Shown here piece by piece: positions 1 to 64,000 of a stretch of 64,000 nt of DNA; the first letter of the stretch is position 1; each line of letters starts with the position of its first letter. This DNA is from an uncultured Acidimicrobiales bacterium (lineage in GTDB: Bacteria > Actinomycetota > Acidimicrobiia > Acidimicrobiales > SHLQ01). The position numbers were made by a program, and so were the translations under genes. The notes under the pieces are model-generated. The model was not told the origin of the DNA. It was given only the letters and a program-made list of their open reading frames with translations, and searched no databases. The stretch spans positions 43,112 through 107,111 of the forward strand of contig CAZSYL010000002.1 of assembly GCA_964610745.1 (NCBI GenBank), written 5' to 3'.

Positions 1-964
1 TCATGAATCCGAAGACCACCAGGTACAGCACTGCACTCGGGTCGACGAGGTTGCGGTCGACGAAGTTGCGGATTCCGTTGCCCCAAGCAGTGTCGGGAAG
101 AGCGACCGCAATGAGGTTGGGCAGGTACAAGACCGAGCTTGCGAAGATGATTGGGATAACACCCGACTGGTTGACCTTGAGCGGGATGTAGGTGCTCTGG
201 CCGCCGTACATCTTGCGACCAACAACACGCTTTGCGAAGTTGACCGGGATGCGGCGCTGACCGTTCTCGACGAACACGATGCCGACGAGCGAGATACCGA
301 GGATCACGCTGAATGCAACGATGGCGAGGATGCCTTCGTTGGTGTAGAGCGTGGAGAACTGTGCTGGGAACTGGCTCACGATCGAGGCAAAGATGATGAG
401 CGACATGCCGTTGCCGATGCCCTTCTGCGTGATGAGCTCGCCCATCCACATAACCAGCGCAGTGCCGGCGGTGAGGGTGAGGACAACGAGGAGCACGGTC
501 CAGACGTTGAACTTCGGCAGGAGGACGAATCCGCCACCGAGGCCGTCAGCCCGGTTGAAGAGGAAGGCGAAGCTGGTCGACTGAATGACCGCGATTCCAA
601 TGGTCATGTAGCGGGTCCACTGGGTGATCTTTCGCTGACCGACCGCTCCCTGCTGCTGCCATTGTTCGATACGTGGCACTACGACTCCGAGCACCTGCAT
701 GATGATCGACGCCGTAATGTACGGCAGCACACCGAGGGCGAAGATCGCAAACGTGGTGAGACCACCACCGGAGAACAACTGGACGTAGGCAAGAATGCCG
801 CCCTGCTGTTCAGAGTTCTCACGCAGCTGCTGGACGGCGAGGGTGTCGATTCCCGGAGCGGGAATGAACGAACCCAGGCGGTACAGGCCAAGCGCGAACA
901 GGGTGAACAGAATCTTGTTTCGAAGATCCGGAACCCGGAACATGTTTGCAATTCGTGAAAACAC
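1..964 (-). CDS. secY: Preprotein translocase subunit SecY, N-terminal ~321 codons; the gene runs off the left edge
   Basis: It is absent from the ORF track because no stop codon lies in the window. My translation from GTG at 964 gives VFSRIANMFRVPDLRNKILFT..., the canonical SecY N-terminus (compare B. subtilis MFKTISNFMRVSDIRNKIIFT, from memory). AGAGG lies about 7 nt upstream. The gene sits in the expected position downstream of rplO. Confidence 0.9.
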   Translation of the reverse strand, partial: MFSRIANMFRVPDLRNKILFTLFALGLYRLGSFIPAPGIDTLAVQQLRENSEQQGGILAYVQLFSGGGLTTFAIFALGVLPYITASIIMQVLGVVVPRIEQWQQQGAVGQRKITQWTRYMTIGIAVIQSTSFAFLFNRADGLGGGFVLLPKFNVWTVLLVVLTLTAGTALVMWMGELITQKGIGNGMSLIIFASIVSQFPAQFSTLYTNEGILAIVAFSVILGISLVGIVFVENGQRRIPVNFAKRVVGRKMYGGQSTYIPLKVNQSGVIPIIFASSVLYLPNLIAVALPDTAWGNGIRNFVDRNLVDPSAVLYLVVFGFM

Positions 965-1096
965 TTTGTGCCTCTCGCAAAAGTCGTATGTCTCAACGGT
1001 AGCCGCGCAATCGCCCAAGGGGGATTGCGCGTCTCTAAACAATCGGTAAAGGAATTCCGCGGTGAAGGTATGAGGTCCCGGCCTTCAGAGTTCCTT

Positions 1097-1136
1097 AAAA
1101 GCCCAAAAAGGCCGGTCTCGCATGGCGAGGCCGGCC
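1097..1136 (-). terminator. Stem-loop plus U-tract between rplO and secY (intrinsic terminator or attenuator candidate)
   Basis: On the minus strand the sequence reads GGCCGGCCTCG-CCATG-CGAGACCGGCC followed by TTTTTGGGCTTTT. This is an 11-bp stem with one G-U pair, 10 nt after the rplO stop. Confidence 0.55.
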
Positions 1137-1146
1137 AATCCAGGTA

Positions 1147-1650
1147 TTAACGGTTGGTGTGCTGGTTGCCCTTCGCAGGTGGCCGTGGGGAGTCGCCCCA
1201 TGGCTTTGGAAGGATCTCGATCGATCCGCCAGCAGCCGTGATGGCCTCTTCAGCGGTCTTGGAGAAGGCGTGTGCCTTTACCGTTACGGCGCTGGTGAGC
1301 TCGCCACGGCCGAGAATCTTGACCAGCGAGTTCTTGCCAACAAGACCCTGATCGCGCAGCGACTCGGGCGAAACGTCGGTCAGGCCGGTTTCGGCGATGG
1401 TGTCGAGGTTGATGCCCTGGTATTCAACCCGGAACGGGTTGGTGAAGCCGCGAAGCTTCGGGACACGCTTGTGGAGTGGCATCTGGCCACCCTCGAAACC
1501 AACGCGAACCTTGCCGCGACCACGGCTGTGCTGGCCCTTGGTACCGCGGCCAGCGGTCTTGCCGCCCTTGCCGCCAATACCTCGGCCCTTGCGCTGCTTG
1601 GGCTTGGTTGAACCCTCAGCGGGCTTGAGATCGTGAATCTTGATGGCCAT
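1147..1650 (-). CDS. rplO: 50S ribosomal protein L15
   Basis: These are the last 167 codons of the 297-aa track ORF, starting MAIKIHDLKPAEGSTKPKQRKGRGIGGKGGKTAGRGTKGQ (Gly/Lys-rich L15 N-terminus). The ATG at 1650 overlaps the rpmD stop (TAATG). The upstream part of the track ORF overlaps rpmD and rpsE in another frame. Confidence 0.95.
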   Translation of the reverse strand: MAIKIHDLKPAEGSTKPKQRKGRGIGGKGGKTAGRGTKGQHSRGRGKVRVGFEGGQMPLHKRVPKLRGFTNPFRVEYQGINLDTIAETGLTDVSPESLRDQGLVGKNSLVKILGRGELTSAVTVKAHAFSKTAEEAITAAGGSIEILPKPWGDSPRPPAKGNQHTNR

Positions 1651-1829
1651 TACGCCTCCTCGACAGAAACCAGGTGCGGCACCCGGCTGATCATGCCACG
1701 CACCTCGGGGGTGTCGGGCTTCGTGACGGTACGCCCAATTCGGCCGAGACCAAGCGCACGGATGGTCCCGCGCTGCTTTGGCTTGGTGCCGATGGTCGAA
1801 CGTATCTGAGTGATGTTGAGATCGGCCAT
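1650..1829 (-). CDS. rpmD: 50S ribosomal protein L30
   Basis: At 59 aa it falls below the track's size cutoff. My translation is MADLNITQIRSTIGTKPKQRGTIRALGLGRIGRTVTKPDTPEVRGMISRVPHLVSVEEA. It sits in the conserved slot between rpsE and rplO. Confidence 0.93.
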   Translation of the reverse strand: MADLNITQIRSTIGTKPKQRGTIRALGLGRIGRTVTKPDTPEVRGMISRVPHLVSVEEA

Positions 1830-1832
1830 GGT

Positions 1833-2465
1833 TTATGACTCCGTTCGGGTACCAGCCGAAGCTGGGTCCTTCGCGTCTCGTTCGGATTCCTTGTAGGCCG
1901 TAAGCAGGCCGGTAGGAACGAACTCTTCTGGATCGAGGCCACGGAGGCGAGCAATCTCGTCGGGGCGCTTGAGGTCGCGAAGACCCGCAATCGTCGCACG
2001 GGCAACGTTGATGTGGTTCGGCGACCCGAGAGACTTGCAAAGCACGTCCTGGATGCCGGCCTCTTCGAGGATGGCACGAGCAGCACCACCCGCGATGACG
2101 CCGGTACCGGGAGCTGCAGGCTTGAGCAGAACACTGCCGGCGCCCATCTGGCCAAGTATCGGGTGAACAATGGTCGTTCCGGCAAGAGGCACCGAAAAGA
2201 GGTTGCGCTTTGCTTCCTCTGTGCCCTTCTGGATGGCAAGTGGAACTTCCTTTGCCTTTCCGTATCCAAGACCGACCTGGCCTGCGCCGTCGCCGATCAC
2301 CACGAGTGCAGTGAAGCTGAATCGACGGCCACCCTTGACGACCTTGGCAACGCGGTTGATGTTGATCACGCGGGAGTCGCGCAGACCACCCTCGTTCTCT
2401 CGATCATTGTTGCGTCCACCACGATCGTTACGGTCGTTGCGGTTGTTGTTGTTTTCGTACGCCAT
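1833..2465 (-). CDS. rpsE: 30S ribosomal protein S5 with an Asn/Arg/Asp-rich N-terminal extension
   Basis: Track ORF of 210 aa. The core [23 protein letters not shown]...[15 protein letters not shown] is typical S5. Operon order supports the call. Confidence 0.97.
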
Positions 2466-2830
2466 CAGAACTCCAGTCCTGCGTCGCGGGCAGCGTCGGC
2501 CAAAGCAGCGACACGTCCGTGGTAGAGGTTGCCGCCGCGATCGAACACGACGGTATTGATTCCAGCGGCCTTGGCCCGCTCAGCAACAGCTGTGCCGACC
2601 TTGCTGGCTGCATCGACCGTGTTGCCACGACCATCCCAGCCCTTTTCAACCGTGGATGCGGCCGCAACCGTGGTTCCCGCAACGTCATCGATGACCTGGG
2701 CCACGATGTGCTTGTTCGAACGGAACACAGCCAAGCGTGGACGCTCGGCGGTTCCCTGAACCTGCTTGCGAATTCGGTAGTGACGACGCTGACGCTGGCG
2801 GCGGCGTTCGGCAGAAACGTTCTTTGCCAT
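2465..2830 (-). CDS. rplR: 50S ribosomal protein L18
   Basis: Track ORF of 121 aa, reading [35 protein letters not shown]...[22 protein letters not shown]. It has 1-nt overlaps with both neighbouring genes. Confidence 0.97.
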
Positions 2831-3369
2831 TACTTCGCCTGCTTTCCGGCCTTGCGGATAATCCGCTCGCCCTCGTACTTAATGCCCTTACCCTTGTAGG
2901 GCTCTGGCTTGCGCCACTTGCGAATGTCAGCAGCGACCTGGCCAACGAGCTGTTTGTCGATGCCCTTGACGATGATCTCGGTCTGCTGAGGAACTTCGAA
3001 CTCGATGCCCTCAGGTGCCTTGATGTGGACCGGATGACTAAAGCCAAGCTGCATCTCGAGAGCATCTTTGCCCTTGGCAGCAGCACGGTAACCAACGCCG
3101 ACGATCTCGAGCTTCTTGGTGAAGCCGTCGCTGACGCCGATAATCATGTTGCTAACAAGCGTGCGTGCAAGACCGTGCATGGCCTTGTTGTCTCCGCTGT
3201 CATTCGGTCGAACAAGAGTGACGACGCCGTCGTCGATCGAACCGGTGATCTCGCCTGGAAGCGTGATCTGCAGTTCGCCCTTGCTTCCCTTGACCGCAAC
3301 ATCGGTGCCACTGATGGTGACATCGACGCCGCTAGGCACGGGGATAGGTGTGTTTCCAATGCGTGACAT
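2830..3369 (-). CDS. rplF: 50S ribosomal protein L6
   Basis: Track ORF of 179 aa, starting [21 protein letters not shown]... and ending ...[22 protein letters not shown]. Confidence 0.97.
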
Positions 3370-3377
3370 CGCTGCTC

Positions 3378-3782
3378 CTACCAGACGTAGGCGAGCACCT
3401 CGCCGCCAATACGGCGGCGACGGGCTTCGCGATCGGTCATGAGGCCACGGTTGGTCGACAGTACGGCCACGCCGAGACCGCCGAGCACACGTGGTACCTC
3501 GTTGGACTTTTTGTACACGCGGAGGCCGGGCTTGCTTACTCGGGTAATGCCCGAGATCACACGCTTGCGCTCCGGTGAGTACTTCATGTCGATGCTGAGG
3601 ACGCGTCCGGGGCCGGACTCGTTATCTGCAACGGTGTAGTTGGTGATGTAGCCCTCGCTCTTGAGTAGCTCTGCGAGCGTCTCCTTGAGCTTGCTGGACG
3701 GCATCGAAACGTCGTCATGCATGGCGGTGTTCGCGTTACGAACACGCGTCAGCATGTCGGCGATGGGGTCGGTCATTGTCAT
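3378..3782 (-). CDS. rpsH: 30S ribosomal protein S8
   Basis: I trimmed the track ORF (3378-3839) to the ATG at 3782 ([17 protein letters not shown], canonical S8 start). GGAAGGAG lies 7 nt upstream. The longer ORF would overlap rpsN. Confidence 0.95.
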
Positions 3783-3798
3783 GGTTGTTCTCCTTCCC

Positions 3799-3984
3799 CT
3801 ACCAGCTGGCCTTCTTGAGACCAGGAATCTCGCCCGCATGTCCCATTTCTCGGAGACAGATACGGCACAGGCCGAACTTCTTGTACACGCTGCGAGGACG
3901 CCCGCATACGCGGCATCGTGTGTAGCCGCGAACCTTGAACTTCGGAGTCTTCTGTTGCTTGTTGATCAGCGCCTTCTTTGCCAT
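3799..3984 (-). CDS. rpsN: 30S ribosomal protein S14, short zinc-binding type Z
   Basis: The 61-aa protein carries CRVCGRP...CRICLRE, two CxxC pairs, and ends ...GLKKASW. Confidence 0.95.
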
Positions 3985-4550
3985 TACTGGCCTTCCTTCC
4001 GGAATGGAAATCCAAATGCATCGAGCAGCGCACGGCCGTGCTCGTTGTTCACTGCGGTCGTCACGATCGTGATGTCCATGCCGCGTACGGTGTCGACATC
4101 GTCGTAGTTGATCTCGGGGAAGATCAACTGTTCGGTTACACCGAAGGTGTAGTTGCCACGACCGTCAAAGCTCTTTGTTGGGAGCCCACGGAAGTCTCGA
4201 ATACGTGGCGTTGCCAGCGAGATGAGACGGTCGAGGAACTCGTACATGCGATCGCCACGCAAGGTCACCCGAGCGCCGATCGTCTGGCCTTCACGAAGTT
4301 TGAAGCTTGCAATGCTCTTCTTGGCCTTGGTCACCGAGGGCTTTTGGCCAGTGATGATCGACAGGTCCGTCAGGGCCCCTTCGATCGCCTTCTTGTTGAT
4401 TGCAGCCTGTCCGACACCCATGTTGACCGAGATCTTCTCGAGCCTTGGGACCATCATGACGTTCGGGAGATCGAGGTCGGCTTTCAGCTGGCCCTGAATC
4501 TCGTTGTAGTACTGCGCCTTCAGCGTTGGGATCATCGTTGCGGTTGCCAT
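3984..4550 (-). CDS. rplE: 50S ribosomal protein L5
   Basis: Track ORF of 188 aa, containing [13 protein letters not shown]...[20 protein letters not shown]. Confidence 0.97.
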
Positions 4551-4858
4551 CAGAGTTCTGCTCCTGTGCGCTTGCAGACCCGCACCTTGGTGCCATCGGT
4601 CAGGAACTTGTAGCCAACGCGGGTCGGCTTTCCGTCCTTGGGACTGAGGATGGCGACGTTGCTGACATGCAGTGGCATGTTCTTGTCGATGATGCCGCCA
4701 GGGTTACCTTCGCCGAGGGGGCGCTGGTGCTTCTTTGCGAGGTTGACACCTTCGATAACGACGGTGTTCTTTGCGGGGTAGGCCTGAGTGACCTCACCCT
4801 CCTTGCCACGATCCTTGCCTGCGAGGACACGGACCTGATCACCTTTTTGAATCTTCAT
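4550..4858 (-). CDS. rplX: 50S ribosomal protein L24
   Basis: Track ORF of 102 aa. [23 protein letters not shown] is a KOW motif. Confidence 0.96.
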
Positions 4859-5226
4859 TAGAGGACCTCCGGTGCCAACGACACGATTCGCATGAACTTG
4901 TTGTCACGAAGCTCACGACCAACCGGGCCGAAGATGCGGGTTCCACGCGGCTGGTTGTTCTCGTTGATGAGCACAGCTGCGTTTTCATCGAAACGGATGT
5001 AGCTGCCATCCGGGCGACGAATTTCCTTCTTGACACGGACGACGACGCACTTGACGACCTCGCCCTTCTTTACAGCAGCGCCAGGGTTTGCGTCCTTGAC
5101 GGTTGCGACGATGACATCGCCGATGCTTGCGTAGCGGCGGCGGGTTCCGCCAAGGACCTTGATGCACAGAATCTCACGTGCACCAGAGTTGTCGGCGACC
5201 TTGAGTCGACTCTCTTGTTGAATCAT
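4858..5226 (-). CDS. rplN: 50S ribosomal protein L14
   Basis: Track ORF of 122 aa, [27 protein letters not shown]..., highly conserved L14. Confidence 0.98.
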
Positions 5227-5525
5227 TAGCGAGCCCTCTCGATGATCTCGACGAGACGCCAGCGCTTCTTCTTCGACAGCGGACGAGTTTCTTGAATGCG
5301 TACCCGGTCGCCGATGTTTGCGTCGTTGTTCTCATCGTGGGCGAACAGCTTGGTGCTGCGCTGCACGGTCTTTGCGTAACGGCGATGACGCACACGATCG
5401 ATCGACTCGATCACTGCGGTCTTGTCCATTCCGGTCGAGACCACCACGCCCTCGCGGACCTTGCGGGGATTCTCGCGTACGCCGTCTGATGCTTCAGTTT
5501 CGGCAGGTGTTGTCGCGTCGCTCAT
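5226..5525 (-). CDS. rpsQ: 30S ribosomal protein S17
   Basis: Track ORF of 99 aa, containing [40 protein letters not shown]. Confidence 0.96.
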
Positions 5526-5755
5526 GATGCGACCTCCTCTTCAACGTCTTGTTCTTCAGCCGCTGCAATCTCGCGGGCTCGGATCTCGGTGAGAGCCCGA
5601 GCCTTCTCCTTGCGAACCTGTCCAAGACGGGCTGAGCTGGTGAGCTGTCCCGTTGCGTTCTGGAAACGCAGGTTGAACAGCTCATCGGAAACTTCGTCGA
5701 GATGATCGAGGAGATCTCCATAGGACATCTCCGCAAGCTTCTTCTTTTTCGCCAT
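5522..5755 (-). CDS. rpmC: 50S ribosomal protein L29
   Basis: Track ORF of 77 aa, containing [14 protein letters not shown]. It lies between rplP and rpsQ. Confidence 0.93.
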
Positions 5756-6171
5756 TAGAAGCCCTCCTCACGCTTTACGAACTTGCACTTGATCGGCAGC
5801 TTCTGGATCGCACGATCAATTGCTTCCCGAGCAACCTCTTCGTCGTGGAACGACAGCTCGAACATGACCTTGCCTGGGCGTACAACCGCGACCCAACGCT
5901 CCGGGTTGCCCTTGCCTGAACCCATACGGGTCTCGGCTGGCTTCTCGGTCACTGGCTTGTCGGGAAACACGTTGATCCAGACCTTGCCGCCACGCTTGAT
6001 GTGACGGGTCATGGCAATACGTGAAGCTTCGATCTGGCGAGCGGTGATCCAACCTGGCTCGAGAGCCTGGAGACCATAATCGCCGAACGTTACTTCGGTG
6101 CCGCCCTTTGCGTTTCCACGCATGCGGCCACGATGGTGCTTTCGGTGTGCAACCTTGCGGGGCATCAACAT
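5755..6171 (-). CDS. rplP: 50S ribosomal protein L16
   Basis: Track ORF of 138 aa, [25 protein letters not shown]...[13 protein letters not shown]. Confidence 0.98.
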
Positions 6172-6185
6172 TTTGGTACCTGCTC

Positions 6186-7100
6186 TCAGTCCGCGTCGCC
6201 GGGACGGAAGTTGGGTGTCTCGTCCTTGTCGCGGAGCGAGGCTTCGATTGCCTCTTCCTCGGCGAGGAGCTTCTCAAACTCTGGGTCAGCAGCTGGAACC
6301 AGCGGCTGTTCCTCGGTCGGTGCTGCTGCGACCTCTTCGGTTGCCTCGGGCTTGCGAGGAGCCGATGGGCTCGACACAACCTGGCGTGGCTTGTTCTGTC
6401 CGGACGTCTCGCCCACTGCCATTGCAGCCTCGCGGGTGATCTTGTCCTGCGCTTCGCTCTTGTATGGAAGACGGTCGCCGGTGTAGATCCACACCTTGAC
6501 GCCGATTCGACCAGCGGCGGTATGTGCTTCGCGGAAGCCGTAATCGATCTCGGCGCGTAGCGTGTGCAGCGGCACCTGACCTTCGCGGTACCACTCACGG
6601 CGAGCCATTTCCGAACCACCGAGGCGGCCAGACGTCTGGACTCGAATACCGAGTGCCCCGGCCTTCTGGGCGTTCTGGACAGCACGCTTCATTGCACGAC
6701 GGAAAGCGACACGGCCCTGGAGCTGGTCGGCAACGCCCTGTGCAATGAGTGCGGCGTCGAGCTCAGGAGTCTTGATCTCCTGAATGTTCAGCTGCACCTT
6801 GTTGTTGCCGGTGATCTTTGCCAATCCCTGGCGAAGACGATCGGCTTCAGCGCCCTTGCGGCCAATGACGATTCCTGGGCGTGCGGTGTGCACGTCGACG
6901 CGAAGGCTGTCACGGCTGGACTTGCGCTCGATCTCGATCCGGCTGATCGCAGCATGAGGGAGATCCTTCATGACGAACTTGCGGATGTTCGAGTCTTCGA
7001 TGATGAAGTTGGCGTAGTCCTCGCGGCTGGCGAACCAACGGCTCTTCCAGTCGGTGGTGATACCGAGGCGGAAGCCGTAGGGGTTGATCTTTTGACCCAT
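6186..7100 (-). CDS. rpsC: 30S ribosomal protein S3 with a ~70-aa acidic/Pro-rich C-terminal extension
   Basis: Track ORF of 304 aa. The N-terminus [24 protein letters not shown] is canonical S3. The tail is low-complexity. Confidence 0.97.
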
Positions 7101-7103
7101 GAA

Positions 7104-7940
7104 TTACTCTTCCTCTTCTTCCGAATCGCTCGAACCATCAAGGCCGGCATCGGTAGTAGGTGCGGCGTCATCCTCCGACGCTGCGGACTTGGCTTTGGTA
7201 CCGGCCTCGATGAAGCCTGCAGCTTCAGCCGATGCAGTGTCTGCGAACCAGACTTCAGCAACCGTTTGTTCGTACCAACGACCGTCAGGCTGGTGGTACT
7301 TTGCGGAGTTGGCGTTGCCCTTGATTGGGAAACCCTCGGGCATGGACTCGTCGTCGAGTGCCTTGTGGCTTCCGTCGCCGTACGGCTCGTCAAGGGACAG
7401 GTCTGCCTCGAGCGGATGGGGAATTTCACCAGCGTCATCGGCTGAAGTCTCGGTGACCTCGTCTTCGGCTGGAGCATCTTCGCCCTTGGACTTTGCGACA
7501 CGTGCGGCACGGTCGGCCTTTGGCGCCGAAGCAGAGCCACGACGCTCGGCGCGGTTGCGGCGAACCTCGAGCTTGTCGTCGTCCATCCGAGACACGATGA
7601 GCGTGATGTGGCAGGTGCGCTTGCGAATGCGGGTGGCGCGGCCACGAGCACGTGGGCGCCAACGCTTCATGGTTGGACCTTCGTCGGCGTAGCACGCCGA
7701 GACGAAGAGCTCGTCGGCATCCTGGAGATCGTTGTGCTCGGCGTTCGCAACAGCCGAGTCGAGCAGCTTGCTGATCGGCTCGGCAATGCCGCGTTCGGCC
7801 AACGTCAGGTAGTCAGCAGCGTCCGCAACGTGCAGACCACGGATCTCATTGAGCACTTCGCGGGCCTTGTAGGCCGACGCTCGCACATGTTTGACCGACG
7901 CCCGGGTACCCGGACGCTCGTTGGTCTTTGGACCGGTCAT
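7104..7940 (-). CDS. rplV: 50S ribosomal protein L22 fused to a ~160-aa C-terminal extension
   Basis: Track ORF of 278 aa. Residues 1-~118 form the L22 core ([16 protein letters not shown]...[26 protein letters not shown]). The extension contains [39 protein letters not shown] and ends SDSEEEEE. Confidence 0.95.
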
Positions 7941-8215
7941 CGACGCGCTCCTCGCTCTTGTCCGGCGTGGAACTTGAAGGTTCGCGTTGGAGCGAACTCA
8001 CCAAGCTTGTGGCCAACCATCGACTCGGTGACATACACCGGGACGTGCTTGCGTCCGTCGTGCACAGCCAGCGTGTGGCCGAGCATGTCAGGAATAATGG
8101 TGGAGCGACGTGACCAGGTCTTGATGACCTGCTTTTCGCTCTTCTCGTTGAGTGCGTCGACCTTCTTGAGCAGATGCTCATCGACGAACGGGCCCTTCTT
8201 CAGGCTGCGTGGCAT
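7937..8215 (-). CDS. rpsS: 30S ribosomal protein S19
   Basis: Track ORF of 92 aa, [19 protein letters not shown]...[19 protein letters not shown]. Confidence 0.98.
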
Positions 8216-8227
8216 GGTTCGTTACCC

Positions 8228-9064
8228 CTAACGACGCGATCCGCGCTTGCGGCGTCGGCGAATAATCATCTGATCGGACTGCTTCTTATCTGAACGGGTA
8301 CGCATTTCTGGCTTGCCCCAAGGGGAAACCGGATGGCGACCACCCGAGGTCTTACCTTCACCACCACCGTGGGGGTGATCGACCGGGTTCATGGCAACAC
8401 CGCGTGTCTGGGGGCGAACGCCCTTCCAGCGGTTGCGGCCAGCCTTACCGATCTTGATGAGCTCGTGCTCGGCATTGCCAACAACACCAACGGTTGCACG
8501 GCCATCGATTGGGACACGGCGCATTTCGGTGCTCGGGAGGCGGAGGATGGCATATGGACCGTCCTTTGCCACGAGCTGAACGCTCGATCCAGCCGAACGG
8601 CTGATCTTGCCGCCGCCACCTGGTGAGAGCTCGACGTTGTGCACCGTTGTACCGACCGGGATGTAGCGAAGCGGAAGGCTGTTTCCAGGCTTGATCTCGC
8701 TGCCTTGGCCGTTCTGCAGGACCTCGCCGACGCCGACACCTTCAGGGGCCAGAACGTAGGACTTGTGTCCGTCGTAGTAATGCAGGAGCAGGATGCGACA
8801 GTTGCGGTTCGGGTCGTACTCGACGGCCGCGACCTTTGCTGGAACGCCATCCTTGTTCCGACGGAAGTCGATCTTGCGATACTGCTTCTTGTGGCCGCCA
8901 CCGCGGTGACGGCTGGTCTTGCGACCGTAACTGTTACGACCACCGGTGCGGGACTTGCTCTCGAGAAGTGACTTCTCGGGAGTTGTCTTGGTGATTTCGG
9001 AGAAGTCCGACGATGTCTGGAAACGACGTCCGGGACTTGTGGGCTTGCGCTTACGAAGAGCCAT
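8228..9064 (-). CDS. rplB: 50S ribosomal protein L2
   Basis: Track ORF of 278 aa, containing [35 protein letters not shown]. Confidence 0.98.
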
Positions 9065-9070
9065 GGATCA

Positions 9071-9364
9071 TCACACCTCGAACAGGTCGATTTCGTAGCC
9101 ATCGGCGAGCGTGACCATTGCTCGCTTGACATCTGAGCGCTTGCCGAACGTTCCGTTGCGGTTATTGCGCTTGCGCTTTCCCTTACGGTTCAGCGTGTTC
9201 ACCTTGAGGACCTCGACTTCGAAAAGAGTCTCGACGGCCTTCTTGATCTCGGGCTTTGAAGCATCCGGAGCAACGGTGAAGGTGTAGACGTTGTCTTCGA
9301 GCAGGGCATAGCTCTTCTCGGAAACAACGGGGGCGATGAGTACATCGCGGAGATCAACAGCCAT
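9071..9364 (-). CDS. rplW: 50S ribosomal protein L23
   Basis: Track ORF of 97 aa, containing [23 protein letters not shown]...[16 protein letters not shown]. Confidence 0.95.
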
Positions 9365-9367
9365 GTG

Positions 9368-10099
9368 TTACTCCTCCTCTTCGGTGGTTGCCGCCGACGC
9401 CGATGCGTCGTCTGCGGAAGTTTCAGCAGGTGCGGGTGCAGAGTCTTGACGAGCTGGAGCAGACTTCTTGGCCTTTGGCGCAGCGTCGGCGACAGGAAGA
9501 GCATCCTTGCTAAACACGACAGTGTCGGAGACGAGCACGTCGTAAGCATTCAGTTCGCCCGACGGCAGAACGTGAACGTTCTGGATGTTTCGGAAGCTGA
9601 GCGCAACGTTTGCGTCATCTTCGTGAAGCACCAAAAGGATGCGACCTTCGTTCGCGAGACCGAGATCGGCGATTGCCTTGGCAGCCTCGGCGGTCTTTGG
9701 CGTATCGAAGTTGAAAGAATCGACCACGACGACCTTGCCGTCAGCTGCACGATCGGACAATGCCGATGCGAGTGCGAGCTTGATCATCTTCTTTGGGGTC
9801 TTCTGGCTGTAGTCACGAGGCTTTGGGCCGTGAGCAATACCGCCGCCACGCCACTGCGGCGAGCGGATCGAACCCTGACGTGCTCGGCCGGTGCCCTTCT
9901 GACGCCATGGCTTTGCACCACCGCCACGCCGTTCGGCGCGGGTTTTCGTGGAGTGGGTTCCAGCACGACGAGCCGCGAGCTGTGCGGTAACGACTTGGTG
10001 CATGACCGAGACGTTGGGCTCAATGCCGAAGAGGTGATCGGGCAGATCGGCGGTTCCCGCCTTCTTGCCCGCGACGGAGGTGACGTCGACAGATGCCAT
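9368..10099 (-). CDS. rplD: 50S ribosomal protein L4 with an acidic/Ala-rich C-terminal tail
   Basis: Track ORF of 243 aa, containing RRGGGAKPWRQKGTGRARQGSIRSPQWRGGGIAHGPKPRDY. The tail ends ATTEEEE. Confidence 0.97.
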   Translation of the reverse strand: MASVDVTSVAGKKAGTADLPDHLFGIEPNVSVMHQVVTAQLAARRAGTHSTKTRAERRGGGAKPWRQKGTGRARQGSIRSPQWRGGGIAHGPKPRDYSQKTPKKMIKLALASALSDRAADGKVVVVDSFNFDTPKTAEAAKAIADLGLANEGRILLVLHEDDANVALSFRNIQNVHVLPSGELNAYDVLVSDTVVFSKDALPVADAAPKAKKSAPARQDSAPAPAETSADDASASAATTEEEE

Positions 10100-10743
10100 T
10101 AGTTCGCTCCCTGCTTCTTCGCTGCGTTGCGAAGCAACACCGTGCCGCCCTTTGGGCCGGGCACATTGCCTTTCACGAGGATCAGGTTCTCCTCAGCGTT
10201 GGCTTCGACGACGGTGAGGTTCTGCGTGGTGACCTTGATGCCACCGCTGCGTCCAGCCATCTTCTTGCCCTTGAAGATGCGACCGGGCGTTGCGCACTGG
10301 CCGACAGATCCGGGCATGCGGTGCACTCGGTGTGCACCGTGGCTGGCTCGTTGGCCCTTGAAGTTGTGACGCTTCATGACGCCGGTGAATCCCTGGCCCT
10401 TGCTGACGCCGGTTGCGTCGACGAGTTCGCCTTCGGCAAGAACGTCGGCGCCAATTTCCTGGCCAATGGTGAATTCGCTGACATCGTCAAGGCGAAGCTC
10501 GACGAGCTTCCTGCCTGGATCGACGCCGGCTTTTTCGTACTGGCCGATAGCGGGCTTGGTGAGTCGATGTTCTTTCTGGGTGCCGACTGCGACCTGAACA
10601 GCGGAGTAGCCGTCGGTCTCAGGATGCTTGATCTGCACAATGCGGCATGGCGTGACCTTCAGGACAGTCACGGGGACGACCTTGTCGTCTCGCCAGACCT
10701 GCGTCATTCCCAGTTTTTCACCAACGATGGCTTTGGTGGCCAT
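10099..10743 (-). CDS. rplC: 50S ribosomal protein L3
   Basis: Track ORF of 214 aa, [17 protein letters not shown]...[31 protein letters not shown]. Confidence 0.97.
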   Translation of the reverse strand: [214 protein letters not shown]

Positions 10744-11196
10744 GGTTTCTCATTCCTTTGGGCTCTGAATCGAGCCTTGGTGTGAAAGTTCGTACGGTTT
10801 GGCTCATGGGGGTTAACCCACTCACGCGAACGCTCCGCATTGGCAGGGCCAAGCGGAGCGAAGTTTCGGTTTTGCTCACTGGTTTCCGGAGGCCTGGTGA
10901 GACGTCGATTGTGTTCTGAGAGACTCAGTTGTCCGGCTGTCGAAAGCGGTTTCACCGGGGTGATCCCACGCCGACGTCGAACGCACAGCTCGGTAACTCT
11001 AACCACGTTGGCTAAAAGCACCAACTCCATACGCGACCAATACCTGTTTCCGTGCCGCGCGGCACACGGGGCTACCGTTCAGGCTCTTCCCAGCCACTTC
11101 TACAGAATTTTGTCGGATCGAGCGCGCTATGCGCGTTCAGACATGCTCCGGGGCTGGATAAGCGATTCTGCTCACTCGGGCTGGGTGCGGTGACTC
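10744..11196 (-). promoter_or_regulatory. Long non-coding leader/promoter region upstream of rplC, where rpsJ would normally lie
   Basis: No S10-like ORF appears in any frame over 453 nt. The region contains several stem-loops: CGCTCCGC-N14-GCGGAGCG at 10831-10860, and a perfect 14-nt palindrome GTGCCGCGCGGCAC at 11052-11065. The function is inferred only. Confidence 0.4.
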
Positions 11197-11862
11197 ATGT
11201 ACCAGTCCCAAATCGATTCGTATTCTCGGTTCATGGACACCAACAACGGCGTTAGATATGGAGAATTCGGCGAGACTCAGCCGCCACAAACGCTGACCCA
11301 GAAAGCATGGGATGCAGCGAACGTTCGGGCGCTATCCCGGCAGGGTCGGGCAAGGACTCTCATCGTCGAGCACCGCGACAACTACATCGTTCAGCTGCCC
11401 ACCCCTGGCCAGCCCCGCACCGTTATCGAAGACGCTGTTGTGGACGATGTTGTTGATGAGGATTTTCAAGACGCCGATCCGGCTCGCCCAGAGACGGTGA
11501 AGGCCACCGGCCGTTTCGCTCATGCAAACGAGGTACGCGAACGAGTCGAGGCCTCAGAATTCCTGAGCAGCCAGCTCACGCTCCCGCCGGAGCCCCTTTG
11601 GTCGAGCGAAGCAGAAATGACGATCGCCGCTGTCCCGACGTCGAAACCACCATCTAGCAGCTGTTGGGACGAGCCCGTCGATTGGTCCGAATGTGTGGAA
11701 AGCCCGTCCTCGAGTGGCGACACGGTGATCACACTCAACGACCTCCGCGAACGTGAGATCGATCTTCGAGGCGGACAGGTTCTGCTCGACGGACAGCCTC
11801 GACCAAAGTCCATCGCCCGGCTGCGCCTCGCCTACTCGAACGATCATCACCAAACCGTGTGA
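11197..11862 (+). CDS. Hypothetical protein (221 aa, acidic, no recognisable domain)
   Basis: Track ORF transcribed divergently from rplC. Composition looks coding-like, but I recognise no motif. The start codon is uncertain. Confidence 0.4.
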   Translation: MYQSQIDSYSRFMDTNNGVRYGEFGETQPPQTLTQKAWDAANVRALSRQGRARTLIVEHRDNYIVQLPTPGQPRTVIEDAVVDDVVDEDFQDADPARPETVKATGRFAHANEVRERVEASEFLSSQLTLPPEPLWSSEAEMTIAAVPTSKPPSSSCWDEPVDWSECVESPSSSGDTVITLNDLREREIDLRGGQVLLDGQPRPKSIARLRLAYSNDHHQTV

Positions 11863-12048
11863 AGCGACGCTTCTAATCGCTGATAACGCTTTTCGTCAGC
11901 CTTCGTGGTTTTAAAGCACAACCCTTAATATCGCTGGTTCTTGATTGAGTATCACACCGGCTAGCATTGCCTGCCGGGTGCGTTTGATACGCGCCATGTC
12001 TGACCAGCCGGTCAGAATAGACGCACTGAACCAAGGGTTACGTTCGCC

Positions 12049-13197
12049 ATGATTACGGGCAAATTCTCACGACCGCGCTGGACCGCGTTCCTACTCATAC
12101 TCAGCCTCGTCGCAGCCGCGTGCGGTTCGAGCGAGACCACCGCAGACGATGGCACCGGCGAAGTCGATGCCGGCGACTGGGATGCCGTGCTCGCCGAGGC
12201 CGATGGCCAAACCGTCCAGCTGTGGATGTGGGGTGGCGACTCCGTGCTCAACAGCTATATCGAGGACACGGTCGCTCCAATCGTTGCTGAATCGGGAGTC
12301 ACCCTCGAACAGGTTCGCATCGATGCGACCTCCGATGGCATCGACCGAATCGTCTCTGAGGCCGAGGCAGGAACCGAAGACGGCGCCGTCGACCTGATCT
12401 GGGTGAACGGAAGCAACTTCTCCCAGGCCAAGGACGCGGGATTGTGGGCAAACGACTGGGTCTCCGGGCTGCCAAACGCGTCACTGCTCGACGCTGACGA
12501 TCCAACACTGTTCAACGACTTCGGTGTTCCAACAGACGGACAGGAAGCGCCGTGGAGCCGAGCAGCGTTCACCTTTGCCTTCGATTCGGCGAACATCGAC
12601 AATCCTCCGGCCACCTTTGAAGAGCTCGGCGAATGGGTTGCTGCGAACCCGGGTCGCTTCACCTACCCGGCTCCACCTGACTTCACCGGTTCGGCATTCG
12701 TTCGTCAGGCTGTCCAGGCCCTCGGCGAAGAAGAAGCGTTCGCTCTGCTCGCAGAAATGCAGCCGAACCTGTGGAACGGCGGCGAGAATCCCGTCGATGA
12801 AGCAGAACTCAACACCCTGTTCGGCAACGGCGAAGTCGACATTGCCATGAGCTACAACCCGAACTTCGTCCAGGTCAACGTCGACCAGGGCATCTTTTCG
12901 GGCGACACCCGCCCATACATCTTCGAAGGCGGAACCCTCCAGAACGTGAGCTTCCTCGCCATGCCCGCAAACGCCGGCTCATCGGCGGGTGCTCGGGTCG
13001 TCATGAACGCGATGCTCAGCGCTGAACTGCAGGCTGAGAAGCTAAATCAGGTCGGCGTTCCGGCAGTCGTCGATATCGGCGACGTTGCCGAGGCATCGGA
13101 CTTCCGCCTGACCGATTTCGGCGCACCGCTCGAAGAGCTCCCCGCCGATCAGGTGCCAGTTCTCGACGAGCGCTGGCGCGGCGAAGTACTGCGATAA
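12049..13197 (+). CDS. ABC transporter substrate-binding lipoprotein (extracellular solute-binding family, YnjB/PotD-like)
   Basis: 382 aa. The signal peptide has a lipobox (LSLVAAACGS). Overall resemblance to periplasmic-binding-protein type 2 is judged by eye. Cognate permeases lie 2 kb downstream. Confidence 0.75.
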   Translation: MITGKFSRPRWTAFLLILSLVAAACGSSETTADDGTGEVDAGDWDAVLAEADGQTVQLWMWGGDSVLNSYIEDTVAPIVAESGVTLEQVRIDATSDGIDRIVSEAEAGTEDGAVDLIWVNGSNFSQAKDAGLWANDWVSGLPNASLLDADDPTLFNDFGVPTDGQEAPWSRAAFTFAFDSANIDNPPATFEELGEWVAANPGRFTYPAPPDFTGSAFVRQAVQALGEEEAFALLAEMQPNLWNGGENPVDEAELNTLFGNGEVDIAMSYNPNFVQVNVDQGIFSGDTRPYIFEGGTLQNVSFLAMPANAGSSAGARVVMNAMLSAELQAEKLNQVGVPAVVDIGDVAEASDFRLTDFGAPLEELPADQVPVLDERWRGEVLR

Positions 13198-13240
13198 CGC
13201 AGCGAAGCACTGCGGTAACGCAGCGAACAAACTGCGATAC
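13188..13240. repeat. Tandem 21-nt repeat (2.5 copies), each copy carrying the palindrome CTGCG-NTAA-CGCAG
   Basis: The copies are ACTGCGATAACGCAGCGAA (13188-13206), ACTGCGGTAACGCAGCGAA (13209-13227) and ACTGCGATAC (13231-13240). The repeat overlaps the stop of the binding-protein gene and lies 45-97 nt upstream of the flavoprotein ATG. Confidence 0.8.
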
Positions 13241-13284
13241 CGAACCTAGAACGCGATCACTACCCCATCTTTCCGGAGAGAACC

Positions 13285-14733
13285 ATGGCACAAGCGACCA
13301 ACAGCTCAAACGACGAGGTCATCGATCTCGTAATCATCGGCGGCGGCAGCGCTGGCCTAATCGCGGCCAAGGGCGCCGGCCAGGTCAACGCATCGGTTGT
13401 CATGGTCGAGCCAAACCCGCCCGGCGGTGATTGCCTCTGGACCGGCTGCGTGCCGAGCAAGCGGATCCTCTCGGCTGCCCACGCCGCTCACGTGATGCGC
13501 ACCGCATCGAAGCACGGCATTACGAGTGTGGAGCCGCAGATCGATTTCACCGCCGTCATGCAGACCGTCCGAGACTCTCAAGACCATATCTCGCATCATG
13601 ATTCGGTCGAGACGCTCGAGTCTTATGGCGTCGAGGTCATCCCCGAGCGGGGCGAGTTTGTTGGCGAGGGTCGAATCAAAGCGGGCGACCGCATCCTGCG
13701 CTATCGCAAAGCAATGATCGCCACGGGCGCCACCCCGGTCGTGCCGGGTATCCCCGGCCTTCGAGAGGCCTCCCCTATTACTTCGGACTCGATCTGGGAA
13801 CTCGAGTCACTTCCCGAGCGCATGGTCGTTATCGGTGGCGGTGCAATCGGAAGCGAGCTCGGACAGGCGTTCGGCCGTCTGGGGTCGAAGGTGACACTCG
13901 TCGAAGCTGCCCCACGCATCCTTCCAATGGTCGGCGAACAGGTCGCGGAGGTCGTTGGCGCACAGATGCGTTCCGAAGGCATGACCGTCCTCGAAGGTGC
14001 CAAGGTCACCGGCGTCGAAGGAAGCACCACCGACGGAACAGCTGTGGTGATCGTCGACGATGAAACCCGCGTCCCTTGCGACCAGATTCTCGTGGCGGTA
14101 GGTCGCCGGCCAAACACTGCCGATATGGGCCTGTCGTCGGTCGGCGTCGATCTCGACGAACGTGGACATGTACTCATCAGCGACACGCTGCAGAGCACCA
14201 ACCAACACATTTATGCCGGTGGCGACGTCGTAGGCAAGATGCCCTTCACCCACACCGCTGGACACCATGGCGCGGCCGTTGTCATGAACGCGTTATTCAA
14301 GATCCCCCGAAAGTTCGATCACTCCAAGATCCCGTTTGCCATCTTCTGCGACCCTGAGGTTGCCAGCGTCGGCATGATCGAAGGTGACGAGGTCGAGACA
14401 CACCACTTCGACTACGACCAGCTTGATCGAGCAGTCACAAGCGGTAGCCCCCAAGGGTTCATCGACCTGTTTACCAAGAAGGGCAAAATCGTTGGAGCGA
14501 CCGTCGTTGGCCATTCTGCGGGCGAGACGATCAACGAGCTAACCGCCCGGGTCAACGCGGGGGCAAAGCTCCGGACCGTGGCATCGATGGTGCGCCCCTA
14601 CCCCACCTACGGTGAGGCGATCGCAAAGGCCGCGAACATCACACTCGGCGACGAGCTCTTCAACGATCGGAACAAAAAGGTCGCAGGCAAGGTCCTCGAA
14701 TTTCTCGGCAAGTTCGATTCGCCGGACGACTGA
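13285..14733 (+). CDS. Class I pyridine nucleotide-disulfide oxidoreductase (FAD/NAD(P)), MerA-core-like
   Basis: 482 aa. It has the FAD motif VIIGGGSAG, the redox-active pair GGDCLWTGCVPSK (C50/C55) and an NAD motif VVIGGGAIGSELG. The C-terminal interface motif reads PYPTYGE, with Tyr where the His of HPTxxE normally sits. GGAGAG lies upstream of the ATG. Confidence 0.88.
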   Translation: MAQATNSSNDEVIDLVIIGGGSAGLIAAKGAGQVNASVVMVEPNPPGGDCLWTGCVPSKRILSAAHAAHVMRTASKHGITSVEPQIDFTAVMQTVRDSQDHISHHDSVETLESYGVEVIPERGEFVGEGRIKAGDRILRYRKAMIATGATPVVPGIPGLREASPITSDSIWELESLPERMVVIGGGAIGSELGQAFGRLGSKVTLVEAAPRILPMVGEQVAEVVGAQMRSEGMTVLEGAKVTGVEGSTTDGTAVVIVDDETRVPCDQILVAVGRRPNTADMGLSSVGVDLDERGHVLISDTLQSTNQHIYAGGDVVGKMPFTHTAGHHGAAVVMNALFKIPRKFDHSKIPFAIFCDPEVASVGMIEGDEVETHHFDYDQLDRAVTSGSPQGFIDLFTKKGKIVGATVVGHSAGETINELTARVNAGAKLRTVASMVRPYPTYGEAIAKAANITLGDELFNDRNKKVAGKVLEFLGKFDSPDD

Positions 14734-14779
14734 CGCCATCGGCGGCAGGTCTCAACGTCCAACCGTGGTGAACGCCGGG

Positions 14780-15448
14780 TTAGCCGAGACGAGCTCGGCG
14801 GCGCAGTTCGTCGCGAAGGTCGGTCAGCGTCATCTCGCTGAGCCCGATCACGATGTACGAGAAGCGCTGAATGATGCTGATGCTGACAATGATGGCCCAC
14901 AGCCACATCAACGGCACGGTGAAGTCTCGCGCGATGAGGATGACCGACATAGCAACGATCGTCTCGGTTCCTTCCGCCAGACCGGCCGGGAAGTTGAGGC
15001 TGCGTTCGTCTCCAGCGTGATCGGTCCCCTCTTCGGAGACTGCATTCTCGGCAACGAGACTCGACCAGGCGAGAAACGCTGCACCGTTCAGGTAGTAGGC
15101 CAGAAACACGAACAACGCGGCGACACGGGCTTCTGGTACGGCCCAACCAATCGCGACCACCATGGCGCCATAGATCGCGAAGTCGGCCATGATATCGAGG
15201 AAGCCACCGAGGCGGGTTGGACCGACTCGGCGTGCAACCGACCCGTCAAGACCATCGATAAGGCGGTTGAGCAACCACATGCCAAGAGCAAGCCACCAGC
15301 GATCCGCAACGATCGCGACACACGCGCCGACACCGATCAGAAACCCCGTACCGGTGAGCGTGTTCGGTTGGACGCCACGGCTCGCGATCGCTGCCGCCAC
15401 GCGATCGAGAGGGTGATTTAGGCGTTGACGAACCGACGCATCAAACAT
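14780..15448 (-). CDS. CDP-alcohol phosphatidyltransferase family protein
   Basis: 222 aa, polytopic. It carries the signature DGLDGSVARRVGPTRLGGFLDIMADFAIYG, matching D-G-x2-A-R-x8-G-x3-D-x3-D. Confidence 0.88.
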   Translation of the reverse strand: MFDASVRQRLNHPLDRVAAAIASRGVQPNTLTGTGFLIGVGACVAIVADRWWLALGMWLLNRLIDGLDGSVARRVGPTRLGGFLDIMADFAIYGAMVVAIGWAVPEARVAALFVFLAYYLNGAAFLAWSSLVAENAVSEEGTDHAGDERSLNFPAGLAEGTETIVAMSVILIARDFTVPLMWLWAIIVSISIIQRFSYIVIGLSEMTLTDLRDELRRRARLG

Positions 15449-16261
15449 TTGCGTTCCTTGTTGGGCATGCTCCCGGCCGTTGTTCTGGTCGGCGGACTGA
15501 GCATTGCAGCTTTGGCTGGCGTTACTTCAGCATCGCTTCGTCCAAACGCGGTGCTAGGAGGAGCGTACGGCACCGATGCATGGGTCCGACTACTTGATGA
15601 TCCGATCTTTGTCGAAGCATTAATCTTTACAATCCGTGCCGCGGTGCTGTCCACACTCCTATCGGTGGCCATTTCCATACCCTTAGCCTTTGCCCTGCGG
15701 CGACACAGCGGCGTCACTCGCGCACTGGTCGGGGCGCCAATTCCCATACCGCACTTGGTCACGGCCTCGCTCGTTGTTCTTTGGCTTGGGCCCGGCGGGC
15801 TAGCGGACCGGGCGTTCTTCACGCTCCCGATCGTCCGAGATTCACTTGGCTTAGGTGTGGTGTTGGTCTATGTGTTGAAGGAAGTGCCGTTCCTCACCAT
15901 GTTGATCCTCGCGTCCCTCGGAGAGGAAGACGAGTCTCGAGAGGAGGCAGCTCGAACGCTCTCGCCGAGCCGATGGGCGCGCTGGCGCGGCGTGTTACTA
16001 CCCCAACTTCGTCGGCCACTCACACTCGGTTCGCTCGTCGTTGCCGCATTCGTGATCGGCAGTACCGAAGTGCCATTGGTCGTTGGACCACTTACACCTG
16101 ATGTGTTGACCACCTGGTCGATCAACGTCGTGCGAATTCGAGGGCCGATCGCTCGCGCCGATGCCGCCGCAGGCCTTGTCGTCAGCTCAGCGCTGGTCAT
16201 CGTGCTCGCGCTCATCATGATTTGGTTCGCAATGCGGGGCCGTTCGAGGAGACCGACGTGA
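15425..16261 (+). CDS. ABC transporter permease (first of two)
   Basis: 278 aa with multiple TM segments and a typical basic N-terminus (TNRRIKHLRS) before TM1. The start is TTG at 15425, or alternatively ATG at 15467. With the TTG start it overlaps the divergent 14780-15448 gene by 24 nt. Confidence 0.8.
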   Translation: MTNRRIKHLRSLLGMLPAVVLVGGLSIAALAGVTSASLRPNAVLGGAYGTDAWVRLLDDPIFVEALIFTIRAAVLSTLLSVAISIPLAFALRRHSGVTRALVGAPIPIPHLVTASLVVLWLGPGGLADRAFFTLPIVRDSLGLGVVLVYVLKEVPFLTMLILASLGEEDESREEAARTLSPSRWARWRGVLLPQLRRPLTLGSLVVAAFVIGSTEVPLVVGPLTPDVLTTWSINVVRIRGPIARADAAAGLVVSSALVIVLALIMIWFAMRGRSRRPT

Positions 16262-17070
16262 ATCGCCCGTCGACGAACGCTCCACCCAAGGTCCCAACCT
16301 TGCACACCTTCGCGCCGCGTCTGCTGATCTGGTCGATGATCGCGCTTTTGGTCGGGCCGTTCCTTCTGCTCCCGATCCGGATTTTTGCCGATGAGTGGCG
16401 AGCGCCGAATATCATCCCTCAGCGATTTGGTCTTCGTGGAATCAACCGTGTTCTGCAAGACGGCCAGCTCGTCGACGCGGTCACGAACTCGATAATCGTC
16501 GCCTCGGCGGCAGCGATCATCGGTGTGCTCGTCGCCTGGCCGGCAGCTCGATCCCTCGCAGCATTGAATGCGGCTCGGACAGCCTGGTTGGCAATCTTGC
16601 TACCGCTGCTCTTGCCACCACTCGTCGTCGGCGAAGGACTCCGGGTCTGGTTCCTTCGTGTTGGCCTCGCCGACTCACTGGCAGGCCTAGTGCTCGCGCA
16701 CCTGGTCTTTGTGCTCCCCTACTGCATTCTGATCCTGGCCCCGGGCTTTACCCCCGAACTCCTCCGACGTGAGTCGGCTGCGATGGTCCTAACGGGAAAC
16801 TTGTCTCAGCGGTTCTTCTCGGTGACGCTGCCCGCCCTGCGACGCCAGCTTGCACTAGCACTCGCACTCGGCTTCACGATCTCGTGGGCCCAGTACGGCA
16901 CCAGCCTCGGCGTTGGGGGCGGCGTCCCCATGCTCCCGTTGTTGCTCGTGCCGTTCATCCGCTCAGACCCGCAGGTTGCAGCGGTGCTCGATGTCATCTT
17001 GATCGTTCCACCACTCGTTGCCCTCGCGCTCTCCCAGAGCCGACGAGCCCAACAGTCGCTCCCGATCTAA
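16258..17070 (+). CDS. ABC transporter permease (second of two)
   Basis: I trimmed the track ORF (16222-17070) to the GTG at 16258, which overlaps the upstream stop (GTGA). It is a polytopic membrane protein. No ATPase gene follows. Confidence 0.78.
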   Translation: MNRPSTNAPPKVPTLHTFAPRLLIWSMIALLVGPFLLLPIRIFADEWRAPNIIPQRFGLRGINRVLQDGQLVDAVTNSIIVASAAAIIGVLVAWPAARSLAALNAARTAWLAILLPLLLPPLVVGEGLRVWFLRVGLADSLAGLVLAHLVFVLPYCILILAPGFTPELLRRESAAMVLTGNLSQRFFSVTLPALRRQLALALALGFTISWAQYGTSLGVGGGVPMLPLLLVPFIRSDPQVAAVLDVILIVPPLVALALSQSRRAQQSLPI

Positions 17071-17738
17071 GCCACGTCTTTGGCGCCGGCCTTTCGTGAG
17101 GCGGTGAACTTCCGAGCGACGAGCGTGCTGATGATGATGACCACGATCAGGGCAATAGACGCAAAAACGAACGACGAGCTCGACATATCGTCAGAACTTG
17201 CGGCCACAAAGGTCGCGAGCGCAGTGCCGGGCGTGATGCCGATCGCCGATGCCGCGATGTATCTGCTCGGCCGGACCGACGTCAGCCCCGCCGCGTAGTT
17301 CAATCCGTTGAACGGGACAATCGGCATCAAACGAAGGATCAGGATCGATAAGAAGTCGTTGTCCATCAGCCAGCCGTCGATCGAGGTCAACCGTTCGCCG
17401 AGCAGTTCGTTCATCCCCTCCTTGCCAACAGCGCGCGACACGAAGAACGCAATGATTGCGCCGACGAGCGCAGAGACGAGCGCGACCGGGAAACCCACGG
17501 CAAAACCCAGGACAGCTCCGGACGTGAGCGTACCTATCGTGCCGGGCACCATGAGCACGACACCCACGATGTAGACCGCCATAAAGGCAGCGACTCCCCA
17601 CCGGCTGTCGGCGGCACTCTCGAGCAAATCTCCCACACCCTCGGTGCCCATCACCGCAATCGCCACCGCCGCGCTAATCAGCACGACTGCCAGCACGATC
17701 AACCGGATCAACGCAAGCGAAAGTTGGGGACGTCTCAT
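17067..17738 (-). CDS. TVP38/TMEM64 (DedA-superfamily) membrane protein
   Basis: 223 aa. LILRLMPIVPFNGLNYAAGLTSV together with the flanking TM helices is characteristic of the TVP38/TMEM64 family. Confidence 0.82.
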   Translation of the reverse strand: MRRPQLSLALIRLIVLAVVLISAAVAIAVMGTEGVGDLLESAADSRWGVAAFMAVYIVGVVLMVPGTIGTLTSGAVLGFAVGFPVALVSALVGAIIAFFVSRAVGKEGMNELLGERLTSIDGWLMDNDFLSILILRLMPIVPFNGLNYAAGLTSVRPSRYIAASAIGITPGTALATFVAASSDDMSSSSFVFASIALIVVIIISTLVARKFTASRKAGAKDVA

Positions 17739-17847
17739 AAGCTCATCACTCGTGGGAATGTTAGAGCGGTCACGACGGGCTTCCCCTTACCAGGAACCAC
17801 TCATCTCGCCGATCGCCGGCGCGTCTCGACCCCCCAGAAAGTTCTCG

Positions 17848-19284
17848 ATGACTCTCATGCAGCGGATTCGTGCGTTCGAAGAGCGCACTCGGCCAGTCGA
17901 CCCCGTTGCGAAGGCGGCACTCGCTCGACGTTGGGCGACACTGCCAGAACGCAACCAGGTCCCGGGACAGATGCTCGGGAGAAAGACCACCGGATGCGAG
18001 GCAACTCATGGGGTTTTTCCGAAGTGCAACTTCGCATGTAAGCCCTGCTATCACTCCGCCGATGCCAACAAGGTCCGAGTCGATGGGCCCCATACGCTCC
18101 AGCACGTCAAACGCCAGATGAAGTATCTGTCGTCTCAACGCGGCTGGGGAACGTACGCCCAGCTCATCGGTGGCGAGGTCAGCCTGCTCGAAGCTGACGA
18201 CCATGCGGCTGCAATCGAGACCATGCGCTCCCACGGGCGAATCCCGATGAGCTTCACCCATGGTGACTTCGACTACGACTACCTCCGTGCCATCGCACTC
18301 GACGAAAAGGGCGAACCTCGCTTTCCCCACCTGTCCTTCGCTGCCCACTTCGACATCACAATGGTGGGCCGAAAAGGCATCAAGAAGCCACAGTCCGAAC
18401 AAGAGCTTCACGAGTACCGAGCTCGCTTTTGTGCGATGTTCGATCGTCTCGAAGCCGAGCACGGCATTACTCACTACCTCGCTCACAACATGACGGTCAC
18501 GCCGCAAAATATCGACGATGTTGCCGATGTTGTTCAGACCTGCCATGCCCAAGGATGGCGGATGTTCTCGTTTCAACCGGCTGCCTACATCGGCAATGAG
18601 TCGCGTTGGGCCGAGGGTTACCGCGAGCTCACCTCGGACGTTGTTTGGGGCGAGATCGAACGCGGTGCAGGTACGACCCTGGGTTACAACGCAATGCAGG
18701 TCGGAGATACCCGATGCAACCGCGTGACCTGGGGTGCATACCTGGGTGATCGCTACGTGCCATTGCTCGACGACGACGAGCCACTCGATCATCAAATGGT
18801 GGCCTCGTGGTACGAAGCCTTTCCCGGCAACTTCATCCTGCGCGATCGTGGCGATTCTGCAGTTCGAATCCTTCGTTGTCTGGCGAGCAATCCAGGTGTT
18901 GTTCCAGAGATGGCGCAATGGGCACGTCGATTTGCTGACCGAGCTGGTGGGATGAAACAGCGTTGGTGGGAAGCATCGGCCACCACCTTCGTCATGCACC
19001 AGTTCATTGACGCTGCCGATACAGCAGCGGGATGGAAGCACATCCAAGACGGCACTCGAGCCACCGACGAACGCATTCTCGAAGCGCAGGAACGACTCGA
19101 GGCTTGCGCGTACACAATGGGCCATCCCGACACCGATCAGCTCATCCCGGCGTGCGTCCAACACGGCATCCTCGACCCGATCGAGAACCGGGAGCTTGTC
19201 ACACTGCTACCGCTACCCAAACCACGGCGTGATGCCGCCTTGAGCACCGCTCCCACCGCAAAGCAGCCGCTAACAACGAACTAG
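17848..19284 (+). CDS. Radical SAM domain protein of unassigned subfamily
   Basis: The CX3CX2C motif is KCNFACKPCYH (nt 18025-18048). I trimmed the track ORF (17644 start) to the ATG at 17848 (MTLMQRIRAFEE), because the upstream part overlaps the TVP38 gene. The C-terminal region carries a further Cys pair (LEACAYTMGHPDTDQLIPACVQHG). Confidence 0.8.
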   Translation: MTLMQRIRAFEERTRPVDPVAKAALARRWATLPERNQVPGQMLGRKTTGCEATHGVFPKCNFACKPCYHSADANKVRVDGPHTLQHVKRQMKYLSSQRGWGTYAQLIGGEVSLLEADDHAAAIETMRSHGRIPMSFTHGDFDYDYLRAIALDEKGEPRFPHLSFAAHFDITMVGRKGIKKPQSEQELHEYRARFCAMFDRLEAEHGITHYLAHNMTVTPQNIDDVADVVQTCHAQGWRMFSFQPAAYIGNESRWAEGYRELTSDVVWGEIERGAGTTLGYNAMQVGDTRCNRVTWGAYLGDRYVPLLDDDEPLDHQMVASWYEAFPGNFILRDRGDSAVRILRCLASNPGVVPEMAQWARRFADRAGGMKQRWWEASATTFVMHQFIDAADTAAGWKHIQDGTRATDERILEAQERLEACAYTMGHPDTDQLIPACVQHGILDPIENRELVTLLPLPKPRRDAALSTAPTAKQPLTTN

Positions 19285-19404
19285 TTGCGTTTTTCTGTAT
19301 CGGGTCCGGACCGATATCGACCCCGGCCAGATGACCTAAGTTGTTAATCTTTTTGGCCTAGAAATGACTAAAGTTGGTCACCTTTCAGACCCGATGCTGT
19401 TTAT

Positions 19405-19821
19405 GTGATCAAGACCAACGTAAAGACACTTCTCATGCCCGAAGAGATCGATGCAGAGCTCTCCGCTGTTCTGTACCGAGATCGATGTAGCGAGCTTCTC
19501 CGGTTCTTTTTTCGCCGAACTCGCAACCCTGAGACAAGTGCTGCGTTGCTGGCACAAACCTTCGCCACAGCTGCTCAGATTCGTTTGAAGAAGAAGGACG
19601 AGAAGTCCGCTGACGACCAGGACTGGCTCACGAGCATCGCGACGCTCGAACTGGTTCACTACTTCCGCTCTGGCGTTGTATCAGACAAGGCCGTACGGAC
19701 CTTGGGCATGACAATTCCGCCACTGTCAGGGGCCGAGCTTGAACAACTCGAGGCGGATATGGGACCGGCGAACGTTGTGCAGCCGAAGCGGTCTGAACCC
19801 GAAGTCGTCGTCCTCGACTAG
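19405..19821 (+). CDS. Small hypothetical protein with degenerate ECF sigma-factor region-2-like N-terminus
   Basis: 138 aa from GTG, or 128 aa from the ATG at 19435. LYRDRCSELLRFFFRRTRNPETSAALLAQTFATAAQ resembles the sigma-70 region 2 pattern (LxRFxxRRxxDxxxAEDLxQETF) but lacks the acidic residues. The similarity is weak. Confidence 0.45.
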   Translation: MIKTNVKTLLMPEEIDAELSAVLYRDRCSELLRFFFRRTRNPETSAALLAQTFATAAQIRLKKKDEKSADDQDWLTSIATLELVHYFRSGVVSDKAVRTLGMTIPPLSGAELEQLEADMGPANVVQPKRSEPEVVVLD

Positions 19822-19895
19822 CACCGCGAGATCACCAACCTCTCGTCCAAGCGGCGAACAGCTCGCCGGACATCAATTTCTACTCCGCTGGCTAC

Positions 19896-20846
19896 GTGAC
19901 CCAGCTGGCGTTGCACCAAAGTATGGGCGTGGATCGCCGATTCGAAGAGTTCAGCCGACCCGAATGGGCAGCCCTACGTGCTTCAACCCCCCTCACTCTC
20001 AACGATGCGGATATAGACCGGATCAGGGGAATCCACGAGCAACTCGATTTCGACGAGATCGAAGAGGTTTACCTGCCGCTGTCACGGCTGCTGAATCTGC
20101 ACATCACCAAGACCCAGCAGCTCGCAACCGTCGCCGACACTTTTCTCGGCACCGATGCAGCTCCCGTGCCCTACATCATTGGACTGGGCGGAAGCGTTGC
20201 GGTCGGCAAAAGCACCACGGCACGTCTTCTCCAATCGCTTCTGTCGAATTGGTCGGATCACCCAAGTGTCGGGCTGCTAACGACCGATGGGTATCTCTAT
20301 TCGAACGAGGAGCTTGCTGAAGCAGACCTGATGGAGCGCAAGGGTTTTCCCGAAAGCTACGACACCGCAGCGCTCATCGAAACCCTGCAGGCAGTGAAGT
20401 CGGGCCAGGCCGTGGTGAAGACGCCCGTGTACTCCCACCTCGGATACGACATCGTCAAGGACACATTCGAAGAGATCCGCCAACCCGATGTGCTGATCGT
20501 CGAGGGCCTCAACGTGCTCCAGGCAAACCCGAGTTCATCAAACCTGTTCGTGTCGGATTTCTTCGACTTCTCGATCTATGTCGATGCCGAGGAAGCGCTC
20601 ATCGAACAGTGGTACATCGATCGGTTCCTCGTCTTTCGCGAGTCGGTCTTCTCAAACCCGAAGTCGTACTTTCGCCACTACGCCGACCTCGATACCGCCG
20701 AGGCAACGGCGGTCGCTTCGGGCATCTGGGATCGAATCAACGCGCCCAACCTGCGATCGAATATCGCTCCGACCCGAACCCGAGCCCAGTGCATATTGAC
20801 CAAGGGCGAGAACCATCGTGTGGTTAAGGTCTCGCTCCAGAAATAG
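19896..20846 (+). CDS. coaA: Type I pantothenate kinase
   Basis: The sequence is collinear with E. coli CoaA, from memory: EVYLPLSRLLN, P-loop GLGGSVAVGKSTTARLLQ, KGFPESYD, LIVEGLNVLQ, FVSDFFDFSIYVDA and NILPTRTRA. The start is GTG at 19896 or ATG at 19923. Confidence 0.93.
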   Translation: MTQLALHQSMGVDRRFEEFSRPEWAALRASTPLTLNDADIDRIRGIHEQLDFDEIEEVYLPLSRLLNLHITKTQQLATVADTFLGTDAAPVPYIIGLGGSVAVGKSTTARLLQSLLSNWSDHPSVGLLTTDGYLYSNEELAEADLMERKGFPESYDTAALIETLQAVKSGQAVVKTPVYSHLGYDIVKDTFEEIRQPDVLIVEGLNVLQANPSSSNLFVSDFFDFSIYVDAEEALIEQWYIDRFLVFRESVFSNPKSYFRHYADLDTAEATAVASGIWDRINAPNLRSNIAPTRTRAQCILTKGENHRVVKVSLQK

Positions 20847-21900
20847 CCGGTAGTTGCATAAGGGTGTTCGTCAGCCAAAGCTCTTCGCTTGGATTGCGAC
20901 CGAGCGCCATCGTCGCATCTCGTAAGACAGAAAACGCGGCGACAGTACTTTCGTTAGAAGCTGCGACTTCCGCACCACGAGTGCTCGCGTCCAAACTCTC
21001 TCGGTAACGATGGGCCAGCGTGGCTAAACCCATCCGCCACTCGTCAGTGCGATGCAGTCGTGCTTCGCGCTTGTGTCGCGCCTCCATCGACTTTCGTCCC
21101 GAGCCGCGCGCTCCTGTCAGCTCCTCGGTCTCGTTCATTGCCTCGCTCTCTTCGGCATGCAACTCATCGAGCGGCTGCTGGGCGGCATCTACAACGGCCA
21201 CCAGTTCCTTCACGATCTCGCTGACGGAAAACCCACTACCGTCCAGGCGTCCAGGAATCGACCACCACAAGTCGCGTCGTTCGGCGAAGGCTGGATCACT
21301 GATCAACAGCTCGGCACGGTTGACATCACCGCAGGCGCCACGAGCAGTGATGGCTGCGCGCTCCGAGCTGATACCACGTTCGACGAGAGCCGCTTCGATC
21401 GACGATTCCGATACTGCTGGAAAGTCGATCGTGACCGATCGCGATGCGATGGTGATGTGTTCGGGCGGCACCTGTTCGGCGAGCAGAATGAACATGGTCG
21501 ATGCGGGAGGTTCTTCGATCGTCTTGAGCAAGTTCGCGGCCACTCTCCCGTCGGCATCGTGAAACCGATCGAGAATAAGCACCTTGCGTCCAGCCTCGGT
21601 CGGTGACCTGGATGCCTCGACGATTACCGCTTCGGCCTCCTCCATCAAAAACGCGTTGCCGGCAGGTTCGAAAATCAGGACGTCCGGATGTTCTTCACGG
21701 ACGGCGAGGGCACGGTTGCGTTCACGGTCTTCGCCCGCTCCGACGAGCTCTCCTGCCATTCGCACCGCCGCTCGACGCTTGCCAGAGCCCCGAGGACCGA
21801 GAAACAGGTAGGCGTGCACCGGTCTCGATATCGCCGCACGAAGCTGCGCCACTGCACTGGGCTGCCCAATCACATCGGCGAAGGGGTCCTCTTCGGTCAT
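20824..21900 (-). CDS. holB: DNA polymerase III subunit delta'
   Basis: 358 aa, containing HAYLFLGPRGSGKRRAA and KVLILDRFHDAD. It is translationally coupled to tmk upstream. Confidence 0.85.
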   Translation of the reverse strand: MTEEDPFADVIGQPSAVAQLRAAISRPVHAYLFLGPRGSGKRRAAVRMAGELVGAGEDRERNRALAVREEHPDVLIFEPAGNAFLMEEAEAVIVEASRSPTEAGRKVLILDRFHDADGRVAANLLKTIEEPPASTMFILLAEQVPPEHITIASRSVTIDFPAVSESSIEAALVERGISSERAAITARGACGDVNRAELLISDPAFAERRDLWWSIPGRLDGSGFSVSEIVKELVAVVDAAQQPLDELHAEESEAMNETEELTGARGSGRKSMEARHKREARLHRTDEWRMGLATLAHRYRESLDASTRGAEVAASNESTVAAFSVLRDATMALGRNPSEELWLTNTLMQLPAISGARP

Positions 21901-22526
21901 TGTTCGCCGATACGACCAACGACCGCCTGGTGCACCCGCTCCGCGACTTCATCAACCTCGCCGTTCGCGTCGACGATAATCCAACGCGCTGGGGCGGCCG
22001 CAGCAAATCTTCGGTACGTATCGACGACCTGGCGCCCAAGCGCTACACCCGCCTCTTCGATTCGGTCGAGGTCGTCACCCAGGCGCCCTCGCGCCGCTGT
22101 TGGGTCGGCATCGAGCAGGATCGTCAGGTCGGGTTCGAGACCACCGGTAGCGAAGGCATTGAGCTCAGCGATGATCTCTACTCCGAGGTTCCGTCCCACG
22201 CCCTGATACGCAAGTGATGAAGCCACGTACCGATCCGACACGACGTCGCGGCCTGCCATCAGATCAGGAAGGATTCGTTCTTCCACGTGTTGAGCGCGTG
22301 CGGCCGCCATCAGCAGCGCCTCGGTTCGGTTGGTCAATTCGGGATTCGCCGGATTGAGCACAAGTTCGCGAATCTTCGAGCCGATCGGTGTGCCACCTGG
22401 TTCGTGTGTCAGAACTGCATCGAGCGACTCGGCTAGACGAGCTGCCTGAGTCGACTTTCCTGAGCCGTCCCCGCCCTCGAAGGCAATGAATCGTCCTCGT
22501 TTTGCCGCAGTGTCTTGAAAGTCCAT
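21897..22526 (-). CDS. tmk: Thymidylate kinase
   Basis: 209 aa with the P-loop FIAFEGGDGSGKSTQA and DRYVASSLAYQG. Confidence 0.93.
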   Translation of the reverse strand: MDFQDTAAKRGRFIAFEGGDGSGKSTQAARLAESLDAVLTHEPGGTPIGSKIRELVLNPANPELTNRTEALLMAAARAQHVEERILPDLMAGRDVVSDRYVASSLAYQGVGRNLGVEIIAELNAFATGGLEPDLTILLDADPTAARGRLGDDLDRIEEAGVALGRQVVDTYRRFAAAAPARWIIVDANGEVDEVAERVHQAVVGRIGEQ

Positions 22527-22579
22527 CGAGGCTTCAGGCTATCGGCGCGACAACGACGACGCGGGTACGATAGCTAGGT

Positions 22580-23710
22580 ATGTCGATCGACTCTGCGGAA
22601 AGCGACGGCGCTGATGTGTCGTCTGCAGGAACCTTTTCCAGTGACGAAACGGCCGCGCGTGATTTCGATCTGATCGGCGGCCTAGTCCGTCGGGCGATGG
22701 TGCTCGCAACCGTCGTCCTCGTCTTGTCATTCTTCGCACCACAACTCATCGATCGCCTACTCGAGGTCCTGAGCAGCGCTGAACGTCTACGAACGATCGA
22801 ACCGTGGTGGTTGGTCGCGATGGTCGTAGCCGAGATCGCCAGCTTCGCATCGCTGTGGTGGCTGATCAGAATACTGCTGCCCAAAGTGTCCTGGTTCGTG
22901 GCAGCGACCAGCCAGCTCACCTCGAACTCGGTCAGCCGGATCGTACCGGGCGGCGGTGGTCCCGCCGCTGGTGGCGCCGCGCTCTACCGCATGCTCTCCG
23001 CGAGCGGTGTAAGCCCCAGGCAGGCTGCTGGCGCGCTGGCAGCAACGTCGGTCCTGTCCACCGCGGCGCTCGCGGCCATTCCTGGTATTGGATTCACGAT
23101 TGCGCTGTTCGGCGCTCCGATCCCCGAAGGCATTTCTCCAATCGCGATCGCCTCGGCCGTTCTGTGTGCACTGGTTCTCGGCGTGGGTTACGTCGCACTA
23201 CGTCAGACCCGTCCACTCCTGGTCACCGGCGCCATTATCAACCGCATCCTCACGCTCGCGGGACGGATCTTCCGCAAGGACTGGGGTGTCGAACCAACGA
23301 CACTCGTCGTCGAGCGCGACCGACTCGCTGAACTCCTCGGCAAGCGCTGGCCTCAGGCGACCGCCGCCAGTGCATTGAACTGGACCTTTGACTATCTGGT
23401 TCTTGTGTTCGCTCTCTATGCCGTTGGAGCTGAACCTCGACTCAGTCTGGTCATGGTGGCCTATGCGTCGGGAGCGGTTCTCTCGATGATTTCACTCACT
23501 CCGGGCGGCTTCGGATTTGTCGAAGTTGGACTGACCGGGGTGCTCACGCTGTCGGGAATCCCGAGCGATGCTGCTGCTGTGGCAGTTCTCGCCTATCGAG
23601 GCGTGTCGTTGTGGTTCCCGATCGCCAGTGGTCTGTTCGCCTGGATTGCATTCAGGCGCAGATATTCGCGAACGTCTGTCAACCAGCGCTCGCCGATCCA
23701 ACCCATCTGA
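22580..23710 (+). CDS. Polytopic membrane protein, flippase-like / lysyl-PG-synthase TM-region (UPF0104) family
   Basis: 376 aa with about 8 TM helices. General resemblance to the LPG_synthase_TM family is judged by eye; there is no catalytic C-terminal domain. Confidence 0.6.
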   Translation: MSIDSAESDGADVSSAGTFSSDETAARDFDLIGGLVRRAMVLATVVLVLSFFAPQLIDRLLEVLSSAERLRTIEPWWLVAMVVAEIASFASLWWLIRILLPKVSWFVAATSQLTSNSVSRIVPGGGGPAAGGAALYRMLSASGVSPRQAAGALAATSVLSTAALAAIPGIGFTIALFGAPIPEGISPIAIASAVLCALVLGVGYVALRQTRPLLVTGAIINRILTLAGRIFRKDWGVEPTTLVVERDRLAELLGKRWPQATAASALNWTFDYLVLVFALYAVGAEPRLSLVMVAYASGAVLSMISLTPGGFGFVEVGLTGVLTLSGIPSDAAAVAVLAYRGVSLWFPIASGLFAWIAFRRRYSRTSVNQRSPIQPI

Positions 23711-23730
23711 GTCGAGCCGGACGGAGCGTC

Positions 23731-25122
23731 TTAGCCGAGGAAATTGCTGAAGCTTGAGCGGATGTTCTCGATGAGCTCGGTGTTGTTGAGCTGAAGCACC
23801 GCCAAGGCAATCAACCCGACAACGATCGCAGCCATGATCAGGCGACGACTCGACAACGAATCCGACGGCATCGGTGCTCGCTGCTCGGTTTCAGGAACCT
23901 CAACACTGAGCTCCGGTATGTCACTGACGGCAGTAGCGGCCGCTGGATTCGGCTCCGCCTCTGCTGCTGGCTTCATTCCCGGGAAGGCCACGCCGTGGCT
24001 GTTCTTTTCTTCGAAGACCGCTGCGTCGAGCACCTCAGGTTTCGTATCTTTGATGTCCAGCGGATTGGCAAGCAGACCGGACGGATCGGAAAAAACGGTC
24101 TCCTTAGTCAGTACTGCCGGTTCCTCGGCGATCGGCTCAGGTTCGACGGGGACGTCCACCACATCGGTGTTCTCGCGCGAAATACGCTCGATGCTCTCCA
24201 TGTCGACGCCGGCAATGGTCGTGGGCACGTCATTGTTGTCAAGGTCAGCAAAGTAGTCGACCGGTTGGTCTGCCCGTGCAACAACGACCGGCTCTTCCAC
24301 GCCTGTATCGATTAGAGTCGGAGGCTCCGACGTCGCAACGACCTCTTCAATTTGTGTCTGTGGTGGTGTTGGAGCCGGAGGGTTAGCGGCTGCTGGAAGA
24401 GCTTCGGACGAAGCTGGGCGGTTCGCAGCAGCTGGAAGCGTTGGCGCTGGGGCTGGAGGAAGAGTTGGCGCAGGAGCTGGCGGAGCTGAAGCGGCTTGAG
24501 GCGTCGCCTGCCCGACCTCAATTTCGACGGGCTGAAGGACATGAGCAGGTGCTGGGCGACCGGCATCGAACCCGGTGTCGACAGCTACCTCTCCGTTGCT
24601 GAACAACCCTCGGCGCTCCGTATCGGTTTTCTCGGTGTTCTCGACCTTGACGTGTTCGGCTGGAGAGGCTGCGGCCGCTCCCGCTTGGGTTTCGTGGTTC
24701 TCAGCAATGTCACCGAATAAGCCAGAGCTAGAGACGACTGGCGCGGGATCGTGAATCGGCACCACCGGCGCAGGTGCCGACAAGCTTGGAGGCTGGGGCG
24801 TCGGCGGTGCCAGCTCCTCGGCTGGGTCGAGCAGCGCATGACGGGGGGTCTTGGCTGGTTCGGCCAATGGTGCAGGCTCGGGTTCTTCCACCAACTTGAG
24901 AGGCGTCGGTGCAACGGCTGCTTGCTCGGCCACAGGTGTGTCCACATCTGCGGCTCCGTCGGGAGCCGTGGGCACGCTGTACAGCGCCGGAGGTGTCTCG
25001 TTCGACCTGATCTGGGCCGCACGTGCGCCGAGACCATCGAGTCGATTGAGAATCGAGTCGAGGTTCGATCCGCCATCGTCCACGTTGTCTTCAGGAATAG
25101 CTCTGTGCTCAGCCATACTCAA
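23731..25122 (-). CDS. Pro/Ala-rich protein with a single C-terminal TM helix
   Basis: 463 aa of low complexity (APAPTLPPAPAPTLPAAANRPA...). The TM segment is RRLIMAAIVVGLIALAVLQL. It lies downstream of topA on the same strand. Confidence 0.6.
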   Translation of the reverse strand: MSMAEHRAIPEDNVDDGGSNLDSILNRLDGLGARAAQIRSNETPPALYSVPTAPDGAADVDTPVAEQAAVAPTPLKLVEEPEPAPLAEPAKTPRHALLDPAEELAPPTPQPPSLSAPAPVVPIHDPAPVVSSSGLFGDIAENHETQAGAAAASPAEHVKVENTEKTDTERRGLFSNGEVAVDTGFDAGRPAPAHVLQPVEIEVGQATPQAASAPPAPAPTLPPAPAPTLPAAANRPASSEALPAAANPPAPTPPQTQIEEVVATSEPPTLIDTGVEEPVVVARADQPVDYFADLDNNDVPTTIAGVDMESIERISRENTDVVDVPVEPEPIAEEPAVLTKETVFSDPSGLLANPLDIKDTKPEVLDAAVFEEKNSHGVAFPGMKPAAEAEPNPAAATAVSDIPELSVEVPETEQRAPMPSDSLSSRRLIMAAIVVGLIALAVLQLNNTELIENIRSSFSNFLG

Positions 25123-25232
25123 ATATTCGGCAGATTTCGCCCCATCTGGAGCAAAAACTGTGGGCCAGATGACTCACCGTGTCCCATTTCGACTCTGCCG
25201 CAAGGCCCCGAAAGGCCACGCCTGCGTGTGGG

Positions 25233-27965
25233 TTAGGCGTCGGTATCTGAGGGCGCCTCGTCGGCAGTCTTCTTGGCCGCCGACTTTTTCTTCGCCGCCG
25301 CCTTTTTCTTGGCTGGAGCCTTCTTCTTGGCCGCCGACTTCTTTTTCGCTGCTGCCTTCTTCTTCTTTTTCTTCTTCTTCTTCGCAGGACCTGCAGCGCG
25401 TCGGATTGCAAGCAGCTCGGCTGCACGCTCGTCGGTGATCTCTTCGACCGTGTCACCTTTGCGCAGCGATGCGTTGGTTTCTCCGTCGGTGACGTACGGT
25501 CCGAAACGACCGTCCTTGATGATCATCTGCTTGCCAGTGTCAGGATCTTCGCCCAATTCGCGGAGAGGAGGCTTGACGACCTGCCCACGACGGGTCTTTG
25601 GCTGAGACAGGATCTTCAGGCACTCTTCGAGGGTGATATCGAATAGCTGCTGTTCGGACTCGAGAGATCGTGAGTCCTTCTCCTTTTTCAGATACGGGCC
25701 ATAACGTCCGTTCTGAACCGTGATCTCCACCTGGTCCGCCGGATCGACTCCGACGACACGAGGTAGCGACAGAAGTTTGAGCGCTTCGTCGAGCGTGATC
25801 GTCTCCGGCGTCATGTTCGAAAAAAGAGAACCGCGCTTTGGCTTCTCTTCGCCATCGACCATTTCACCGAGCTGCACGTACGCTCCGAAGCGTCCGTTCA
25901 GGACATAGACGGGCAAACCGGTCTCGGGGTCGTCGCCGAGCGATACCGGGCCCTTGGCGGACTCTTCGATGTAGTGCACGGCCTTGTCGACTGTGAGCTC
26001 GTCTGGGGGGATGTCGTCGGGAATCGATGCCGTGTTGCCCGTGCCACCTTCGCCGCGCTGAACATATGGGCCAAACTTGCCAACCCTGGCAACGACCATC
26101 TCGCCATCTTCGCTCACGCCCAGCGGGATCGAATTGACCGCACGCGCATCGATTTCACCGAGCCGTTCATCGACTTTGTGCTTCAGACCTTCGGTGTCGT
26201 CATCGCCAAAGTAGAAGCTGCTCAGCCACGGAATAGCCTCGCCGGTTCCACCAGCGATCGAATCGAGGTCCTGCTCCATGCGACGGGTGTAGGTGTAGTC
26301 GACCAGATCGGGGAAGTGCTGTTCGAGCAGTCCAACAACAGAGAACGCCTTGAACGATGGGATCAGCGCCGAGCCCTTCTTCCAGACGTATTCACGATCC
26401 TGGATCGTGCCCATGATCGAGGCGTAGGTCGATGGGCGACCAATCTCGAGCTCGGCGAGCTTCTTGACCAAGGAGGCCTCGGTGTAACGCGCCGGGGGTT
26501 GGGTTTCGTGACCATCGGCTGTCAGCGATTCGGAGGACACCGCGTCGCCAACAGCGAGTGGTGGCAACTGCTTGCTCTCGGACTCGTCCTTCTCGCCGTC
26601 GGTGTCCTCGATGTAGACGCGGCGGAATCCCTGATGGTTGATGATCGTGCCGCTCGCAGAGAATGCGACGTCGCCACCGGTGCTCGTGGTAGCCCCAACA
26701 CGAACCGAAACGGTCTCGCCGGTCGCATCGGTCATCTGGGAGGCAACGGTTCGCTTCCAGATGAGTTCGTAGACACGAGCTTCAGACTTGGGTACCTGCT
26801 TGGCCACCTCAGCTGGAGATACGAAGGTCTCGCCGGCTGGGCGGATTGCCTCGTGGGCTTCCTGAGCGTTCTTCGACTTGGTCGTATACGTCCGCGGTTC
26901 GTCGGGGAGGAAGTTCTCGCCGTACTCGGACTTGACGATGCTGCGAGCTGCCTCGACTGCTGTCTCCGACAGCGTCGTCGAGTCGGTTCGCATGTAGGTG
27001 ATGAGTCCCTTTTCGTACAAGGACTGAGCGCCTCGCATCGCCATGGACGAGCTCATGTTGAGCTTTCGTCCAGCTTCCTGTTGGAAGGTGGAGGTCATGA
27101 ACGGGGGTGACGGGCGCCGACGATACGGCTTTGGCTCAACCGAGCGAACTTCGAACTTCGACGACTTCAGCGAGTCGACCAGCGCGGTCGCCCCAGCTTC
27201 GTCGAGGACGACAGCGTCGGCTTTGCTGAGCGCACCGGTCTCGTCAAAATCACGCCCAGAAGCGACACGCTTGCCATCGAGTTCGAGCAGTTTGGCCGCG
27301 AACGTTGAAGGGGAACCCTCCGTTGCGCCTGCCTTCGCGAAAGACGCTTCAAGATCCCAGTAACTGGCACGAATGAACGCCATGCGCTCTCGTTCACGCT
27401 CGACAACGATTCGGGTTGCAACACTCTGTACTCGGCCGGCACTCAGGCGAGGCATGACCTTTTTCCACAGCACGGGCGAAACCTCGTAGCCGTACAAGCG
27501 GTCGAGCATGCGCCGAGCCTCCTGGGCATCGACCAGGTGACGGTCGAGCTCGCGTGGAGTCTCCAGCGCACTGAGGATTGCCTTCTTGGTGATCTCGTGG
27601 AACACCATGCGTTTGACGGGAACCTGCGGGTTCAGGACCTCGAGCAGGTGCCAGGCAATCGCTTCTCCCTCGCGATCCTCATCGGTTGCGAGATAGAGCT
27701 CGTCGCTTTCTTTCAACAACGACTTCAGCTTCTTGATCTGATCCTTCTTGTCGGGCGAGACCACATAGAGCGGCTTGAAGTCGTTTTCGACATCGATACC
27801 CATCCGAGACCACTTCTCGGACTTATAGGCAGCAGGGACGTCGGCTGCGTTGCGGGGAAGATCACGGATGTGCCCAATGGAGGATTCGACGAGAAAGTCG
27901 TCCCCCAGATATTCAGCAATCTTTTTGGCTTTGGCAGGGCTCTCGACGATGACGAGTGCGGGCAT
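25233..27965 (-). CDS. topA: DNA topoisomerase I with a Lys/Ala-rich C-terminal tail
   Basis: 910 aa. It has a TOPRIM N-terminus (ALVIVESPAKAKKIAEYLG), the active-site region GLITYMRTDS and the tail KKKKKKKKKAAAKKKSAAKKKAPAKKKAAAKKK. Confidence 0.97.
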   Translation of the reverse strand: MPALVIVESPAKAKKIAEYLGDDFLVESSIGHIRDLPRNAADVPAAYKSEKWSRMGIDVENDFKPLYVVSPDKKDQIKKLKSLLKESDELYLATDEDREGEAIAWHLLEVLNPQVPVKRMVFHEITKKAILSALETPRELDRHLVDAQEARRMLDRLYGYEVSPVLWKKVMPRLSAGRVQSVATRIVVERERERMAFIRASYWDLEASFAKAGATEGSPSTFAAKLLELDGKRVASGRDFDETGALSKADAVVLDEAGATALVDSLKSSKFEVRSVEPKPYRRRPSPPFMTSTFQQEAGRKLNMSSSMAMRGAQSLYEKGLITYMRTDSTTLSETAVEAARSIVKSEYGENFLPDEPRTYTTKSKNAQEAHEAIRPAGETFVSPAEVAKQVPKSEARVYELIWKRTVASQMTDATGETVSVRVGATTSTGGDVAFSASGTIINHQGFRRVYIEDTDGEKDESESKQLPPLAVGDAVSSESLTADGHETQPPARYTEASLVKKLAELEIGRPSTYASIMGTIQDREYVWKKGSALIPSFKAFSVVGLLEQHFPDLVDYTYTRRMEQDLDSIAGGTGEAIPWLSSFYFGDDDTEGLKHKVDERLGEIDARAVNSIPLGVSEDGEMVVARVGKFGPYVQRGEGGTGNTASIPDDIPPDELTVDKAVHYIEESAKGPVSLGDDPETGLPVYVLNGRFGAYVQLGEMVDGEEKPKRGSLFSNMTPETITLDEALKLLSLPRVVGVDPADQVEITVQNGRYGPYLKKEKDSRSLESEQQLFDITLEECLKILSQPKTRRGQVVKPPLRELGEDPDTGKQMIIKDGRFGPYVTDGETNASLRKGDTVEEITDERAAELLAIRRAAGPAKKKKKKKKKAAAKKKSAAKKKAPAKKKAAAKKKSAAKKTADEAPSDTDA

Positions 27966-29357
27966 TTAAGAAACCTCGAGGGGAACTTGGGCAGGTGTCT
28001 CCAGGTCGGGTTCGACCTCGTCGGCTGAGCCCTTTGTGGAACGAGCAAGCAACCAGAGACCGACGGTCGACGCGATGAACGACGCCGCAAGAATACCCAG
28101 TCGAGCCTGCGTGTCCAGCGCTTCTTGTCCGTCCTGGTCAAATGCGAGGCCCGTAATGAAGAGCGAAACGGTGAATCCAATGCCCGCGAGCATGCCAACC
28201 GCGACAACCTGATCCCACTTGACGCCACGTGGCAGAACACAGGTCTTGGTCTTGACTGCAATCCAGGTGAACAGCGTGACGCCAACGGTCTTTCCAACGA
28301 CCAGTCCGAGGATCACGCCGAGCGTGACCGTCGACGTTGTCGCTTCTCCAATGGTGTCGCCGCTCAGCGAGATTCCGGCGTTTGCGAGCGCAAACAGCGG
28401 CAGGATGATGAAGCTGGAGAACGGGTGAAGCAATGTCTCCAGGCGTTCGGCTACCGACACGCTCTCTCGTACGTAGAGCGACGCTCGACGGGCCTTGGGG
28501 GCATCGAGGTCGCCGGGGTCGACCACCGAACCGACGATCTCCTCGGGCCTGACCTCTCGTTGAAGCGGTGTCGCCGGGGTCAGCAAGCCAAGGGCCACAC
28601 CAGCGATCGTTGCATGGACACCCGACTCGAGCACGGCATACCAAACGACGACGCCAATGATGGCGTACAGCGGCGTGTACCAGATCTTTGCCCGTTGCAT
28701 CGCAAAGATCAGGACCAACAAGATGATGGCAGTGGCGAGCCACGGCACATTGATCGATTCCGTATAGAAGATGGCGATAACGGCGATCGCGCCGAGGTCA
28801 TCGACGATTGCCAGCGCCAACAAGAACAACTTGAGCTGCGAAGGCACTCGGCTTCCGAGCAACGACATGATGCCGAGCGCAAAAGCGATATCGGTCGCGA
28901 CCGGGATGCCAGCGCCACGAATCTCCGGCGAACCCGTGTTGATGGCGAAGTAGAGCAGCGCCGGCAAGACCATGCCGCCAATTGCCGCAATGGTCGGGAG
29001 CGCTGCCGCCCGCGGATCTCGGAGCTCACCGGCGACGAGCTCGCGCTTGATCTCGAGGCCGACGATGAAGAAGAAGATTGCGATCAGACCGTCGTTGATG
29101 AGGTGCTCAACGGACTCATCGAGAATATGCAGTGACCCGAAGTTGATCTCGAGATGCAGATCGAGAACATCGTGATAGGTGTCTGATAGCGGCGAGTTCG
29201 CAAGAACTAACGCGAGGATCGTCGCCAACACGAGGACGATGCCTCCAGCGGCCTCGATCCTGGTGAACTCCAGGACCGGGCGGCCGAGTTTGCTCGCGAG
29301 CGTACGATCGCTGCCTATCCATGTGAGCTTTGATGGAGGAAGATTGTGTCCGGCCAT
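27966..29357 (-). CDS. nhaA: Na+/H+ antiporter NhaA
   Basis: 463 aa. FTRIEAAGGIVLVLATILALVLANSP, INDGLIAIFFFIVGLEIKRE and ALAIVDDLGAIAVIAIFY are the NhaA hallmarks. Its stop TAA directly abuts the topA ATG. Confidence 0.93.
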   Translation of the reverse strand: MAGHNLPPSKLTWIGSDRTLASKLGRPVLEFTRIEAAGGIVLVLATILALVLANSPLSDTYHDVLDLHLEINFGSLHILDESVEHLINDGLIAIFFFIVGLEIKRELVAGELRDPRAAALPTIAAIGGMVLPALLYFAINTGSPEIRGAGIPVATDIAFALGIMSLLGSRVPSQLKLFLLALAIVDDLGAIAVIAIFYTESINVPWLATAIILLVLIFAMQRAKIWYTPLYAIIGVVVWYAVLESGVHATIAGVALGLLTPATPLQREVRPEEIVGSVVDPGDLDAPKARRASLYVRESVSVAERLETLLHPFSSFIILPLFALANAGISLSGDTIGEATTSTVTLGVILGLVVGKTVGVTLFTWIAVKTKTCVLPRGVKWDQVVAVGMLAGIGFTVSLFITGLAFDQDGQEALDTQARLGILAASFIASTVGLWLLARSTKGSADEVEPDLETPAQVPLEVS

Positions 29358-29451
29358 GGTCTTTCGGGGTTGGAGGAAGTGCGGTTATGTGCAAGTCCAA
29401 ACCGACATTCTGGCCCAGCATTGCGGAGTTCAAACGATATTTAACGCTATT

Positions 29452-29892
29452 TCACACCTTTGGGGATGTTGAGGTGTCGATGACGAGCCGCACTAAGGTC
29501 CCGTCATCACCAGTCTCGATATCTGTCTTGTCAACCAATCGACGCATCAACGGTAGCCCTAAGCCGTTCTCAAAGAACATCCGCTCCGGCGACTCGGCGT
29601 CCGGAACAACCGGGACGTTGTCTGGATCGAACCCCGGGCCACGATCGCGCACCGTGACCTCGACCTGGTGTCCGTCGGTATAGCAACGAACTTCGACGTG
29701 GCTGTCAGTACCAGCAGCTTTGTGCGATTCGACAGCGTTGGTGACCGCCTCGGACACCGCCACCCGGAGGTCTTCGACGCGGTCGCTTCGCGAATCGGGA
29801 TCGATAGCAGCTGCTGCCGCGAGCACGACGCGCACGAGTGCGATGTAGTCCGCCTTTGCGGGAACCCGCAGGATGACTTCATCGCCGTTCAT
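29452..29892 (-). CDS. Anti-sigma factor / Ser kinase, RsbW/SpoIIAB-like (HATPase_c)
   Basis: 146 aa, containing LRVAVSEAVTNAVESH (N-box) and VTVRDRGPGFDP (G1 box). It overlaps the upstream STAS gene by 4 nt. Confidence 0.85.
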   Translation of the reverse strand: MNGDEVILRVPAKADYIALVRVVLAAAAAIDPDSRSDRVEDLRVAVSEAVTNAVESHKAAGTDSHVEVRCYTDGHQVEVTVRDRGPGFDPDNVPVVPDAESPERMFFENGLGLPLMRRLVDKTDIETGDDGTLVRLVIDTSTSPKV

Positions 29893-30260
29893 TTCGCGAT
29901 AACTCCGGCGGCCCGACTCAAGGTCATCTCACCGGCGAGTTCCATATCTTCGGCAACCGGGAGAACCGCATCGAGGTTCGACACTTCAATGATGCGCGAC
30001 ACGGGAGCCTGAAGGTTCACCAGTACCGCTGCACCTCCGATCTCGCGACACCTGCGTTGAAGCCCGACGAGAATGCCGAGCCCAGCCGAGTCGACGAAGG
30101 AAACGCCGGAGAGATCGACGATTACGGTGCTCCATCCATCGCTGATCACTTCGTGAAATGCAGACCGGGCGCGTGCGACCGCACCGAGATCAAGATCGCC
30201 GGACAAACCCACGATCATGTTCTTCTCAAGCGCGTCGGGGCGCCGCGAAATCTGCACCAT
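29889..30260 (-). CDS. Anti-sigma factor antagonist (STAS domain, RsbV/SpoIIAA-like)
   Basis: 123 aa. VIVDLSGVSFVDSAGLGILVG contains the conserved phosphorylatable Ser context. Confidence 0.85.
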   Translation of the reverse strand: MVQISRRPDALEKNMIVGLSGDLDLGAVARARSAFHEVISDGWSTVIVDLSGVSFVDSAGLGILVGLQRRCREIGGAAVLVNLQAPVSRIIEVSNLDAVLPVAEDMELAGEMTLSRAAGVIAK

Positions 30261-30366
30261 GGGATCCTAACGGCGGAAACGCCGGACTTTTTAGAGCCCG
30301 CTCCCCATCCCGGTCATTCGGCTCGCGTACGTCCGACTATCCGGTGAGCCGGAGTGTCACAACAAA

Positions 30367-32706
30367 GTGCGATACTTGGTGATGGCCATCCTGGAGGTAC
30401 CCGCTCACGAGCACCCTCGGTCGATCGCCACCCGGTCCCGGTTTGCCGATCTGATCGACCAACTCGCCGAAGACGGTCGCCTGGCTCACGTCGAACACCA
30501 GCCCAGCCGCCCTGCCCGATACGCCACCGCCATTGCGCCCATCAGCGCCGGGGTTGCTGACGCGCTGGGCGACGAGCGACTCTTCACCCACCAGGCAGAA
30601 GCGATCGATCTCATACGAGCCAACCATTCGGTCGTGATCGCTACCGGCACCGCCTCTGGCAAGTCGCGGTGCTATCAAATCCCGATCGCCGAGGCAGCCT
30701 CACGACCCGGCGACATGGGTACAGCATTGATGCTCTTCCCCACCAAAGCGTTGGCCCAGGATCAGCTTCGCGCGCTCCATGGATTGAAGTTCCCTCAGGT
30801 CGTTGCCGGCACATACGACGGCGACTCCAGTCCCGAACAGAGGTCTTGGGTCCGATCAACCGCCAACGTTGTTCTCACGAATCCAGAGATGGTGCATGCC
30901 GCGATTCTCCCTGGACACGCCAGGTGGTCCACTTTTCTCTCACGGCTCGACCACGTGGTGATCGACGAACTTCATGTGCTTCGCGGCGTCTTTGGGACTC
31001 ACGTGTCCCACGTCCTGCGACGCCTCCGCCGCTTGTGCCACCACTACGGGTCCGACCCAACGTTTATCTTCACATCCGCGACCATTGGTGCGCCCGGCGA
31101 GTTGGCCACCGAGCTCTGCGGAGTCCCGGTCACCGAGGTAACGAACGACGGCTCACCTCGGGGCGAGCGCACGATCGTCATGCTCAACCCCCCGATCGTC
31201 GATGAAGTGCAGGGCATCCGCACGTCGGCAAACGCCGAAGCAGCGAGTGTCGCCGCCGAACTGATCAAGCGTGACCACCGAACGATCGTGTTCTGTCGGA
31301 GTCGCCGTGGCGCCGAGCTCGTCACGGGCGACATCTCCCGCCGCCTACCTACGGATCAACGCGATTCAGTGCGGGCGTACCGCGCTGGTTACCTCGCGAA
31401 CGAACGCCGTACGATCGAACACGAACTCTTCGATGGAACGCTTAACGGTGTCGTCGCGACCTCTGCACTTGAGTTGGGCATTGATGTCGGAGGACTTGAG
31501 GCTTGCGTTCTTAACGGCTTTCCCGGAACGGTTGCCTCGATGTGGCAACAGATGGGTCGCGCTGGACGCGGTCACGAGTCGAGTACAGCAGTGCTGGTCG
31601 CTGGTGATGACCAACTCGATCAGTGGATCATGGCGCACCCAAACGAGCTGCTTACCCGCGAGCCCGAACGTGCGGTCATCAATCCGACCAACCCGTTCAT
31701 CCTGGGGCCGCATCTAAAGTGCGCCGCGTTCGAGAAGCCACTCGCCCACGACGACGATGCCTATTGGGGCGACTCGCTCGACGATGGTGTTCGCGACCTC
31801 GTCGTAGATGACTCTCTACTCCTCAAGCCGTCCGGCACGGGTTCGCCTCTGGCGGTCTATGCCGAACGCGGACGACCATCACGTGGCATCGGGCTTCGGT
31901 CAGGTAGCGCCGACGAACTCCAGATTGTTCGCAAAGACGGTTCGATCGTCGGCACGGTCGACGCAGCCCGTGCCTGTTCGGTCACCCACCCTGGCGCAAT
32001 CTATTTACATCAGGGCAAGCCCTACCGCGTCACCGACCTCGACCTCGAAGATCGCGTGGCAACCGTCGAGAGTTCCGATGGTGACGAGTACACCCAACCT
32101 CGTTCCACCATCGACATCTCCGTCGTGAAGGCCGATGATCACGGCCCTGTCGGCATCCCTTCAGGAAATGACCGGGTTGAGGTCTTCGCTGGTTCGGTTC
32201 AAGTGACAAGCCAGGTCACTGGATATCAACGACGCGAGGTTCGCAGCCGCCGCATCCTCAGCAATGAGAAGCTCGATCTCCCGCCTTCGACACTGCACAC
32301 CCGAGCCTTTTGGTATGTGGTTCCCGTTGGGATTATCGAGGCTGCGGGCATCGCGGCCTCAGCAGTTCCGGGCGCATTGCATGCAGCCGAGCATGCGGGC
32401 ATCGGCATGTTGCCGCTCTTCGCAATCTGCGACCGTTGGGACGTCGGTGGAGTCTCCACACCGTGGCACAGCGGCGCAGGCGGTCCCAGCATCTTTATCT
32501 ACGACGCTCACCCCGGCGGCTCAGGAGTGGCCGAACTCGGTTTCAAAGAGCGGGACCGTCACCTAGCCGCGACACTCGGCTCGATTCGAAGTTGCCAGTG
32601 TTCCAACGGTTGCCCGTCGTGTGTCCAGTCACCCAAGTGCGGCAACGGCAACGAGCCTCTCGACAAGGCAGCCGCAGTTGCTCTGCTCGAAACAATCCTC
32701 GGTTAA
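30367..32706 (+). CDS. Superfamily II DEAD/DEAH-box helicase with a C-terminal DUF1998 zinc module (SftH / Rv3649 / MrfA-YprA-like)
   Basis: 779 aa. It has Walker A ATGTASGKS, motif II VVIDELH, helicase C motifs, and the C-terminal CQCSNGCPSCVQSPKCGNGNEPLDK. The start is GTG at 30367 or ATG at 30382. Confidence 0.9.
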   Translation: MRYLVMAILEVPAHEHPRSIATRSRFADLIDQLAEDGRLAHVEHQPSRPARYATAIAPISAGVADALGDERLFTHQAEAIDLIRANHSVVIATGTASGKSRCYQIPIAEAASRPGDMGTALMLFPTKALAQDQLRALHGLKFPQVVAGTYDGDSSPEQRSWVRSTANVVLTNPEMVHAAILPGHARWSTFLSRLDHVVIDELHVLRGVFGTHVSHVLRRLRRLCHHYGSDPTFIFTSATIGAPGELATELCGVPVTEVTNDGSPRGERTIVMLNPPIVDEVQGIRTSANAEAASVAAELIKRDHRTIVFCRSRRGAELVTGDISRRLPTDQRDSVRAYRAGYLANERRTIEHELFDGTLNGVVATSALELGIDVGGLEACVLNGFPGTVASMWQQMGRAGRGHESSTAVLVAGDDQLDQWIMAHPNELLTREPERAVINPTNPFILGPHLKCAAFEKPLAHDDDAYWGDSLDDGVRDLVVDDSLLLKPSGTGSPLAVYAERGRPSRGIGLRSGSADELQIVRKDGSIVGTVDAARACSVTHPGAIYLHQGKPYRVTDLDLEDRVATVESSDGDEYTQPRSTIDISVVKADDHGPVGIPSGNDRVEVFAGSVQVTSQVTGYQRREVRSRRILSNEKLDLPPSTLHTRAFWYVVPVGIIEAAGIAASAVPGALHAAEHAGIGMLPLFAICDRWDVGGVSTPWHSGAGGPSIFIYDAHPGGSGVAELGFKERDRHLAATLGSIRSCQCSNGCPSCVQSPKCGNGNEPLDKAAAVALLETILG

Positions 32707-32719
32707 CCGAGCGGACAGG

Positions 32720-34183
32720 TCAGCCGCAGGCGGCGTCGACGTCGCCAACGAACTCGACCAGAAGGTCATAACCTGCCTCGGTCGTCTCCGAGAGACTGAC
32801 ACGATTGCCAGGGAAGAACGCTCGGCACCCGGGTGCCTCGTCACCGGTTGCAAGGATGGCGCCTTCGGGGATGATGCCAGCGACTGCCCTGGTCGAAGAT
32901 GAAGAGGCGCGAGCCCAGACGTCGAGGTCTGGAATCTGTTCGTTCGTTGGCAGGAAGACGACGCGGGCTGGCAAGGCTGTCGAGATGCCAACCGTCCGCG
33001 GCTCTTTCGTCGGCGGGTCGTAGATGACCGACCCAATTCGATCAACCTTGGGCAAGGTGTCGATGATTCCACCCGCTTGAACAAAGCTGCCCTTCAGCCC
33101 AATGACAGTGGCGTCCGTGCTGAAGATGTTCCAGTCAAAGCCATCGCCTTCGACATCGCCGAGCAGGAGAACAAGATCGTCGCTCGTGGTGATGTTGCTA
33201 TCGAATAGACCGTCCTCAAACCACGAGATCGTGTAGCCGGCATCGAGTAACTCCCGTTCGAGGCGAGCGGTCGCGGGGGTGTTTCCAGCGTCGGACTCCG
33301 CCGAGACCACCACGATGACATTGTCTGCTGGAGTCCCGGTGAGAAGGGTCGTGCTTCGGCTCGGCTCGCTTACATTGCCCGACGTGTCGACCGCTCGAAT
33401 GGTGTAGGTCGCAACAGTGCCCGCTGCGACATCATCTTGGAGGGTGTTGACGTTGCCGAGTACCTCGATGTCGACGGCCACCCCATCGATTTCTCGGGTG
33501 ACGAGGTAACCTGCGATACCGCTGACATCCTCGCTGAGCATCCAGGTGAGGGTCAGACCAACTTCGGTCTCGACGATCTCGGGACGGCCCGGTCGTCGCG
33601 GCGCATTTGTGTCAACCCCAACCTGGGCGGTTACAAGTTCGCTGGGTGCGCTTGCTTGGGAGCCGCGGAGCGCAACGACCCGATAGCTAAAGACGTCGCC
33701 GTCGTTGAGTCCAGTGTCCACAAACGTGGTACCGGAGACCTCGAAGCGATCTGAACCGCCACCGGCACCTGACCGCAAGACCTCGTAGCGCGAAACCCCG
33801 TCTTCGCGCGATGGATCCCAGGCAATCTCGATCGTTCCTTCGTTTGTATTGACAACGGTCAAGCCAACGGGCGGACTCGGCTCGTCCACGAACTCGGGAA
33901 GGTCCCCAATCTCGTCGCCCCCGTCCAGTTGGTCGAGTTCGCCGTCAGCGTCGTCCCCGGTGGCGTCGTCGACCTCGGTGTCCTCGTCATTCTCGTCATC
34001 ATCGCCAGTATCGGCGGGCGGGACGGTCGTAACGTCGCTCTCGGCCGGGCGAAGGGTTTCGACCGTCTGCTCGTTTGCCGAGACCCCAATACTTCCGTCT
34101 GCTTCGCTTGAACAAGCGGCCAGAATCATGCCGAGCGCGCAGAACCATAGGACCATGTGCCGCCTGAGGAACGAGCTGATCAC
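32720..34183 (-). CDS. Secreted lipoprotein with two fibronectin type III-like repeats and an unknown C-terminal domain
   Basis: 487 aa with the lipobox GMILAACSS and an acidic linker. The FN3-like repeats are PVGLTVVNTNEGTIEIAWDPS...YEV and PGRPEIVETEVGLTLTWMLS...YLV. The C-terminal ~230 aa are unassigned. Confidence 0.7.
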   Translation of the reverse strand: MISSFLRRHMVLWFCALGMILAACSSEADGSIGVSANEQTVETLRPAESDVTTVPPADTGDDDENDEDTEVDDATGDDADGELDQLDGGDEIGDLPEFVDEPSPPVGLTVVNTNEGTIEIAWDPSREDGVSRYEVLRSGAGGGSDRFEVSGTTFVDTGLNDGDVFSYRVVALRGSQASAPSELVTAQVGVDTNAPRRPGRPEIVETEVGLTLTWMLSEDVSGIAGYLVTREIDGVAVDIEVLGNVNTLQDDVAAGTVATYTIRAVDTSGNVSEPSRSTTLLTGTPADNVIVVVSAESDAGNTPATARLERELLDAGYTISWFEDGLFDSNITTSDDLVLLLGDVEGDGFDWNIFSTDATVIGLKGSFVQAGGIIDTLPKVDRIGSVIYDPPTKEPRTVGISTALPARVVFLPTNEQIPDLDVWARASSSSTRAVAGIIPEGAILATGDEAPGCRAFFPGNRVSLSETTEAGYDLLVEFVGDVDAACG

Positions 34184-34195
34184 TGCTTTAGTTTG

Positions 34196-34209
34196 ACGCG
34201 AATTCGCGT
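34196..34209. promoter_or_regulatory. Perfect 14-bp palindrome ACGCGAATTCGCGT in a divergent promoter region
   Basis: Seen directly. It lies 13 nt upstream of the lipoprotein start codon (34183) and about 220 nt upstream of the GT4 gene. An operator role is speculative. Confidence 0.3.
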
Positions 34210-34432
34210 GGTGGAGACGTCATGCACAAAACAAGTATCCGTCCTGATCAAAGTCACGGGCTAGGGCCGAATGACCCCGGAGGCACACTTCTCGACACTT
34301 GCGGCTAGGCGTTCAGAGCTGGGTAAGAATCCCCAGATTGTTTTGGAGGGTCCAGAGACCTCTACTAATTTGCGGTGCGCGGGAAACGAAGCCAATTAAT
34401 TGAGGGGACGCCCTCGCCCAGCGAGGGGTTCT

Positions 34433-35584
34433 ATGTTTGCCGAGACGATTCACGAACCGGTCGTCACCATCATGTTGAAGAACTGCCACCAATACCGGTT
34501 GCAGTTCTTCCGGGAGCTGGAACGCAACCTCTCCCAAAAGGGCATCCATCTTCGTCTCGTCATGGGTGGCGGACTCCCTGAAGACGAAGCTAAGGGCGAC
34601 CGCGCGAGTCTCTCCTGGGCGGAAACTCGTGATTTCCGGTCAATCGACCTCGCGGGCCACACACTCTTGTGGCAGTCAGGATTCGACATCGCGCGCGCAT
34701 CTGACCTGATCATCACCGAACAGGCAACGAAACAGCTCTTCAACCTCTTCCTGTCCTATGGTCAACGCCTTTTTCGGACGCGGCACGCCTTCTGGGGTCA
34801 TGGCCGCAACTTTCAGTCCTCGATCGAAGGCTCTGCGGGGGAAGGGCTCAAGCGGGCGATGACTCGTAGAGCGCACTGGTTCTTTTCCTACAACGACCTC
34901 TCCTCTCAAGCAGCAGTCGATTTCGGTATGAATCCCGAAAACGTCACTCCGGTCATGAACTCAACCGACACCGAGAGCATCCACAACGTGCGGATGTCGC
35001 TGCCTCCCGATATCGACCAGCAGGTTCGAGCCGAGCTCAAGATGGGTGACGGCCCAGTGGCGCTCTATCTCGGTGGTGTCTACGGGCACAAACGCCCCGA
35101 ATTTGTGATCGATGCCGCCGAATACCTCCGCCAGCTCATCCCAGACTTCGAGATGCTCGTGATCGGCGATGGGAGCTCGGGACATCTCATGAGTCGGGCT
35201 GCAGATCGCCACTCGTGGTTCCATCATCTCGGCTCTTGCTACGGCGATGAGAAAGTCGCTCTTAGCAGCGTCGCGTCGGTGCAGCTGATGCCCGGACTTG
35301 TCGGACTCAACATCGTCGACGCGTTCGCGATGGGCATACCAACTATCACCACCGATATCGATTATCACAGCCCTGAAATCGAATACATGGTCGATGGTGT
35401 CAACGGTCTGGTCACACCAGCGCACGCCACTCCGTTGGACTTCGCCAAGGTCACAGCCGACTTGCTCAACGACACCGAACGATTGCAGAAAATGAGCGCT
35501 GCGGCGGAGCTTGCGAGTACCGAACTCTCGACCGGAGATATGGCTCGTCGCTTCGCCGATGGCATTGTCCAAGCGCTCCTCTAA
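34433..35584 (+). CDS. Glycosyltransferase, GT4/GT1 (GT-B fold) family
   Basis: I trimmed the track ORF to the ATG at 34433 (MFAETIHEP). The C-terminal half has the typical pattern ...LVIGDGS...LMPGLVGLNIVDAFAMGIPTITTD...EIEYMVDGVNGLV. Confidence 0.8.
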   Translation: MFAETIHEPVVTIMLKNCHQYRLQFFRELERNLSQKGIHLRLVMGGGLPEDEAKGDRASLSWAETRDFRSIDLAGHTLLWQSGFDIARASDLIITEQATKQLFNLFLSYGQRLFRTRHAFWGHGRNFQSSIEGSAGEGLKRAMTRRAHWFFSYNDLSSQAAVDFGMNPENVTPVMNSTDTESIHNVRMSLPPDIDQQVRAELKMGDGPVALYLGGVYGHKRPEFVIDAAEYLRQLIPDFEMLVIGDGSSGHLMSRAADRHSWFHHLGSCYGDEKVALSSVASVQLMPGLVGLNIVDAFAMGIPTITTDIDYHSPEIEYMVDGVNGLVTPAHATPLDFAKVTADLLNDTERLQKMSAAAELASTELSTGDMARRFADGIVQALL

Positions 35585-35733
35585 CAGGTTTTTCGCACTA
35601 AATCTGATCGCTCTCCAGCCCTTTGTTCTCTTAGCCAGGGGATGATTCGCGCACACGCAGACGCAACTCTCGCGCATCCGAAATGTGCGTGTCCGTCGTA
35701 GCAACGGACATCCCTCACAACTGGAGACTCAAA

Positions 35734-36531
35734 ATGCGCAAAAGCGTTCTACTCGTACTCGCCATCCTGGCCACCGTGCTGCTACCTGCTGGCGTCGCCG
35801 GAGCCCAAGACTCAGCCCGGGTCCATCTCATCCATGGCATTCCCGACACCGACGTCGACGTCGCAGCTGGCGGCGAAGTCGTTATCCCTGACTTCTCATT
35901 CGGCGATACCCAGGATCTTTCTTCTTTCGCCGGCACAACCCTCGGCGGCGTGGAAGTCCTCCTCGCCGGCACCGACACAGTGGCCATCGATGTTGGCGAT
36001 CTCGCGATTCCAACCTCGGGCAACATCACGGCGATTGCGCACCTCGATGCTGACGGCACGCCAACCGTGAGCATCTTCGCCAACGACACCACCACGATCG
36101 CAGCCGGTAGTGGCCGTATCGTGGTTCGCCACACCGCGGCTGCACCTGCGGTCGACATCCTTGCCAACGGCTCGGCTGCCTTCACGAACGTCGCCAACGG
36201 CGCCGAAGGTTCGGCTGACCTTGCAGCTGGAACCATCTCGGCCGAGGTCGTGCCGACCGGTACGACCGAACCTGTCGTCATTGGTCCAGCCGATCTTCCA
36301 ATCGCAGAAGGTTCGTCCCTCATTGTTTACGCTGTTGGCTCGCTCGACGGCGACAGCCTCACGGTGCTCACCGAGGTCATCGACGGTCTCGGCGCTGTGC
36401 CAAACGTGGTGAACACGGGCAACAGCCCGGTCGAATCGAACAGCTTCCCACTCGTTGCTGCTATCGCACTCGCCGCAGCTGCACTTGCTGGAGTCGCTGG
36501 CACCCGCCAGCTGGCCACCAACAAGTCATAG
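35734..36531 (+). CDS. DUF4397-like secreted protein with a C-terminal cell-wall sorting-type signal (candidate sortase substrate)
   Basis: ATG at 35734 follows GGAG. The signal peptide is MRKSVLLVLAILATVLLPAGVAGAQD. VHLIHGIPDTDVDV is a DUF4397-style repeat. The C-terminus reads VVNTG, then 10 aa, then LVAAIALAAAALAGVAG, then TRQLATNKS. Confidence 0.78.
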   Translation: MRKSVLLVLAILATVLLPAGVAGAQDSARVHLIHGIPDTDVDVAAGGEVVIPDFSFGDTQDLSSFAGTTLGGVEVLLAGTDTVAIDVGDLAIPTSGNITAIAHLDADGTPTVSIFANDTTTIAAGSGRIVVRHTAAAPAVDILANGSAAFTNVANGAEGSADLAAGTISAEVVPTGTTEPVVIGPADLPIAEGSSLIVYAVGSLDGDSLTVLTEVIDGLGAVPNVVNTGNSPVESNSFPLVAAIALAAAALAGVAGTRQLATNKS

Positions 36532-36552
36532 TCCAGGCACGTTTCTCCCCCA

Positions 36553-36578
36553 GGTCCAGACCCTCCGGGGTCTGGACC
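36553..36578 (+). other. Strong hairpin between the putative substrate gene and the sortase gene
   Basis: GGTCCAGACCC-TCC-GGGGTCTGGACC forms an 11-12 bp stem. No U-tract follows. It could act as a partial terminator or an RNA-stability element. Confidence 0.5.
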
Positions 36579-36633
36579 TCGGTGTGATCACCGCTCTCGA
36601 TTCGCAACGTCTCTCCCGTCCCCCCAGCCGAAA

Positions 36634-37407
36634 GTGATCCTCAACATGTTCAACCCGGTCTCTTTGGAACGCCCTCCACTCGGTCGTCTCCGCATCCGTG
36701 TCTGTTTGGGAACGCTGGCACTCGGCCTGACCATCGCAGCATGCGGCGGTCAGGCCGATGTGATCTCCTCGACGACGGTTTCGCAAGATTCAGCCGTTGC
36801 GGCTGTCGCTGACGATGCGGGAACGGAAATCGAAGGTCTTGACGCCGATGCTTCGCCAGACGCCGCCGCTGACGAACGACCAGGATTGTCACCACTTGCG
36901 AGCCAGGTCACCGAACTCTCGTCGGCCCTTCCCGAGATCGCCCTCGCTGGCGTCGGGGACCCGATCGGTGAACAACCACGAGCGATCAACCTTCCCTCGC
37001 TCGGCGTCATTGGTGCACCGATCGAACCGGTCGGCCTCGAAGACAACGGCGAACTCGAAGTACCAGATGCCGACACGGTTGGTTGGTACGAGTTCGGTGC
37101 GGGAGTCGATGGTGGGCGCGGCTCCACCGTTCTTGCCGCACACATTGCATACAACGGCCAGAACGGCGTCTTTCAGAACCTCGTCGATCTAGAACCCGGC
37201 GAACGATTCACAATCGAACGCGATGGTGAAGATCTCGAGTACGTGGTCGAGTCGGTCATTGACTACGACAAGTGGGAGCTCCCCATCTCGGACCTCTTCA
37301 ACGAGTCCGGCGAGGAGCGCCTCATCCTCATCACCTGCGGAGGCGCATTCAACCCCGATATCGCCAGCTACGAAGACAACACCGTCGTCGTAGCACTCCC
37401 CGTCTAA
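36634..37407 (+). CDS. Class F sortase family transpeptidase
   Basis: 257 aa with an N-terminal anchor/lipobox-like LTIAACGG. The catalytic-type motifs are GSTVLAAHIAY (His) and ERLILITCGGAF (TLxTC-like Cys). The start is GTG at 36634 or ATG at 36646. Confidence 0.85.
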   Translation: MILNMFNPVSLERPPLGRLRIRVCLGTLALGLTIAACGGQADVISSTTVSQDSAVAAVADDAGTEIEGLDADASPDAAADERPGLSPLASQVTELSSALPEIALAGVGDPIGEQPRAINLPSLGVIGAPIEPVGLEDNGELEVPDADTVGWYEFGAGVDGGRGSTVLAAHIAYNGQNGVFQNLVDLEPGERFTIERDGEDLEYVVESVIDYDKWELPISDLFNESGEERLILITCGGAFNPDIASYEDNTVVVALPV

Positions 37408-37429
37408 GGGGTCGTACCCCAAAACGAAG

Positions 37430-37450
37430 AAAGGGGTCTGACCCCTTTTT
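37430..37450. terminator. Bidirectional intrinsic terminator between the convergent sortase gene and the 37492-38484 gene
   Basis: AAAGGGGT-CTG-ACCCCTTT is followed by TT on the plus strand. On the minus strand the same hairpin is followed by TTCTTCGTTTT. Confidence 0.7.
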
Positions 37451-37457
37451 GGAAAAA

Positions 37458-37486
37458 GGGGTCAGGTTGTCTGTGACATTTTTCAC
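37458..37486 (+). repeat. Degenerate copy of the GGGGTCAGGT...TTTCAC repeat
   Basis: GGGGTCAGGTtgTCtgtgACatTTTCAC compared with the 21-mer GGGGTCAGGTCTCACTTTCAC at 46738-46981. The ends are shared and there are internal insertions. Confidence 0.5.
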
Positions 37487-37491
37487 ATGGG

Positions 37492-38484
37492 CTAGCGCTT
37501 CCAGTTGATGCGGTAGGAGAGGTCGTGGCCTGCGGCTTCGGAGTAATCGTTGATCGACTTCTTTGCGAGCTTCATCGTGACCGCGGGTGGCAAGATCCCG
37601 GCAACACGACCGAACGGGGTGCGGGCCTCGTCGACCGGTCGCTGCGTCGATGTTGGAAACGAGACCTGCACCTGTGCCTGTCGTTGGCCGGCTCGGTCGA
37701 GCAGACTCGACAGCCGAGCAAACATCTGGACCAGTGGGTCGGCCCGATGGATCGACCAGTTCGCCACCGGCATGAAGTCAACGAAGTGCATCAGGTGGAA
37801 GTTGAGGTTGATCCACATGCTCTCGGCATCGATCGTAAGCGGCTCGTTGTCGATGACACGGTTGAGCTGAAGTGAATCGATCTTGTCGAGACGACCGATA
37901 TTTCGTTCGAGTTCGTCGAGAAAGAAGCCGTCATAGAAGAGGCGCAGAGTTGAGGGGAACACCTCGATCTGTTCGGCTTCGAGGTCGGTGAGCAACTCCT
38001 TGAGAGCCGGAATTTTGGCTGCATCCATCGCAAAGGTGTTCGTCGCTGTCCCCAGAATCGAGTGCAGAAGGGCGATGTTGGGCGAATACTCCTGGTAGTA
38101 GCGAGCAGCGTAGTCGTGGCAAAAGACAAGGTGTTCGAGAAAGCTGCCGTCAGCGTGCTCCATGCTGAAATCGCATTCGGTCACCATGAAGTCGATGAGC
38201 GTCTGATCGACCAAAGGTGCTGGTGCACCATGCGCGAACTCGTCGTATGCCGCGTCGAGCGCCAGTGACGCGTCCGCACTCCAGATCGCGTCCTTTGCAA
38301 GCTTCTCCTCCATGAACATCTTCGGGAGGCCGGAGAGCGCGCCGAAGATCGTCTCGGAAATATCGAAGTTCTCCATAGCCACGACTTCGACGCGTCCTGC
38401 GTGATCGATCGCGCCGCCGCCCGTTAGCGCTGCCTTGCGTTGGAGGTTCAGCGTCGCCTTCAGTTTCGAGTTGGTCGCTTCCAT
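37492..38484 (-). CDS. Hypothetical protein (330 aa), His-rich central segment, no assigned family
   Basis: I trimmed the track ORF to the ATG at 38484 (MEATNSKLK), which is preceded by GAGGAAGGG. It contains FSMEHADGSFLEHLVFCHDYAARYY...LLHSILG and FHLMHFVDF. I recognise no homology. Confidence 0.6.
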   Translation of the reverse strand: MEATNSKLKATLNLQRKAALTGGGAIDHAGRVEVVAMENFDISETIFGALSGLPKMFMEEKLAKDAIWSADASLALDAAYDEFAHGAPAPLVDQTLIDFMVTECDFSMEHADGSFLEHLVFCHDYAARYYQEYSPNIALLHSILGTATNTFAMDAAKIPALKELLTDLEAEQIEVFPSTLRLFYDGFFLDELERNIGRLDKIDSLQLNRVIDNEPLTIDAESMWINLNFHLMHFVDFMPVANWSIHRADPLVQMFARLSSLLDRAGQRQAQVQVSFPTSTQRPVDEARTPFGRVAGILPPAVTMKLAKKSINDYSEAAGHDLSYRINWKR

Positions 38485-38644
38485 CGTCTTGCCCTTCCTC
38501 GCTCGGTGGAGCACCCATCGTAGAGACGCCATCGCGCATTGGGCACATCTTGGCGGACCCTGCTCCAGCTCCAGCGGCCGAAGCTCTTAACTCGAAGGGC
38601 TCATAGGGCAACAGGTTCGAGCGGCCCGTGGCCCGTACGCCCTG

Positions 38645-40588
38645 TTAGATCACTCGCTCGTTGCCACCGTCGATTGGGATCTGAGCGCCAGTCGTCTTCG
38701 AAAGCGTGCCATCGACGAGGGCAGTGACTGCGAGAGCCACATCCTGTGATGTGATTTCGGCAGACAAGAGATTCCGTGTCTTGTACTCCTCGACCGTCAT
38801 GTCATAGCGCTTGGCCGAGTTGGCCAGCACCTCGTCGGTCCAAAGACCGGTGTCAAAGACAGCATCTGGGTGGACGGCATTGACGCGGATCCCTTCGGGG
38901 GCGAGCTCCAGCGCCAGCACGCGCATCAACTGGGTCAGTCCGGCCTTCGAGACGCTGTACGCCCCAGCCCCGGCACCGGGGGCGGTCACATTCCTCGATG
39001 CGACGAACACAATCGCCGGGTCGACGCCGTGACGTAAATATGGGATCGCCGCACGGGCGAGCATCTGATGCGATGTGAGATTTACCTGCATCGAGGCAGA
39101 CCAGGACGCATCATCGAGGTCTTCGACACGCTGACCGGTCTGAAAGATGCCGACGGTCGACACGATGATGTCAAGGCCGCCGTAGTCGTGGACGACCTGG
39201 GCGAGCGAGCGCTCCACCATCTCAGCATCGGTGGCATCGACAATCCGTCCGGCGATTGAATCGTCCGTCAATTGGGTCACCGAATTCGAGATGTCGGCAG
39301 CGATGACGACCGCACCTTGCAACGCGAGTTCTTCGGCACATGCTCGACCGATCCCGGAAGCCGCACCGGTGACGTAGGCGATCTTGCCGGTCAGCACTTT
39401 CGGCGCAGGTTGACGACGAAGCTTCGCCTGCTCCAGTTCCCAGTATTCGAGTTCGCGAAGTTGTTCTTCGGTCAAGCCTTCCCAACCTCCGACTTCAACC
39501 GCTGGACCCATGGCCCGCATCGTGGTCGCTGCAACATCGGCCGAAACTCGAGCACGCTTGGCGTTCGGGCCGAACGAGCGCACCGACCCGTCCTCGAACA
39601 TTCCCCAGTGCGGGTGAGGGCTGAGCCTGGTGAGATTCGGATCGTTCGCCCGATCGACGTATGCGTTGTATCGATCTCTGAAGTCAGCCACCGAAGCTTC
39701 GAGGTCGTCGCCGAAGATGGCGGGGAATGGCTTGTTGTGAATGACGTGCTCGGGCGTGAGCACACCGCGGCTCACCATGTCGCCAACCGCCTCCACCGAC
39801 TCTGGGTCGATGTTGGTAGCCGGAAGCGAGATCTGCGCCCGCCCGGCTACTTCGCAGACGCACCGACGCGCCGTCGCGACCATGAGGGCATCGGAAGGTT
39901 CGATCGGTCGGAGAATCGAAGGCCCGAAGTTCTCGGAGAGATGTTGCTCGGCCTTGTCGACGAGGGCGATCGTCATCTCATAGCTCTCACGAGCATCGTC
40001 GGCAAAGGTGAATAGACCGTGATGCGAGGAGACGACACCATCGATATCGCCAAGCTGATCGATCACCGACGCGAACTGTTTGGCCAGGACGAAGCCCGGC
40101 ATGACATAGGGAAGCACGAGGACACGATCACCAAAGATGTCCGCCAGGCGCTCTTGGCCGTCTGGCAGATTCGAGACCGTGACGATCGAGTCAGCGTGTG
40201 TGTGATCAACAAACGTGTATGGAATGAGCCCGTGCACGATCGCTTCGATCGAGGGGTTGTTGGCGGTTGGAACGAACCGGGCTCGTAAGAGTTCGGCGAC
40301 CATGTCGGGGTCGCTGAGCGTGTCTAGATCAGCCAGTCGCGTCACGAGATCGCGCTTCATCCCGGTGAACCCTTCGACCCCCATCGTGGCGAGGTCGAAA
40401 CCGCTGGCCTTTACAAAGACACCATCGTGATCTTCGCCGAACCGGTCGGCCGAGATTGCCTTGACCGACGTGTTTCCCCCACCGTGGAGCACGAGCGCGC
40501 TGTCGCTGCCGATGAGGCGCGAGCTGTAGGCGCGCACGTCGAGGGGATCACCGGTAGGGGCATCGCTACCGTTCCATCTACTCTTCAC
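38645..40588 (-). CDS. Bifunctional class II aldolase/adducin-domain plus short-chain dehydrogenase protein (RhaEW-type rhamnulose-1-phosphate aldolase/lactaldehyde dehydrogenase family)
   Basis: 647 aa. The N-terminal half is aldolase-II-like (VLHGGGNTSVK...VDHTHAD). The C-terminal SDR has KIAYVTGAASGIGRA and YSVSKAG. The GTG start overlaps the upstream stop (GTGA). Confidence 0.85.
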   Translation of the reverse strand: MKSRWNGSDAPTGDPLDVRAYSSRLIGSDSALVLHGGGNTSVKAISADRFGEDHDGVFVKASGFDLATMGVEGFTGMKRDLVTRLADLDTLSDPDMVAELLRARFVPTANNPSIEAIVHGLIPYTFVDHTHADSIVTVSNLPDGQERLADIFGDRVLVLPYVMPGFVLAKQFASVIDQLGDIDGVVSSHHGLFTFADDARESYEMTIALVDKAEQHLSENFGPSILRPIEPSDALMVATARRCVCEVAGRAQISLPATNIDPESVEAVGDMVSRGVLTPEHVIHNKPFPAIFGDDLEASVADFRDRYNAYVDRANDPNLTRLSPHPHWGMFEDGSVRSFGPNAKRARVSADVAATTMRAMGPAVEVGGWEGLTEEQLRELEYWELEQAKLRRQPAPKVLTGKIAYVTGAASGIGRACAEELALQGAVVIAADISNSVTQLTDDSIAGRIVDATDAEMVERSLAQVVHDYGGLDIIVSTVGIFQTGQRVEDLDDASWSASMQVNLTSHQMLARAAIPYLRHGVDPAIVFVASRNVTAPGAGAGAYSVSKAGLTQLMRVLALELAPEGIRVNAVHPDAVFDTGLWTDEVLANSAKRYDMTVEEYKTRNLLSAEITSQDVALAVTALVDGTLSKTTGAQIPIDGGNERVI

Positions 40589-41811
40589 TTGGTGGAGGCT
40601 CCCATCAGCGAAACAAGTTGATCGACAGCGGCGTCGACAAAGACATCGTCTTCTGCCCCGGCGTCGATCTCGATGTAGCTGACCGAGTCTGGGAGAGCCG
40701 CCTGCAGAGCGTCGAGCAAAGCACGATCGGCATCCGCGTCGACGAGAGCGCCACCTGACGCTGAATAACTGCTGAGACCATTGGTTGGAGCCATCACGAC
40801 CGTGTTCTCACCAGCGTTTGCGAGACGCTGGCCGATCACCGAAGCGACGCCAGCCAGTTCCTCGGCGCTTGTGCGCGGAACGAGTATCACGGGGTTATGG
40901 AACGTGTAGGTACGGTTCGCGTACCTGTCGGGGACTTCGTTAGGTCCGTCGAGCATGATGCCGATGTGGTCGGTCCCGCCGGGCACGACCACCTGTGGCA
41001 GACCAAGCTCGGCCGCAACGGTGAGTCGGTCTTCATCAGAAGCGCGCAACCCGCCAAGTTCGGCGTCGCTCAGATCGCCAAGTGCGTAGTCGAAGACCGC
41101 ATCGATGACGCCTTCGCGCATCAGCTGCTCCATGGCACGACCGCCCGAGCCGACTGCATGAAAGACGATCGACTCGTAGCCTGCGGCGTCGAGGCGTTCC
41201 ATTGCGCGCATGGTCCCGGACGTGAGTACACCGAGGTTGGTGATGGCCACGACCGGGCGGGTGCGTTCGGTCAGACCCGTCCGAGGGACAGCTCCCATAC
41301 CAACAGCCGCTGCTGCTGCATTCGAGAGCACCTGACGCAGCAGTGGATTGACACCCAGAATGTCGCTCACCGAGAACATCATCGTGATGTCCTTGATCCC
41401 GACGTACGGCGAGGTGTCGCCCGAGGCCATGGTCGACACCATGATCTTTGGAAACCCATACGGGAGCGCCTGCATCACCTGAGACCCGTTGTTGGTTCCC
41501 TGGGTTCCACCCAGGCCTATGATTGCGTCGATCTTGCCGTCAGCGACGAGCTGGGTGGTGATCGCTATGGCACCAGCCACCATGACGGCCGATGCCACTT
41601 CGCGCGATGGGTTGACTCGAAGGTCGGCCAGGGATGTCCCACCGCGTTCGGCAACGGCACTGTTGGTGACGTCGACGTCTTGATCGGTGCCTCCCACGAC
41701 CCCGATGTCGATGATGTGAGGTGTACCGCCCGCGGTTTCGATGGCATCGACGAGGCACTTGACCTCCGCTGCCTTGGTATCCATCGTGGCCAGAATTGCA
41801 ACTGTCGTCAT
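40585..41811 (-). CDS. UPF0261 / Tm-1-like ATP-binding domain protein
   Basis: 408 aa. MTTVAILATMDTKAAEVKCLVDAIETAGGTPHIIDIGV is the typical N-terminus of this family. It is paired with the PEP-hydrolase-like gene, as is usual. Confidence 0.8.
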   Translation of the reverse strand: MTTVAILATMDTKAAEVKCLVDAIETAGGTPHIIDIGVVGGTDQDVDVTNSAVAERGGTSLADLRVNPSREVASAVMVAGAIAITTQLVADGKIDAIIGLGGTQGTNNGSQVMQALPYGFPKIMVSTMASGDTSPYVGIKDITMMFSVSDILGVNPLLRQVLSNAAAAAVGMGAVPRTGLTERTRPVVAITNLGVLTSGTMRAMERLDAAGYESIVFHAVGSGGRAMEQLMREGVIDAVFDYALGDLSDAELGGLRASDEDRLTVAAELGLPQVVVPGGTDHIGIMLDGPNEVPDRYANRTYTFHNPVILVPRTSAEELAGVASVIGQRLANAGENTVVMAPTNGLSSYSASGGALVDADADRALLDALQAALPDSVSYIEIDAGAEDDVFVDAAVDQLVSLMGASTK

Positions 41812-41858
41812 TCGTTCCCCCTGCTGATCATGTGTGCTTATTCGTTGGCGCGACGCGC

Positions 41859-42725
41859 CTAGGACTTGTCGGTGTATCGCAGACTCGCAAAGCCTTCGGC
41901 GGCCTCGGTCACGGCCTTCTCAATGGGAAGACGCTCGGTGGATGAGCCCGTCCAGAACCCGTCGGCCGAGGTGCAATCGAGCATGTACTGCGCGTCTTCC
42001 ACGGTCTCCATGGCCGCTCCATGACAAACCAAAAGCGTGTCGGGTGCGACCTCGCGCAACTTCACGAGCACTTCCTCGGTGTTGGCCGCGGTGGTTTCCA
42101 GGTCAATGCCGTTGTCGTATCCGGATAGGCCGCCCTTGGTCGTGCCGGCGTGAAAGCAGAAGACGTGCGGCTGTGCTTCCTCGCAGATCCGCAGGGCGTC
42201 CTCTTCGGTGAACGCAAGCCCGATCGACACCATGTTCATCTCGTCCTTGGCGAGCTTGAGCATCTCGATCTCGTTGTCGAGCGTGATACCCGCGCTGGTC
42301 AACACCTTGTAGATCTCCGAATCGTGATCGACGTAACTAATCGACGGGCCAATATTGGACACCGACTGAACACCCATTGCCTTAAGGTCGGCGAGCACCA
42401 TGCGCATGTCGCGCAACGGATCGTTCGCGTTGATGCATGCGCACACGAACGCGTCTCCGTTGAGCGCGGGCATGATGTCTTCGCGTGTGTAGTCGAGGGT
42501 CTGCTTGTTCGAGTCCAGGATCGGCCACATCATCGCCATCGTGCCCATGCCATTAGACCGCAGCCGCGCACCCGAGAAGGTGTTGATGCAGTCCGTGCCA
42601 GCCTTCTCCAGCAGTTTGGCCACCAGTCCCGATCCGGCGCTTGAGATCATGATGGGCAGCCCCGCCTCTTTCTTCTTCGCGAGGCGTTCGAGGATCTGTT
42701 CGGTGGTCACACGTTTCGTGATCAT
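41859..42725 (-). CDS. Phosphoenolpyruvate hydrolase-like TIM-barrel family protein (Tm-1 C-terminal domain homologue)
   Basis: 288 aa. LERLAKKKEAGLPIMISSAGSGLVAKLLEKAGTDCINTFSGARLR matches my recollection of this family. Confidence 0.75.
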   Translation of the reverse strand: MITKRVTTEQILERLAKKKEAGLPIMISSAGSGLVAKLLEKAGTDCINTFSGARLRSNGMGTMAMMWPILDSNKQTLDYTREDIMPALNGDAFVCACINANDPLRDMRMVLADLKAMGVQSVSNIGPSISYVDHDSEIYKVLTSAGITLDNEIEMLKLAKDEMNMVSIGLAFTEEDALRICEEAQPHVFCFHAGTTKGGLSGYDNGIDLETTAANTEEVLVKLREVAPDTLLVCHGAAMETVEDAQYMLDCTSADGFWTGSSTERLPIEKAVTEAAEGFASLRYTDKS

Positions 42726-43594
42726 GGTCGGTCTCCTGTTGGTTCTTCTTCGTTGGCAACGACCGACGCAATGAACGAGTTGATCGCATCGGTGACAAAG
42801 TCCTGGTGGGCGTGCGGCTCGATGTAACGAGCGGGGGCGAGCAGCGAGGTTGCGTTGGGTAGTGCCACGGCGGTTTCGTCCGCTATCTCAGTCGGGTGCA
42901 AGGGATCGCGCTCGGTGGCGACGACGAGCGCCGGTTGAGTTACGGCTGCGAGGTCGGCAAGGTCGTCGATTGGATGGGAGTCGACCATGGCACCGAGAAC
43001 ATCGGGTCGACCGGTCTCCTCAACGCCGTCGATGGTCCGAGCAATGCTCGCTGCGGCAAGTGGAACCGTCGCCTCGATCTCCTGAAAGCGGCCGTCCGAT
43101 TCGAGGATGCCGCGAGCGGAGGAGACCCCGTCGCGATCGATCCAGGCGCCCATGGCGGCGATGATGTCGAGGTGTGGACGTCCAGGTTGGTCGGTCCAGG
43201 CTGGGCGAACGAGCACAAGTCCGGATACGCGTTGAGGAAAGTCCAGCGCGATTCGTAGCGCAATGCCCGAACCCATGGAGATACCACCGAAGATGGCTCG
43301 CTCAACATCGAGCTCATCGAGCAGGTCGACCATCGCATCGGCGAACGAACCGAAGCTGAGCGGTACCGCCGACCGGGCCGACTCGCCATGTGCTGGCGCG
43401 TCGATCACGATTCGCCGAACGCCCGAAACGCCCACAATCGCTGCCTGTGCCTGGGAACGAGATCCGCCAAGTCCGTGCAAGAACACGAGCGGGTATCCAA
43501 CGCCATCGTCGGAGAACGCGAGCCCGCTCGAGCCACGTTTCTCATTCGCTCGCTCCGGCCGTCCCACCCTTTGCACTGTACGGAGTAACCACAA
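42722..43594 (-). CDS. Alpha/beta hydrolase fold protein
   Basis: 290 aa, containing LVFLHGLGGS and the nucleophile elbow GISMGSG. The start is TTG at 43594; two GTG codons a few codons downstream are alternatives. It overlaps the next gene by 4 nt (ATGA). Confidence 0.75.
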   Translation of the reverse strand: MWLLRTVQRVGRPERANEKRGSSGLAFSDDGVGYPLVFLHGLGGSRSQAQAAIVGVSGVRRIVIDAPAHGESARSAVPLSFGSFADAMVDLLDELDVERAIFGGISMGSGIALRIALDFPQRVSGLVLVRPAWTDQPGRPHLDIIAAMGAWIDRDGVSSARGILESDGRFQEIEATVPLAAASIARTIDGVEETGRPDVLGAMVDSHPIDDLADLAAVTQPALVVATERDPLHPTEIADETAVALPNATSLLAPARYIEPHAHQDFVTDAINSFIASVVANEEEPTGDRP

Positions 43595-43650
43595 CGCTGT
43601 CAGGAAGCATTGGAGCTAGCGCCAAAGAACTAGTCACCAGGGATTTGTCT

Positions 43651-43686
43651 CGGGGTGCCTGGTCGTTTCGACGACGCAGGCACCCC
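43651..43686 (-). terminator. Long GC-rich hairpin after the 5'-nucleotidase gene (terminator candidate lacking a U-tract)
   Basis: CGGGGTGCCTGGTCGT-TTCG-ACGACGCAGGCACCCCG forms a stem of about 16 bp with one bulge. It sits 18 nt downstream of the stop at 43704. The U-run lies on the 5' side only. Confidence 0.5.
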
Positions 43687-43703
43687 GAAAAACAACGTGC
43701 TAC

Positions 43704-45998
43704 TTACTCGGCGAGAGGGACGATGCTCTGCGTCGAGAAGTTCTCAGGAGCCGACAAGACACCTTCGACATCTTGTTCGATGTAGTCGATGAAGATCTGC
43801 GCGTACTCGAGGAGCGTGTCCTCTAGACGACCGTCTTCAGCGACTGCTTCGAAGGTGAAGTAGCCATCGCCACCGCCAGCGGTGAAGCTGTTCGTCGCCA
43901 CCGTGAAGGTGGCAGCGGGATCGAGCGCAACGAACTCGCCGTCGATGAGCACCTCGATGTTGGAGAGGCGCTCACCGTCGGCTGCATTCAAATCGACGTC
44001 CCAGCGGATGCCCGCACCATACGGGTACGCACCGGTCGATCCATCGGGATCGATCGAGAAGGCGACCGCCTCTTCGAGAACCGCTGCAACTTCCTCGCCG
44101 GTCATCTCAAGGTTGACGATCGTGTTCGCGAACGGCAACAGCTCGAAGACGTCGGCGATCGTGATATCACCCTCAGGAATGTCGATACGAATGCCACCGG
44201 AGTTCTGGATAGCTATGTCAGCTTCGAACGAGCGTGCCAGGAAGGCATCGGTAACGAGCTGCTGGATGTCGCCACCGTTGACAGCTGTATCGGCAACGTC
44301 GCAGATCTGGCTGCGACCCTGACCGGGAATGCGCTCGAGGCAAAGATCCTCAGTCGCCTCACCAATCACCTGCTGTTGAAGCACTTCGACCTGTCCGGAG
44401 AACTGATCGAGCACCGCAGCTGCGTCGGCGTCAGGGGTGACGATCGAGAGCTCAGGCGTTGCTTCGACAAAGGCAATGACCTCGTCGCGAGCCTCACCGG
44501 TGAGTTCCTCACGATCGGCATCCTCTGATGGCTCACGCTGAAATGAGTCTGCGAGCAGAAGATGTGGTGTTCCTTCGCAGCTACTCACAACCCCGTCCTC
44601 GTCGAAGCTGACGTTGAGTTCACCGACAACCCAGCTGAACTGCCAGGCCTGAACAACACATACCGGGTTTCCATCAGCGTCGGTTACCCGCTGTGGGTAC
44701 TCACCGCTGGTGTTGAGTCCGAGATCCCCGAAGTTGCCGAGGAGCGAGTGGCTGTCGCCGCCGACGATGACGTCGACGCCGCTGACCTGCGATGCAAGGT
44801 CGAGGTCGTTCGCAAGCTGAATATGCGTGACGAGCACGATCTTGTTGATGCCCGCAGCACTGAGTAGATCGATCTGCGCCTGAGCGGTCTCGATCTCGTC
44901 GAGGAACTCTGTCGTGTCGAGTGGGCTCGAAGAGTTCTGCGTCTTGCCCGCAATGTTGATGCCGACATAGCCGACTCGCTCGCCGCCTTCGTATTCGATG
45001 ATGACGTTGTCGTCAAAGATCTTGTCGCCATTAGGAGCGAGCGGTGTGCCCGGTGCGGGAATGACGTTTGCGCCAAGCGTCGAGGTCTGACAGCTGTCGG
45101 ACCCATTGAGGTGACCAAGGAAATCGGCCAGACCCTGGTCGGAGCTATCAAACTCGTGGTTGCCGAGAGCAAACACATCGAAGCAGGCTTCATTCATGAG
45201 CGCCGCGTCGGCTTCTCCACCGAAGAGGCTGAAGAAGAGCGTGCCGGTAATCGCATCGCCAGCGTGAACCTTGACGACCTCACCGCTTGCGTTGGCTGCC
45301 AGCTCGTCGATCTTCGATACAACGCTTGGGAAGCCTCCGAACTGCACGCGGGTTTCGCCGCCTGGAAGTTCGAGATCACCCGAGTCGCTTTCGAGATGAC
45401 TGTGGTGGTCGTTGATGTGAAGGATCGTCAGATCGAACGGAGCGCCAGCAGGAGCACCGTCGTCTCCTCCTCCATCGCCGGGTTCGTCGACCGGTGGTGG
45501 TGGATCACCAACCGGAGCCCTCGCTCCGTCGGTGACGCTGTCCTCGCCCGGTCCGGGCCACAACGTGTTATCACCGCCGCCACCCTCAAGCTCATCGTTA
45601 CCGGCTTCGCCGAGCACGATGTCGTCGCCCTGGGCGCCGCGGAGCACATCGTCGCCGTTCCCACCGAAGAGGGTGTCGTTGCCCGCTCCGCCTTGGACGA
45701 TGTCGTTGTCGTTTCCGCCTTCAATGCGGTCGTCGCCCGGACCGCCAATGAGGATGTCGTCACCGGAATGTCCGCATATCGTGTCATTGCCCGCTCCGCC
45801 GTTGATGGCATCGGGACCGAGCGATCCAAAGATGACGTCGTCGCCATCAGTACCTACCGTGAGGATGCCGGACTCCTCGACGAGGATCGTCACCTCTTGA
45901 CCTCCACACGTCAGTGCGCCCTCGGCCGACACATTTGGTGCAGTGGCAACCAGTGCGCCCACCAGAGCGAGCGCTAGGCCCGCAGCTTTCAGTCTCAT
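43704..45998 (-). CDS. Secreted bifunctional metallophosphatase / 5'-nucleotidase with N-terminal RTX-type calcium-binding repeats
   Basis: 764 aa with the signal peptide MRLKAAGLALALVGALVATAPNVSAEG. About nine GGxGxD nonapeptide repeats occupy aa ~48-150. These are followed by ILHINDHHSHLE, GNHEFD and a 5'-nucleotidase C-terminal domain. Confidence 0.88.
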   Translation of the reverse strand: MRLKAAGLALALVGALVATAPNVSAEGALTCGGQEVTILVEESGILTVGTDGDDVIFGSLGPDAINGGAGNDTICGHSGDDILIGGPGDDRIEGGNDNDIVQGGAGNDTLFGGNGDDVLRGAQGDDIVLGEAGNDELEGGGGDNTLWPGPGEDSVTDGARAPVGDPPPPVDEPGDGGGDDGAPAGAPFDLTILHINDHHSHLESDSGDLELPGGETRVQFGGFPSVVSKIDELAANASGEVVKVHAGDAITGTLFFSLFGGEADAALMNEACFDVFALGNHEFDSSDQGLADFLGHLNGSDSCQTSTLGANVIPAPGTPLAPNGDKIFDDNVIIEYEGGERVGYVGINIAGKTQNSSSPLDTTEFLDEIETAQAQIDLLSAAGINKIVLVTHIQLANDLDLASQVSGVDVIVGGDSHSLLGNFGDLGLNTSGEYPQRVTDADGNPVCVVQAWQFSWVVGELNVSFDEDGVVSSCEGTPHLLLADSFQREPSEDADREELTGEARDEVIAFVEATPELSIVTPDADAAAVLDQFSGQVEVLQQQVIGEATEDLCLERIPGQGRSQICDVADTAVNGGDIQQLVTDAFLARSFEADIAIQNSGGIRIDIPEGDITIADVFELLPFANTIVNLEMTGEEVAAVLEEAVAFSIDPDGSTGAYPYGAGIRWDVDLNAADGERLSNIEVLIDGEFVALDPAATFTVATNSFTAGGGDGYFTFEAVAEDGRLEDTLLEYAQIFIDYIEQDVEGVLSAPENFSTQSIVPLAE

Positions 45999-46265
45999 TT
46001 TCTCCCCGTTTCATTCCAAAGGTTGGTTCTAATCGCATCCTTGTGTGAATGAGACTCTCTGTCCAGCGACTTTGGTTAAAAGACGACGAACTGTGGGAAA
46101 AATGTCGATTCATCTTCATCACGCCCCCCTTTGTCCCCAACGCTGGGAGAAGAGTTGGACTCACAGCACTAAGTGTTACTGGGCAACGATGCGCATCGCC
46201 ATGCCGTACCAACTCCGCGCCCTATGCCTCTCAGCTCGAGACAGCCCGGCCATACTGAGAATGCC

Positions 46266-46700
46266 ATGACGATGACGAACGAACGCCTCGATGCCATGAT
46301 TCGCGAGCATGCCGACGCCATACATCACAGCGACCTCGGTCGCTGGCAGTTCGACTACTACGGGCACAGCGTCATCGTGCTCACCGACGAGGTGCACAAC
46401 CGGATGCGGGTCATGACCCCGGTCGGTGAAGCCGCGGCGATGGACGAAGAACTGGCGATGGAATGTTTGCGTGCGAACTTCGACCGGGCTCTCGATGCCC
46501 GCTACGCAATCTCTGGCGACTACGTATGGAGCGCATTCATCCACCCACTCAGCGAGCTCAACGTGTCACAGGTCGTCGACGCGTTCAACCAGGTTGTCAG
46601 TCTCGCCGCCACCTACGGCACGAGCTTCACGAGCGGCAGCCTCGCCTTTGGACGCGCCGAGCAAGACACTAGCGACGAAGACGACCAGACCGACGGGTAA
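46266..46700 (+). CDS. Small acidic cytosolic protein, possibly of the secretion-chaperone-like (CesT/YbjN) superfamily
   Basis: I trimmed the track ORF to the ATG at 46266 (MTMTNERLDAMI). The pattern HNRMRVMTPV...LRANFDRALDARYAISGDYVWSAFIHPL resembles T3SS-chaperone-like families, from memory. Confidence in the function is low. Confidence 0.5.
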   Translation: MTMTNERLDAMIREHADAIHHSDLGRWQFDYYGHSVIVLTDEVHNRMRVMTPVGEAAAMDEELAMECLRANFDRALDARYAISGDYVWSAFIHPLSELNVSQVVDAFNQVVSLAATYGTSFTSGSLAFGRAEQDTSDEDDQTDG

Positions 46701-46737
46701 GACCAGTAGCCCGCAACCAAGCTCGCTGTGGCGAAAT

Positions 46738-46981
46738 GGGGTCAGGTCTCACTTTCACCCATAGTCCCTACGGGGTCAGGTCTCACTTTCACTTGCTGCG
46801 ACGTTGATCAGCCGAAACTCAACGGTTTGGGTGTGCAGCCTCGGACTTCATCACCTTGGCAGCCCGACTGTCGACAGCGGTTAACGAGCGACGACCGTTG
46901 TGAATTCAACAGCCTGAGGGCAAGTGCGTGAAAGTGAGACCTGACCCCAATCAATATGCAGTGAAAGTGAGACCTGACCCC
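46738..46981. repeat. Array of four copies of a 21-nt repeat, two direct and two inverted
   Basis: GGGGTCAGGTCTCACTTTCAC occurs at 46738-46758 and 46772-46792. The exact reverse complement GTGAAAGTGAGACCTGACCCC occurs at 46928-46948 and 46961-46981. The two inverted copies share a further AATCA. The array fills the convergent intergenic gap between 46700 and 47023. Confidence 0.9.
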
Positions 46982-47022
46982 AATCAGGATGGAGTGGGGT
47001 CCTCCTGATCTGGGAGAGAACA

Positions 47023-47421
47023 TCACGGGCCGTTGATGTCCTCTCGTCGCATGGCGATATCGGCCTCTAGCGTTCGCCCTCCAATTCCAATGATCGGCAC
47101 GCCATCGACTTCGGCGGTCACGGTCACCGTGACGAACTCGGTGCCCACGCTCGTCGACACGATTGCCTCGCCGACCGAACGTCTCGCTGCCGCGGTCGCT
47201 ACAGCCGATGCCGCTTCCGGCTCGACAGCCGCGGCCCTCGCACCTTCCCGCGCCGCGTTCTCAAGCCGAACCTGCATGGTCATCAACTGACCAACCCACA
47301 CAATGCCCGCAACACACAACACGAGCAGCGGGAGGATCAGCGCCATTTCCAGAGTGGCCTGACCTCGATCGTCTCCAAGGTCTCGCCGAGCTCGGCCCTG
47401 ACCCTCGCCGCTGCGCCACAT
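47023..47421 (-). CDS. TadE-like pilus/pseudopilin protein (helicase/secretion-neighbourhood type)
   Basis: These are the last 132 codons of the 258-aa track ORF. DDRGQATLEMALILPLLVLCVAGIVWVG is a TadE-type N-terminus. The start is proposed at the ATG at 47421, abutting the flp-like stop. Confidence 0.7.
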   Translation of the reverse strand: MWRSGEGQGRARRDLGDDRGQATLEMALILPLLVLCVAGIVWVGQLMTMQVRLENAAREGARAAAVEPEAASAVATAAARRSVGEAIVSTSVGTEFVTVTVTAEVDGVPIIGIGGRTLEADIAMRREDINGP

Positions 47422-47627
47422 CAGACGCGACCGATGATCGAGTCGATCACGGCATCGAAAAGCTCGGCTATCTTCCCTGTTCCTGAAGCCCAAGTCACCA
47501 CAATTAGAGCAATTGTGGCGACGCCGAGAAGGAGCAGAGCGTACTCGGCGGTGGATTGCCCCCGGTCGTCGACGAGCCGACTGCGAAGGGCGTGACCCAG
47601 GCGAAGAGCGATGGTTGTTTGCAACAT
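47421..47627 (-). CDS. Flp-like pilin, DUF4244 type (Rv3656c-like)
   Basis: 68 aa. The leader is followed by DDRGQSTAEYALLLLGVATIALIVV, a G/xxxxEY-type processing motif with a hydrophobic stretch. Confidence 0.75.
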   Translation of the reverse strand: MLQTTIALRLGHALRSRLVDDRGQSTAEYALLLLGVATIALIVVTWASGTGKIAELFDAVIDSIIGRV

Positions 47628-47723
47628 GATCGTTGCTCACTTTCAGTAGTTCATTGATTGGGCCTGCAGTCGCTGAATGCGCTGGGCCGAGACTTGCGAG
47701 CAACAGCTCGCACGATTGGATTT

Positions 47724-48242
47724 TCAGGTCGGAAGACCCGAAAGGGCTTCGACCAGCAGTGGTGCAATCGCCAACAGGACGAAGGCCGGAAGGATGCACA
47801 GCACGAGAGGAAACAGCAGGGACACGGTGAGCCGTTGCGCTGCCTCGTCGAGAGCGTTGGCCCGGTGGCGACGCAGATCGCGGATCAGAAACTCAAACTG
47901 CAATTGAAGCGAACCACCATCATGTTCGGCTCGACGCAACACGTCGAGCACGCGAACAATCTCGGGGGTCGGACCTCCACCGCGGGCCGTCTCGAGAATC
48001 GCGGTGTCGAGCGACGCCCCGAGTCGCAATCGCTCGTCGACCTCGGCGAAGTCCCGCGCAACGACACTCACCGCTCCCCCGGCAGTCGTGAGACCACAGA
48101 CCGATGAGATTGCCGCCCGGGGACTTTGGCCAGCGGCGGTGGCCAGGCTTAACAATGTCACGACCGCGGGCAGGCCGGTCGCGCGGTCGTGAGCGAGCTG
48201 ACGTGCCGTCCTTCGTTTCTTCAGAATCGACTCACCACTCAT
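47724..48242 (-). CDS. tadC: Type II secretion system F-domain protein, TadC-like
   Basis: 172 aa with a T2SSF-like soluble segment and C-terminal TM helices (LTVSLLFPLVLCILPAFVLLAIAPLLV). It overlaps the upstream gene (ATGA). Confidence 0.7.
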   Translation of the reverse strand: MSGESILKKRRTARQLAHDRATGLPAVVTLLSLATAAGQSPRAAISSVCGLTTAGGAVSVVARDFAEVDERLRLGASLDTAILETARGGGPTPEIVRVLDVLRRAEHDGGSLQLQFEFLIRDLRRHRANALDEAAQRLTVSLLFPLVLCILPAFVLLAIAPLLVEALSGLPT

Positions 48243-48838
48243 GCCAACCTCCGGAGCAGTCGTCGAATCCAGACCACCCCGACCAGATCGAACGCCAGGC
48301 CACCGGCCAGGAACACCGCGCCGAGTCGGCTGCCATAGACGAACCCGCGGGTCACCGAAGCCACCAACGCAAACACGAGCGGAAGCACCACCAGTACCGC
48401 AGCCGACATCTGGTTCTGCGTCAGCAGAATGCGACGCCGCTTGTCGTGGTCGACATCCTCACGAATGGCCTCGCCGACAGCATCGAGCGCGACCGCCAGA
48501 TCGGCTCCGGTGCTTACCCCCATCTCGATCACTCCGACGAGAAGCCGCTCCGCGTCAGATGTGGTGTGCGCAGCCCAATCGCGGCCAACTTCGGCGAACG
48601 GACGACCGACCGAGACGTGCGCGGCGGCAATGCGCAACGATCGGTGTTCGTGACCCATATCCTCATCCACCTGTACGACCGCCGACTCCAACGGAACACC
48701 TGCCCGGATAATCCGGGCCAGCCGCAGAGCGATTTCGGGTAGTTGTTCATTTGGCGACCGCACTCGACCGAACCGACCAGGACGGGGCCGGTGGAACGGG
48801 CGCGTCGTGCTGCGAGAAGCGGGTCGGCGCGTCGTCAT
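48239..48838 (-). CDS. tadB: Type II secretion system F-domain protein, TadB-like
   Basis: I trimmed the track ORF to the ATG at 48838, which overlaps the tadA stop (ATGA). It has C-terminal TM helices (MSAAVLVVLPLVFALVASV...). Confidence 0.7.
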   Translation of the reverse strand: MTTRRPASRSTTRPFHRPRPGRFGRVRSPNEQLPEIALRLARIIRAGVPLESAVVQVDEDMGHEHRSLRIAAAHVSVGRPFAEVGRDWAAHTTSDAERLLVGVIEMGVSTGADLAVALDAVGEAIREDVDHDKRRRILLTQNQMSAAVLVVLPLVFALVASVTRGFVYGSRLGAVFLAGGLAFDLVGVVWIRRLLRRLA

Positions 48839-49968
48839 GGCTGACCACCTGCGACAGACAGCTCGTACTCGGTCGTCATTTGCCACTGATTCGTCGGCGT
48901 GTCGGGCACGGCCGTGATCGAGGCGACCTGACGCCGACCATCGGGGCGTCGAGCCACCATCACCAGCAGATCGATGCACGAGGCCAGCTGTTCTCGAATC
49001 GCGGCAAGCGGCAGGTCAGCATCCCCAAGCAGCATCATCGTCTCGATCCGGCGTAGCGCATCAGCGGGCGTGTTTGCGTGCACCGTCGACATCGAACCAC
49101 GATGACCGGTGTTCATCGCCTGAATCAGATCGAGTGCTTCAGCGCCGCGCATCTCCCCGCAAATGATTCGATCGGGGCGCATTCTCAGCGCATGGCGGAC
49201 GAGCGTCCGCAAGCCAACCTCATCCACGCCTTCAGAAGCATTACGAGTCTCGAGCCGCACGACATGACCGCACTGCAGTCGGAGCTCTGCGGCATCTTCG
49301 ATCGTGATGATGCGAGTCTCCGAATCGATCCCATCGGCCAGCGCATTGAGCAACGTCGTCTTGCCTGAAGACGTTGCGCCTGCGACCACAATTGTCGAAG
49401 CATCAACGACGGCCTGGCGCAACAGCTGCGCTGCCTCGGGTTCACACATGTCGTCGAGGCTCACCCGGGCGTTGGTGAAACGACGGATCGTGATGCAAGG
49501 CCCATCCACCGCCAACGGCGCAATGATGCCGTGCAACCGCGAACCGTCGGCCAGGCGAACATCGACGCTCGGGTTTGCCAGATCGATGCGACGGCCGGAC
49601 TGGGCCGCGAGGCGACGCAGCAAGTGGTCGACATCGTCCTGTTCGACCCGGCGCCCAGTGTGCACCAACCGACCGGCCCGCTCGACCCACACCTCGCCTC
49701 CACCGTTCACCATGATCTCGGTGACCGACGGATCCGCAGCGAACTCGTGAAGCGGCCCGAGCCCATCGATTCGAGCTCGGACTTCGGCAACGATCCCTTC
49801 TCTACGTTCCGCCGGCGCCAGGGGAGCCAGTGTCGAGACGAGCTCGTCAATCCGGCCGAGCATCTGTGCGGTATCGCGGCCAACTGCGTCATCGATGTCA
49901 CGCCAGAGCGCCTCGTGGATCTGGCGAACCACCGTGTCATTGGACGGCCCCACGTCGGCGGCTACCAC
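48835..49968 (-). CDS. tadA: TadA/CpaF-family secretion ATPase
   Basis: 377 aa with Walker A VVAGATSSGKTTLLNAL, IITIEDAAEL, RPDRIICGEMRGAEA and the His-box GHRGSMSTVHAN. Confidence 0.9.
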   Translation of the reverse strand: MVAADVGPSNDTVVRQIHEALWRDIDDAVGRDTAQMLGRIDELVSTLAPLAPAERREGIVAEVRARIDGLGPLHEFAADPSVTEIMVNGGGEVWVERAGRLVHTGRRVEQDDVDHLLRRLAAQSGRRIDLANPSVDVRLADGSRLHGIIAPLAVDGPCITIRRFTNARVSLDDMCEPEAAQLLRQAVVDASTIVVAGATSSGKTTLLNALADGIDSETRIITIEDAAELRLQCGHVVRLETRNASEGVDEVGLRTLVRHALRMRPDRIICGEMRGAEALDLIQAMNTGHRGSMSTVHANTPADALRRIETMMLLGDADLPLAAIREQLASCIDLLVMVARRPDGRRQVASITAVPDTPTNQWQMTTEYELSVAGGQP

Positions 49969-50741
49969 GACTCGACAACCTCGTGACGCGACCCGAACAT
50001 CTCGCGATGACCTGATCGTTCGAACCCGATGGGTACGTTTTCTGATGAGTACTCGTGAAGCAGATCTGCAACGAAGCGTCGCAAGGCTCGCGGCCGTTTC
50101 GACACGAGCGTTCCACTGTCTACCGAACGAGCAATAGCAGGATTCACGCGGAGTCGAGCGGTGACCGCGGTACCAACGACCGCCTCAACATCGAGCGTTC
50201 GAAGCGCTCGCCCGTCCTCACAAATTTCCACCACTGTGTCCAAGGTGATCGGCACTTGGGTAGCGCGTCGCAGAGCGAGATAGCACGGACGCAACACGAG
50301 GGTTCGTCGATCGCTCGCTGTTCCGATCAACGCTCGGGGCGAGGTTGCTTGAGAGCGAACAACGCCGAGATCGGCAACGACCGTTCCGAGCTCACCCAGA
50401 CCTTGCACCATTTCGGCAATGCGTCCCGGGTCGACCGATCCGACTTCGGTCGGAAGCGCACCACGGCCAGCTGGCAACAGGCTCAGACCGGGCAGCACCG
50501 GAACGAGGAGGCTTTCGAGTGCAGCGAGCTCGACCGGTTCGGAGGACGTCAACCAATCGACCACGCCGTGACGGTCGCTGGCGTCGACACCGAGCATGTC
50601 GGGTTGATCGCCTCCGAAGTCGACGAGCACGACCCCGTGACGGGCAGACCACGGCTCGCGAAGCGCCAGCTCGAGTGCGAGCGATGCTGAAACGACCGAG
50701 GTACCGACTCCACCTTTGGTGGCATGAACAGACCAGAACAT
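49962..50741 (-). CDS. CpaE/Ssd-like ParA-MinD family protein with a degenerate Walker A
   Basis: 259 aa. The N-terminus reads HATKGGVGTSVVSASLA, i.e. KGGVGTS instead of KGGxGKT. It is the first gene of the Tad-like operon, as with Rv3660c in M. tuberculosis (from memory). Confidence 0.7.
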   Translation of the reverse strand: MFWSVHATKGGVGTSVVSASLALELALREPWSARHGVVLVDFGGDQPDMLGVDASDRHGVVDWLTSSEPVELAALESLLVPVLPGLSLLPAGRGALPTEVGSVDPGRIAEMVQGLGELGTVVADLGVVRSQATSPRALIGTASDRRTLVLRPCYLALRRATQVPITLDTVVEICEDGRALRTLDVEAVVGTAVTARLRVNPAIARSVDSGTLVSKRPRALRRFVADLLHEYSSENVPIGFERSGHREMFGSRHEVVESW

Positions 50742-50960
50742 GACGAAGCTCTCCCAATCGGCGCGTCCGAACGCGCCACAAACAGTTGGGGGAAGAGGTC
50801 AGCTCTGCCAGAAAAGCCGGTCAGAAGCGAGAGACCGACATTGCGAAGTGCCGGTAGTAGAGACCATGCCAAACAGCAGAACTGGGCGACAAGTTGAGCG
50901 TAAGAGGATGGGCTTCGTGTCAGGATGTCTCGGCTTCACTCGAACACCACCTTGTTGGGC

Positions 50961-52172
50961 TTAGTCGTTGATGATGCCTTCATCTGATAGACGGTCCCGT
51001 TCTGCCCGGGAGAGTCCGAGTCCCGCGAGGATCTCGTCGGTGTGTTCGCCAACCTTTGGATGAGGGCCCTGCGGCCCGACATCGGCGCTGTGAAACTTCA
51101 AAGGGTTCGCAACGGTGGAATACGCGCCAATCTCAGGACTCTCGAGTGTCGGGAACATGTTGAGCGCAGCCGCCTGCGGGTCGGTGACAACCTCGTGCAA
51201 GGCAAGAACCGGCCCCCAAATCAGACCCGCCTCATCGAAGACCTCACCCCATTCGTCCCGACTCCGCTCCAACAACGCTTCATCGACTGCGGCTACCAAC
51301 GCGGGCATGTTCCTGAAGCGACTCCGCATATCCACAAACCGCTCGTCTTCGAGCAGGTGAGAGGCGCCAATCGTTTCGGCGAAGAGTGGCCACGCCGACT
51401 CCTCGGCCATGTTGACCACGATCCACTTGCCATCACCGCAGGGATAACGATTCGCCGTCACGACAATCTGGCTGTCTCGCGCCCGCTGGCGTAGCGGTGC
51501 CTTATCGACAGCGGTCACGCTGTAGTCGGTCGCCTGAGTCCAAACGGCGGTTTCGAACAGCGACGACTCCACCACCTGTCCCTCGCCGCTTCGCTCGACC
51601 AAACGCAGTGCGGACACAATCGCTCCATACAGAGCAAGCCCAGTGGTGTGATCGCCTTGAGCCGGCCGTGCCATCGGAACATCACCATCGACTCCCTCTC
51701 GCATAGCGTCGTACAAGCCCGATCGACCAAAGAACGCCGTCACGTCGTACCCCGGGCGTTTGGCATCAGGGCCGGTAGTTCCGTACCCCGTGCACGTCGC
51801 GTGTACCAGCTTGGGATTCGTGTCTAACAACGTCGATGGGTCGAGGCCGAAACGTTCTTGGCGATGCTTCAACAGGTTGCACAAGAAGACATCGGCTGAG
51901 GCGACCAAAGATCGCACGAGTTCAGCGCCATCGCTGGAGCCGATATCGATCGCAACCGACTTCTTTCCACGGTTCGAAACGTCGAACTGGTAGTCGTACG
52001 ACTTCAGCTCGTCAGGCAGTTTGGGCGGGCGCATCATGTTGCGCATCGGGTCACCGGATAGCGGTTCGACCTTGATCACCGTCGCGCCCATGTCGGCGAG
52101 AATGGCTCCACACGATGGAGCCGCCATCCAACTGTCGACCTCAATCACCGTTATGTCATCGAGTGGCTTCAC
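50961..52172 (-). CDS. Family III CoA-transferase (CaiB/BaiF family)
   Basis: 403 aa. DDITVIEVDSWMAAPSCGAILADMGATVIKVEP is the typical N-terminus. Confidence 0.88.
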   Translation of the reverse strand: MKPLDDITVIEVDSWMAAPSCGAILADMGATVIKVEPLSGDPMRNMMRPPKLPDELKSYDYQFDVSNRGKKSVAIDIGSSDGAELVRSLVASADVFLCNLLKHRQERFGLDPSTLLDTNPKLVHATCTGYGTTGPDAKRPGYDVTAFFGRSGLYDAMREGVDGDVPMARPAQGDHTTGLALYGAIVSALRLVERSGEGQVVESSLFETAVWTQATDYSVTAVDKAPLRQRARDSQIVVTANRYPCGDGKWIVVNMAEESAWPLFAETIGASHLLEDERFVDMRSRFRNMPALVAAVDEALLERSRDEWGEVFDEAGLIWGPVLALHEVVTDPQAAALNMFPTLESPEIGAYSTVANPLKFHSADVGPQGPHPKVGEHTDEILAGLGLSRAERDRLSDEGIIND

Positions 52173-52269
52173 CCGCCCAAACTAGGTCGAGAGCGCAGCT
52201 CAGACCTGATCAGAACTCCCTCGAGAGGCGTCGAGCTAGGGTCGAGCGTGTGAATCCAAGAGGTGTGAC

Positions 52270-53301
52270 ATGAAAATCGTTCGAAGCGACGCCCATCGCC
52301 TGCACTTTCCGACAGGTGAGCTGTATCGCGGTGAACTCGTGCGGCCTTTTGAGTCTCCCGAGCGCATCGACTACATCAACGCCGCTCTCGAGACAGTGGG
52401 CTTCGATGACGAAGTCGAGGTCTCGCCGGTCGAAGACGCGCTGCTCAACCAGGTCCACGATGCCGCGTACGTCGAGTTTCTCCGCACGGCGTGGTCGGAG
52501 TGGACCTCGCTCGGCAAGACCAACGACATGATTCCCTCCTGCTTCCCCGTTCGGCGAACGAACTCGCATATCCCAACGCACGTCGACGGCAAACTCGGCT
52601 GGTACGCATTCGCCGCCGAAACCTCGATTACACACGGGACGTGGGAAGCAGCACACGGAGCAGCCTCGCTCGCACGGACAGCCCAGCGAGCAGTGAGTGC
52701 CGGAGCCCAGTCAGCTTTTGCCTTGTGTCGACCACCGGGCCATCACGCATCGGCCGACTACTTCGGTGGCTACTGCTTCCTCAACAACGCAGGCATCGCA
52801 GCACAGGGTTTTCGCAACGACGGCGCGGCTCGAGTTGCCATTCTCGACGTCGACTTTCACCACGGCAACGGCACCCAAGACATCTTCTACTCCCGCGAGG
52901 ACATCTTCTTCGCGTCATTACACGGCGACCCCGCGTTCGAGTTTCCCTACTTTCTCGGCCACGCAGACGAGACCGGCAGCGGACCTGGCGAGGGATACAA
53001 CGCGAACTACCCGCTGGCTCCGGGGACGACATTTGATCTGTGGCTCGAAGCCTTCGACGATGCGCTACGTCGAATCATGTCGTTCGGGCCTGACGCCCTC
53101 GTCGTATCGCTCGGCGTCGATACCTACGAAGCCGACCCGATCAGTTCGTTCAAGCTGAGCTCCGATGACTTCATCACCTACGGCGAGCGTTTCGGCGCCC
53201 TGGGGTTGCCCACCGTCTACGTGATGGAGGGCGGTTACGCCGTCGAAGAGATTGGCACCAACACGGTCAACGTGTTGGTCGGCCACAGCAACGCTGAATA
53301 G
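52270..53301 (+). CDS. Histone deacetylase-family amidohydrolase (acetylpolyamine/acetoin-utilisation type)
   Basis: 343 aa, containing ALCRPPGHHA, ILDVDFHHGNGTQDIF and YVMEGGY, which are the Zn-binding residues of the HDAC fold. Confidence 0.88.
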   Translation: MKIVRSDAHRLHFPTGELYRGELVRPFESPERIDYINAALETVGFDDEVEVSPVEDALLNQVHDAAYVEFLRTAWSEWTSLGKTNDMIPSCFPVRRTNSHIPTHVDGKLGWYAFAAETSITHGTWEAAHGAASLARTAQRAVSAGAQSAFALCRPPGHHASADYFGGYCFLNNAGIAAQGFRNDGAARVAILDVDFHHGNGTQDIFYSREDIFFASLHGDPAFEFPYFLGHADETGSGPGEGYNANYPLAPGTTFDLWLEAFDDALRRIMSFGPDALVVSLGVDTYEADPISSFKLSSDDFITYGERFGALGLPTVYVMEGGYAVEEIGTNTVNVLVGHSNAE

Positions 53302-53452
53302 CGCCATCTCGCGCCGAGAAAAAGGAACCCAGTCGACAGCGTGAAACTCGTCGCGGAATTTTCGGGAACCAGATTCAGATTCTCAGCGTAAAAGCTCACA
53401 CACAACAACGAGATGGCCGAATGGAACCCAAACTTCGGCGGAAGGCATTCCC

Positions 53453-54826
53453 ATGTTTAAGAAGGCAGCACTCACGTTCACGGTGATCGGCATGGTTATC
53501 GTGGCATGGTCTGGAATAGCGGGCGCATGCGGCGGATTCTTCTGCCAGGCCACCCCCGTCGACCAAACCGGCGAACGAATCGTGTTCACCGTGAACGACG
53601 ACGAGACGATCACGACCCTCATCGAGATCCTCTACCAGGGTGAGGCAGAAGACTTCTCCTGGATCCTCCCGATCCCGGAGGCAATCAGCGCAGACGACCT
53701 CCAGGTGCCCGATGACGGCCAACTTGTCTTCGACGAACTCCACGCGATGACCGACGTACAGCTCATCGCTCCAAATCTGCCTGAGTGCGCACAGGATGCT
53801 CTGACGGTCGCCGAAGTCGCCGACGCAGCAGCAGATGATGGTGGTGTCGACATCTTCGCGAGCGGCGAGGTTGGCCCGTTCGGATTCGATGTCATTGGCT
53901 CCGATGACCCCAACGCACTTATCGACTGGCTCCGCGACACCAACTACCGAGTCACCCCTGAGATGGAACCCCTCATCGACATCTACGTCGAACGAGAGAT
54001 GGCCTTTATTGCTATGCGACTCCTCGACGGCGAAACCGCAGACTCGATCCAACCCATCGAAATCACCTACCCCGGCACCGAGCCGATGATCCCCCTGCAG
54101 CTCACCGCTGTCGCAGCACAACCCAACTTGCCGATCTGGGTTTGGCTCTTCGGCGAAAGCCGAGCGGTACCAACGAACTTCGCGGAGATGGAGATCGCCA
54201 CCGAAGAGATCACCTTCTTCCCGGGCGGCGCTAACGACTACCCGTTCCTCGTCCAGCAACGCGCGAACGCCTTCGATGGACAGGCATTCATCACTGAATA
54301 CGCGCAAGCGGTCAACCCGAGCGATTTCCTCCACCCCTGGCTCGTAGACCAAAGCGAAGCCGCCCCATACCTGACACGGCTCAACACGTTCATCGACCCT
54401 GAAGAGATGACCGCTGACCCAACGTTCGGGTTCGACGACACCCTCGGCGATGTATCCAACATCCGAGATGCCAGCGACCTCGGCGGCCTTTACAGCTGCG
54501 AACGTGACGGCGGTGGCGGCGGTTTCCTTGGTTCGATCTTCGGAGGCGGCAGCGAAGACGCCATCGACCCAACCAACGGCACCGGACAGGTCGTTGCCTT
54601 CACCCCCGACGCTTCCGAGGATGAGGCCGCTGACGGTGGCGACGACTCCGCCGAACCAATCGACGGTGACTCAACCGACATCGATACTGACGTCCCCGAC
54701 ACCCTCGCCCAGGCCGACACCGATGCTGAATCCTCAGGAAATGGCCTGCTCATTCTCGTCGCCGCCATCGGGGCAATGCTTCTGATCGGCGTCGGCTTCG
54801 CAGCGGGTCGTGGTCGTAGTAGCTGA
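53453..54826 (+). CDS. DUF2330 domain-containing secreted/membrane-anchored protein
   Basis: 457 aa. The signal-anchor is followed by GACGGFFCQATPVDQTGERIVF, the characteristic DUF2330 start. It also has an acidic C-terminal linker and a terminal TM helix (LLILVAAIGAMLLIGVGFAAGRGRSS). Confidence 0.8.
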   Translation: MFKKAALTFTVIGMVIVAWSGIAGACGGFFCQATPVDQTGERIVFTVNDDETITTLIEILYQGEAEDFSWILPIPEAISADDLQVPDDGQLVFDELHAMTDVQLIAPNLPECAQDALTVAEVADAAADDGGVDIFASGEVGPFGFDVIGSDDPNALIDWLRDTNYRVTPEMEPLIDIYVEREMAFIAMRLLDGETADSIQPIEITYPGTEPMIPLQLTAVAAQPNLPIWVWLFGESRAVPTNFAEMEIATEEITFFPGGANDYPFLVQQRANAFDGQAFITEYAQAVNPSDFLHPWLVDQSEAAPYLTRLNTFIDPEEMTADPTFGFDDTLGDVSNIRDASDLGGLYSCERDGGGGGFLGSIFGGGSEDAIDPTNGTGQVVAFTPDASEDEAADGGDDSAEPIDGDSTDIDTDVPDTLAQADTDAESSGNGLLILVAAIGAMLLIGVGFAAGRGRSS

Positions 54827-54834
54827 CCGAACTT

Positions 54835-54866
54835 GTGGTCACCCGCATGCCGATGCGGGTGACCAC
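54835..54866 (+). terminator. Perfect 14-bp hairpin after the DUF2330 gene (terminator candidate without a U-tract)
   Basis: GTGGTCACCCGCAT-GCCG-ATGCGGGTGACCAC, beginning 9 nt after the stop. Confidence 0.55.
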
Positions 54867-54918
54867 GATCGCACCGTCATGACCCCAGACGGCCTTCCTT
54901 GCGCAATATGGTGGAGCC

Positions 54919-55728
54919 ATGGGCGCACGTGAAGTACCGGCCGCCCTTGGCGCTGCGGCCTTCTTTGACCTCGACAAAACAACGATTGCGGACGCTGCAT
55001 TGTTCGCCTTTGGTTCGACCCTGCGCGAAGCGGGTTTGCTCGACACCCGCCTGGTACTACGGGCGGTTTGGGGCCGCCTGGTCTTCAAATACCTCGGCGC
55101 CGACCACGACCGGATGGAAGACATGCGCAACAACGCGCTGCGGCTCTGCACCGGCTGGGATAAGAAGCACATGTCCGAGATCGTCACCGAGGCACTCAAA
55201 GATGTGATCGACCCGATCGTCTACCGCGAGGCAGTGGACGAGATCAATGCCCACAAAGCGGCAGGACACAAGGTGTTCATGGTTTCGGCCTCCCCCGAAG
55301 AGATCGTCGTGCCGCTCTCGAAGCACCTGGGCGCAGATGGCGCAGTCGCCACGATCGCCGAGACCGACCGAAACGGGAAGTACACCGGCGAGGTCGAGTT
55401 CTATTCGTACGGCCCGTACAAAGTCGATGCAATGGAAGCTCTAGCCCTTGAGCACGACCTCGATCTGAGCCAGTCCTACGCCTACACGGACTCGATCACC
55501 GATATCCCGATGCTCGAAGCGGTCGGACACCCAATCGTCGTTAACCCCGACCGAGGTCTCTCCCGCGTCGCGTCAGAACGCGATTGGGAGGTTCGATCCT
55601 TCTCGACGACGATGTCGCTCGGCGACGGTGTCAGCGATCATGCAAAGACCGGCGCCCTCGTGGCCAGCGCGGGTGCTCTCGCAACCGGTGCGGGGTGGTA
55701 TCTCCGCTCACGGAGACGTTCGGCCTAA
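54919..55728 (+). CDS. HAD-IB family hydrolase (SerB-like)
   Basis: 269 aa with motif I AAFFDLDKTTI, MVSASPEE, and YTDSITDIPMLEAVGHPIVVNPD. It has a C-terminal TM-like tail. Confidence 0.85.
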   Translation: MGAREVPAALGAAAFFDLDKTTIADAALFAFGSTLREAGLLDTRLVLRAVWGRLVFKYLGADHDRMEDMRNNALRLCTGWDKKHMSEIVTEALKDVIDPIVYREAVDEINAHKAAGHKVFMVSASPEEIVVPLSKHLGADGAVATIAETDRNGKYTGEVEFYSYGPYKVDAMEALALEHDLDLSQSYAYTDSITDIPMLEAVGHPIVVNPDRGLSRVASERDWEVRSFSTTMSLGDGVSDHAKTGALVASAGALATGAGWYLRSRRRSA

Positions 55729-55748
55729 CGCAGTTGCACGACGGGCCG

Positions 55749-56735
55749 TTACGACCCGAGTGGCTTCGTTGCGAGGAAGCCAACGTCGTCACCCGATGGG
55801 CTCACCCACACGCTCTTCAGTTCGAGGCCCGCAGCGGTCGCCATCCGGGTTAGTGAGTCGGCCGAGAAGAGGAACAGATGCTCCGCCGGACCAACGAGAT
55901 ACGAAGCCATTCCTTCTTCGCGGAACGAACGTCCCTCCGAACACACCGTGTAGACGAGAAGGCAACCGCCGGGCCGTAGCGAATCGGCTGCGAGCTCGAT
56001 GGCGTGGCGCGGGTACCGCATGTGTTCAAGCGACATCTCCGAGATCACACAATCGTGCTGCTCGCTCAGTGCATGGATCTCATCGACATTCTCGTGGTGC
56101 GCACGAAGCCCGCGGTCTTGTGCATACTTCACCGCTGCTGCGTTGACATCGCTGCCGGAAGCGTCCCAGCCTCGCACGCGCGCACGCTCGAGCAATCCGC
56201 CGCCGCCGAAGCCGATCTCAAACAGTGACGCTCCCCGATACTGGTAGTCGTCGACGAGGTTCAGCAGATTGTCCCAGTGCTGAACCTGCGCGGGAGTTTC
56301 CTCCTGACTGACCAGGTACTCGTCGTGGAAGTAGTCCTCGTTATAACGAATCAGTACGTCGCTCTGACTTGGGCGCGGCGAGGTGTAGACAAGCCCACAG
56401 TCTGCGCAGCGTTGCATCGTTAGACCATGACGAACGCCAACCGGGCTTGCTTCTTCGCACCCGCACGCATCACATTTTGAAATGAACTCGGTCCCGGCGA
56501 GCCCGACTGCGACGGTCTCGGGCAAAACAGTCCACTCTGAGGAATAGGTATCGGGGACGTGCACCCGACCTTCGATTGCCCCAGCGCGCGAAATGTGGTC
56601 GACGGTGACCTGGAAGAAGTTCGGCGAGTCCGCCCCGGGTTCGACGAACCACGAATCGATCGGGTACTCGGTCACCACTTCTTCGCTATCACGAAGCTGG
56701 AGCATCCCGGACGGCTCTCCGGACATCCCAGTCAC
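55749..56735 (-). CDS. Class I SAM-dependent methyltransferase with an N-terminal zinc-ribbon
   Basis: 328 aa with the Cys4 ribbon CDACGC...CADCG and the SAM motif LFEIGFGGGGLL. The GTG start at 56735 is uncertain, because the frame stays open about 70 codons further upstream without a start codon. Confidence 0.8.
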   Translation of the reverse strand: MTGMSGEPSGMLQLRDSEEVVTEYPIDSWFVEPGADSPNFFQVTVDHISRAGAIEGRVHVPDTYSSEWTVLPETVAVGLAGTEFISKCDACGCEEASPVGVRHGLTMQRCADCGLVYTSPRPSQSDVLIRYNEDYFHDEYLVSQEETPAQVQHWDNLLNLVDDYQYRGASLFEIGFGGGGLLERARVRGWDASGSDVNAAAVKYAQDRGLRAHHENVDEIHALSEQHDCVISEMSLEHMRYPRHAIELAADSLRPGGCLLVYTVCSEGRSFREEGMASYLVGPAEHLFLFSADSLTRMATAAGLELKSVWVSPSGDDVGFLATKPLGS

Positions 56736-56965
56736 CCAACCGCGTGCCAGGACGACATCGTCAACAGCAGAAAATGTGACCGCCGAACGGGACAGATCAC
56801 GATCATCGATGAGCGGCGCGTCACTCGGCGGACGAACCCGTCTGTAGGCAGATCGAAGAGGTCCATCGAGCGGTGTTCGCCCGACGAGGTCGATGATCTG
56901 GCGTCTTGATTCGGGAGAAATCGGAAGGGTAACGATGGTGTGCGACTATAGCCGCCACCCAGGGC

Positions 56966-57298
56966 CTAGATAAGTAGCTGCTCGATAGCTTCAGCGACCT
57001 CGTCATCGTCGCTGAGTTGGATGTGGAAGTCGAGAAGATCCTCATGGGTGAGCGTGGGTCCGCGATGAGCTTCGAACAGCTCAGCTGGAAGGCTCCATAG
57101 CTCAACCGGAACGCCTGCGGCCTCAAGAGTCTCGACCATCCGCGCCGTCGTGGGCTTCACGACGATCGAGTTGCACTCCGTGCAGGTAAAGCGGTATTCA
57201 GCCTCACCATTGTCGGTGCAGATGCGGGAAAACACCTGCGCGGGGAGAAGCGGAATGTCTTCCGAACAGCTCGAGCAGGTCACGAGAATCTTTGCCAT
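56966..57298 (-). CDS. Small zinc-ribbon protein (110 aa), unknown function
   Basis: I trimmed the track ORF to the ATG at 57298 (MAKILVTCSSCSEDI...FTCTECNS), giving two CxxC pairs and an acidic C-terminus. Confidence 0.55.
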   Translation of the reverse strand: MAKILVTCSSCSEDIPLLPAQVFSRICTDNGEAEYRFTCTECNSIVVKPTTARMVETLEAAGVPVELWSLPAELFEAHRGPTLTHEDLLDFHIQLSDDDEVAEAIEQLLI

Positions 57299-57404
57299 AT
57301 ACACAAAGTCGACTGGCCCGAAATAACTCAAATAGGTCATTCGACCCCGCGGAACCCCGAAAACAGGGGAATTCGTTAGTGCTAAGAGGTGCTCTGTCCT
57401 GGTC

Positions 57405-58919
57405 TTAGCCAGCGACGACCTTGAAGATGCCGCCACCACGACTGATCACATAGGCCTCACCAGAACTGTCGATGCCGAAGCTGGTCAAACGGTCGATCGC
57501 AGGCAGGGCCAAACGTTGGGCGCTCCCAGCGCCTCCTGCCCGGAAACCAAAGACCTCGCCGCTGCAGAAGTCGCCGTAGAGATAGGTGCCCGTCAGTCCT
57601 GGGATGCCGGTCCCTCGGTAGACCTCGCCACCGGTGATCGAACAGCGACCTGAACCATGTGAGTACACCACGATCGGGCCACGGTGTCCCGGCGGCGCCG
57701 CGAGACCACGGAAGGATTCGGTCCCCTCGACGAGATTCCATCCGAGGTTTGCACCGCTTGCCGTACCCGAGCGGAGAACCGTCACCTCTTCCTGTCTGTC
57801 CTGGCCAACATCGCCAATCCAGAGATCGCCTGTGACCGAGTCAAAGCCGAAGCGCCATGCGTTGCGGATCCCCCAGACGTAGACCTCCGGGGCGCCACCG
57901 CCGTCTACGAAGGGATTGCTCGCTGGCACGGTGTACCCAGTAGCCCCCGAGACGTCGATTCGCAGAATCGAACCGTGGAGCGTGTTCGGGTTCTGACCGT
58001 TGCCCTGCGGGTCCCCCGCGCTTCCGCCATCACCCATACCGATGTAAAGGAAGCCGTCCGGTCCAAAGGCGAGCTGGCCGCCGTTGTGGTTGCCGAAGGG
58101 CTGAGGAATGGTCAGCAGAATCTCTGGCGAGACCGCGCTGTTCCCCGACATGGTGTAACGAGCAATGACGGTGGAGCCGCTGGTATTCGTGTAGTTGACG
58201 AGGAGCCGCTGCCCACCGGGGGCAAAGGCCAGTCCGAGCAGACCCTGTTCGTTGCCTCCGCTCACGCTTCCACGGAGGTCGAGCGTCGTATCGGCTCCTG
58301 TGCCCGTGCCTTCGGGAAGGCGAACGATGCGACCTCCCTGCTCGGCAATGAAAATATCCGATGTACCCGGACGGGTCGCAAAGGCAACCGGGCTCGACAG
58401 CGACGCGACTAATTCAAGCTCGAGGTCGATATCTGACAGTGCCTGTGTGCCAGTCGGCGCGGGCGCTTGTGTCGTTTCGGTGGTCGTTGTCTCAGCTTCG
58501 GTCGTCGTTGTGGTTTCCGCTGCCTCGGTGGTCGTGGTTGTCTCAGCTTCGGTCGTCGCCGTCGACTCCTCACCCTCGGCAGCGTCACCATCGGTGACTG
58601 TGTCAGCATCGTCGATACCCACTTCATCGGGGTCTTCCGTGTCGTCATCGCCAGCATCCTCGGCAGCATCCTCGGCGACGGTCGTGGTCGTGTCGGCGTT
58701 ACTCGTCTCCACATCGTCTGTTGAGTCGCTCGGCTCTGCCGGTTCGACGGGCGTCAACGTGTCGAGGGTGATCTCACCATCTTCGGTGGCAACATCGTCG
58801 GGCACACCACATGCCGCCGCGACGAGCGCGAGAGCTACGAAAAGGCTGACTAGACGGGACTTCGTTGGAAACCTGAGAAGGGGCGTCATCGAAACAAGGG
58901 TAGTGACGATCGAGCTCAC
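57405..58919 (-). CDS. PQQ-dependent sugar dehydrogenase (soluble glucose/sorbosone dehydrogenase family) lipoprotein with a long acidic Thr-rich linker
   Basis: 504 aa with the lipobox LVAAACG and the linker ...ETTTTTEAAETTTTTEAETTTTETT. The beta-propeller motifs include NHNGGQLAFGPDGFLYIGMGDGG. An alternative start is ATG at 58889. Confidence 0.85.
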   Translation of the reverse strand: MSSIVTTLVSMTPLLRFPTKSRLVSLFVALALVAAACGVPDDVATEDGEITLDTLTPVEPAEPSDSTDDVETSNADTTTTVAEDAAEDAGDDDTEDPDEVGIDDADTVTDGDAAEGEESTATTEAETTTTTEAAETTTTTEAETTTTETTQAPAPTGTQALSDIDLELELVASLSSPVAFATRPGTSDIFIAEQGGRIVRLPEGTGTGADTTLDLRGSVSGGNEQGLLGLAFAPGGQRLLVNYTNTSGSTVIARYTMSGNSAVSPEILLTIPQPFGNHNGGQLAFGPDGFLYIGMGDGGSAGDPQGNGQNPNTLHGSILRIDVSGATGYTVPASNPFVDGGGAPEVYVWGIRNAWRFGFDSVTGDLWIGDVGQDRQEEVTVLRSGTASGANLGWNLVEGTESFRGLAAPPGHRGPIVVYSHGSGRCSITGGEVYRGTGIPGLTGTYLYGDFCSGEVFGFRAGGAGSAQRLALPAIDRLTSFGIDSSGEAYVISRGGGIFKVVAG

Positions 58920-58974
58920 CCAACCGTCACTGCCGCCAAACTATGGCGCGGTGATCACCGGGCGTAGAAGATAC

Positions 58975-59862
58975 CTAGACCGTTCGCCATGGTTTAGCCA
59001 TCGCTTTTGCAAGTGTCCGTAACTCGGCGAACTGTTCGGACACGATGCCGGTGATTACGTCTTGACGATCCTCGGGTGCAGCTTCAACAGCAGCACGCCA
59101 CACGGCCCGACCTCCAGTGAAACCTGAAGCTCCATGCGTGAATCCCGCAACGAGCTGATCTCGATACTGCTCAAAGGTCACCCCTGACGAAAGCAATACC
59201 CATGGCTGCTGAGCAGCCTCGTTGACGCCCTCGCATGCCGCGGCCCAGCCTGCGGGATCGTCCAGGTTTCCCGGGAACTCAAGTTTCAGAACATCGATTG
59301 GGAGATCGGCCAGCTGTCTGACGGTCTCGAGGACAAGTGCAGGACGCTGCTCGTTGTCCATACCGAACGCGACCGGTTCAACGAGGAACGCAAGGTCGTG
59401 CTCCGTGCACTGCGCGGCAACCTCGCTCACAACAGCGCGTTGCTGCTCACAGTGGCCCGGCCGGTCCGGATGGTACGGCAACAGCAGCTTTGCCGCGGAC
59501 GCTCCCATCTTCTTTGCAGCCGCCACCGACCAGTGGTCTAGGACTGCGGTCGGGCCCGCCCACGGGTCTTGTGTATAGCCCTGTGCTTCGAGCGCGGCCA
59601 TGAAACCCTGGCTGCCCTTCACCGAGCCAGCATCGATCAGTTGTGGCAAGGAATACTCGGGTTCCAACATCACGCCGCTCGCCTGCGGACCGACTCCGGC
59701 GACAAGGTCCATCTTGAACTGGGTGATCTCCTCGTCGGTCACCTCACCCTCGATGACGTCCCGAAACGAATCGCGATGATCGATTGCCAGAACGGCAAAC
59801 ACACCCTCGTCGGTACTGAGTTCGTCAAGGCCCCGGATCTTGCCCGTCGTTAGTCCCGCCAT
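58975..59862 (-). CDS. Class I aldolase of the LacD/YihT (tagatose-bisphosphate / sulfofructose-phosphate aldolase) family
   Basis: I trimmed the ORF to the ATG at 59862, which is preceded by GAAGGAGGAAG. FAVLAIDHRD, LKLEFP, PWVLLSSGV and GASGFTGGRAVW parallel E. coli YihT (FAMLAVDQRE, PWVILSSGV, GASGFLAGRAVW; from memory). Confidence 0.8.
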   Translation of the reverse strand: MAGLTTGKIRGLDELSTDEGVFAVLAIDHRDSFRDVIEGEVTDEEITQFKMDLVAGVGPQASGVMLEPEYSLPQLIDAGSVKGSQGFMAALEAQGYTQDPWAGPTAVLDHWSVAAAKKMGASAAKLLLPYHPDRPGHCEQQRAVVSEVAAQCTEHDLAFLVEPVAFGMDNEQRPALVLETVRQLADLPIDVLKLEFPGNLDDPAGWAAACEGVNEAAQQPWVLLSSGVTFEQYRDQLVAGFTHGASGFTGGRAVWRAAVEAAPEDRQDVITGIVSEQFAELRTLAKAMAKPWRTV

Positions 59863-59863
59863 A

Positions 59864-60814
59864 TCAGCTTCCTCCTTCGGTCGGCTTCTCACCCGAGACG
59901 CTATACGGATCGTCTGGGACCTCGCCAGAAAACGCGTCCGGCGGCAACCCGCCGGGATTGTTCAGGTTCGGAGTTTGCAATACGGGTTGCACCCACGCTC
60001 CTGCATCCCCGTTCTCCCACGCATCGTGAATCCACGTGTGCCCTTCGTCGAAGCACGGTGGTGTCGAACGTTCCTTGTCGACGAGTTCGCCCGCGAGATA
60101 GTTGAGGAAAAACATGTTCCCACTCGGACACGCCACGCTCGAGTGAAATCCTTTCGGCACGAGCACGGTGTCTCCGTCGTGACTGACGACGGTCTCGTCA
60201 AAGCCGTCTTCGGGCGCCCAGTTGCGATGCATCACGAATCCGTTCGATGGGTCGAAACGGAAGTAGTAGGTCTCCTCGAGGTACGGCGCACCATCGACAC
60301 CATCGTGGCGGTGCGGCGCCCAACCCGACCACATTCCGCGAGGCACATAGACCTCGTACAGGATGAGCCGCTCGGCATCGACCGGCGGAGCCAGCACATG
60401 GTTGACCTGGCGTTGGGAGGCACCGCCTCCGCGCACCTCGCTCTTCATCTGTTCGGGCGTGATCAGGCGTGTCGGGTACAAGCCCTCAGCTGGCGCTGAG
60501 CCAATCGAGAACTCAAACCCGTCATCGCCAGCGATCACCTCGATGCTGTCTCCAGGCGTTACGTAGACGATCGAGGGCATCTCGGTGAAGACGCTCCCGC
60601 GAGCGAGAGCGAACCGTTCGCCCCCGGCGACGACGACACCCCCACCCGAGAGAGGAACGATCGCCGTTTCCTGATCAGCGCGGATATCGGTGTGGGTCTC
60701 GTTGGCCGGCAAACCGATAACACTGAAGCTCAGAAACCGCCATCCGGCCGACTCGGGTGTGACATCGAGACGGACGCCGTCTCCACCGCTGTTCTTGACG
60801 AGTGAATTGCTCAT
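59864..60814 (-). CDS. iolB: 5-deoxy-glucuronate isomerase
   Basis: About 316 aa from the ATG at 60814, which overlaps the upstream stop (ATGA). It is a cupin-like sequence in an iol operon context. The family assignment is from overall resemblance. Confidence 0.75.
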   Translation of the reverse strand: MSNSLVKNSGGDGVRLDVTPESAGWRFLSFSVIGLPANETHTDIRADQETAIVPLSGGGVVVAGGERFALARGSVFTEMPSIVYVTPGDSIEVIAGDDGFEFSIGSAPAEGLYPTRLITPEQMKSEVRGGGASQRQVNHVLAPPVDAERLILYEVYVPRGMWSGWAPHRHDGVDGAPYLEETYYFRFDPSNGFVMHRNWAPEDGFDETVVSHDGDTVLVPKGFHSSVACPSGNMFFLNYLAGELVDKERSTPPCFDEGHTWIHDAWENGDAGAWVQPVLQTPNLNNPGGLPPDAFSGEVPDDPYSVSGEKPTEGGS

Positions 60815-61674
60815 GAGTTCTCCCACGGGAAGGTTCGGGGTACGGCTTCGAACGGTGCTGCCGGACCCTGCCCGGGCATCGTTTGGTCAAAATCGATCGA
60901 GGCGCCGGACATCATTCCGGACTCACCACTCAGCATGAAGCAGATCCCTCGTGCCACTTCCTGAGGTTTCAGAATTCGCTTGAAGGCCTGCTGCGCTTCG
61001 GCTTGTTCGAGCCAGTCGTCGGGAGCGTCGTGGAACTTCTTCTGCACGGCGTCTTCGGCCGGTGTATCCATCCAACCGGGGTTGATCAGGTTGACCCGAA
61101 TCTGCTCCATCCGAAGTGAGTAGGCCGCGTGTCGAACCATTGCTTCGAGGCCGTGTTTGGACACGATGTAGGGAAACAGTTCGCCAATGGCTCCGTGATG
61201 GGCAATGCTGCCGACGAGGGCGATCGAGCCGTGCACCTCGTCGCGAGCCATCAGGTTGGCCATCGCGCCGATAAGCAGACCGTTCGCCTTTACGTTGATC
61301 GACAGCATCTCGTCCCACATGTCGCCGGTCGTATTCCATACCGATCCACGCCAGGTCGCTGCTGCGCACGAGGCGACCGAATGAACAGTGCCGTACCGCT
61401 CGTCGACCGCAGACACAATCGCTTCGACACCGGCGCTTGAGCCAATGTCCGAGGACAGAAACGACACGCTGCAGCCGTCACCGTCGAGGTCCGCCGCCGC
61501 GGCATCACCTTTCGCTTGATCTCGACCGACAAGCAAAATGTTCTCTGCGCCGCGCGCTTTCATGAGGTTGGCCACGGCGTTGCCAAGCCCTTGGGAACCT
61601 CCGGTGACCACGCACGTCTGCCCGGCGAAGGATCCATGTCGATACGGCTCCTCGACACGCAGTTCTTGGCTCAT
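60811..61674 (-). CDS. Short-chain dehydrogenase/reductase (SDR) family oxidoreductase
   Basis: I trimmed the ORF to the ATG at 61674 (MSQELRV), which overlaps the iolG stop by 1 nt. It has VVTGGSQGLGNA and the catalytic YIVSK. Confidence 0.82.
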   Translation of the reverse strand: MSQELRVEEPYRHGSFAGQTCVVTGGSQGLGNAVANLMKARGAENILLVGRDQAKGDAAAADLDGDGCSVSFLSSDIGSSAGVEAIVSAVDERYGTVHSVASCAAATWRGSVWNTTGDMWDEMLSINVKANGLLIGAMANLMARDEVHGSIALVGSIAHHGAIGELFPYIVSKHGLEAMVRHAAYSLRMEQIRVNLINPGWMDTPAEDAVQKKFHDAPDDWLEQAEAQQAFKRILKPQEVARGICFMLSGESGMMSGASIDFDQTMPGQGPAAPFEAVPRTFPWENS

Positions 61675-62672
61675 CAGTTCACCTCGGCAGTTTTGACTGG
61701 ACGACCCTCGGCGTGCGACATCCCCGCTGCGATGCCAGCGACGAGCGGCGCTCGACCATCGCGGATGGTGATCGGCATCGACCCGGACTCGAGTCCATCG
61801 CGAAATGCTTTCCACCCAGCGAGATAGCTCGGGATGTAACGCTCCAGGAAGAAGTACGGGATCGGGGAAAGCTGCGTACCGGAAGGGCTGTGTAGCTCAG
61901 CGGTATGGCTTCTTGGGTTCTCCGACACAGCCATTCCCGCTGACCCGAAGGCTTCGACGCGCTGGTCATAGCCATACACGGCCTGACGACTGTTATCGAT
62001 CGTGGTGATGCAGCCGTTCTCGTGTGTCAGCACGATAATCGCGGTGTCGACATCGCCAGCCTCCCCGATCGCGGGGTCGATTCGCACAGCAGCTTGCGTG
62101 TAGACCTCGATGATCTCGCTGCCGGTGACGAACCTCGCCATGTCGAAGTCATGAATCGTCATGTCGACGAACATGCCGCCGGATACCTTGACGTACTCGA
62201 TCGGTGGGGGCTCAGGATCGCGACTGGTGATCTTCAACAGGTGCAGATCACCGAGCGCTCCGCTGGCCGCAGCTTCCTGGACGGCGGCGTGCGCGGCGTC
62301 AAAGCGACGATTGAAACCAATGTGGATTGGCACGCCCGCGGCCTCGACGGCCACAACAGCGCGGTCGATCTCTGCGAGGTTGAGCGATACCGGCTTCTCG
62401 AGGAAGATCGCCTTGCCGGCCTCGGCAGCAGCGATCACAAGGTCGACATGGGTGTCGGTGCTGGTACAGATCGCAACCGCCTCGACGTCCGACGACATGA
62501 CTTCTTCGACGCTCCCGGCGGACTCAACGCGAAGTTCGTTCGCAACGGCCTCTGCACCCTCGGTGTGAATGTCGTAAACCGCCTCGAGCTCGAGTCCAGG
62601 GACCTGTCGGTCGATGAGCTCTGCGTGCATTCTGCCAATACGCCCGGTCCCGAGCACCGCAATGGAAACCAC
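61674..62672 (-). CDS. iolG: Inositol 2-dehydrogenase (Gfo/Idh/MocA family)
   Basis: 332 aa, containing VSIAVLGTGRIGRMHAE and FLEKPVS. The GTG start follows AGGAGGAA. The gene sits in an iol operon context. Confidence 0.85.
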   Translation of the reverse strand: MVSIAVLGTGRIGRMHAELIDRQVPGLELEAVYDIHTEGAEAVANELRVESAGSVEEVMSSDVEAVAICTSTDTHVDLVIAAAEAGKAIFLEKPVSLNLAEIDRAVVAVEAAGVPIHIGFNRRFDAAHAAVQEAAASGALGDLHLLKITSRDPEPPPIEYVKVSGGMFVDMTIHDFDMARFVTGSEIIEVYTQAAVRIDPAIGEAGDVDTAIIVLTHENGCITTIDNSRQAVYGYDQRVEAFGSAGMAVSENPRSHTAELHSPSGTQLSPIPYFFLERYIPSYLAGWKAFRDGLESGSMPITIRDGRAPLVAGIAAGMSHAEGRPVKTAEVN

Positions 62673-63616
62673 TATTCCTCCTGTTGAGCAGAGAGGACCT
62701 GCTCCTTGAAACGTTCTAACAATGTCCGTGCTGGTGTCGCCGAGCGACCGAGAACGCGATCGGTGCGCGGTGTCGTGAGCGAGCTGTCGTGCGGTATCGG
62801 CGCTGCCATGAGCGACTCGGGATCGGGCGGTCCGTAGCGAAGCAGTCCTGGGTCGAGGTCGAACACATCACACGTCAACTCGGCGAGCTCGCGACGGGTC
62901 ACCGAGTCAGCACCGGAACAGTGAAACACACCATCGGCTCGTTCTTCGCCGATGCGCAGCATGATCTCTCCGCACTCGAGCGCGAGCGACGGGGTTGCTC
63001 GCATGTTGATCTCTGGATCTTCCCAGACGGTGAAGGTCTTGCCCTCCGACAGCGCATCGACGATCGACGCGGCGAAGTAGCCGTAACCACGGTCCTGGGC
63101 ACGGGGTGATTGCGGTCGGGCGAGGTGCAATCCATTCACACCGCTGACCCGAGCGACCGCTCCCCCGCGTTCGAGCGAAACCATCTCCGAGGCCAGCTTG
63201 AGCGAACCGTACAGATTGATGGGGTTTGGTGGGGTCTCCTCGTGTGCACCGCCTTGGGTTCCGTCGTACACCCAGTCGGTCGACACCAGCACGTAGGTTG
63301 CATCCGAGGATGCTGCACCCTCCTGGGTGAATCGTGTTGCGTGAACATACGAAGCCCACGCCGCCTCCCGGTCGGCGTACATCTGGTGCCAGTCGTTCAT
63401 GATCGCGCAGTGAATGACGAGGTCTGGTTCGAAAGGATCGATGCTCGCTCGTACCTGCGCTTCATTGGTCATATCGACCGACTCGACCGCGTACGGCGCA
63501 CCAACGGGCGGTCGCCACGTGTTGGCGGTCGTGAGGACCTCGTGACCACCATCGATCGCTGCCTGGACGATGTTCGACCCGACGAATCCCCCTCCTCCAC
63601 TTATCCATACGCGCAC
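62672..63616 (-). CDS. NAD(P)-dependent epimerase/reductase of the extended-SDR type (RmlD-like)
   Basis: I trimmed the track ORF to the GTG at 63616 (VRVWISGGGGFVGSNIV), which is preceded by GGAG. The longer ORF would overlap iolD. Confidence 0.75.
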   Translation of the reverse strand: MRVWISGGGGFVGSNIVQAAIDGGHEVLTTANTWRPPVGAPYAVESVDMTNEAQVRASIDPFEPDLVIHCAIMNDWHQMYADREAAWASYVHATRFTQEGAASSDATYVLVSTDWVYDGTQGGAHEETPPNPINLYGSLKLASEMVSLERGGAVARVSGVNGLHLARPQSPRAQDRGYGYFAASIVDALSEGKTFTVWEDPEINMRATPSLALECGEIMLRIGEERADGVFHCSGADSVTRRELAELTCDVFDLDPGLLRYGPPDPESLMAAPIPHDSSLTTPRTDRVLGRSATPARTLLERFKEQVLSAQQEE

Positions 63617-63665
63617 TATTGCATCTCCGTTCGAACCATCACCTGTAGATCTGGGCAGGCCAGCA

Positions 63666-64000
63666 TTAGATCCGCTGGTCTTTCTTGCCTTCATCAATAC
63701 GCGCACGAGCCTCGAGGACCGAGTCGAGCTCACTAACTTCGGGAACGCCGACTTCCCAGTACGAGCCGCCTTCGGTCCAGCTGTAGGCATCGGTCACGAG
63801 CGAGATCACATAGGTGCGATCAGCAGCTCGTGCACGGCCGAACGCCACTTCGAGCTCGTCGATCGTCTCAACGGTTTCGCTGAGTGCGCCCATTGCTTCG
63901 GCGTGTTTGGCGAAGTCGACGGCAACAGGGTTGACCACCGTTGGATTGTCCTTGATCAGGTTATTGTATGGCTCACCGCCCATGCCGGTCTGCAACCGGT
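63666..64000 (-). CDS. iolD: 3D-(3,5/4)-trihydroxycyclohexane-1,2-dione acylhydrolase (TPP enzyme), C-terminal part; the gene runs off the right edge
   Basis: The C-terminal sequence ...VDFAKHAEAMGA...VISLVTDAYSWTEGGSYWEVGVPEVS... is typical of IolD. The true start lies beyond 64000. Confidence 0.8.
   Translation of the reverse strand, partial: RLQTGMGGEPYNNLIKDNPTVVNPVAVDFAKHAEAMGALSETVETIDELEVAFGRARAADRTYVISLVTDAYSWTEGGSYWEVGVPEVSELDSVLEARARIDEGKKDQRI

Follow-up and report, generated by a model that had tools for sequence, protein, structure and literature searches.

The interval between a helicase gene and a convergent Tad/Flp operon in the 64-kb stretch of DNA from an uncultured Acidimicrobiales bacterium analysed here (the window) is probably a composite, gene-dense variable region, which took shape and was worn down step by step at the boundaries of transcription units, and not one island. 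Each of the modules found in this interval recurs at the same place, with order and orientation kept, in one to three related species, and no relative holds more than about half of them. Relatives are referred to below by locus number (L011 and so on).

Order of the helicase, Tad and HAD genes

On the left, the interval is anchored by a DEAH-type helicase that carries an MZB (DUF1998) domain at its C terminus (30367-32706, + strand; Pfam DEAD, Helicase_C, WHD_HRQ1 and MZB), which scores 865.7 bits against TIGR03817, slightly below the cutoff of 874.1. The right anchor is a Tad/Flp operon on the - strand (50741-47023; Pfam T2SSE, two T2SSF and TadE) coding for a CpaE/Ssd-like protein (49962-50741), TadA (48835-49968), TadB (48239-48838), TadC (47724-48242), a 68-aa Flp/DUF4244 protein (47421-47627) and a 132-aa TadE (47023-47421), the last two being assigned by gene calls. 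A single 258-aa "TadE-like" ORF was rejected, as the gene calls split it into these two proteins. The operon scores 43.2 bits against NF041390 (cutoff 40) and 284.7 bits against TIGR03819, under the cutoff of 373. Beyond it lies a HAD-IB hydrolase gene (54919-55728, +; TIGR01490, 186.9 bits versus a cutoff of 98.3), which normally adjoins the CpaE/Ssd-like gene.

Helicase homologues with 56-91% identity were compared at 80 Acidimicrobiia loci. TadA is encoded downstream of the helicase at 60 of the 80; of the loci whose sequence extends at least about 8 kb past the helicase, just four are without it. The distance from the helicase stop codon to tadA has a median of 2.8 kb and a range of 2.0-8.8 kb (60 loci); in the window, the 3' end of tadA is reached only after 16,129 nt, the greatest spacing among 61 genomes. 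Similarly, the CpaE-HAD spacing has a median of 206 nt and a maximum of 677 nt at 43 loci, as compared with 4,178 nt in the window. The preliminary description of this DNA had stated that both partners are present and converge across 14.3 kb of other genes, that they usually adjoin, that in M. tuberculosis a HAD gene sits directly beside ssd, and that here a second interruption (50961-54826) separates the Ssd-like gene from a HAD-IB hydrolase gene; the coordinates, gene identities and class-wide spacings agree with all of these statements. The comparison shows an ancestral Acidimicrobiia order of topA, nhaA, an anti-sigma factor gene, a STAS protein gene, the helicase (+), the converging Tad operon (-) and the HAD gene (+). 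It also shows that, in the family-level clade that includes the window, an FN3 lipoprotein gene codirectional with the Tad operon lies between the helicase and tadE, and that in the window's sub-clade additional modules lie between FN3 and tadE.

Gene modules between the helicase and tadE

The first gene of the block encodes the FN3-domain lipoprotein (32720-34183, -; Pfam fn3, lipobox LAAC). A counterpart follows the helicase in L011-L018, L027, L037, L094-L096, L178 and L179, and indeed in all relatives with at least 71% helicase identity and sufficient downstream sequence, but it is only 45-65% identical at the amino acid (aa) level, as compared with 71-91% for the helicase. The FN3 gene is clade-core and fast-evolving, and not accessory. 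It is followed by a GT4 glycosyltransferase gene (34400-35584, +; Pfam Glycos_transf_1), which the window has in common with L095 (78% aa, 74% nucleotide identity). L011 has a GT61 gene at the same position, and GT4 is absent from L027 and L094. Next come a secreted DUF4397 protein (35683-36531, +; Pfam DUF4397), likely a sortase substrate in view of its signal peptide, C-terminal hydrophobic segment and charged tail, and a class F sortase (36634-37407, +; Pfam Sortase), for which the best NCBIfam hit, NF033748 class_F_sortase, reaches 104.6 bits, below the cutoff of 166. The two have counterparts in L027 (92 and 89% aa identity, respectively), L095 (86 and 79%) and L096 (83 and 81%). A gene called at 330 aa within a 346-aa ORF (37492-38532, -) gave no match in Pfam, NCBIfam or PADLOC searches and has a counterpart in L095/L172 (73% aa).

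The largest module is a four-gene catabolic operon (38645-43594, -; Pfam, NF006196/NF002674) encoding a bifunctional class II aldolase/SDR fusion, a UPF0261 protein, a PEP_hydrolase-like protein and an alpha/beta hydrolase. It occupies the same slot in the same orientation in L096/L097 (helicase 82%), with 62-91% aa identity and 75% nucleotide identity across 4.6 kb. The operon is also found outside the slot, beside ppa in L099 and L100, and its closest named homologues outside the clade are from marine Alphaproteobacteria (55-60%); this module at least must therefore have reached the lineage through transfer or translocation at some stage. Further along lies the gene for a secreted protein with RTX repeats and a NadN-like 5'-nucleotidase (43704-45998, -; Pfam HemolysinCabind, Metallophos and 5_nucleotid_C; signal peptide), which scores 433.1 bits against TIGR01530 (cutoff 436) and has a same-slot counterpart in L094 (89% aa, 75-80% nucleotide identity). 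The last gene call, a 144-aa ORF (46266-46700, +), is common to the window and L011 (81% aa, 78% nucleotide identity). It had been labelled chaperone-like, a label that we could not verify: no Pfam, NCBIfam or PDB match was obtained and the AlphaFold model is of low confidence (pLDDT 44.7).

The contents of the FN3-tadE slot form eight different sets in the window's eight closest lineages; genes do turn over in this interval, and to that extent the earlier hotspot proposal is supported. L095 (helicase 88%) has GT4, DUF4397, sortase F and a homolog of the 37492-38532 gene, followed by four different genes; L027 (89%) has DUF4397, sortase F and a repeat array; L011 (91%) has GT61 and the 144-aa ORF; L094 (90%) has the RTX-nucleotidase and a 131-aa ORF; and L096 (82%) has DUF4397, sortase F, four different genes and then the catabolic operon. 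An ABM-domain gene and a 555-aa gene are found in L173/L178 (88%), and genes for LacI, HisD-like, SDR, 6PGD and Lhr proteins in L012 (86%). L015, L018 and L179 contain an HD-GYP-like gene, and the slot is empty in L014 and L037. Since the cargo of L012, L173 and part of L095 is unrelated to that of the window, gains do occur in the slot. Deletion is demonstrably active near the locus as well, because L011 retains only the last 66 codons of the nearby nhaA gene, and L094 and L095 are without it.

A recent integration of the whole 14.3 kb as one genomic island into a helicase-Tad hotspot would account for the exceptional spacing, for the mixture of surface, catabolic and secreted functions in the cargo and for the repeat element at one end. 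However, Pfam searches found no integrase or transposase gene in the block, no direct repeats were found flanking it, and no tRNA gene lies at or near it, the sole one being at 19261, 13 kb off; the preliminary description had likewise seen neither integrase nor tRNA. The intergenic gaps are mostly below 220 nt, and the largest, of 322 nt, contains the repeat element, leaving no space for a decayed integrase gene. GC content (0.57-0.63) and tetranucleotide usage (distance z-score -1.3 to +0.3) are native, and the GC check proposed earlier gave no foreign signal. Together with the core status of FN3, the six modules that are each common to different relatives, in kept order and with core-like divergence, and the repeat element that L027 has at this site without the cargo, this makes a single recent integration very improbable; mosaic sharing largely refutes it. 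The proposed hotspot for accessory cargo therefore stands as a site of turnover and falls as one 14.3-kb cargo unit, FN3 being core and the modules being shared piecemeal.

It has also to be considered that the left part could serve cell-surface variation as a flexible island of the replacement type. Homologous recombination in the conserved flanks would swap FN3 alleles, glycosyltransferases, the sortase with its substrate and the RTX protein between related lineages, with phages or grazers, for example, exerting diversifying selection. The divergence of FN3 relative to the helicase, the exchange of GT4 (window, L095) for GT61 in L011, the mostly envelope or secreted nature of the left-side cargo and the fast evolution of the Tad pilus proteins as well (TadE is 48-69% identical to those of relatives) are consistent with this idea. 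Yet the shared modules (72-83% nucleotide identity) are no closer than the flanking core (helicase 74-77%, Tad 66-72%, HAD 80-82%), and by DUF4397 and sortase F identity L027 ranks ahead of L095 and L096, as it does by helicase identity, which argues against recent exchange. In addition, the catabolic operon, the CoA-transferase and the HDAC-like protein described below have non-surface functions, and no within-population variants were seen: the same arrangement is found throughout the same-population contigs shown (10 places shown of 19 contigs with an identical helicase, 3 of 4 with an identical TadA), and the population thus carries the block as a fixed feature. We consider a surface island of this type unlikely.

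The repeat element beside tadE

Between the 144-aa ORF and tadE lies an element without strand assignment (46738-46981) consisting of the repeat GGGGTCAGGTCTCACTTTCAC around a 135-nt core. The repeat is present in four exact copies (none expected), two direct (46738, 46772) and two inverted (46928, 46961); a tandem "21-nt repeat array" was rejected, as TRF finds no tandem repeat. Either strand of the element folds into a long hairpin with two parts (z = -6.8 and -10.2). The core repeat pair was found on 70 metagenome contigs, 23 of which also carry a Y1_Tnp / REP_Tyr_transpos homologue, which has inverted arrays on both sides in those cases that were examined, and the repeats fit the published TIRYT consensus GGGGWSAS (PMC3733652). 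On these grounds, the 21-nt repeats can be assigned to TIRYT (Y1 transposase), a known transposable family, as its terminal inverted repeats, and the element would be a non-autonomous member.

The preliminary description had taken this array as the end of the block. A homologous array of two direct and two inverted copies, however, is located at the same site beside tadE in L027, which is without the preceding 9.6-kb cargo, and the repeats are thus not a junction or scar of the block. TIRYT-type repeats might still have driven the rearrangements, by serving as substrates for recombination or as ends that a transposase mobilised, bringing cargo in: the array sits exactly at the cargo/tadE boundary, related arrays flank Y1 transposase genes elsewhere, and a Logan contig that terminates within the outer repeat hints at other genomic copies. 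Against this, the 64-kb window has only one array, and no other module boundary carries one; the window has no transposase gene; the array is missing from L011, L094 and L095, whose slots vary nonetheless; and no Y1 HUH element of this kind is known to transport a cargo of 10 kb (PMC3733652, PMC6006769). A driving role of the repeats hence seems highly doubtful.

Further variable slots and probable stepwise turnover

The second interruption contains genes for a CoA-transferase III (-) and an HDAC-like deacetylase (+) (50961-53301; Pfam) and, upstream of HAD, for a DUF2330 membrane or secreted protein (53453-54826, +; Pfam DUF2330). L172 and L173/L174 have the latter, too, in their CpaE-HAD gap (69% aa, 75-77% nucleotide identity). 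The former two are absent from this position in L011, L027, L037, L015, L018, L172, L173 and L179, and this part is so far window-specific among the relatives sampled. A third, smaller extra segment, beyond the two interruptions described earlier, lies between HAD and a GSDH-like gene (57405-58919; Pfam GSDH). It spans 55749-57340 (-) and encodes a SAM methyltransferase (55749-56735, -; Pfam Methyltransf_23), with a counterpart in L173 only (56% aa), and a 124-aa ORF (56966-57340, -). HAD and GSDH directly adjoin in L037, L015 and L179.

For the stepwise composite region, we hypothesize that the ancestor of the sub-clade already held most modules in the slot and that the window retains the fullest version, different modules having been deleted in its relatives, with occasional replacement or gain via illegitimate or homologous recombination. 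Site-specific integration machinery would play no part. What would make the changes tolerable is the position of the four affected sites, each of which separates independent transcription units: FN3/DUF4397 and cpaE/HAD (both divergent) and sortase/tadE and HAD/GSDH (both convergent). The 21-nt repeats would be a passenger, a non-autonomous TIRYT (Y1 HUH transposase) element that settled beside tadE before the window and L027 split. Ancestral presence is deduced by parsimony on an NJ tree of one gene, the helicase, whose internal branches are weakly supported, and the relatives are metagenome-assembled contigs, often truncated; had related species exchanged modules long ago through homologous recombination, an identical pattern would result. 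The CoA-transferase and HDAC-like genes, which have no same-site counterpart in any relative sampled, run counter to an ancestral origin. The possibility raised in the preliminary description that the same 14 kb is ancestral in relatives holds in part, in that much of the block would be ancestral in the sub-clade and the differences largely loss. The split between helicase and Tad would thus reflect ordinary gene turnover, and the finding is an ordinary one overall.

The helicase/secretion neighbourhood of the window

The actinobacterial helicase/secretion neighbourhood comprises the families TIGR03815-TIGR03819, and in M. tuberculosis the Flp/Tad operon is Rv3654c-Rv3660c (PMC2864267, PMC9531140). 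The window derives from an uncultured member of the Acidimicrobiales and encodes, on the + strand, a DEAH helicase with the Pfam domains DEAD, Helicase_C, WHD_HRQ1 and MZB/DUF1998 (30367-32706), which is convergent with a minus-strand Tad/Flp operon. All six gene types of the operon are found, namely those for CpaE/Ssd-like (49962-50741), TadA (48835-49968), TadB (48239-48838), TadC (47724-48242), Flp/DUF4244 (68 aa, 47421-47627) and TadE (132 aa, 47023-47421) proteins. The gene boundaries are those of gene calls on contigs from the same population, and because these calls resolve Flp and TadE separately, the 258-aa "TadE-like" ORF of the preliminary description is two genes. Its gene inventory was otherwise upheld by an ORF listing and by Pfam and NCBIfam scans. 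The corresponding helicase of M. tuberculosis is Rv3649.

The locus resembles the known neighbourhood in the convergent arrangement of these genes, in the HAD-IB gene that adjoins the Ssd-like gene in most relatives, and in its best NCBIfam matches, which are families of the TIGR03815-03819 set. It differs from it in scoring below the curated cutoffs. TIGR03817 is by far the best match of the helicase and covers its full length, with 865.7 bits against a cutoff of 874.1; in the operon, TIGR03819 (ATPase) reaches 284.7 bits (cutoff 373.15) and TIGR03816 (TadE-like) 27.3 bits (cutoff 50.95), and TIGR03815 (CpaE-like) was not detected at E<=1e-3. The sole dedicated operon family to pass its cutoff is NF041390 TadE_Rv3655c (43.2 vs 40). 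The models were probably built from another actinobacterial class. Further differences are the single TadE gene and the distance between the partners, which are not immediate neighbours in the window but stand 14.3 kb and 11 genes apart. The intervening genes encode an FN3 lipoprotein (lipobox LAAC), a GT4 glycosyltransferase, a DUF4397 protein, a class F sortase, a protein without assigned function, an aldolase-SDR fusion, a UPF0261 protein, a PEP_hydrolase-like protein, an alpha/beta hydrolase and a secreted RTX + NadN-like nucleotidase, followed by a 144-aa ORF. For the last, a PDB sequence search gave no match and the single-sequence AlphaFold model (pLDDT 44.7) was too poor for a fold search.

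A helicase alignment searched against GTDB species representatives gave 80 loci, onto all of which the window proteins were mapped by tblastn; homologues grade from 91% to ~56% identity over Acidimicrobiia MAGs. The order in Acidimicrobiia is topA, nhaA, anti-sigma factor, STAS protein, helicase (+), Tad operon (-) and HAD (+), and convergent helicase-Tad adjacency was verified in 60 loci of this class. Between the helicase stop and the 3' end of tadA, the median distance is 2.8 kb (range 2.0-8.8 kb, n=60) compared with 16.1 kb in the window; between CpaE and HAD it is 206 nt (maximum 677 nt, n=43) compared with 4,178 nt. As the window exceeds the maximum in both cases, the separation of helicase and Tad operon is real and extreme for the class. 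Ten long ORFs in the larger helicase-to-Tad gaps of four distant relatives (L040, L057, L067 and L077) gave no Pfam matches and are probably spurious products of high-GC DNA. An identical helicase is found on 19 metagenome contigs and an identical TadA on 4, with one gene order among the matches listed, which indicates that the arrangement is fixed in the population of the window. The 3' end of topA (25233-27965, -) contains five 18-nt-period repeats (25268-25382), which encode a lysine/alanine-rich C-terminal tail.

Gene content of the interval among related species

Homologous loci of relatives, designated by L-numbers, were compared with the window for the slot between the FN3 gene and tadE. 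The NJ tree of the helicase is read for its coarse topology only, bootstrap values from our own script being unreliable owing to rooting. It groups the window with L011, L027, L094, L095 and L012, with L096 just outside; L013, L014, L015 and L037 form the sister group, and L016, L017 and L018 are more distant. The FN3 lipoprotein gene is present downstream of the helicase in all loci of these three groupings and is clade-core, not cargo. It evolves fast (45-65% aa identity vs 71-91% for the helicase). In sister-group loci (L014, L037, L015 and L179) it runs in the direction of the Tad operon, either directly behind tadE or with an HD-GYP-like gene in between; where present, the HD-GYP-like gene has this direction too and likewise lies close behind the operon. 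FN3 and HD-GYP may extend the Tad operon functionally, possibly under c-di-GMP control. The junction between helicase and FN3 gene can itself be occupied, by a 943-aa AAA_11/AAA_12 (Upf1-like) helicase in L096 (9811-12642) and by a LysR regulator in L013 (12723-13643) and L179 (12805-13725). Immediately upstream of the helicase, L179 additionally carries a GGDEF gene.

What the slot contains varies from lineage to lineage. It is empty in L014 and L037 (helicase identity 79-80%) and holds an HD-GYP-like (phosphodiesterase) gene in L015, L018 and L179 (71-82%). Its contents are DUF4397, sortase F and a repeat array in L027 (89%), GT61 and the 144-aa ORF in L011 (91%), and the RTX-nucleotidase with a 131-aa ORF in L094 (90%). 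L095/L172 (88%) carries GT4, DUF4397, sortase F and the gene without assigned function together with four other genes, and L096/L097 (82%) carries DUF4397, sortase F, a redoxin, a 151-aa gene, DUF1905, a pyrophosphatase and the catabolic operon. An ABM-domain gene and a 555-aa gene are found in L173/L178 (88%), and LacI, HisD-like, SDR, 6PGD and Lhr genes in L012 (86%), which has no Tad genes within 10 kb. Each module of the window recurs in the slot of at least one related species, with relative order and orientation kept: the segment from GT4 to the gene without assigned function in L095 (73-74% nt identity), DUF4397 and sortase F in L027 (81-83%), the 4.6-kb catabolic operon in L096 (75%), the RTX-nucleotidase in L094 (75-80%) and the 144-aa ORF in L011 (78%).

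The flanking core genes have nucleotide identities of 74-77% (helicase), 66-72% (Tad) and 80-82% (HAD), and we place the shared modules within this core range; the identity order of DUF4397/sortase F among relatives also tracks that of the helicase. This is the pattern expected from vertical descent with differential deletion, in which an ancestor would already have carried the modules and each lineage would have lost different ones. Piecemeal sharing at core-like divergence is not the expected outcome of a recent 14.3-kb integration. Direct evidence for deletions in the neighbourhood comes from nhaA. The window and most relatives carry this gene between topA and that for the anti-sigma factor, but in L011 it is cut to its last 66 codons beside topA (3258-3455), and it is wholly missing from L094 and L095. 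This remnant in L011 is the sole one; when the slots of relatives were screened for residual pieces of cargo modules, none were found. Gains and replacements also occur, GT4 being exchanged for GT61 and unrelated cargo being present in L012, L095 and L173, so that the term "hotspot", proposed in the preliminary description for the integration of accessory genes, is fair for a site of turnover, but nothing indicates a dedicated integration mechanism.

The hallmarks of a genomic island were likewise not found. Pfam detected no integrase, recombinase or transposase domain in any gene of the block, the sole tRNA found in the window is a tRNA-Pro at 19261, away from the block, and no direct repeats flank the block. 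Intergenic gaps in the block are mostly < 220 nt, the largest (322 nt) containing the repeat element, which leaves no room for decayed integrase genes. A composition check for foreign DNA gave a native signal, with a flat GC of ~0.60 (0.57-0.63), similar to that of the flanks, and tetranucleotide distances, scored against the window in a 3-kb sliding profile, of z = -1.3 to +0.3 for the block. Nor is the block present or absent as one unit, the modules being shared piecemeal. PADLOC found no defence systems among the cargo genes without assigned function, giving only a weak methyltransferase match.

Flexible genomic islets and islands, of additive and replacement types, occur in free-living aquatic bacteria whose genomes are otherwise syntenic. 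The slot resembles such islets in its fixed site between conserved core genes, in contents that differ among related species, in the enrichment of the window block in envelope and secreted functions, and in its native composition without integrase or tRNA. It differs from them in that the variation is interspecific and not within a population, and in that the shared modules appear to have been vertically inherited and then differentially lost, not recently exchanged. The neighbourhood is truly split, as first described, but the 14.3 kb taken for an "accessory block" are an old islet of modules that are shared piecemeal, its first gene being clade-core, and the repeat at its end is a resident element that belongs to a known family and is unrelated to the islet. 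The pattern is ordinary genome flux in a lineage that has been poorly sampled.

The catabolic operon is not a recent arrival. Its aldolase-SDR fusion (38645-40588) has close homologues only in relatives, at 81-86% identity with a next tier at 65%, beyond which the nearest named homologues (55-60%) are from marine Alphaproteobacteria such as Labrenzia, Celeribacter, Oceanicola, Ruegeria and Shimia; these named homologues suggest that the operon may have moved between phyla in an old transfer. The operon occupies the slot in L096 and lies elsewhere in L099 and L100, beside ppa and a two-component system.

Past the Tad operon of the window, CoA-transferase III, HDAC-like and DUF2330 genes precede the HAD-IB gene, forming a second interruption; CpaE and HAD abut in L011, L027, L037, L015, L018 and L179. 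DUF2330 is also found between CpaE and HAD in L172 and L173/L174 (69% aa, 75-77% nt), so far leaving only the CoA-transferase and HDAC-like genes (50961-53301) specific to the window. Between HAD and a GSDH-like gene lies a third slot (55749-57340) with a 124-aa ORF and a SAM methyltransferase, the latter shared with L173 only (56% aa); in L037, L015 and L179 these two flanking genes adjoin directly. All four variable points (FN3|DUF4397, sortase|tadE, cpaE|HAD and HAD|GSDH) fall between independently oriented transcription units. The GSDH-like gene (57405-58919, -) contains near its 5' end three 24-27-nt repeats (58479-58579), which probably encode a low-complexity linker, and the N-terminal region of its product bears a weak resemblance to the linker at the N-terminus of the FN3 lipoproteins of L011 and L027.

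The repeat element beside tadE

Four exact copies of GGGGTCAGGTCTCACTTTCAC are present in the window (0 expected), two direct (46738 and 46772) and two inverted (46928 and 46961) around a 135-nt core, the whole element spanning 46738-46981. The 21-nt repeat array of the preliminary description is not tandem, and TRF detects no tandem array. Each strand of the element folds as a long hairpin of two parts (z = -6.8 and -10.2). An Rfam scan of 30000-56000 at E<=1, the element included, gave no RNA family, and promoter and terminator scans around the element gave no hits. The same 2+2 architecture with 34-nt spacing is found in L027 (11028-11318), at the same site, where the sortase and tadE genes both end. 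The 14-nt core there, GGGGTCAGGTCTCA, matches that of the window exactly, but the tail (TYCATAA) shows a concerted change. L027 belongs to a different species and is without the 9.6 kb of genes that separate sortase F from the array in the window, which shows that the array is not the scar of a block insertion. The array is missing from L011, L094 and L095.

The exact 21-mer had no matches in JGI metagenomes, and a two-copy core pattern had none in viral contigs; only the relaxed form of the JGI scan, two cores 15-25 nt apart, found the repeat family. It returned 70 contigs (L102-L171) with a GC of 0.34 to 0.73 and lineage-specific tails, in which core pairs form short 2+2 hairpin elements or bracket Y1-transposase genes of ~1 kb. 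A homologue of 290-330 aa starting MARPLRIEFPG..YHVTSRGN is encoded on 23 of the 70 contigs, and inverted arrays bracket its gene in the dozen or so contigs examined. These proteins combine Y1_Tnp with Bac_DnaA_C or HTH_23, and one of them (L153) passes NF047646 REP_Tyr_transpos with 90.3 bits (cutoff 80), two others remaining below it (78.6 and 69 bits).

Terminal inverted repeats of the TIRYT or "TIRtron" class share GGGGWSAS and occur in dimers or clusters (Di Nocera et al. 2013, PMC3733652), and the class corresponds to the TnpA_REP-like Y1 HUH proteins placed in subclass 2.1 by Quentin et al. (2018, PMC6006769). The window repeat family matches this published class: all four copies begin GGGGTCAG, fitting GGGGWSAS, they form dimers and clusters, and in contigs of other organisms the Y1_Tnp genes lie between inverted copies of this 14-nt core. 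Differences are the invariant core of 14 nt in place of the published 8-nt consensus, the single array in 64 kb, and its retention at one locus in two species with concerted change of the tails. No TIRYT transposase homologue is encoded within the 64-kb window, and the element is therefore a non-autonomous, MITE/REPIN-like member.

REP/REPIN-RAYT systems share with the element short extragenic repeats, inverted doublets, long hairpins, a tie to a single-copy IS200-like Y1 transposase and the ability to persist at a site across related genomes (PMC3116915, PMC3337134). A GTAG-type REP/REPIN was nevertheless rejected, as GGGGTCAGGTCTCACTTTCAC has no GTAG head and its unit is not self-complementary, hairpins forming only between inverted copies; nor is a high copy number seen in the available sequence.

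The central segments of the element in the window (46793-46927) and L027 (11084-11263) fail to align except for two short motifs, CTGTTGAATTCAC and TCAACGGTTT (13-nt and 10-nt matches). These lie at opposite ends in the two species, one of them reverse-complemented and with inconsistent orientations, which on such short matches no more than hints at a rearrangement or inversion of the central segment, such as an invertible switch would produce. Contigs of the same population have a single orientation of the element. One of them, the Logan contig L093, terminates inside the outermost repeat copy (6096-6149), either through further copies elsewhere in the genome or through a hairpin that breaks the assembly.

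The array beside tadE could conceivably have been domesticated at this particular locus and retained in different species behind the Tad operon, as a bidirectional transcription insulator between the convergent 3' ends, an RNA-stabilising hairpin or a platform for binding of a DnaA-like HTH domain. The 14-nt core is identical in 8/8 copies of the two species in surrounding DNA of ~77% identity, the 7-nt tails have changed in concert, and the same exact core occurs in contigs of GC 0.34-0.73, all of which would fit domestication; we nonetheless regard it as rather unlikely. In a weaker variant, the slot from FN3 to tadE may be an exchange site for surface cassettes under diversifying selection.

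Significance for the neighbourhood and the repeat family

The helicase/secretion neighbourhood reaches the Acidimicrobiia, where its linkage is loose, since its transcription units are independent and can come to lie 16 kb from each other, which speaks against a need for tight physical coupling of helicase and Tad operon. The locus is also a clean example of an apparent large "insertion" that, when compared with a sufficient number of related species, proves to be an old islet with differential erosion, a finding that matters little beyond annotation. Perhaps more useful is the side result on the TIRYT repeat, with its 14-nt core invariant over very different GC and its occurrence at the same site in two species, which could aid the study of the little-characterised Y1 transposase systems.

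Follow-up and report, generated by a model that had tools for sequence, protein, structure and literature searches.

The window, meaning the whole 64-kb stretch of DNA that was analysed, contains a small repeat array where two convergent genes leave a gap. Exactly four identical copies of the 21-mer GGGGTCAGGTCTCACTTTCAC occur there, two direct and two inverted. The features of the locus are as follows:

46266-46700, + strand: 144-aa flanking gene, outside the element (called as a gene in L025-L030)
46737-46982, no strand: the whole gene-less element, two doubled inverted ends and a centre, delimited by inverted repeats
46738-46758, + strand: 21-mer copy 1, the outer left end site (exact match)
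46772-46792, + strand: 21-mer copy 2, the inner left end site, 34 nt past copy 1 (exact match)
46793-46927, no strand: diverged 135-nt centre, with blocks such as GCGACGACCGTTGTGAATTCAAC that are common to other gene-less copies
46928-46948, - strand: 21-mer copy 3, the inner right end site (exact match)
46961-46981, - strand: 21-mer copy 4, the outer right end site, 33 nt from copy 3 (exact match)
47023-47421, - strand: TadE-like gene, the last of a Tad/Flp pilus operon, outside the element (Pfam TadE, 51.6 bits)

The copy period is 34 nt in the left pair and 33 nt in the right pair, a 135-nt centre separates the pairs, and AATCA directly follows both right-hand copies. All of these values, together with the coordinates, had been given in the first-pass annotation and were confirmed exactly. 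The outermost arms reach 22 nt, and the resulting element of 246 bp has the form TG...CA. The chance expectation for the 21-mer was 0 in 100 dinucleotide shuffles, and no further match to it was found in the 64-kb window, even when 3 mismatches were allowed. On direct reading of all copies, CTAC was found to precede copy 2 only and a consistent GTAG tag was absent. The array occupies the convergent gap between the stop codons of the 144-aa gene (46700, + side) and the TadE-like gene (47023, - side), as had been described. The TadE-like gene was called as 132 aa in L025-L030. The 144-aa gene has 525 homologues, with no Pfam match on record for any of the 120 listed, and it adjoins the Tad/Flp pilus operon in two species. 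A planctomycete homologue, 50% identical at the protein level, is named a type III secretion chaperone in one source.

An RNA stem in which the two outer copies (1 and 4) pair with each other, as do the two inner ones (2 and 3), had also been proposed, and the predicted RNA fold agrees with it (-130 kcal/mol, z = -7.9). When folded as DNA, single units and same-side pairs gave -2 to -4.4 kcal/mol with z values of -0.7 to +0.7, and they have no self-complementarity. No Rfam family was detected at gathering thresholds in the whole window, a permissive Rfam scan of 46600-47100 gave chance-level matches only, and no consensus intrinsic terminator or promoter was found at the array. Just beyond the right end of the element, at 46983-47009, the sequence contains an inverted repeat with 7-bp arms (ATCAGGA ... 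TCCTGAT). The loop between them holds GTGGGGTCC, which is similar to the head of the 21-mer and may be a decayed fifth copy of the repeat, and a strain SNP (A to G at 46989) lies within the stem.

Six independent metagenome assemblies of the same population (L025-L030) carry the same array with all four 21-mers intact and, therefore, the array is not an assembly artefact. These conspecific assemblies are 99.7-99.96% identical over 22 kb. The only differences here are SNPs, three of them in the centre and one in the flank, and a 12-nt tandem duplication. The duplication was seen in strain L027, which also has three centre SNPs, and it affects the last 12 nt of the outer right end, TGACCCCAATCA (window-equivalent ~46971-46982). 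This could be due to slippage between the two AATCA-tailed copies, or it could be a processing footprint.

When one genome per prokaryotic species was scanned, exact copies of the 21-mer turned up in 17 stretches, all belonging to three Acidimicrobiales MAGs, and 21-mer arrays were seen at unrelated loci in at least four species. The MAG CALHXU has about 30 copies at about 8 loci. Its contigs break at or beside the repeats (L013 and L011 overlap by 24 nt, as determined by script, and L009 and L016 by about 120 nt, as judged by eye); the repeat family fragments this assembly, and the counts are thus lower bounds. The first-pass annotation had set a motif confined to this locus beside one of hundreds of REP-type units, and the census would place it at neither extreme: tens of copies were seen in the fragmentary MAGs and the 64-kb window. 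The window's own genome yielded one cluster only, the one within the window.

Several arrangements of the repeat occur in CALHXU. The gene-less elements with two direct and two inverted copies (the 2+2 form; L005, L017 and L008) have centres of 154-157 nt, and there are also a 1+2 form (L007) and a 2+3 form across a contig break (L013 and L011). The tails of four gene-less copies (L005, L007, L008 and L017) match the ends of a resident gene at L015. Contig L056 carries two gene-less 2+2 clusters, again with the same tail as the ends of the resident gene. At L009 (1771-2646, running into L016), two direct 21-mers 55 nt apart and one inverted 21-mer surround a 225-aa ORF (1898-2575, - strand) without a Pfam match, which could be a passenger gene inside the repeat ends.

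Variant GGGGTCGCGTCTCACTTTCAC arrays with a 34-nt period are present in the MAGs JAHDEJ (L002, L003, L004, L006, L010 and L014) and CALBVR (L001 and L006). These arrays have a tight central hairpin of 21-28 bp with an 8-nt loop. In all the arrays seen, an AG-variant arm pairs with a GC-variant arm around a fixed 2-nt internal mismatch, in a sample that is biased since only arrays containing the AG variant were retrieved.

The first-pass annotation had looked to transposase genes as possible partners of the motif, and a RAYT-class Y1 gene bracketed by the 21-mers was indeed found in relatives. At L015, identical 21-mers in the 2+2 layout bracket a 309-aa ORF. This ORF matches Pfam Y1_Tnp with 36.6 bits (cut-off 23), and its best NCBIfam match is REP_Tyr_transpos with 43.8 bits, below the 80-bit equivalog cut-off. 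Homologues of the 309-aa protein were retrieved by protein similarity alone, and their contigs were then examined. Eight lineages retrieved in this way (45-67% identity) have doubled inverted 2+2 ends with a 33-34 nt period, including the following:

61-67% identity, 2+2 ends: L018, L019/20, L021-23, L024, L073 and L074 (the L074 contig ends past the first right-hand copy)
45% identity, 2+2 ends: L077/78

A ninth relative, a 38% identical protein from Thioalkalivibrio, has a looser arrangement, with one left and two right copies of GGGGTCAGGTCTAG, 186 nt apart. An 11-14 nt core, GGGGTCAGGTC(TCA), is conserved across the cassettes and is followed by lineage-specific 3' tails (CTTTCAC, TTCTCAC, ACATCAC, TTCATAA or CCCAGGAACCAGG). 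The core GGGGTCAGGTCTCA found in copy 1 is common to all cassettes of the Acidimicrobiales clade, and no other full or degenerate copy of the core was found elsewhere in the window. In three distant cassettes (L039, L040 and L075) the left and right tails differ, which leaves the core alone able to pair between one end and the other. The transposase stop codon is immediately next to the inner right repeat or overlaps with it. In four lineages, whose proteins are 61-66% identical, the gene has an aldehyde dehydrogenase gene on one side and a rhodanese gene on the other; in L024 it is at another site.

A conserved leader consisting of TTGTCA, CTTCCCCCTG, an 8-12 nt loop and CAGGGAAA separates the inner repeat from the ATG. 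It was found at L015 2760-2830 and upstream of the ATG in L018, L019, L021, L024, L073, L074 and L077. The leader hairpin could control translation or transcription of the transposase. On the Thioalkalivibrio sulfidiphilus chromosome (L075/L076), the transposase gene and an upstream 124-aa ORF are tandemly duplicated in identical-length units 1821 nt apart; the units lie among toxin-antitoxin genes and each has GGGGTCAGGTCTAG ends.

In an alignment of 24 members of the protein family, the HUH histidines H60/H62 and the motif Y119-x-x-x-N123-P124 are invariant. The family profile matched E. coli TnpA-REP (4er8) over residues 11-143 (E = 0.0025) and several structures of DnaA domain IV over residues ~216-313 (E = 3.5e-11 to 1e-8). 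DnaA domain IV is an HTH that binds duplex DnaA boxes. Both 4er8 and DnaA were reached by the family profile only, as a phmmer search of the PDB with a single transposase gave no match. Pfam Bac_DnaA_C was detected in 9 of the 24 members, and not in L015 at E <= 0.01. There is no Y1 transposase gene in the 64-kb window, and none of the retrieved homologues matched as the window population's own enzyme: P0003 and P0005 have the right 21-mer but come from other samples, and P0023 is from the same sample series and has a different tail.

A metagenome scan for two cores 17-22 nt apart returned 34 more contigs, and 13 of them carry a homologous transposase gene (30-47% identity), mostly beside or between the repeats. 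Because this search required the core, the set shows spread and not conservation. The exact 21-mer was absent from JGI metagenome contigs and from IMG/VR viral contigs (0 matches each), and the double-core pattern had 0 matches in the viral contigs.

[quoted passage not shown] Most TIRYTs belong to subclass 2.1 of TnpA-REP, whose proteins are long and end in Bac_DnaA_C/HTH tails and whose genes lack neighbouring REP hairpins; further analysis was said to be needed (Quentin 2018, PMC6006769). The signature of class 2 TnpA-REP is HuH, Y---NP and a C-terminal HTH (Bac_DnaA_C/HTH_23/HTH_28). TIRYTs (subclass 2.1) are said to occur in about 15% of sampled strains. In the searchable literature the term TIRYT turned up in two papers only, or three records with a preprint copy included.

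The 21-mer starts with GGGGTCAG, which agrees with GGGGWSAS. In relatives (L015 and the eight lineages) the repeats flank a RAYT-like HUH/Y1 gene, which the window lacks, and the protein is long, with the class 2 motifs and a C-terminal HTH of the Bac_DnaA_C type. Gene-less TIR copies are dispersed in the genome of CALHXU and, within a single contig, in L056, and the end of the gene is adjacent to the 3' TIR or overlaps with it. The repeat and the protein thus fit all the listed features of TIRYTs and subclass 2.1. There are also differences from the published description. The ends here are tandem doublets with a 33-34 nt period, although the published Figure 9 may already show doubled TIRs. 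The 11-14 nt core extends well beyond the published 8-nt motif, and the 14-nt core, in either orientation, had no match in the searchable literature or in the supplementary text of Di Nocera. Here there is a distinct gene-less family of ~246-265 bp with a homologous centre of 135-157 nt, and the host is an actinobacterium of the Acidimicrobiales type, whereas the classification papers do not mention Actinobacteria or Acidimicrobi-.

We conclude that the array is likely a non-autonomous, gene-less member of the TIRtron/TIRYT family, with ends that are the sites of a RAYT-class HUH/Y1 transposase encoded elsewhere. Judging from its relatives, it is probably a REPIN/MITE-like derivative that is recognised in trans by such a TIRYT. 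Among the identities that the first-pass annotation had offered, a REP/BIME-like or MITE-like element came nearest, in that this is an end repeat of the RAYT family with dispersed gene-less copies; it is not a classical REP.

The centre of the element was compared with those of the other short elements, to which it is 40-51% identical. Among the gene-less copies the centres are 40-68% identical and the 21-mers are essentially invariant, so that constraint is much stronger on the ends than on the middle. The summed local alignment score of the window centre against other gene-less centres had a z of 5.6 (0/300 shuffles), and the flipped orientation had a z of 1.7, so that homology was significant in one orientation only. 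On these scores, the window centre is weakly but significantly homologous to the other gene-less copies. No tblastn trace of a RAYT coding remnant was found in the 135-nt centre, and the cassette leader (CTTCCCCCTG-loop-CAGGGAAA-ATG) is absent from it and from all short elements. Because of the missing leader, a recent origin of the short elements by internal deletion from the cassette was rejected. Predicted folds place a local hairpin at about 46874-46901 in the window centre, and all five centres compared have a GC-rich hairpin of 7-9 bp ~30 nt inside one end. A covarying central hairpin was considered and dropped, since these hairpins are out of register across the five centres and are suggestive only.

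One explanation to be weighed against a mobile gene-less unit is an in-situ relic, in which a full TIRYT cassette at this junction lost its gene and left its four end repeats behind. This is unlikely. Full cassettes do have this very 2+2 layout, but the centre has neither a transposase trace nor the cassette leader and is homologous to centres of gene-less copies at unrelated loci. Also, the resident gene is at a different, conserved locus (aldehyde dehydrogenase/rhodanese) in four lineages.

The junction, which the first-pass annotation had singled out for comparison with relatives, lacks the element in a sister species (L031-L034). A 138-aa gene, 78% identical to the window's 144-aa gene, lies there at the same TadE/Tad operon junction, the stop-to-stop gap is 23 nt compared to 322 nt in the window, and the core motif is absent. 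The gap in the window also contains 36 + 40 nt (76 nt) of spacer that is unalignable to the sister species, and the empty site is thus not base-exact. Within the limits of a comparison that is not base-exact, the element and the 76 nt of spacer are an insertion relative to the sister species.

A second explanation is that the array evolved at this locus to regulate the Tad operon or its neighbour in cis, or to terminate transcription in both directions, with the repeats as sites for a host regulator. The convergent 3' gap and the very stable predicted double stem (z = -7.9) would suit such a role, and REP-like elements are known to influence termination and the stability of mRNA (background given in Di Nocera et al. 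2013, PMC3733652). However, 21-mer arrays are found at unrelated loci in at least four species and bracket a transposase gene, and the sister species does without the element in a 23-nt gap. With no consensus intrinsic terminator or promoter at the array, a dedicated regulatory function is very unlikely, but a side effect on transcripts may still exist.

A conventional MITE moved by a DDE transposase with multiple subterminal sites, such as those at IS21-, Mu-, Tn7- or IS630-type ends, could have the TG...CA termini and the two binding-site-like repeats per end that were observed here. Direct reading of about 10 copies, including the window, L005, L017, L008, L007 and L015, revealed no target-site duplication, which argues against this explanation. 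Y1 enzymes are not expected to produce target-site duplications, and this absence is as expected for them. In addition, an HUH/Y1 gene is the only gene between such ends in all the protein-retrieved lineages, and no DDE transposase was found at any locus, making a DDE-driven MITE highly improbable.

The alignment with the sister species also located the variable DNA near the array. The following segments are conserved:

L031 1-3056: window 30817-33861
L031 4984-5371: window 46248-46636
L031 5441-9250: window 47023-50803
L031 9821-10416: window 54875-55470

Compared to the sister species, there is a variable block of 12.4 kb at about 33.86-46.25 kb, and its right edge is upstream of the conserved 144-aa gene. 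With a conserved gene on either side, the array is a separate small insertion, and it is not the end of the accessory block as had been claimed. The 12.4-kb block (33861-46248) encodes a 5'-nucleotidase, hydrolases, UPF0261, aldolase/SDR, sortase, DUF4397 and glycosyltransferase proteins, and L031 has a 1.9-kb GT61 region in its place. A second replaced block of ~4 kb (50803-54875) has CoA-transferase, histone-deacetylase-like and DUF2330 genes, and L031 has a DUF1304 gene there. That the array is a recombination or boundary site for the variable DNA (attC-like R''-L''...L'-R' or att-type), as the first-pass annotation had suggested for a 14-kb insert, is scarcely credible: the two-plus-two inverted layout formally resembles an integron attC and the block is nearby, but the block ends at about 46.25 kb and not at the array, there are no integrase or recombinase families among the called genes of window 33.7-56.0 kb, and no second motif occurs at the other edge of the block or elsewhere in the window. 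CRISPR arrays have repeats of >= ~23 nt in the same orientation, unique spacers of >= ~26 nt and usually cas genes. A CRISPR array, already discounted in the first-pass annotation, was rejected here too, with spacers of 12-13 nt, mixed orientation, four copies and no cas families among the called neighbours.

The gene-less TIRtron/TIRYT element can also be compared with other systems of the same enzyme class. As in REPIN-RAYT systems (Bertels & Rainey 2011; Bertels et al. 2017), gene-less inverted units are dispersed in extragenic space, and a cognate RAYT-class gene, apparently in low copy number, has the same repeats on either side at a position conserved across four lineages, which may reflect vertical inheritance. 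A further REPIN-like trait is the predicted pairing of the 2+2 inverted arms (1:4 and 2:3), and the whole unit is homologous between loci. In contrast, the arms here are separated by a 135-nt centre in place of a short spacer, the unit is not palindromic and has no GTAG, the copies seen number tens and not hundreds, and the transposase has an extra HTH.

A classical REP unit is an imperfect palindrome of 20-40 nt with its own stem-loop, present in hundreds of copies per genome. The classical REP/BIME elements of enterobacteria and pseudomonads share with this family short extragenic repeats, arrays of direct and inverted copies, a location in 3' intergenic gaps and an associated HUH/Y1 enzyme homologous to E. 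coli TnpA-REP. Unlike a classical REP, the unit here has no stem-loop of its own (z about 0) and no GTAG (or CGTC) head. IS200/IS605 elements have in common the HUH/Y1 core (Pfam Y1_Tnp) and the lack of a target-site duplication. Their ends are distinct subterminal hairpins read as single strands, whereas the ends here are doubled non-palindromic inverted repeats; they are also multicopy elements, in contrast to a gene at a conserved locus, and the Y-motif here is of the class 2 Y---NP type.

These comparisons suggest how the element might move. The cognate transposase would have an N-terminal nuclease domain (HUH, Y-x-x-x-N-P) and a C-terminal DnaA-domain-IV-like HTH, and its gene would be elsewhere in the genome, typically single and bracketed by the same 2+2 repeats. 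The transposase would bind every 21-bp site, plausibly in duplex form by means of the HTH, with two sites per end spaced about three helical turns apart, and would then synapse the doubled ends. The Y1 domain would cut and rejoin single strands at the element boundaries without target duplication. By this single-strand chemistry the unit may have been moved or copied into the convergent 3' gap, where it would be tolerated. As a by-product, transcripts from either side might form the long double stem, and this may slow 3' decay or hinder read-through; the element could plausibly terminate or stabilise the convergent transcripts. The distribution of the gene-less element points to mobility. No excision or insertion event was seen, and all six conspecific strains have the element.

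The four phased sites for a sequence-specific protein that the first-pass annotation had proposed would suit a transposase with a DnaA-domain-IV-like HTH. Duplex binding by this HTH is offered as a hypothesis, with much lower confidence than the identification of the element. Possibly the protein recognises individual sites, perhaps as duplex DNA through the HTH, and there is evidence both for this and for a hairpin substrate. Recognition of individual sites is favoured because single units and same-side pairs are unstructured (z about 0), because the left and right tails differ in L039, L040 and L075, and because the two sites of a doublet keep a constant distance of about three helical turns. 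On the other hand, the tight hairpins formed by the JAHDEJ and CALBVR repeats and the compact gene-less clusters of L056 favour a single-strand hairpin substrate. GGGGWSAS has been noted to bear no resemblance to a DnaA box (Quentin et al. 2018, PMC6006769). No biochemistry on any TIRYT was found in the literature searched.

For the window, these findings remove a false lead, as the array is neither an island boundary nor a dedicated regulatory site. TIRYTs are a known but barely studied kind, to which this array is newly added; in the literature searched, a single figure of the 2013 paper is all that describes their repeat biology. The family offers a compact set of substrates: the 21-bp site is defined exactly, its doublets keep a fixed spacing of 33-34 bp, a gene-less element of 246 bp and an empty site occur naturally, and tail variants exist in nature alongside the diverged enzymes to which they belong. 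This set could decide between duplex sites read by the DnaA-like domain and hairpins formed between inverted arms. A more speculative proposal, which we regard as possible though doubtful, is that a Y1/HUH lineage switched from single-strand hairpins to duplex DNA by using a DnaA-domain-IV-like HTH on phased pairs of non-palindromic 21-bp sites. The core GGGGTCAGGTC would be read by a conserved part of the protein and the tail would co-evolve, in a small, long-lived, vertically inherited REPIN-like population in Acidimicrobiales. 'Domesticated replicator' systems have not been reported from Actinomycetota in the literature searched and, if true, such a population would extend them to that group.
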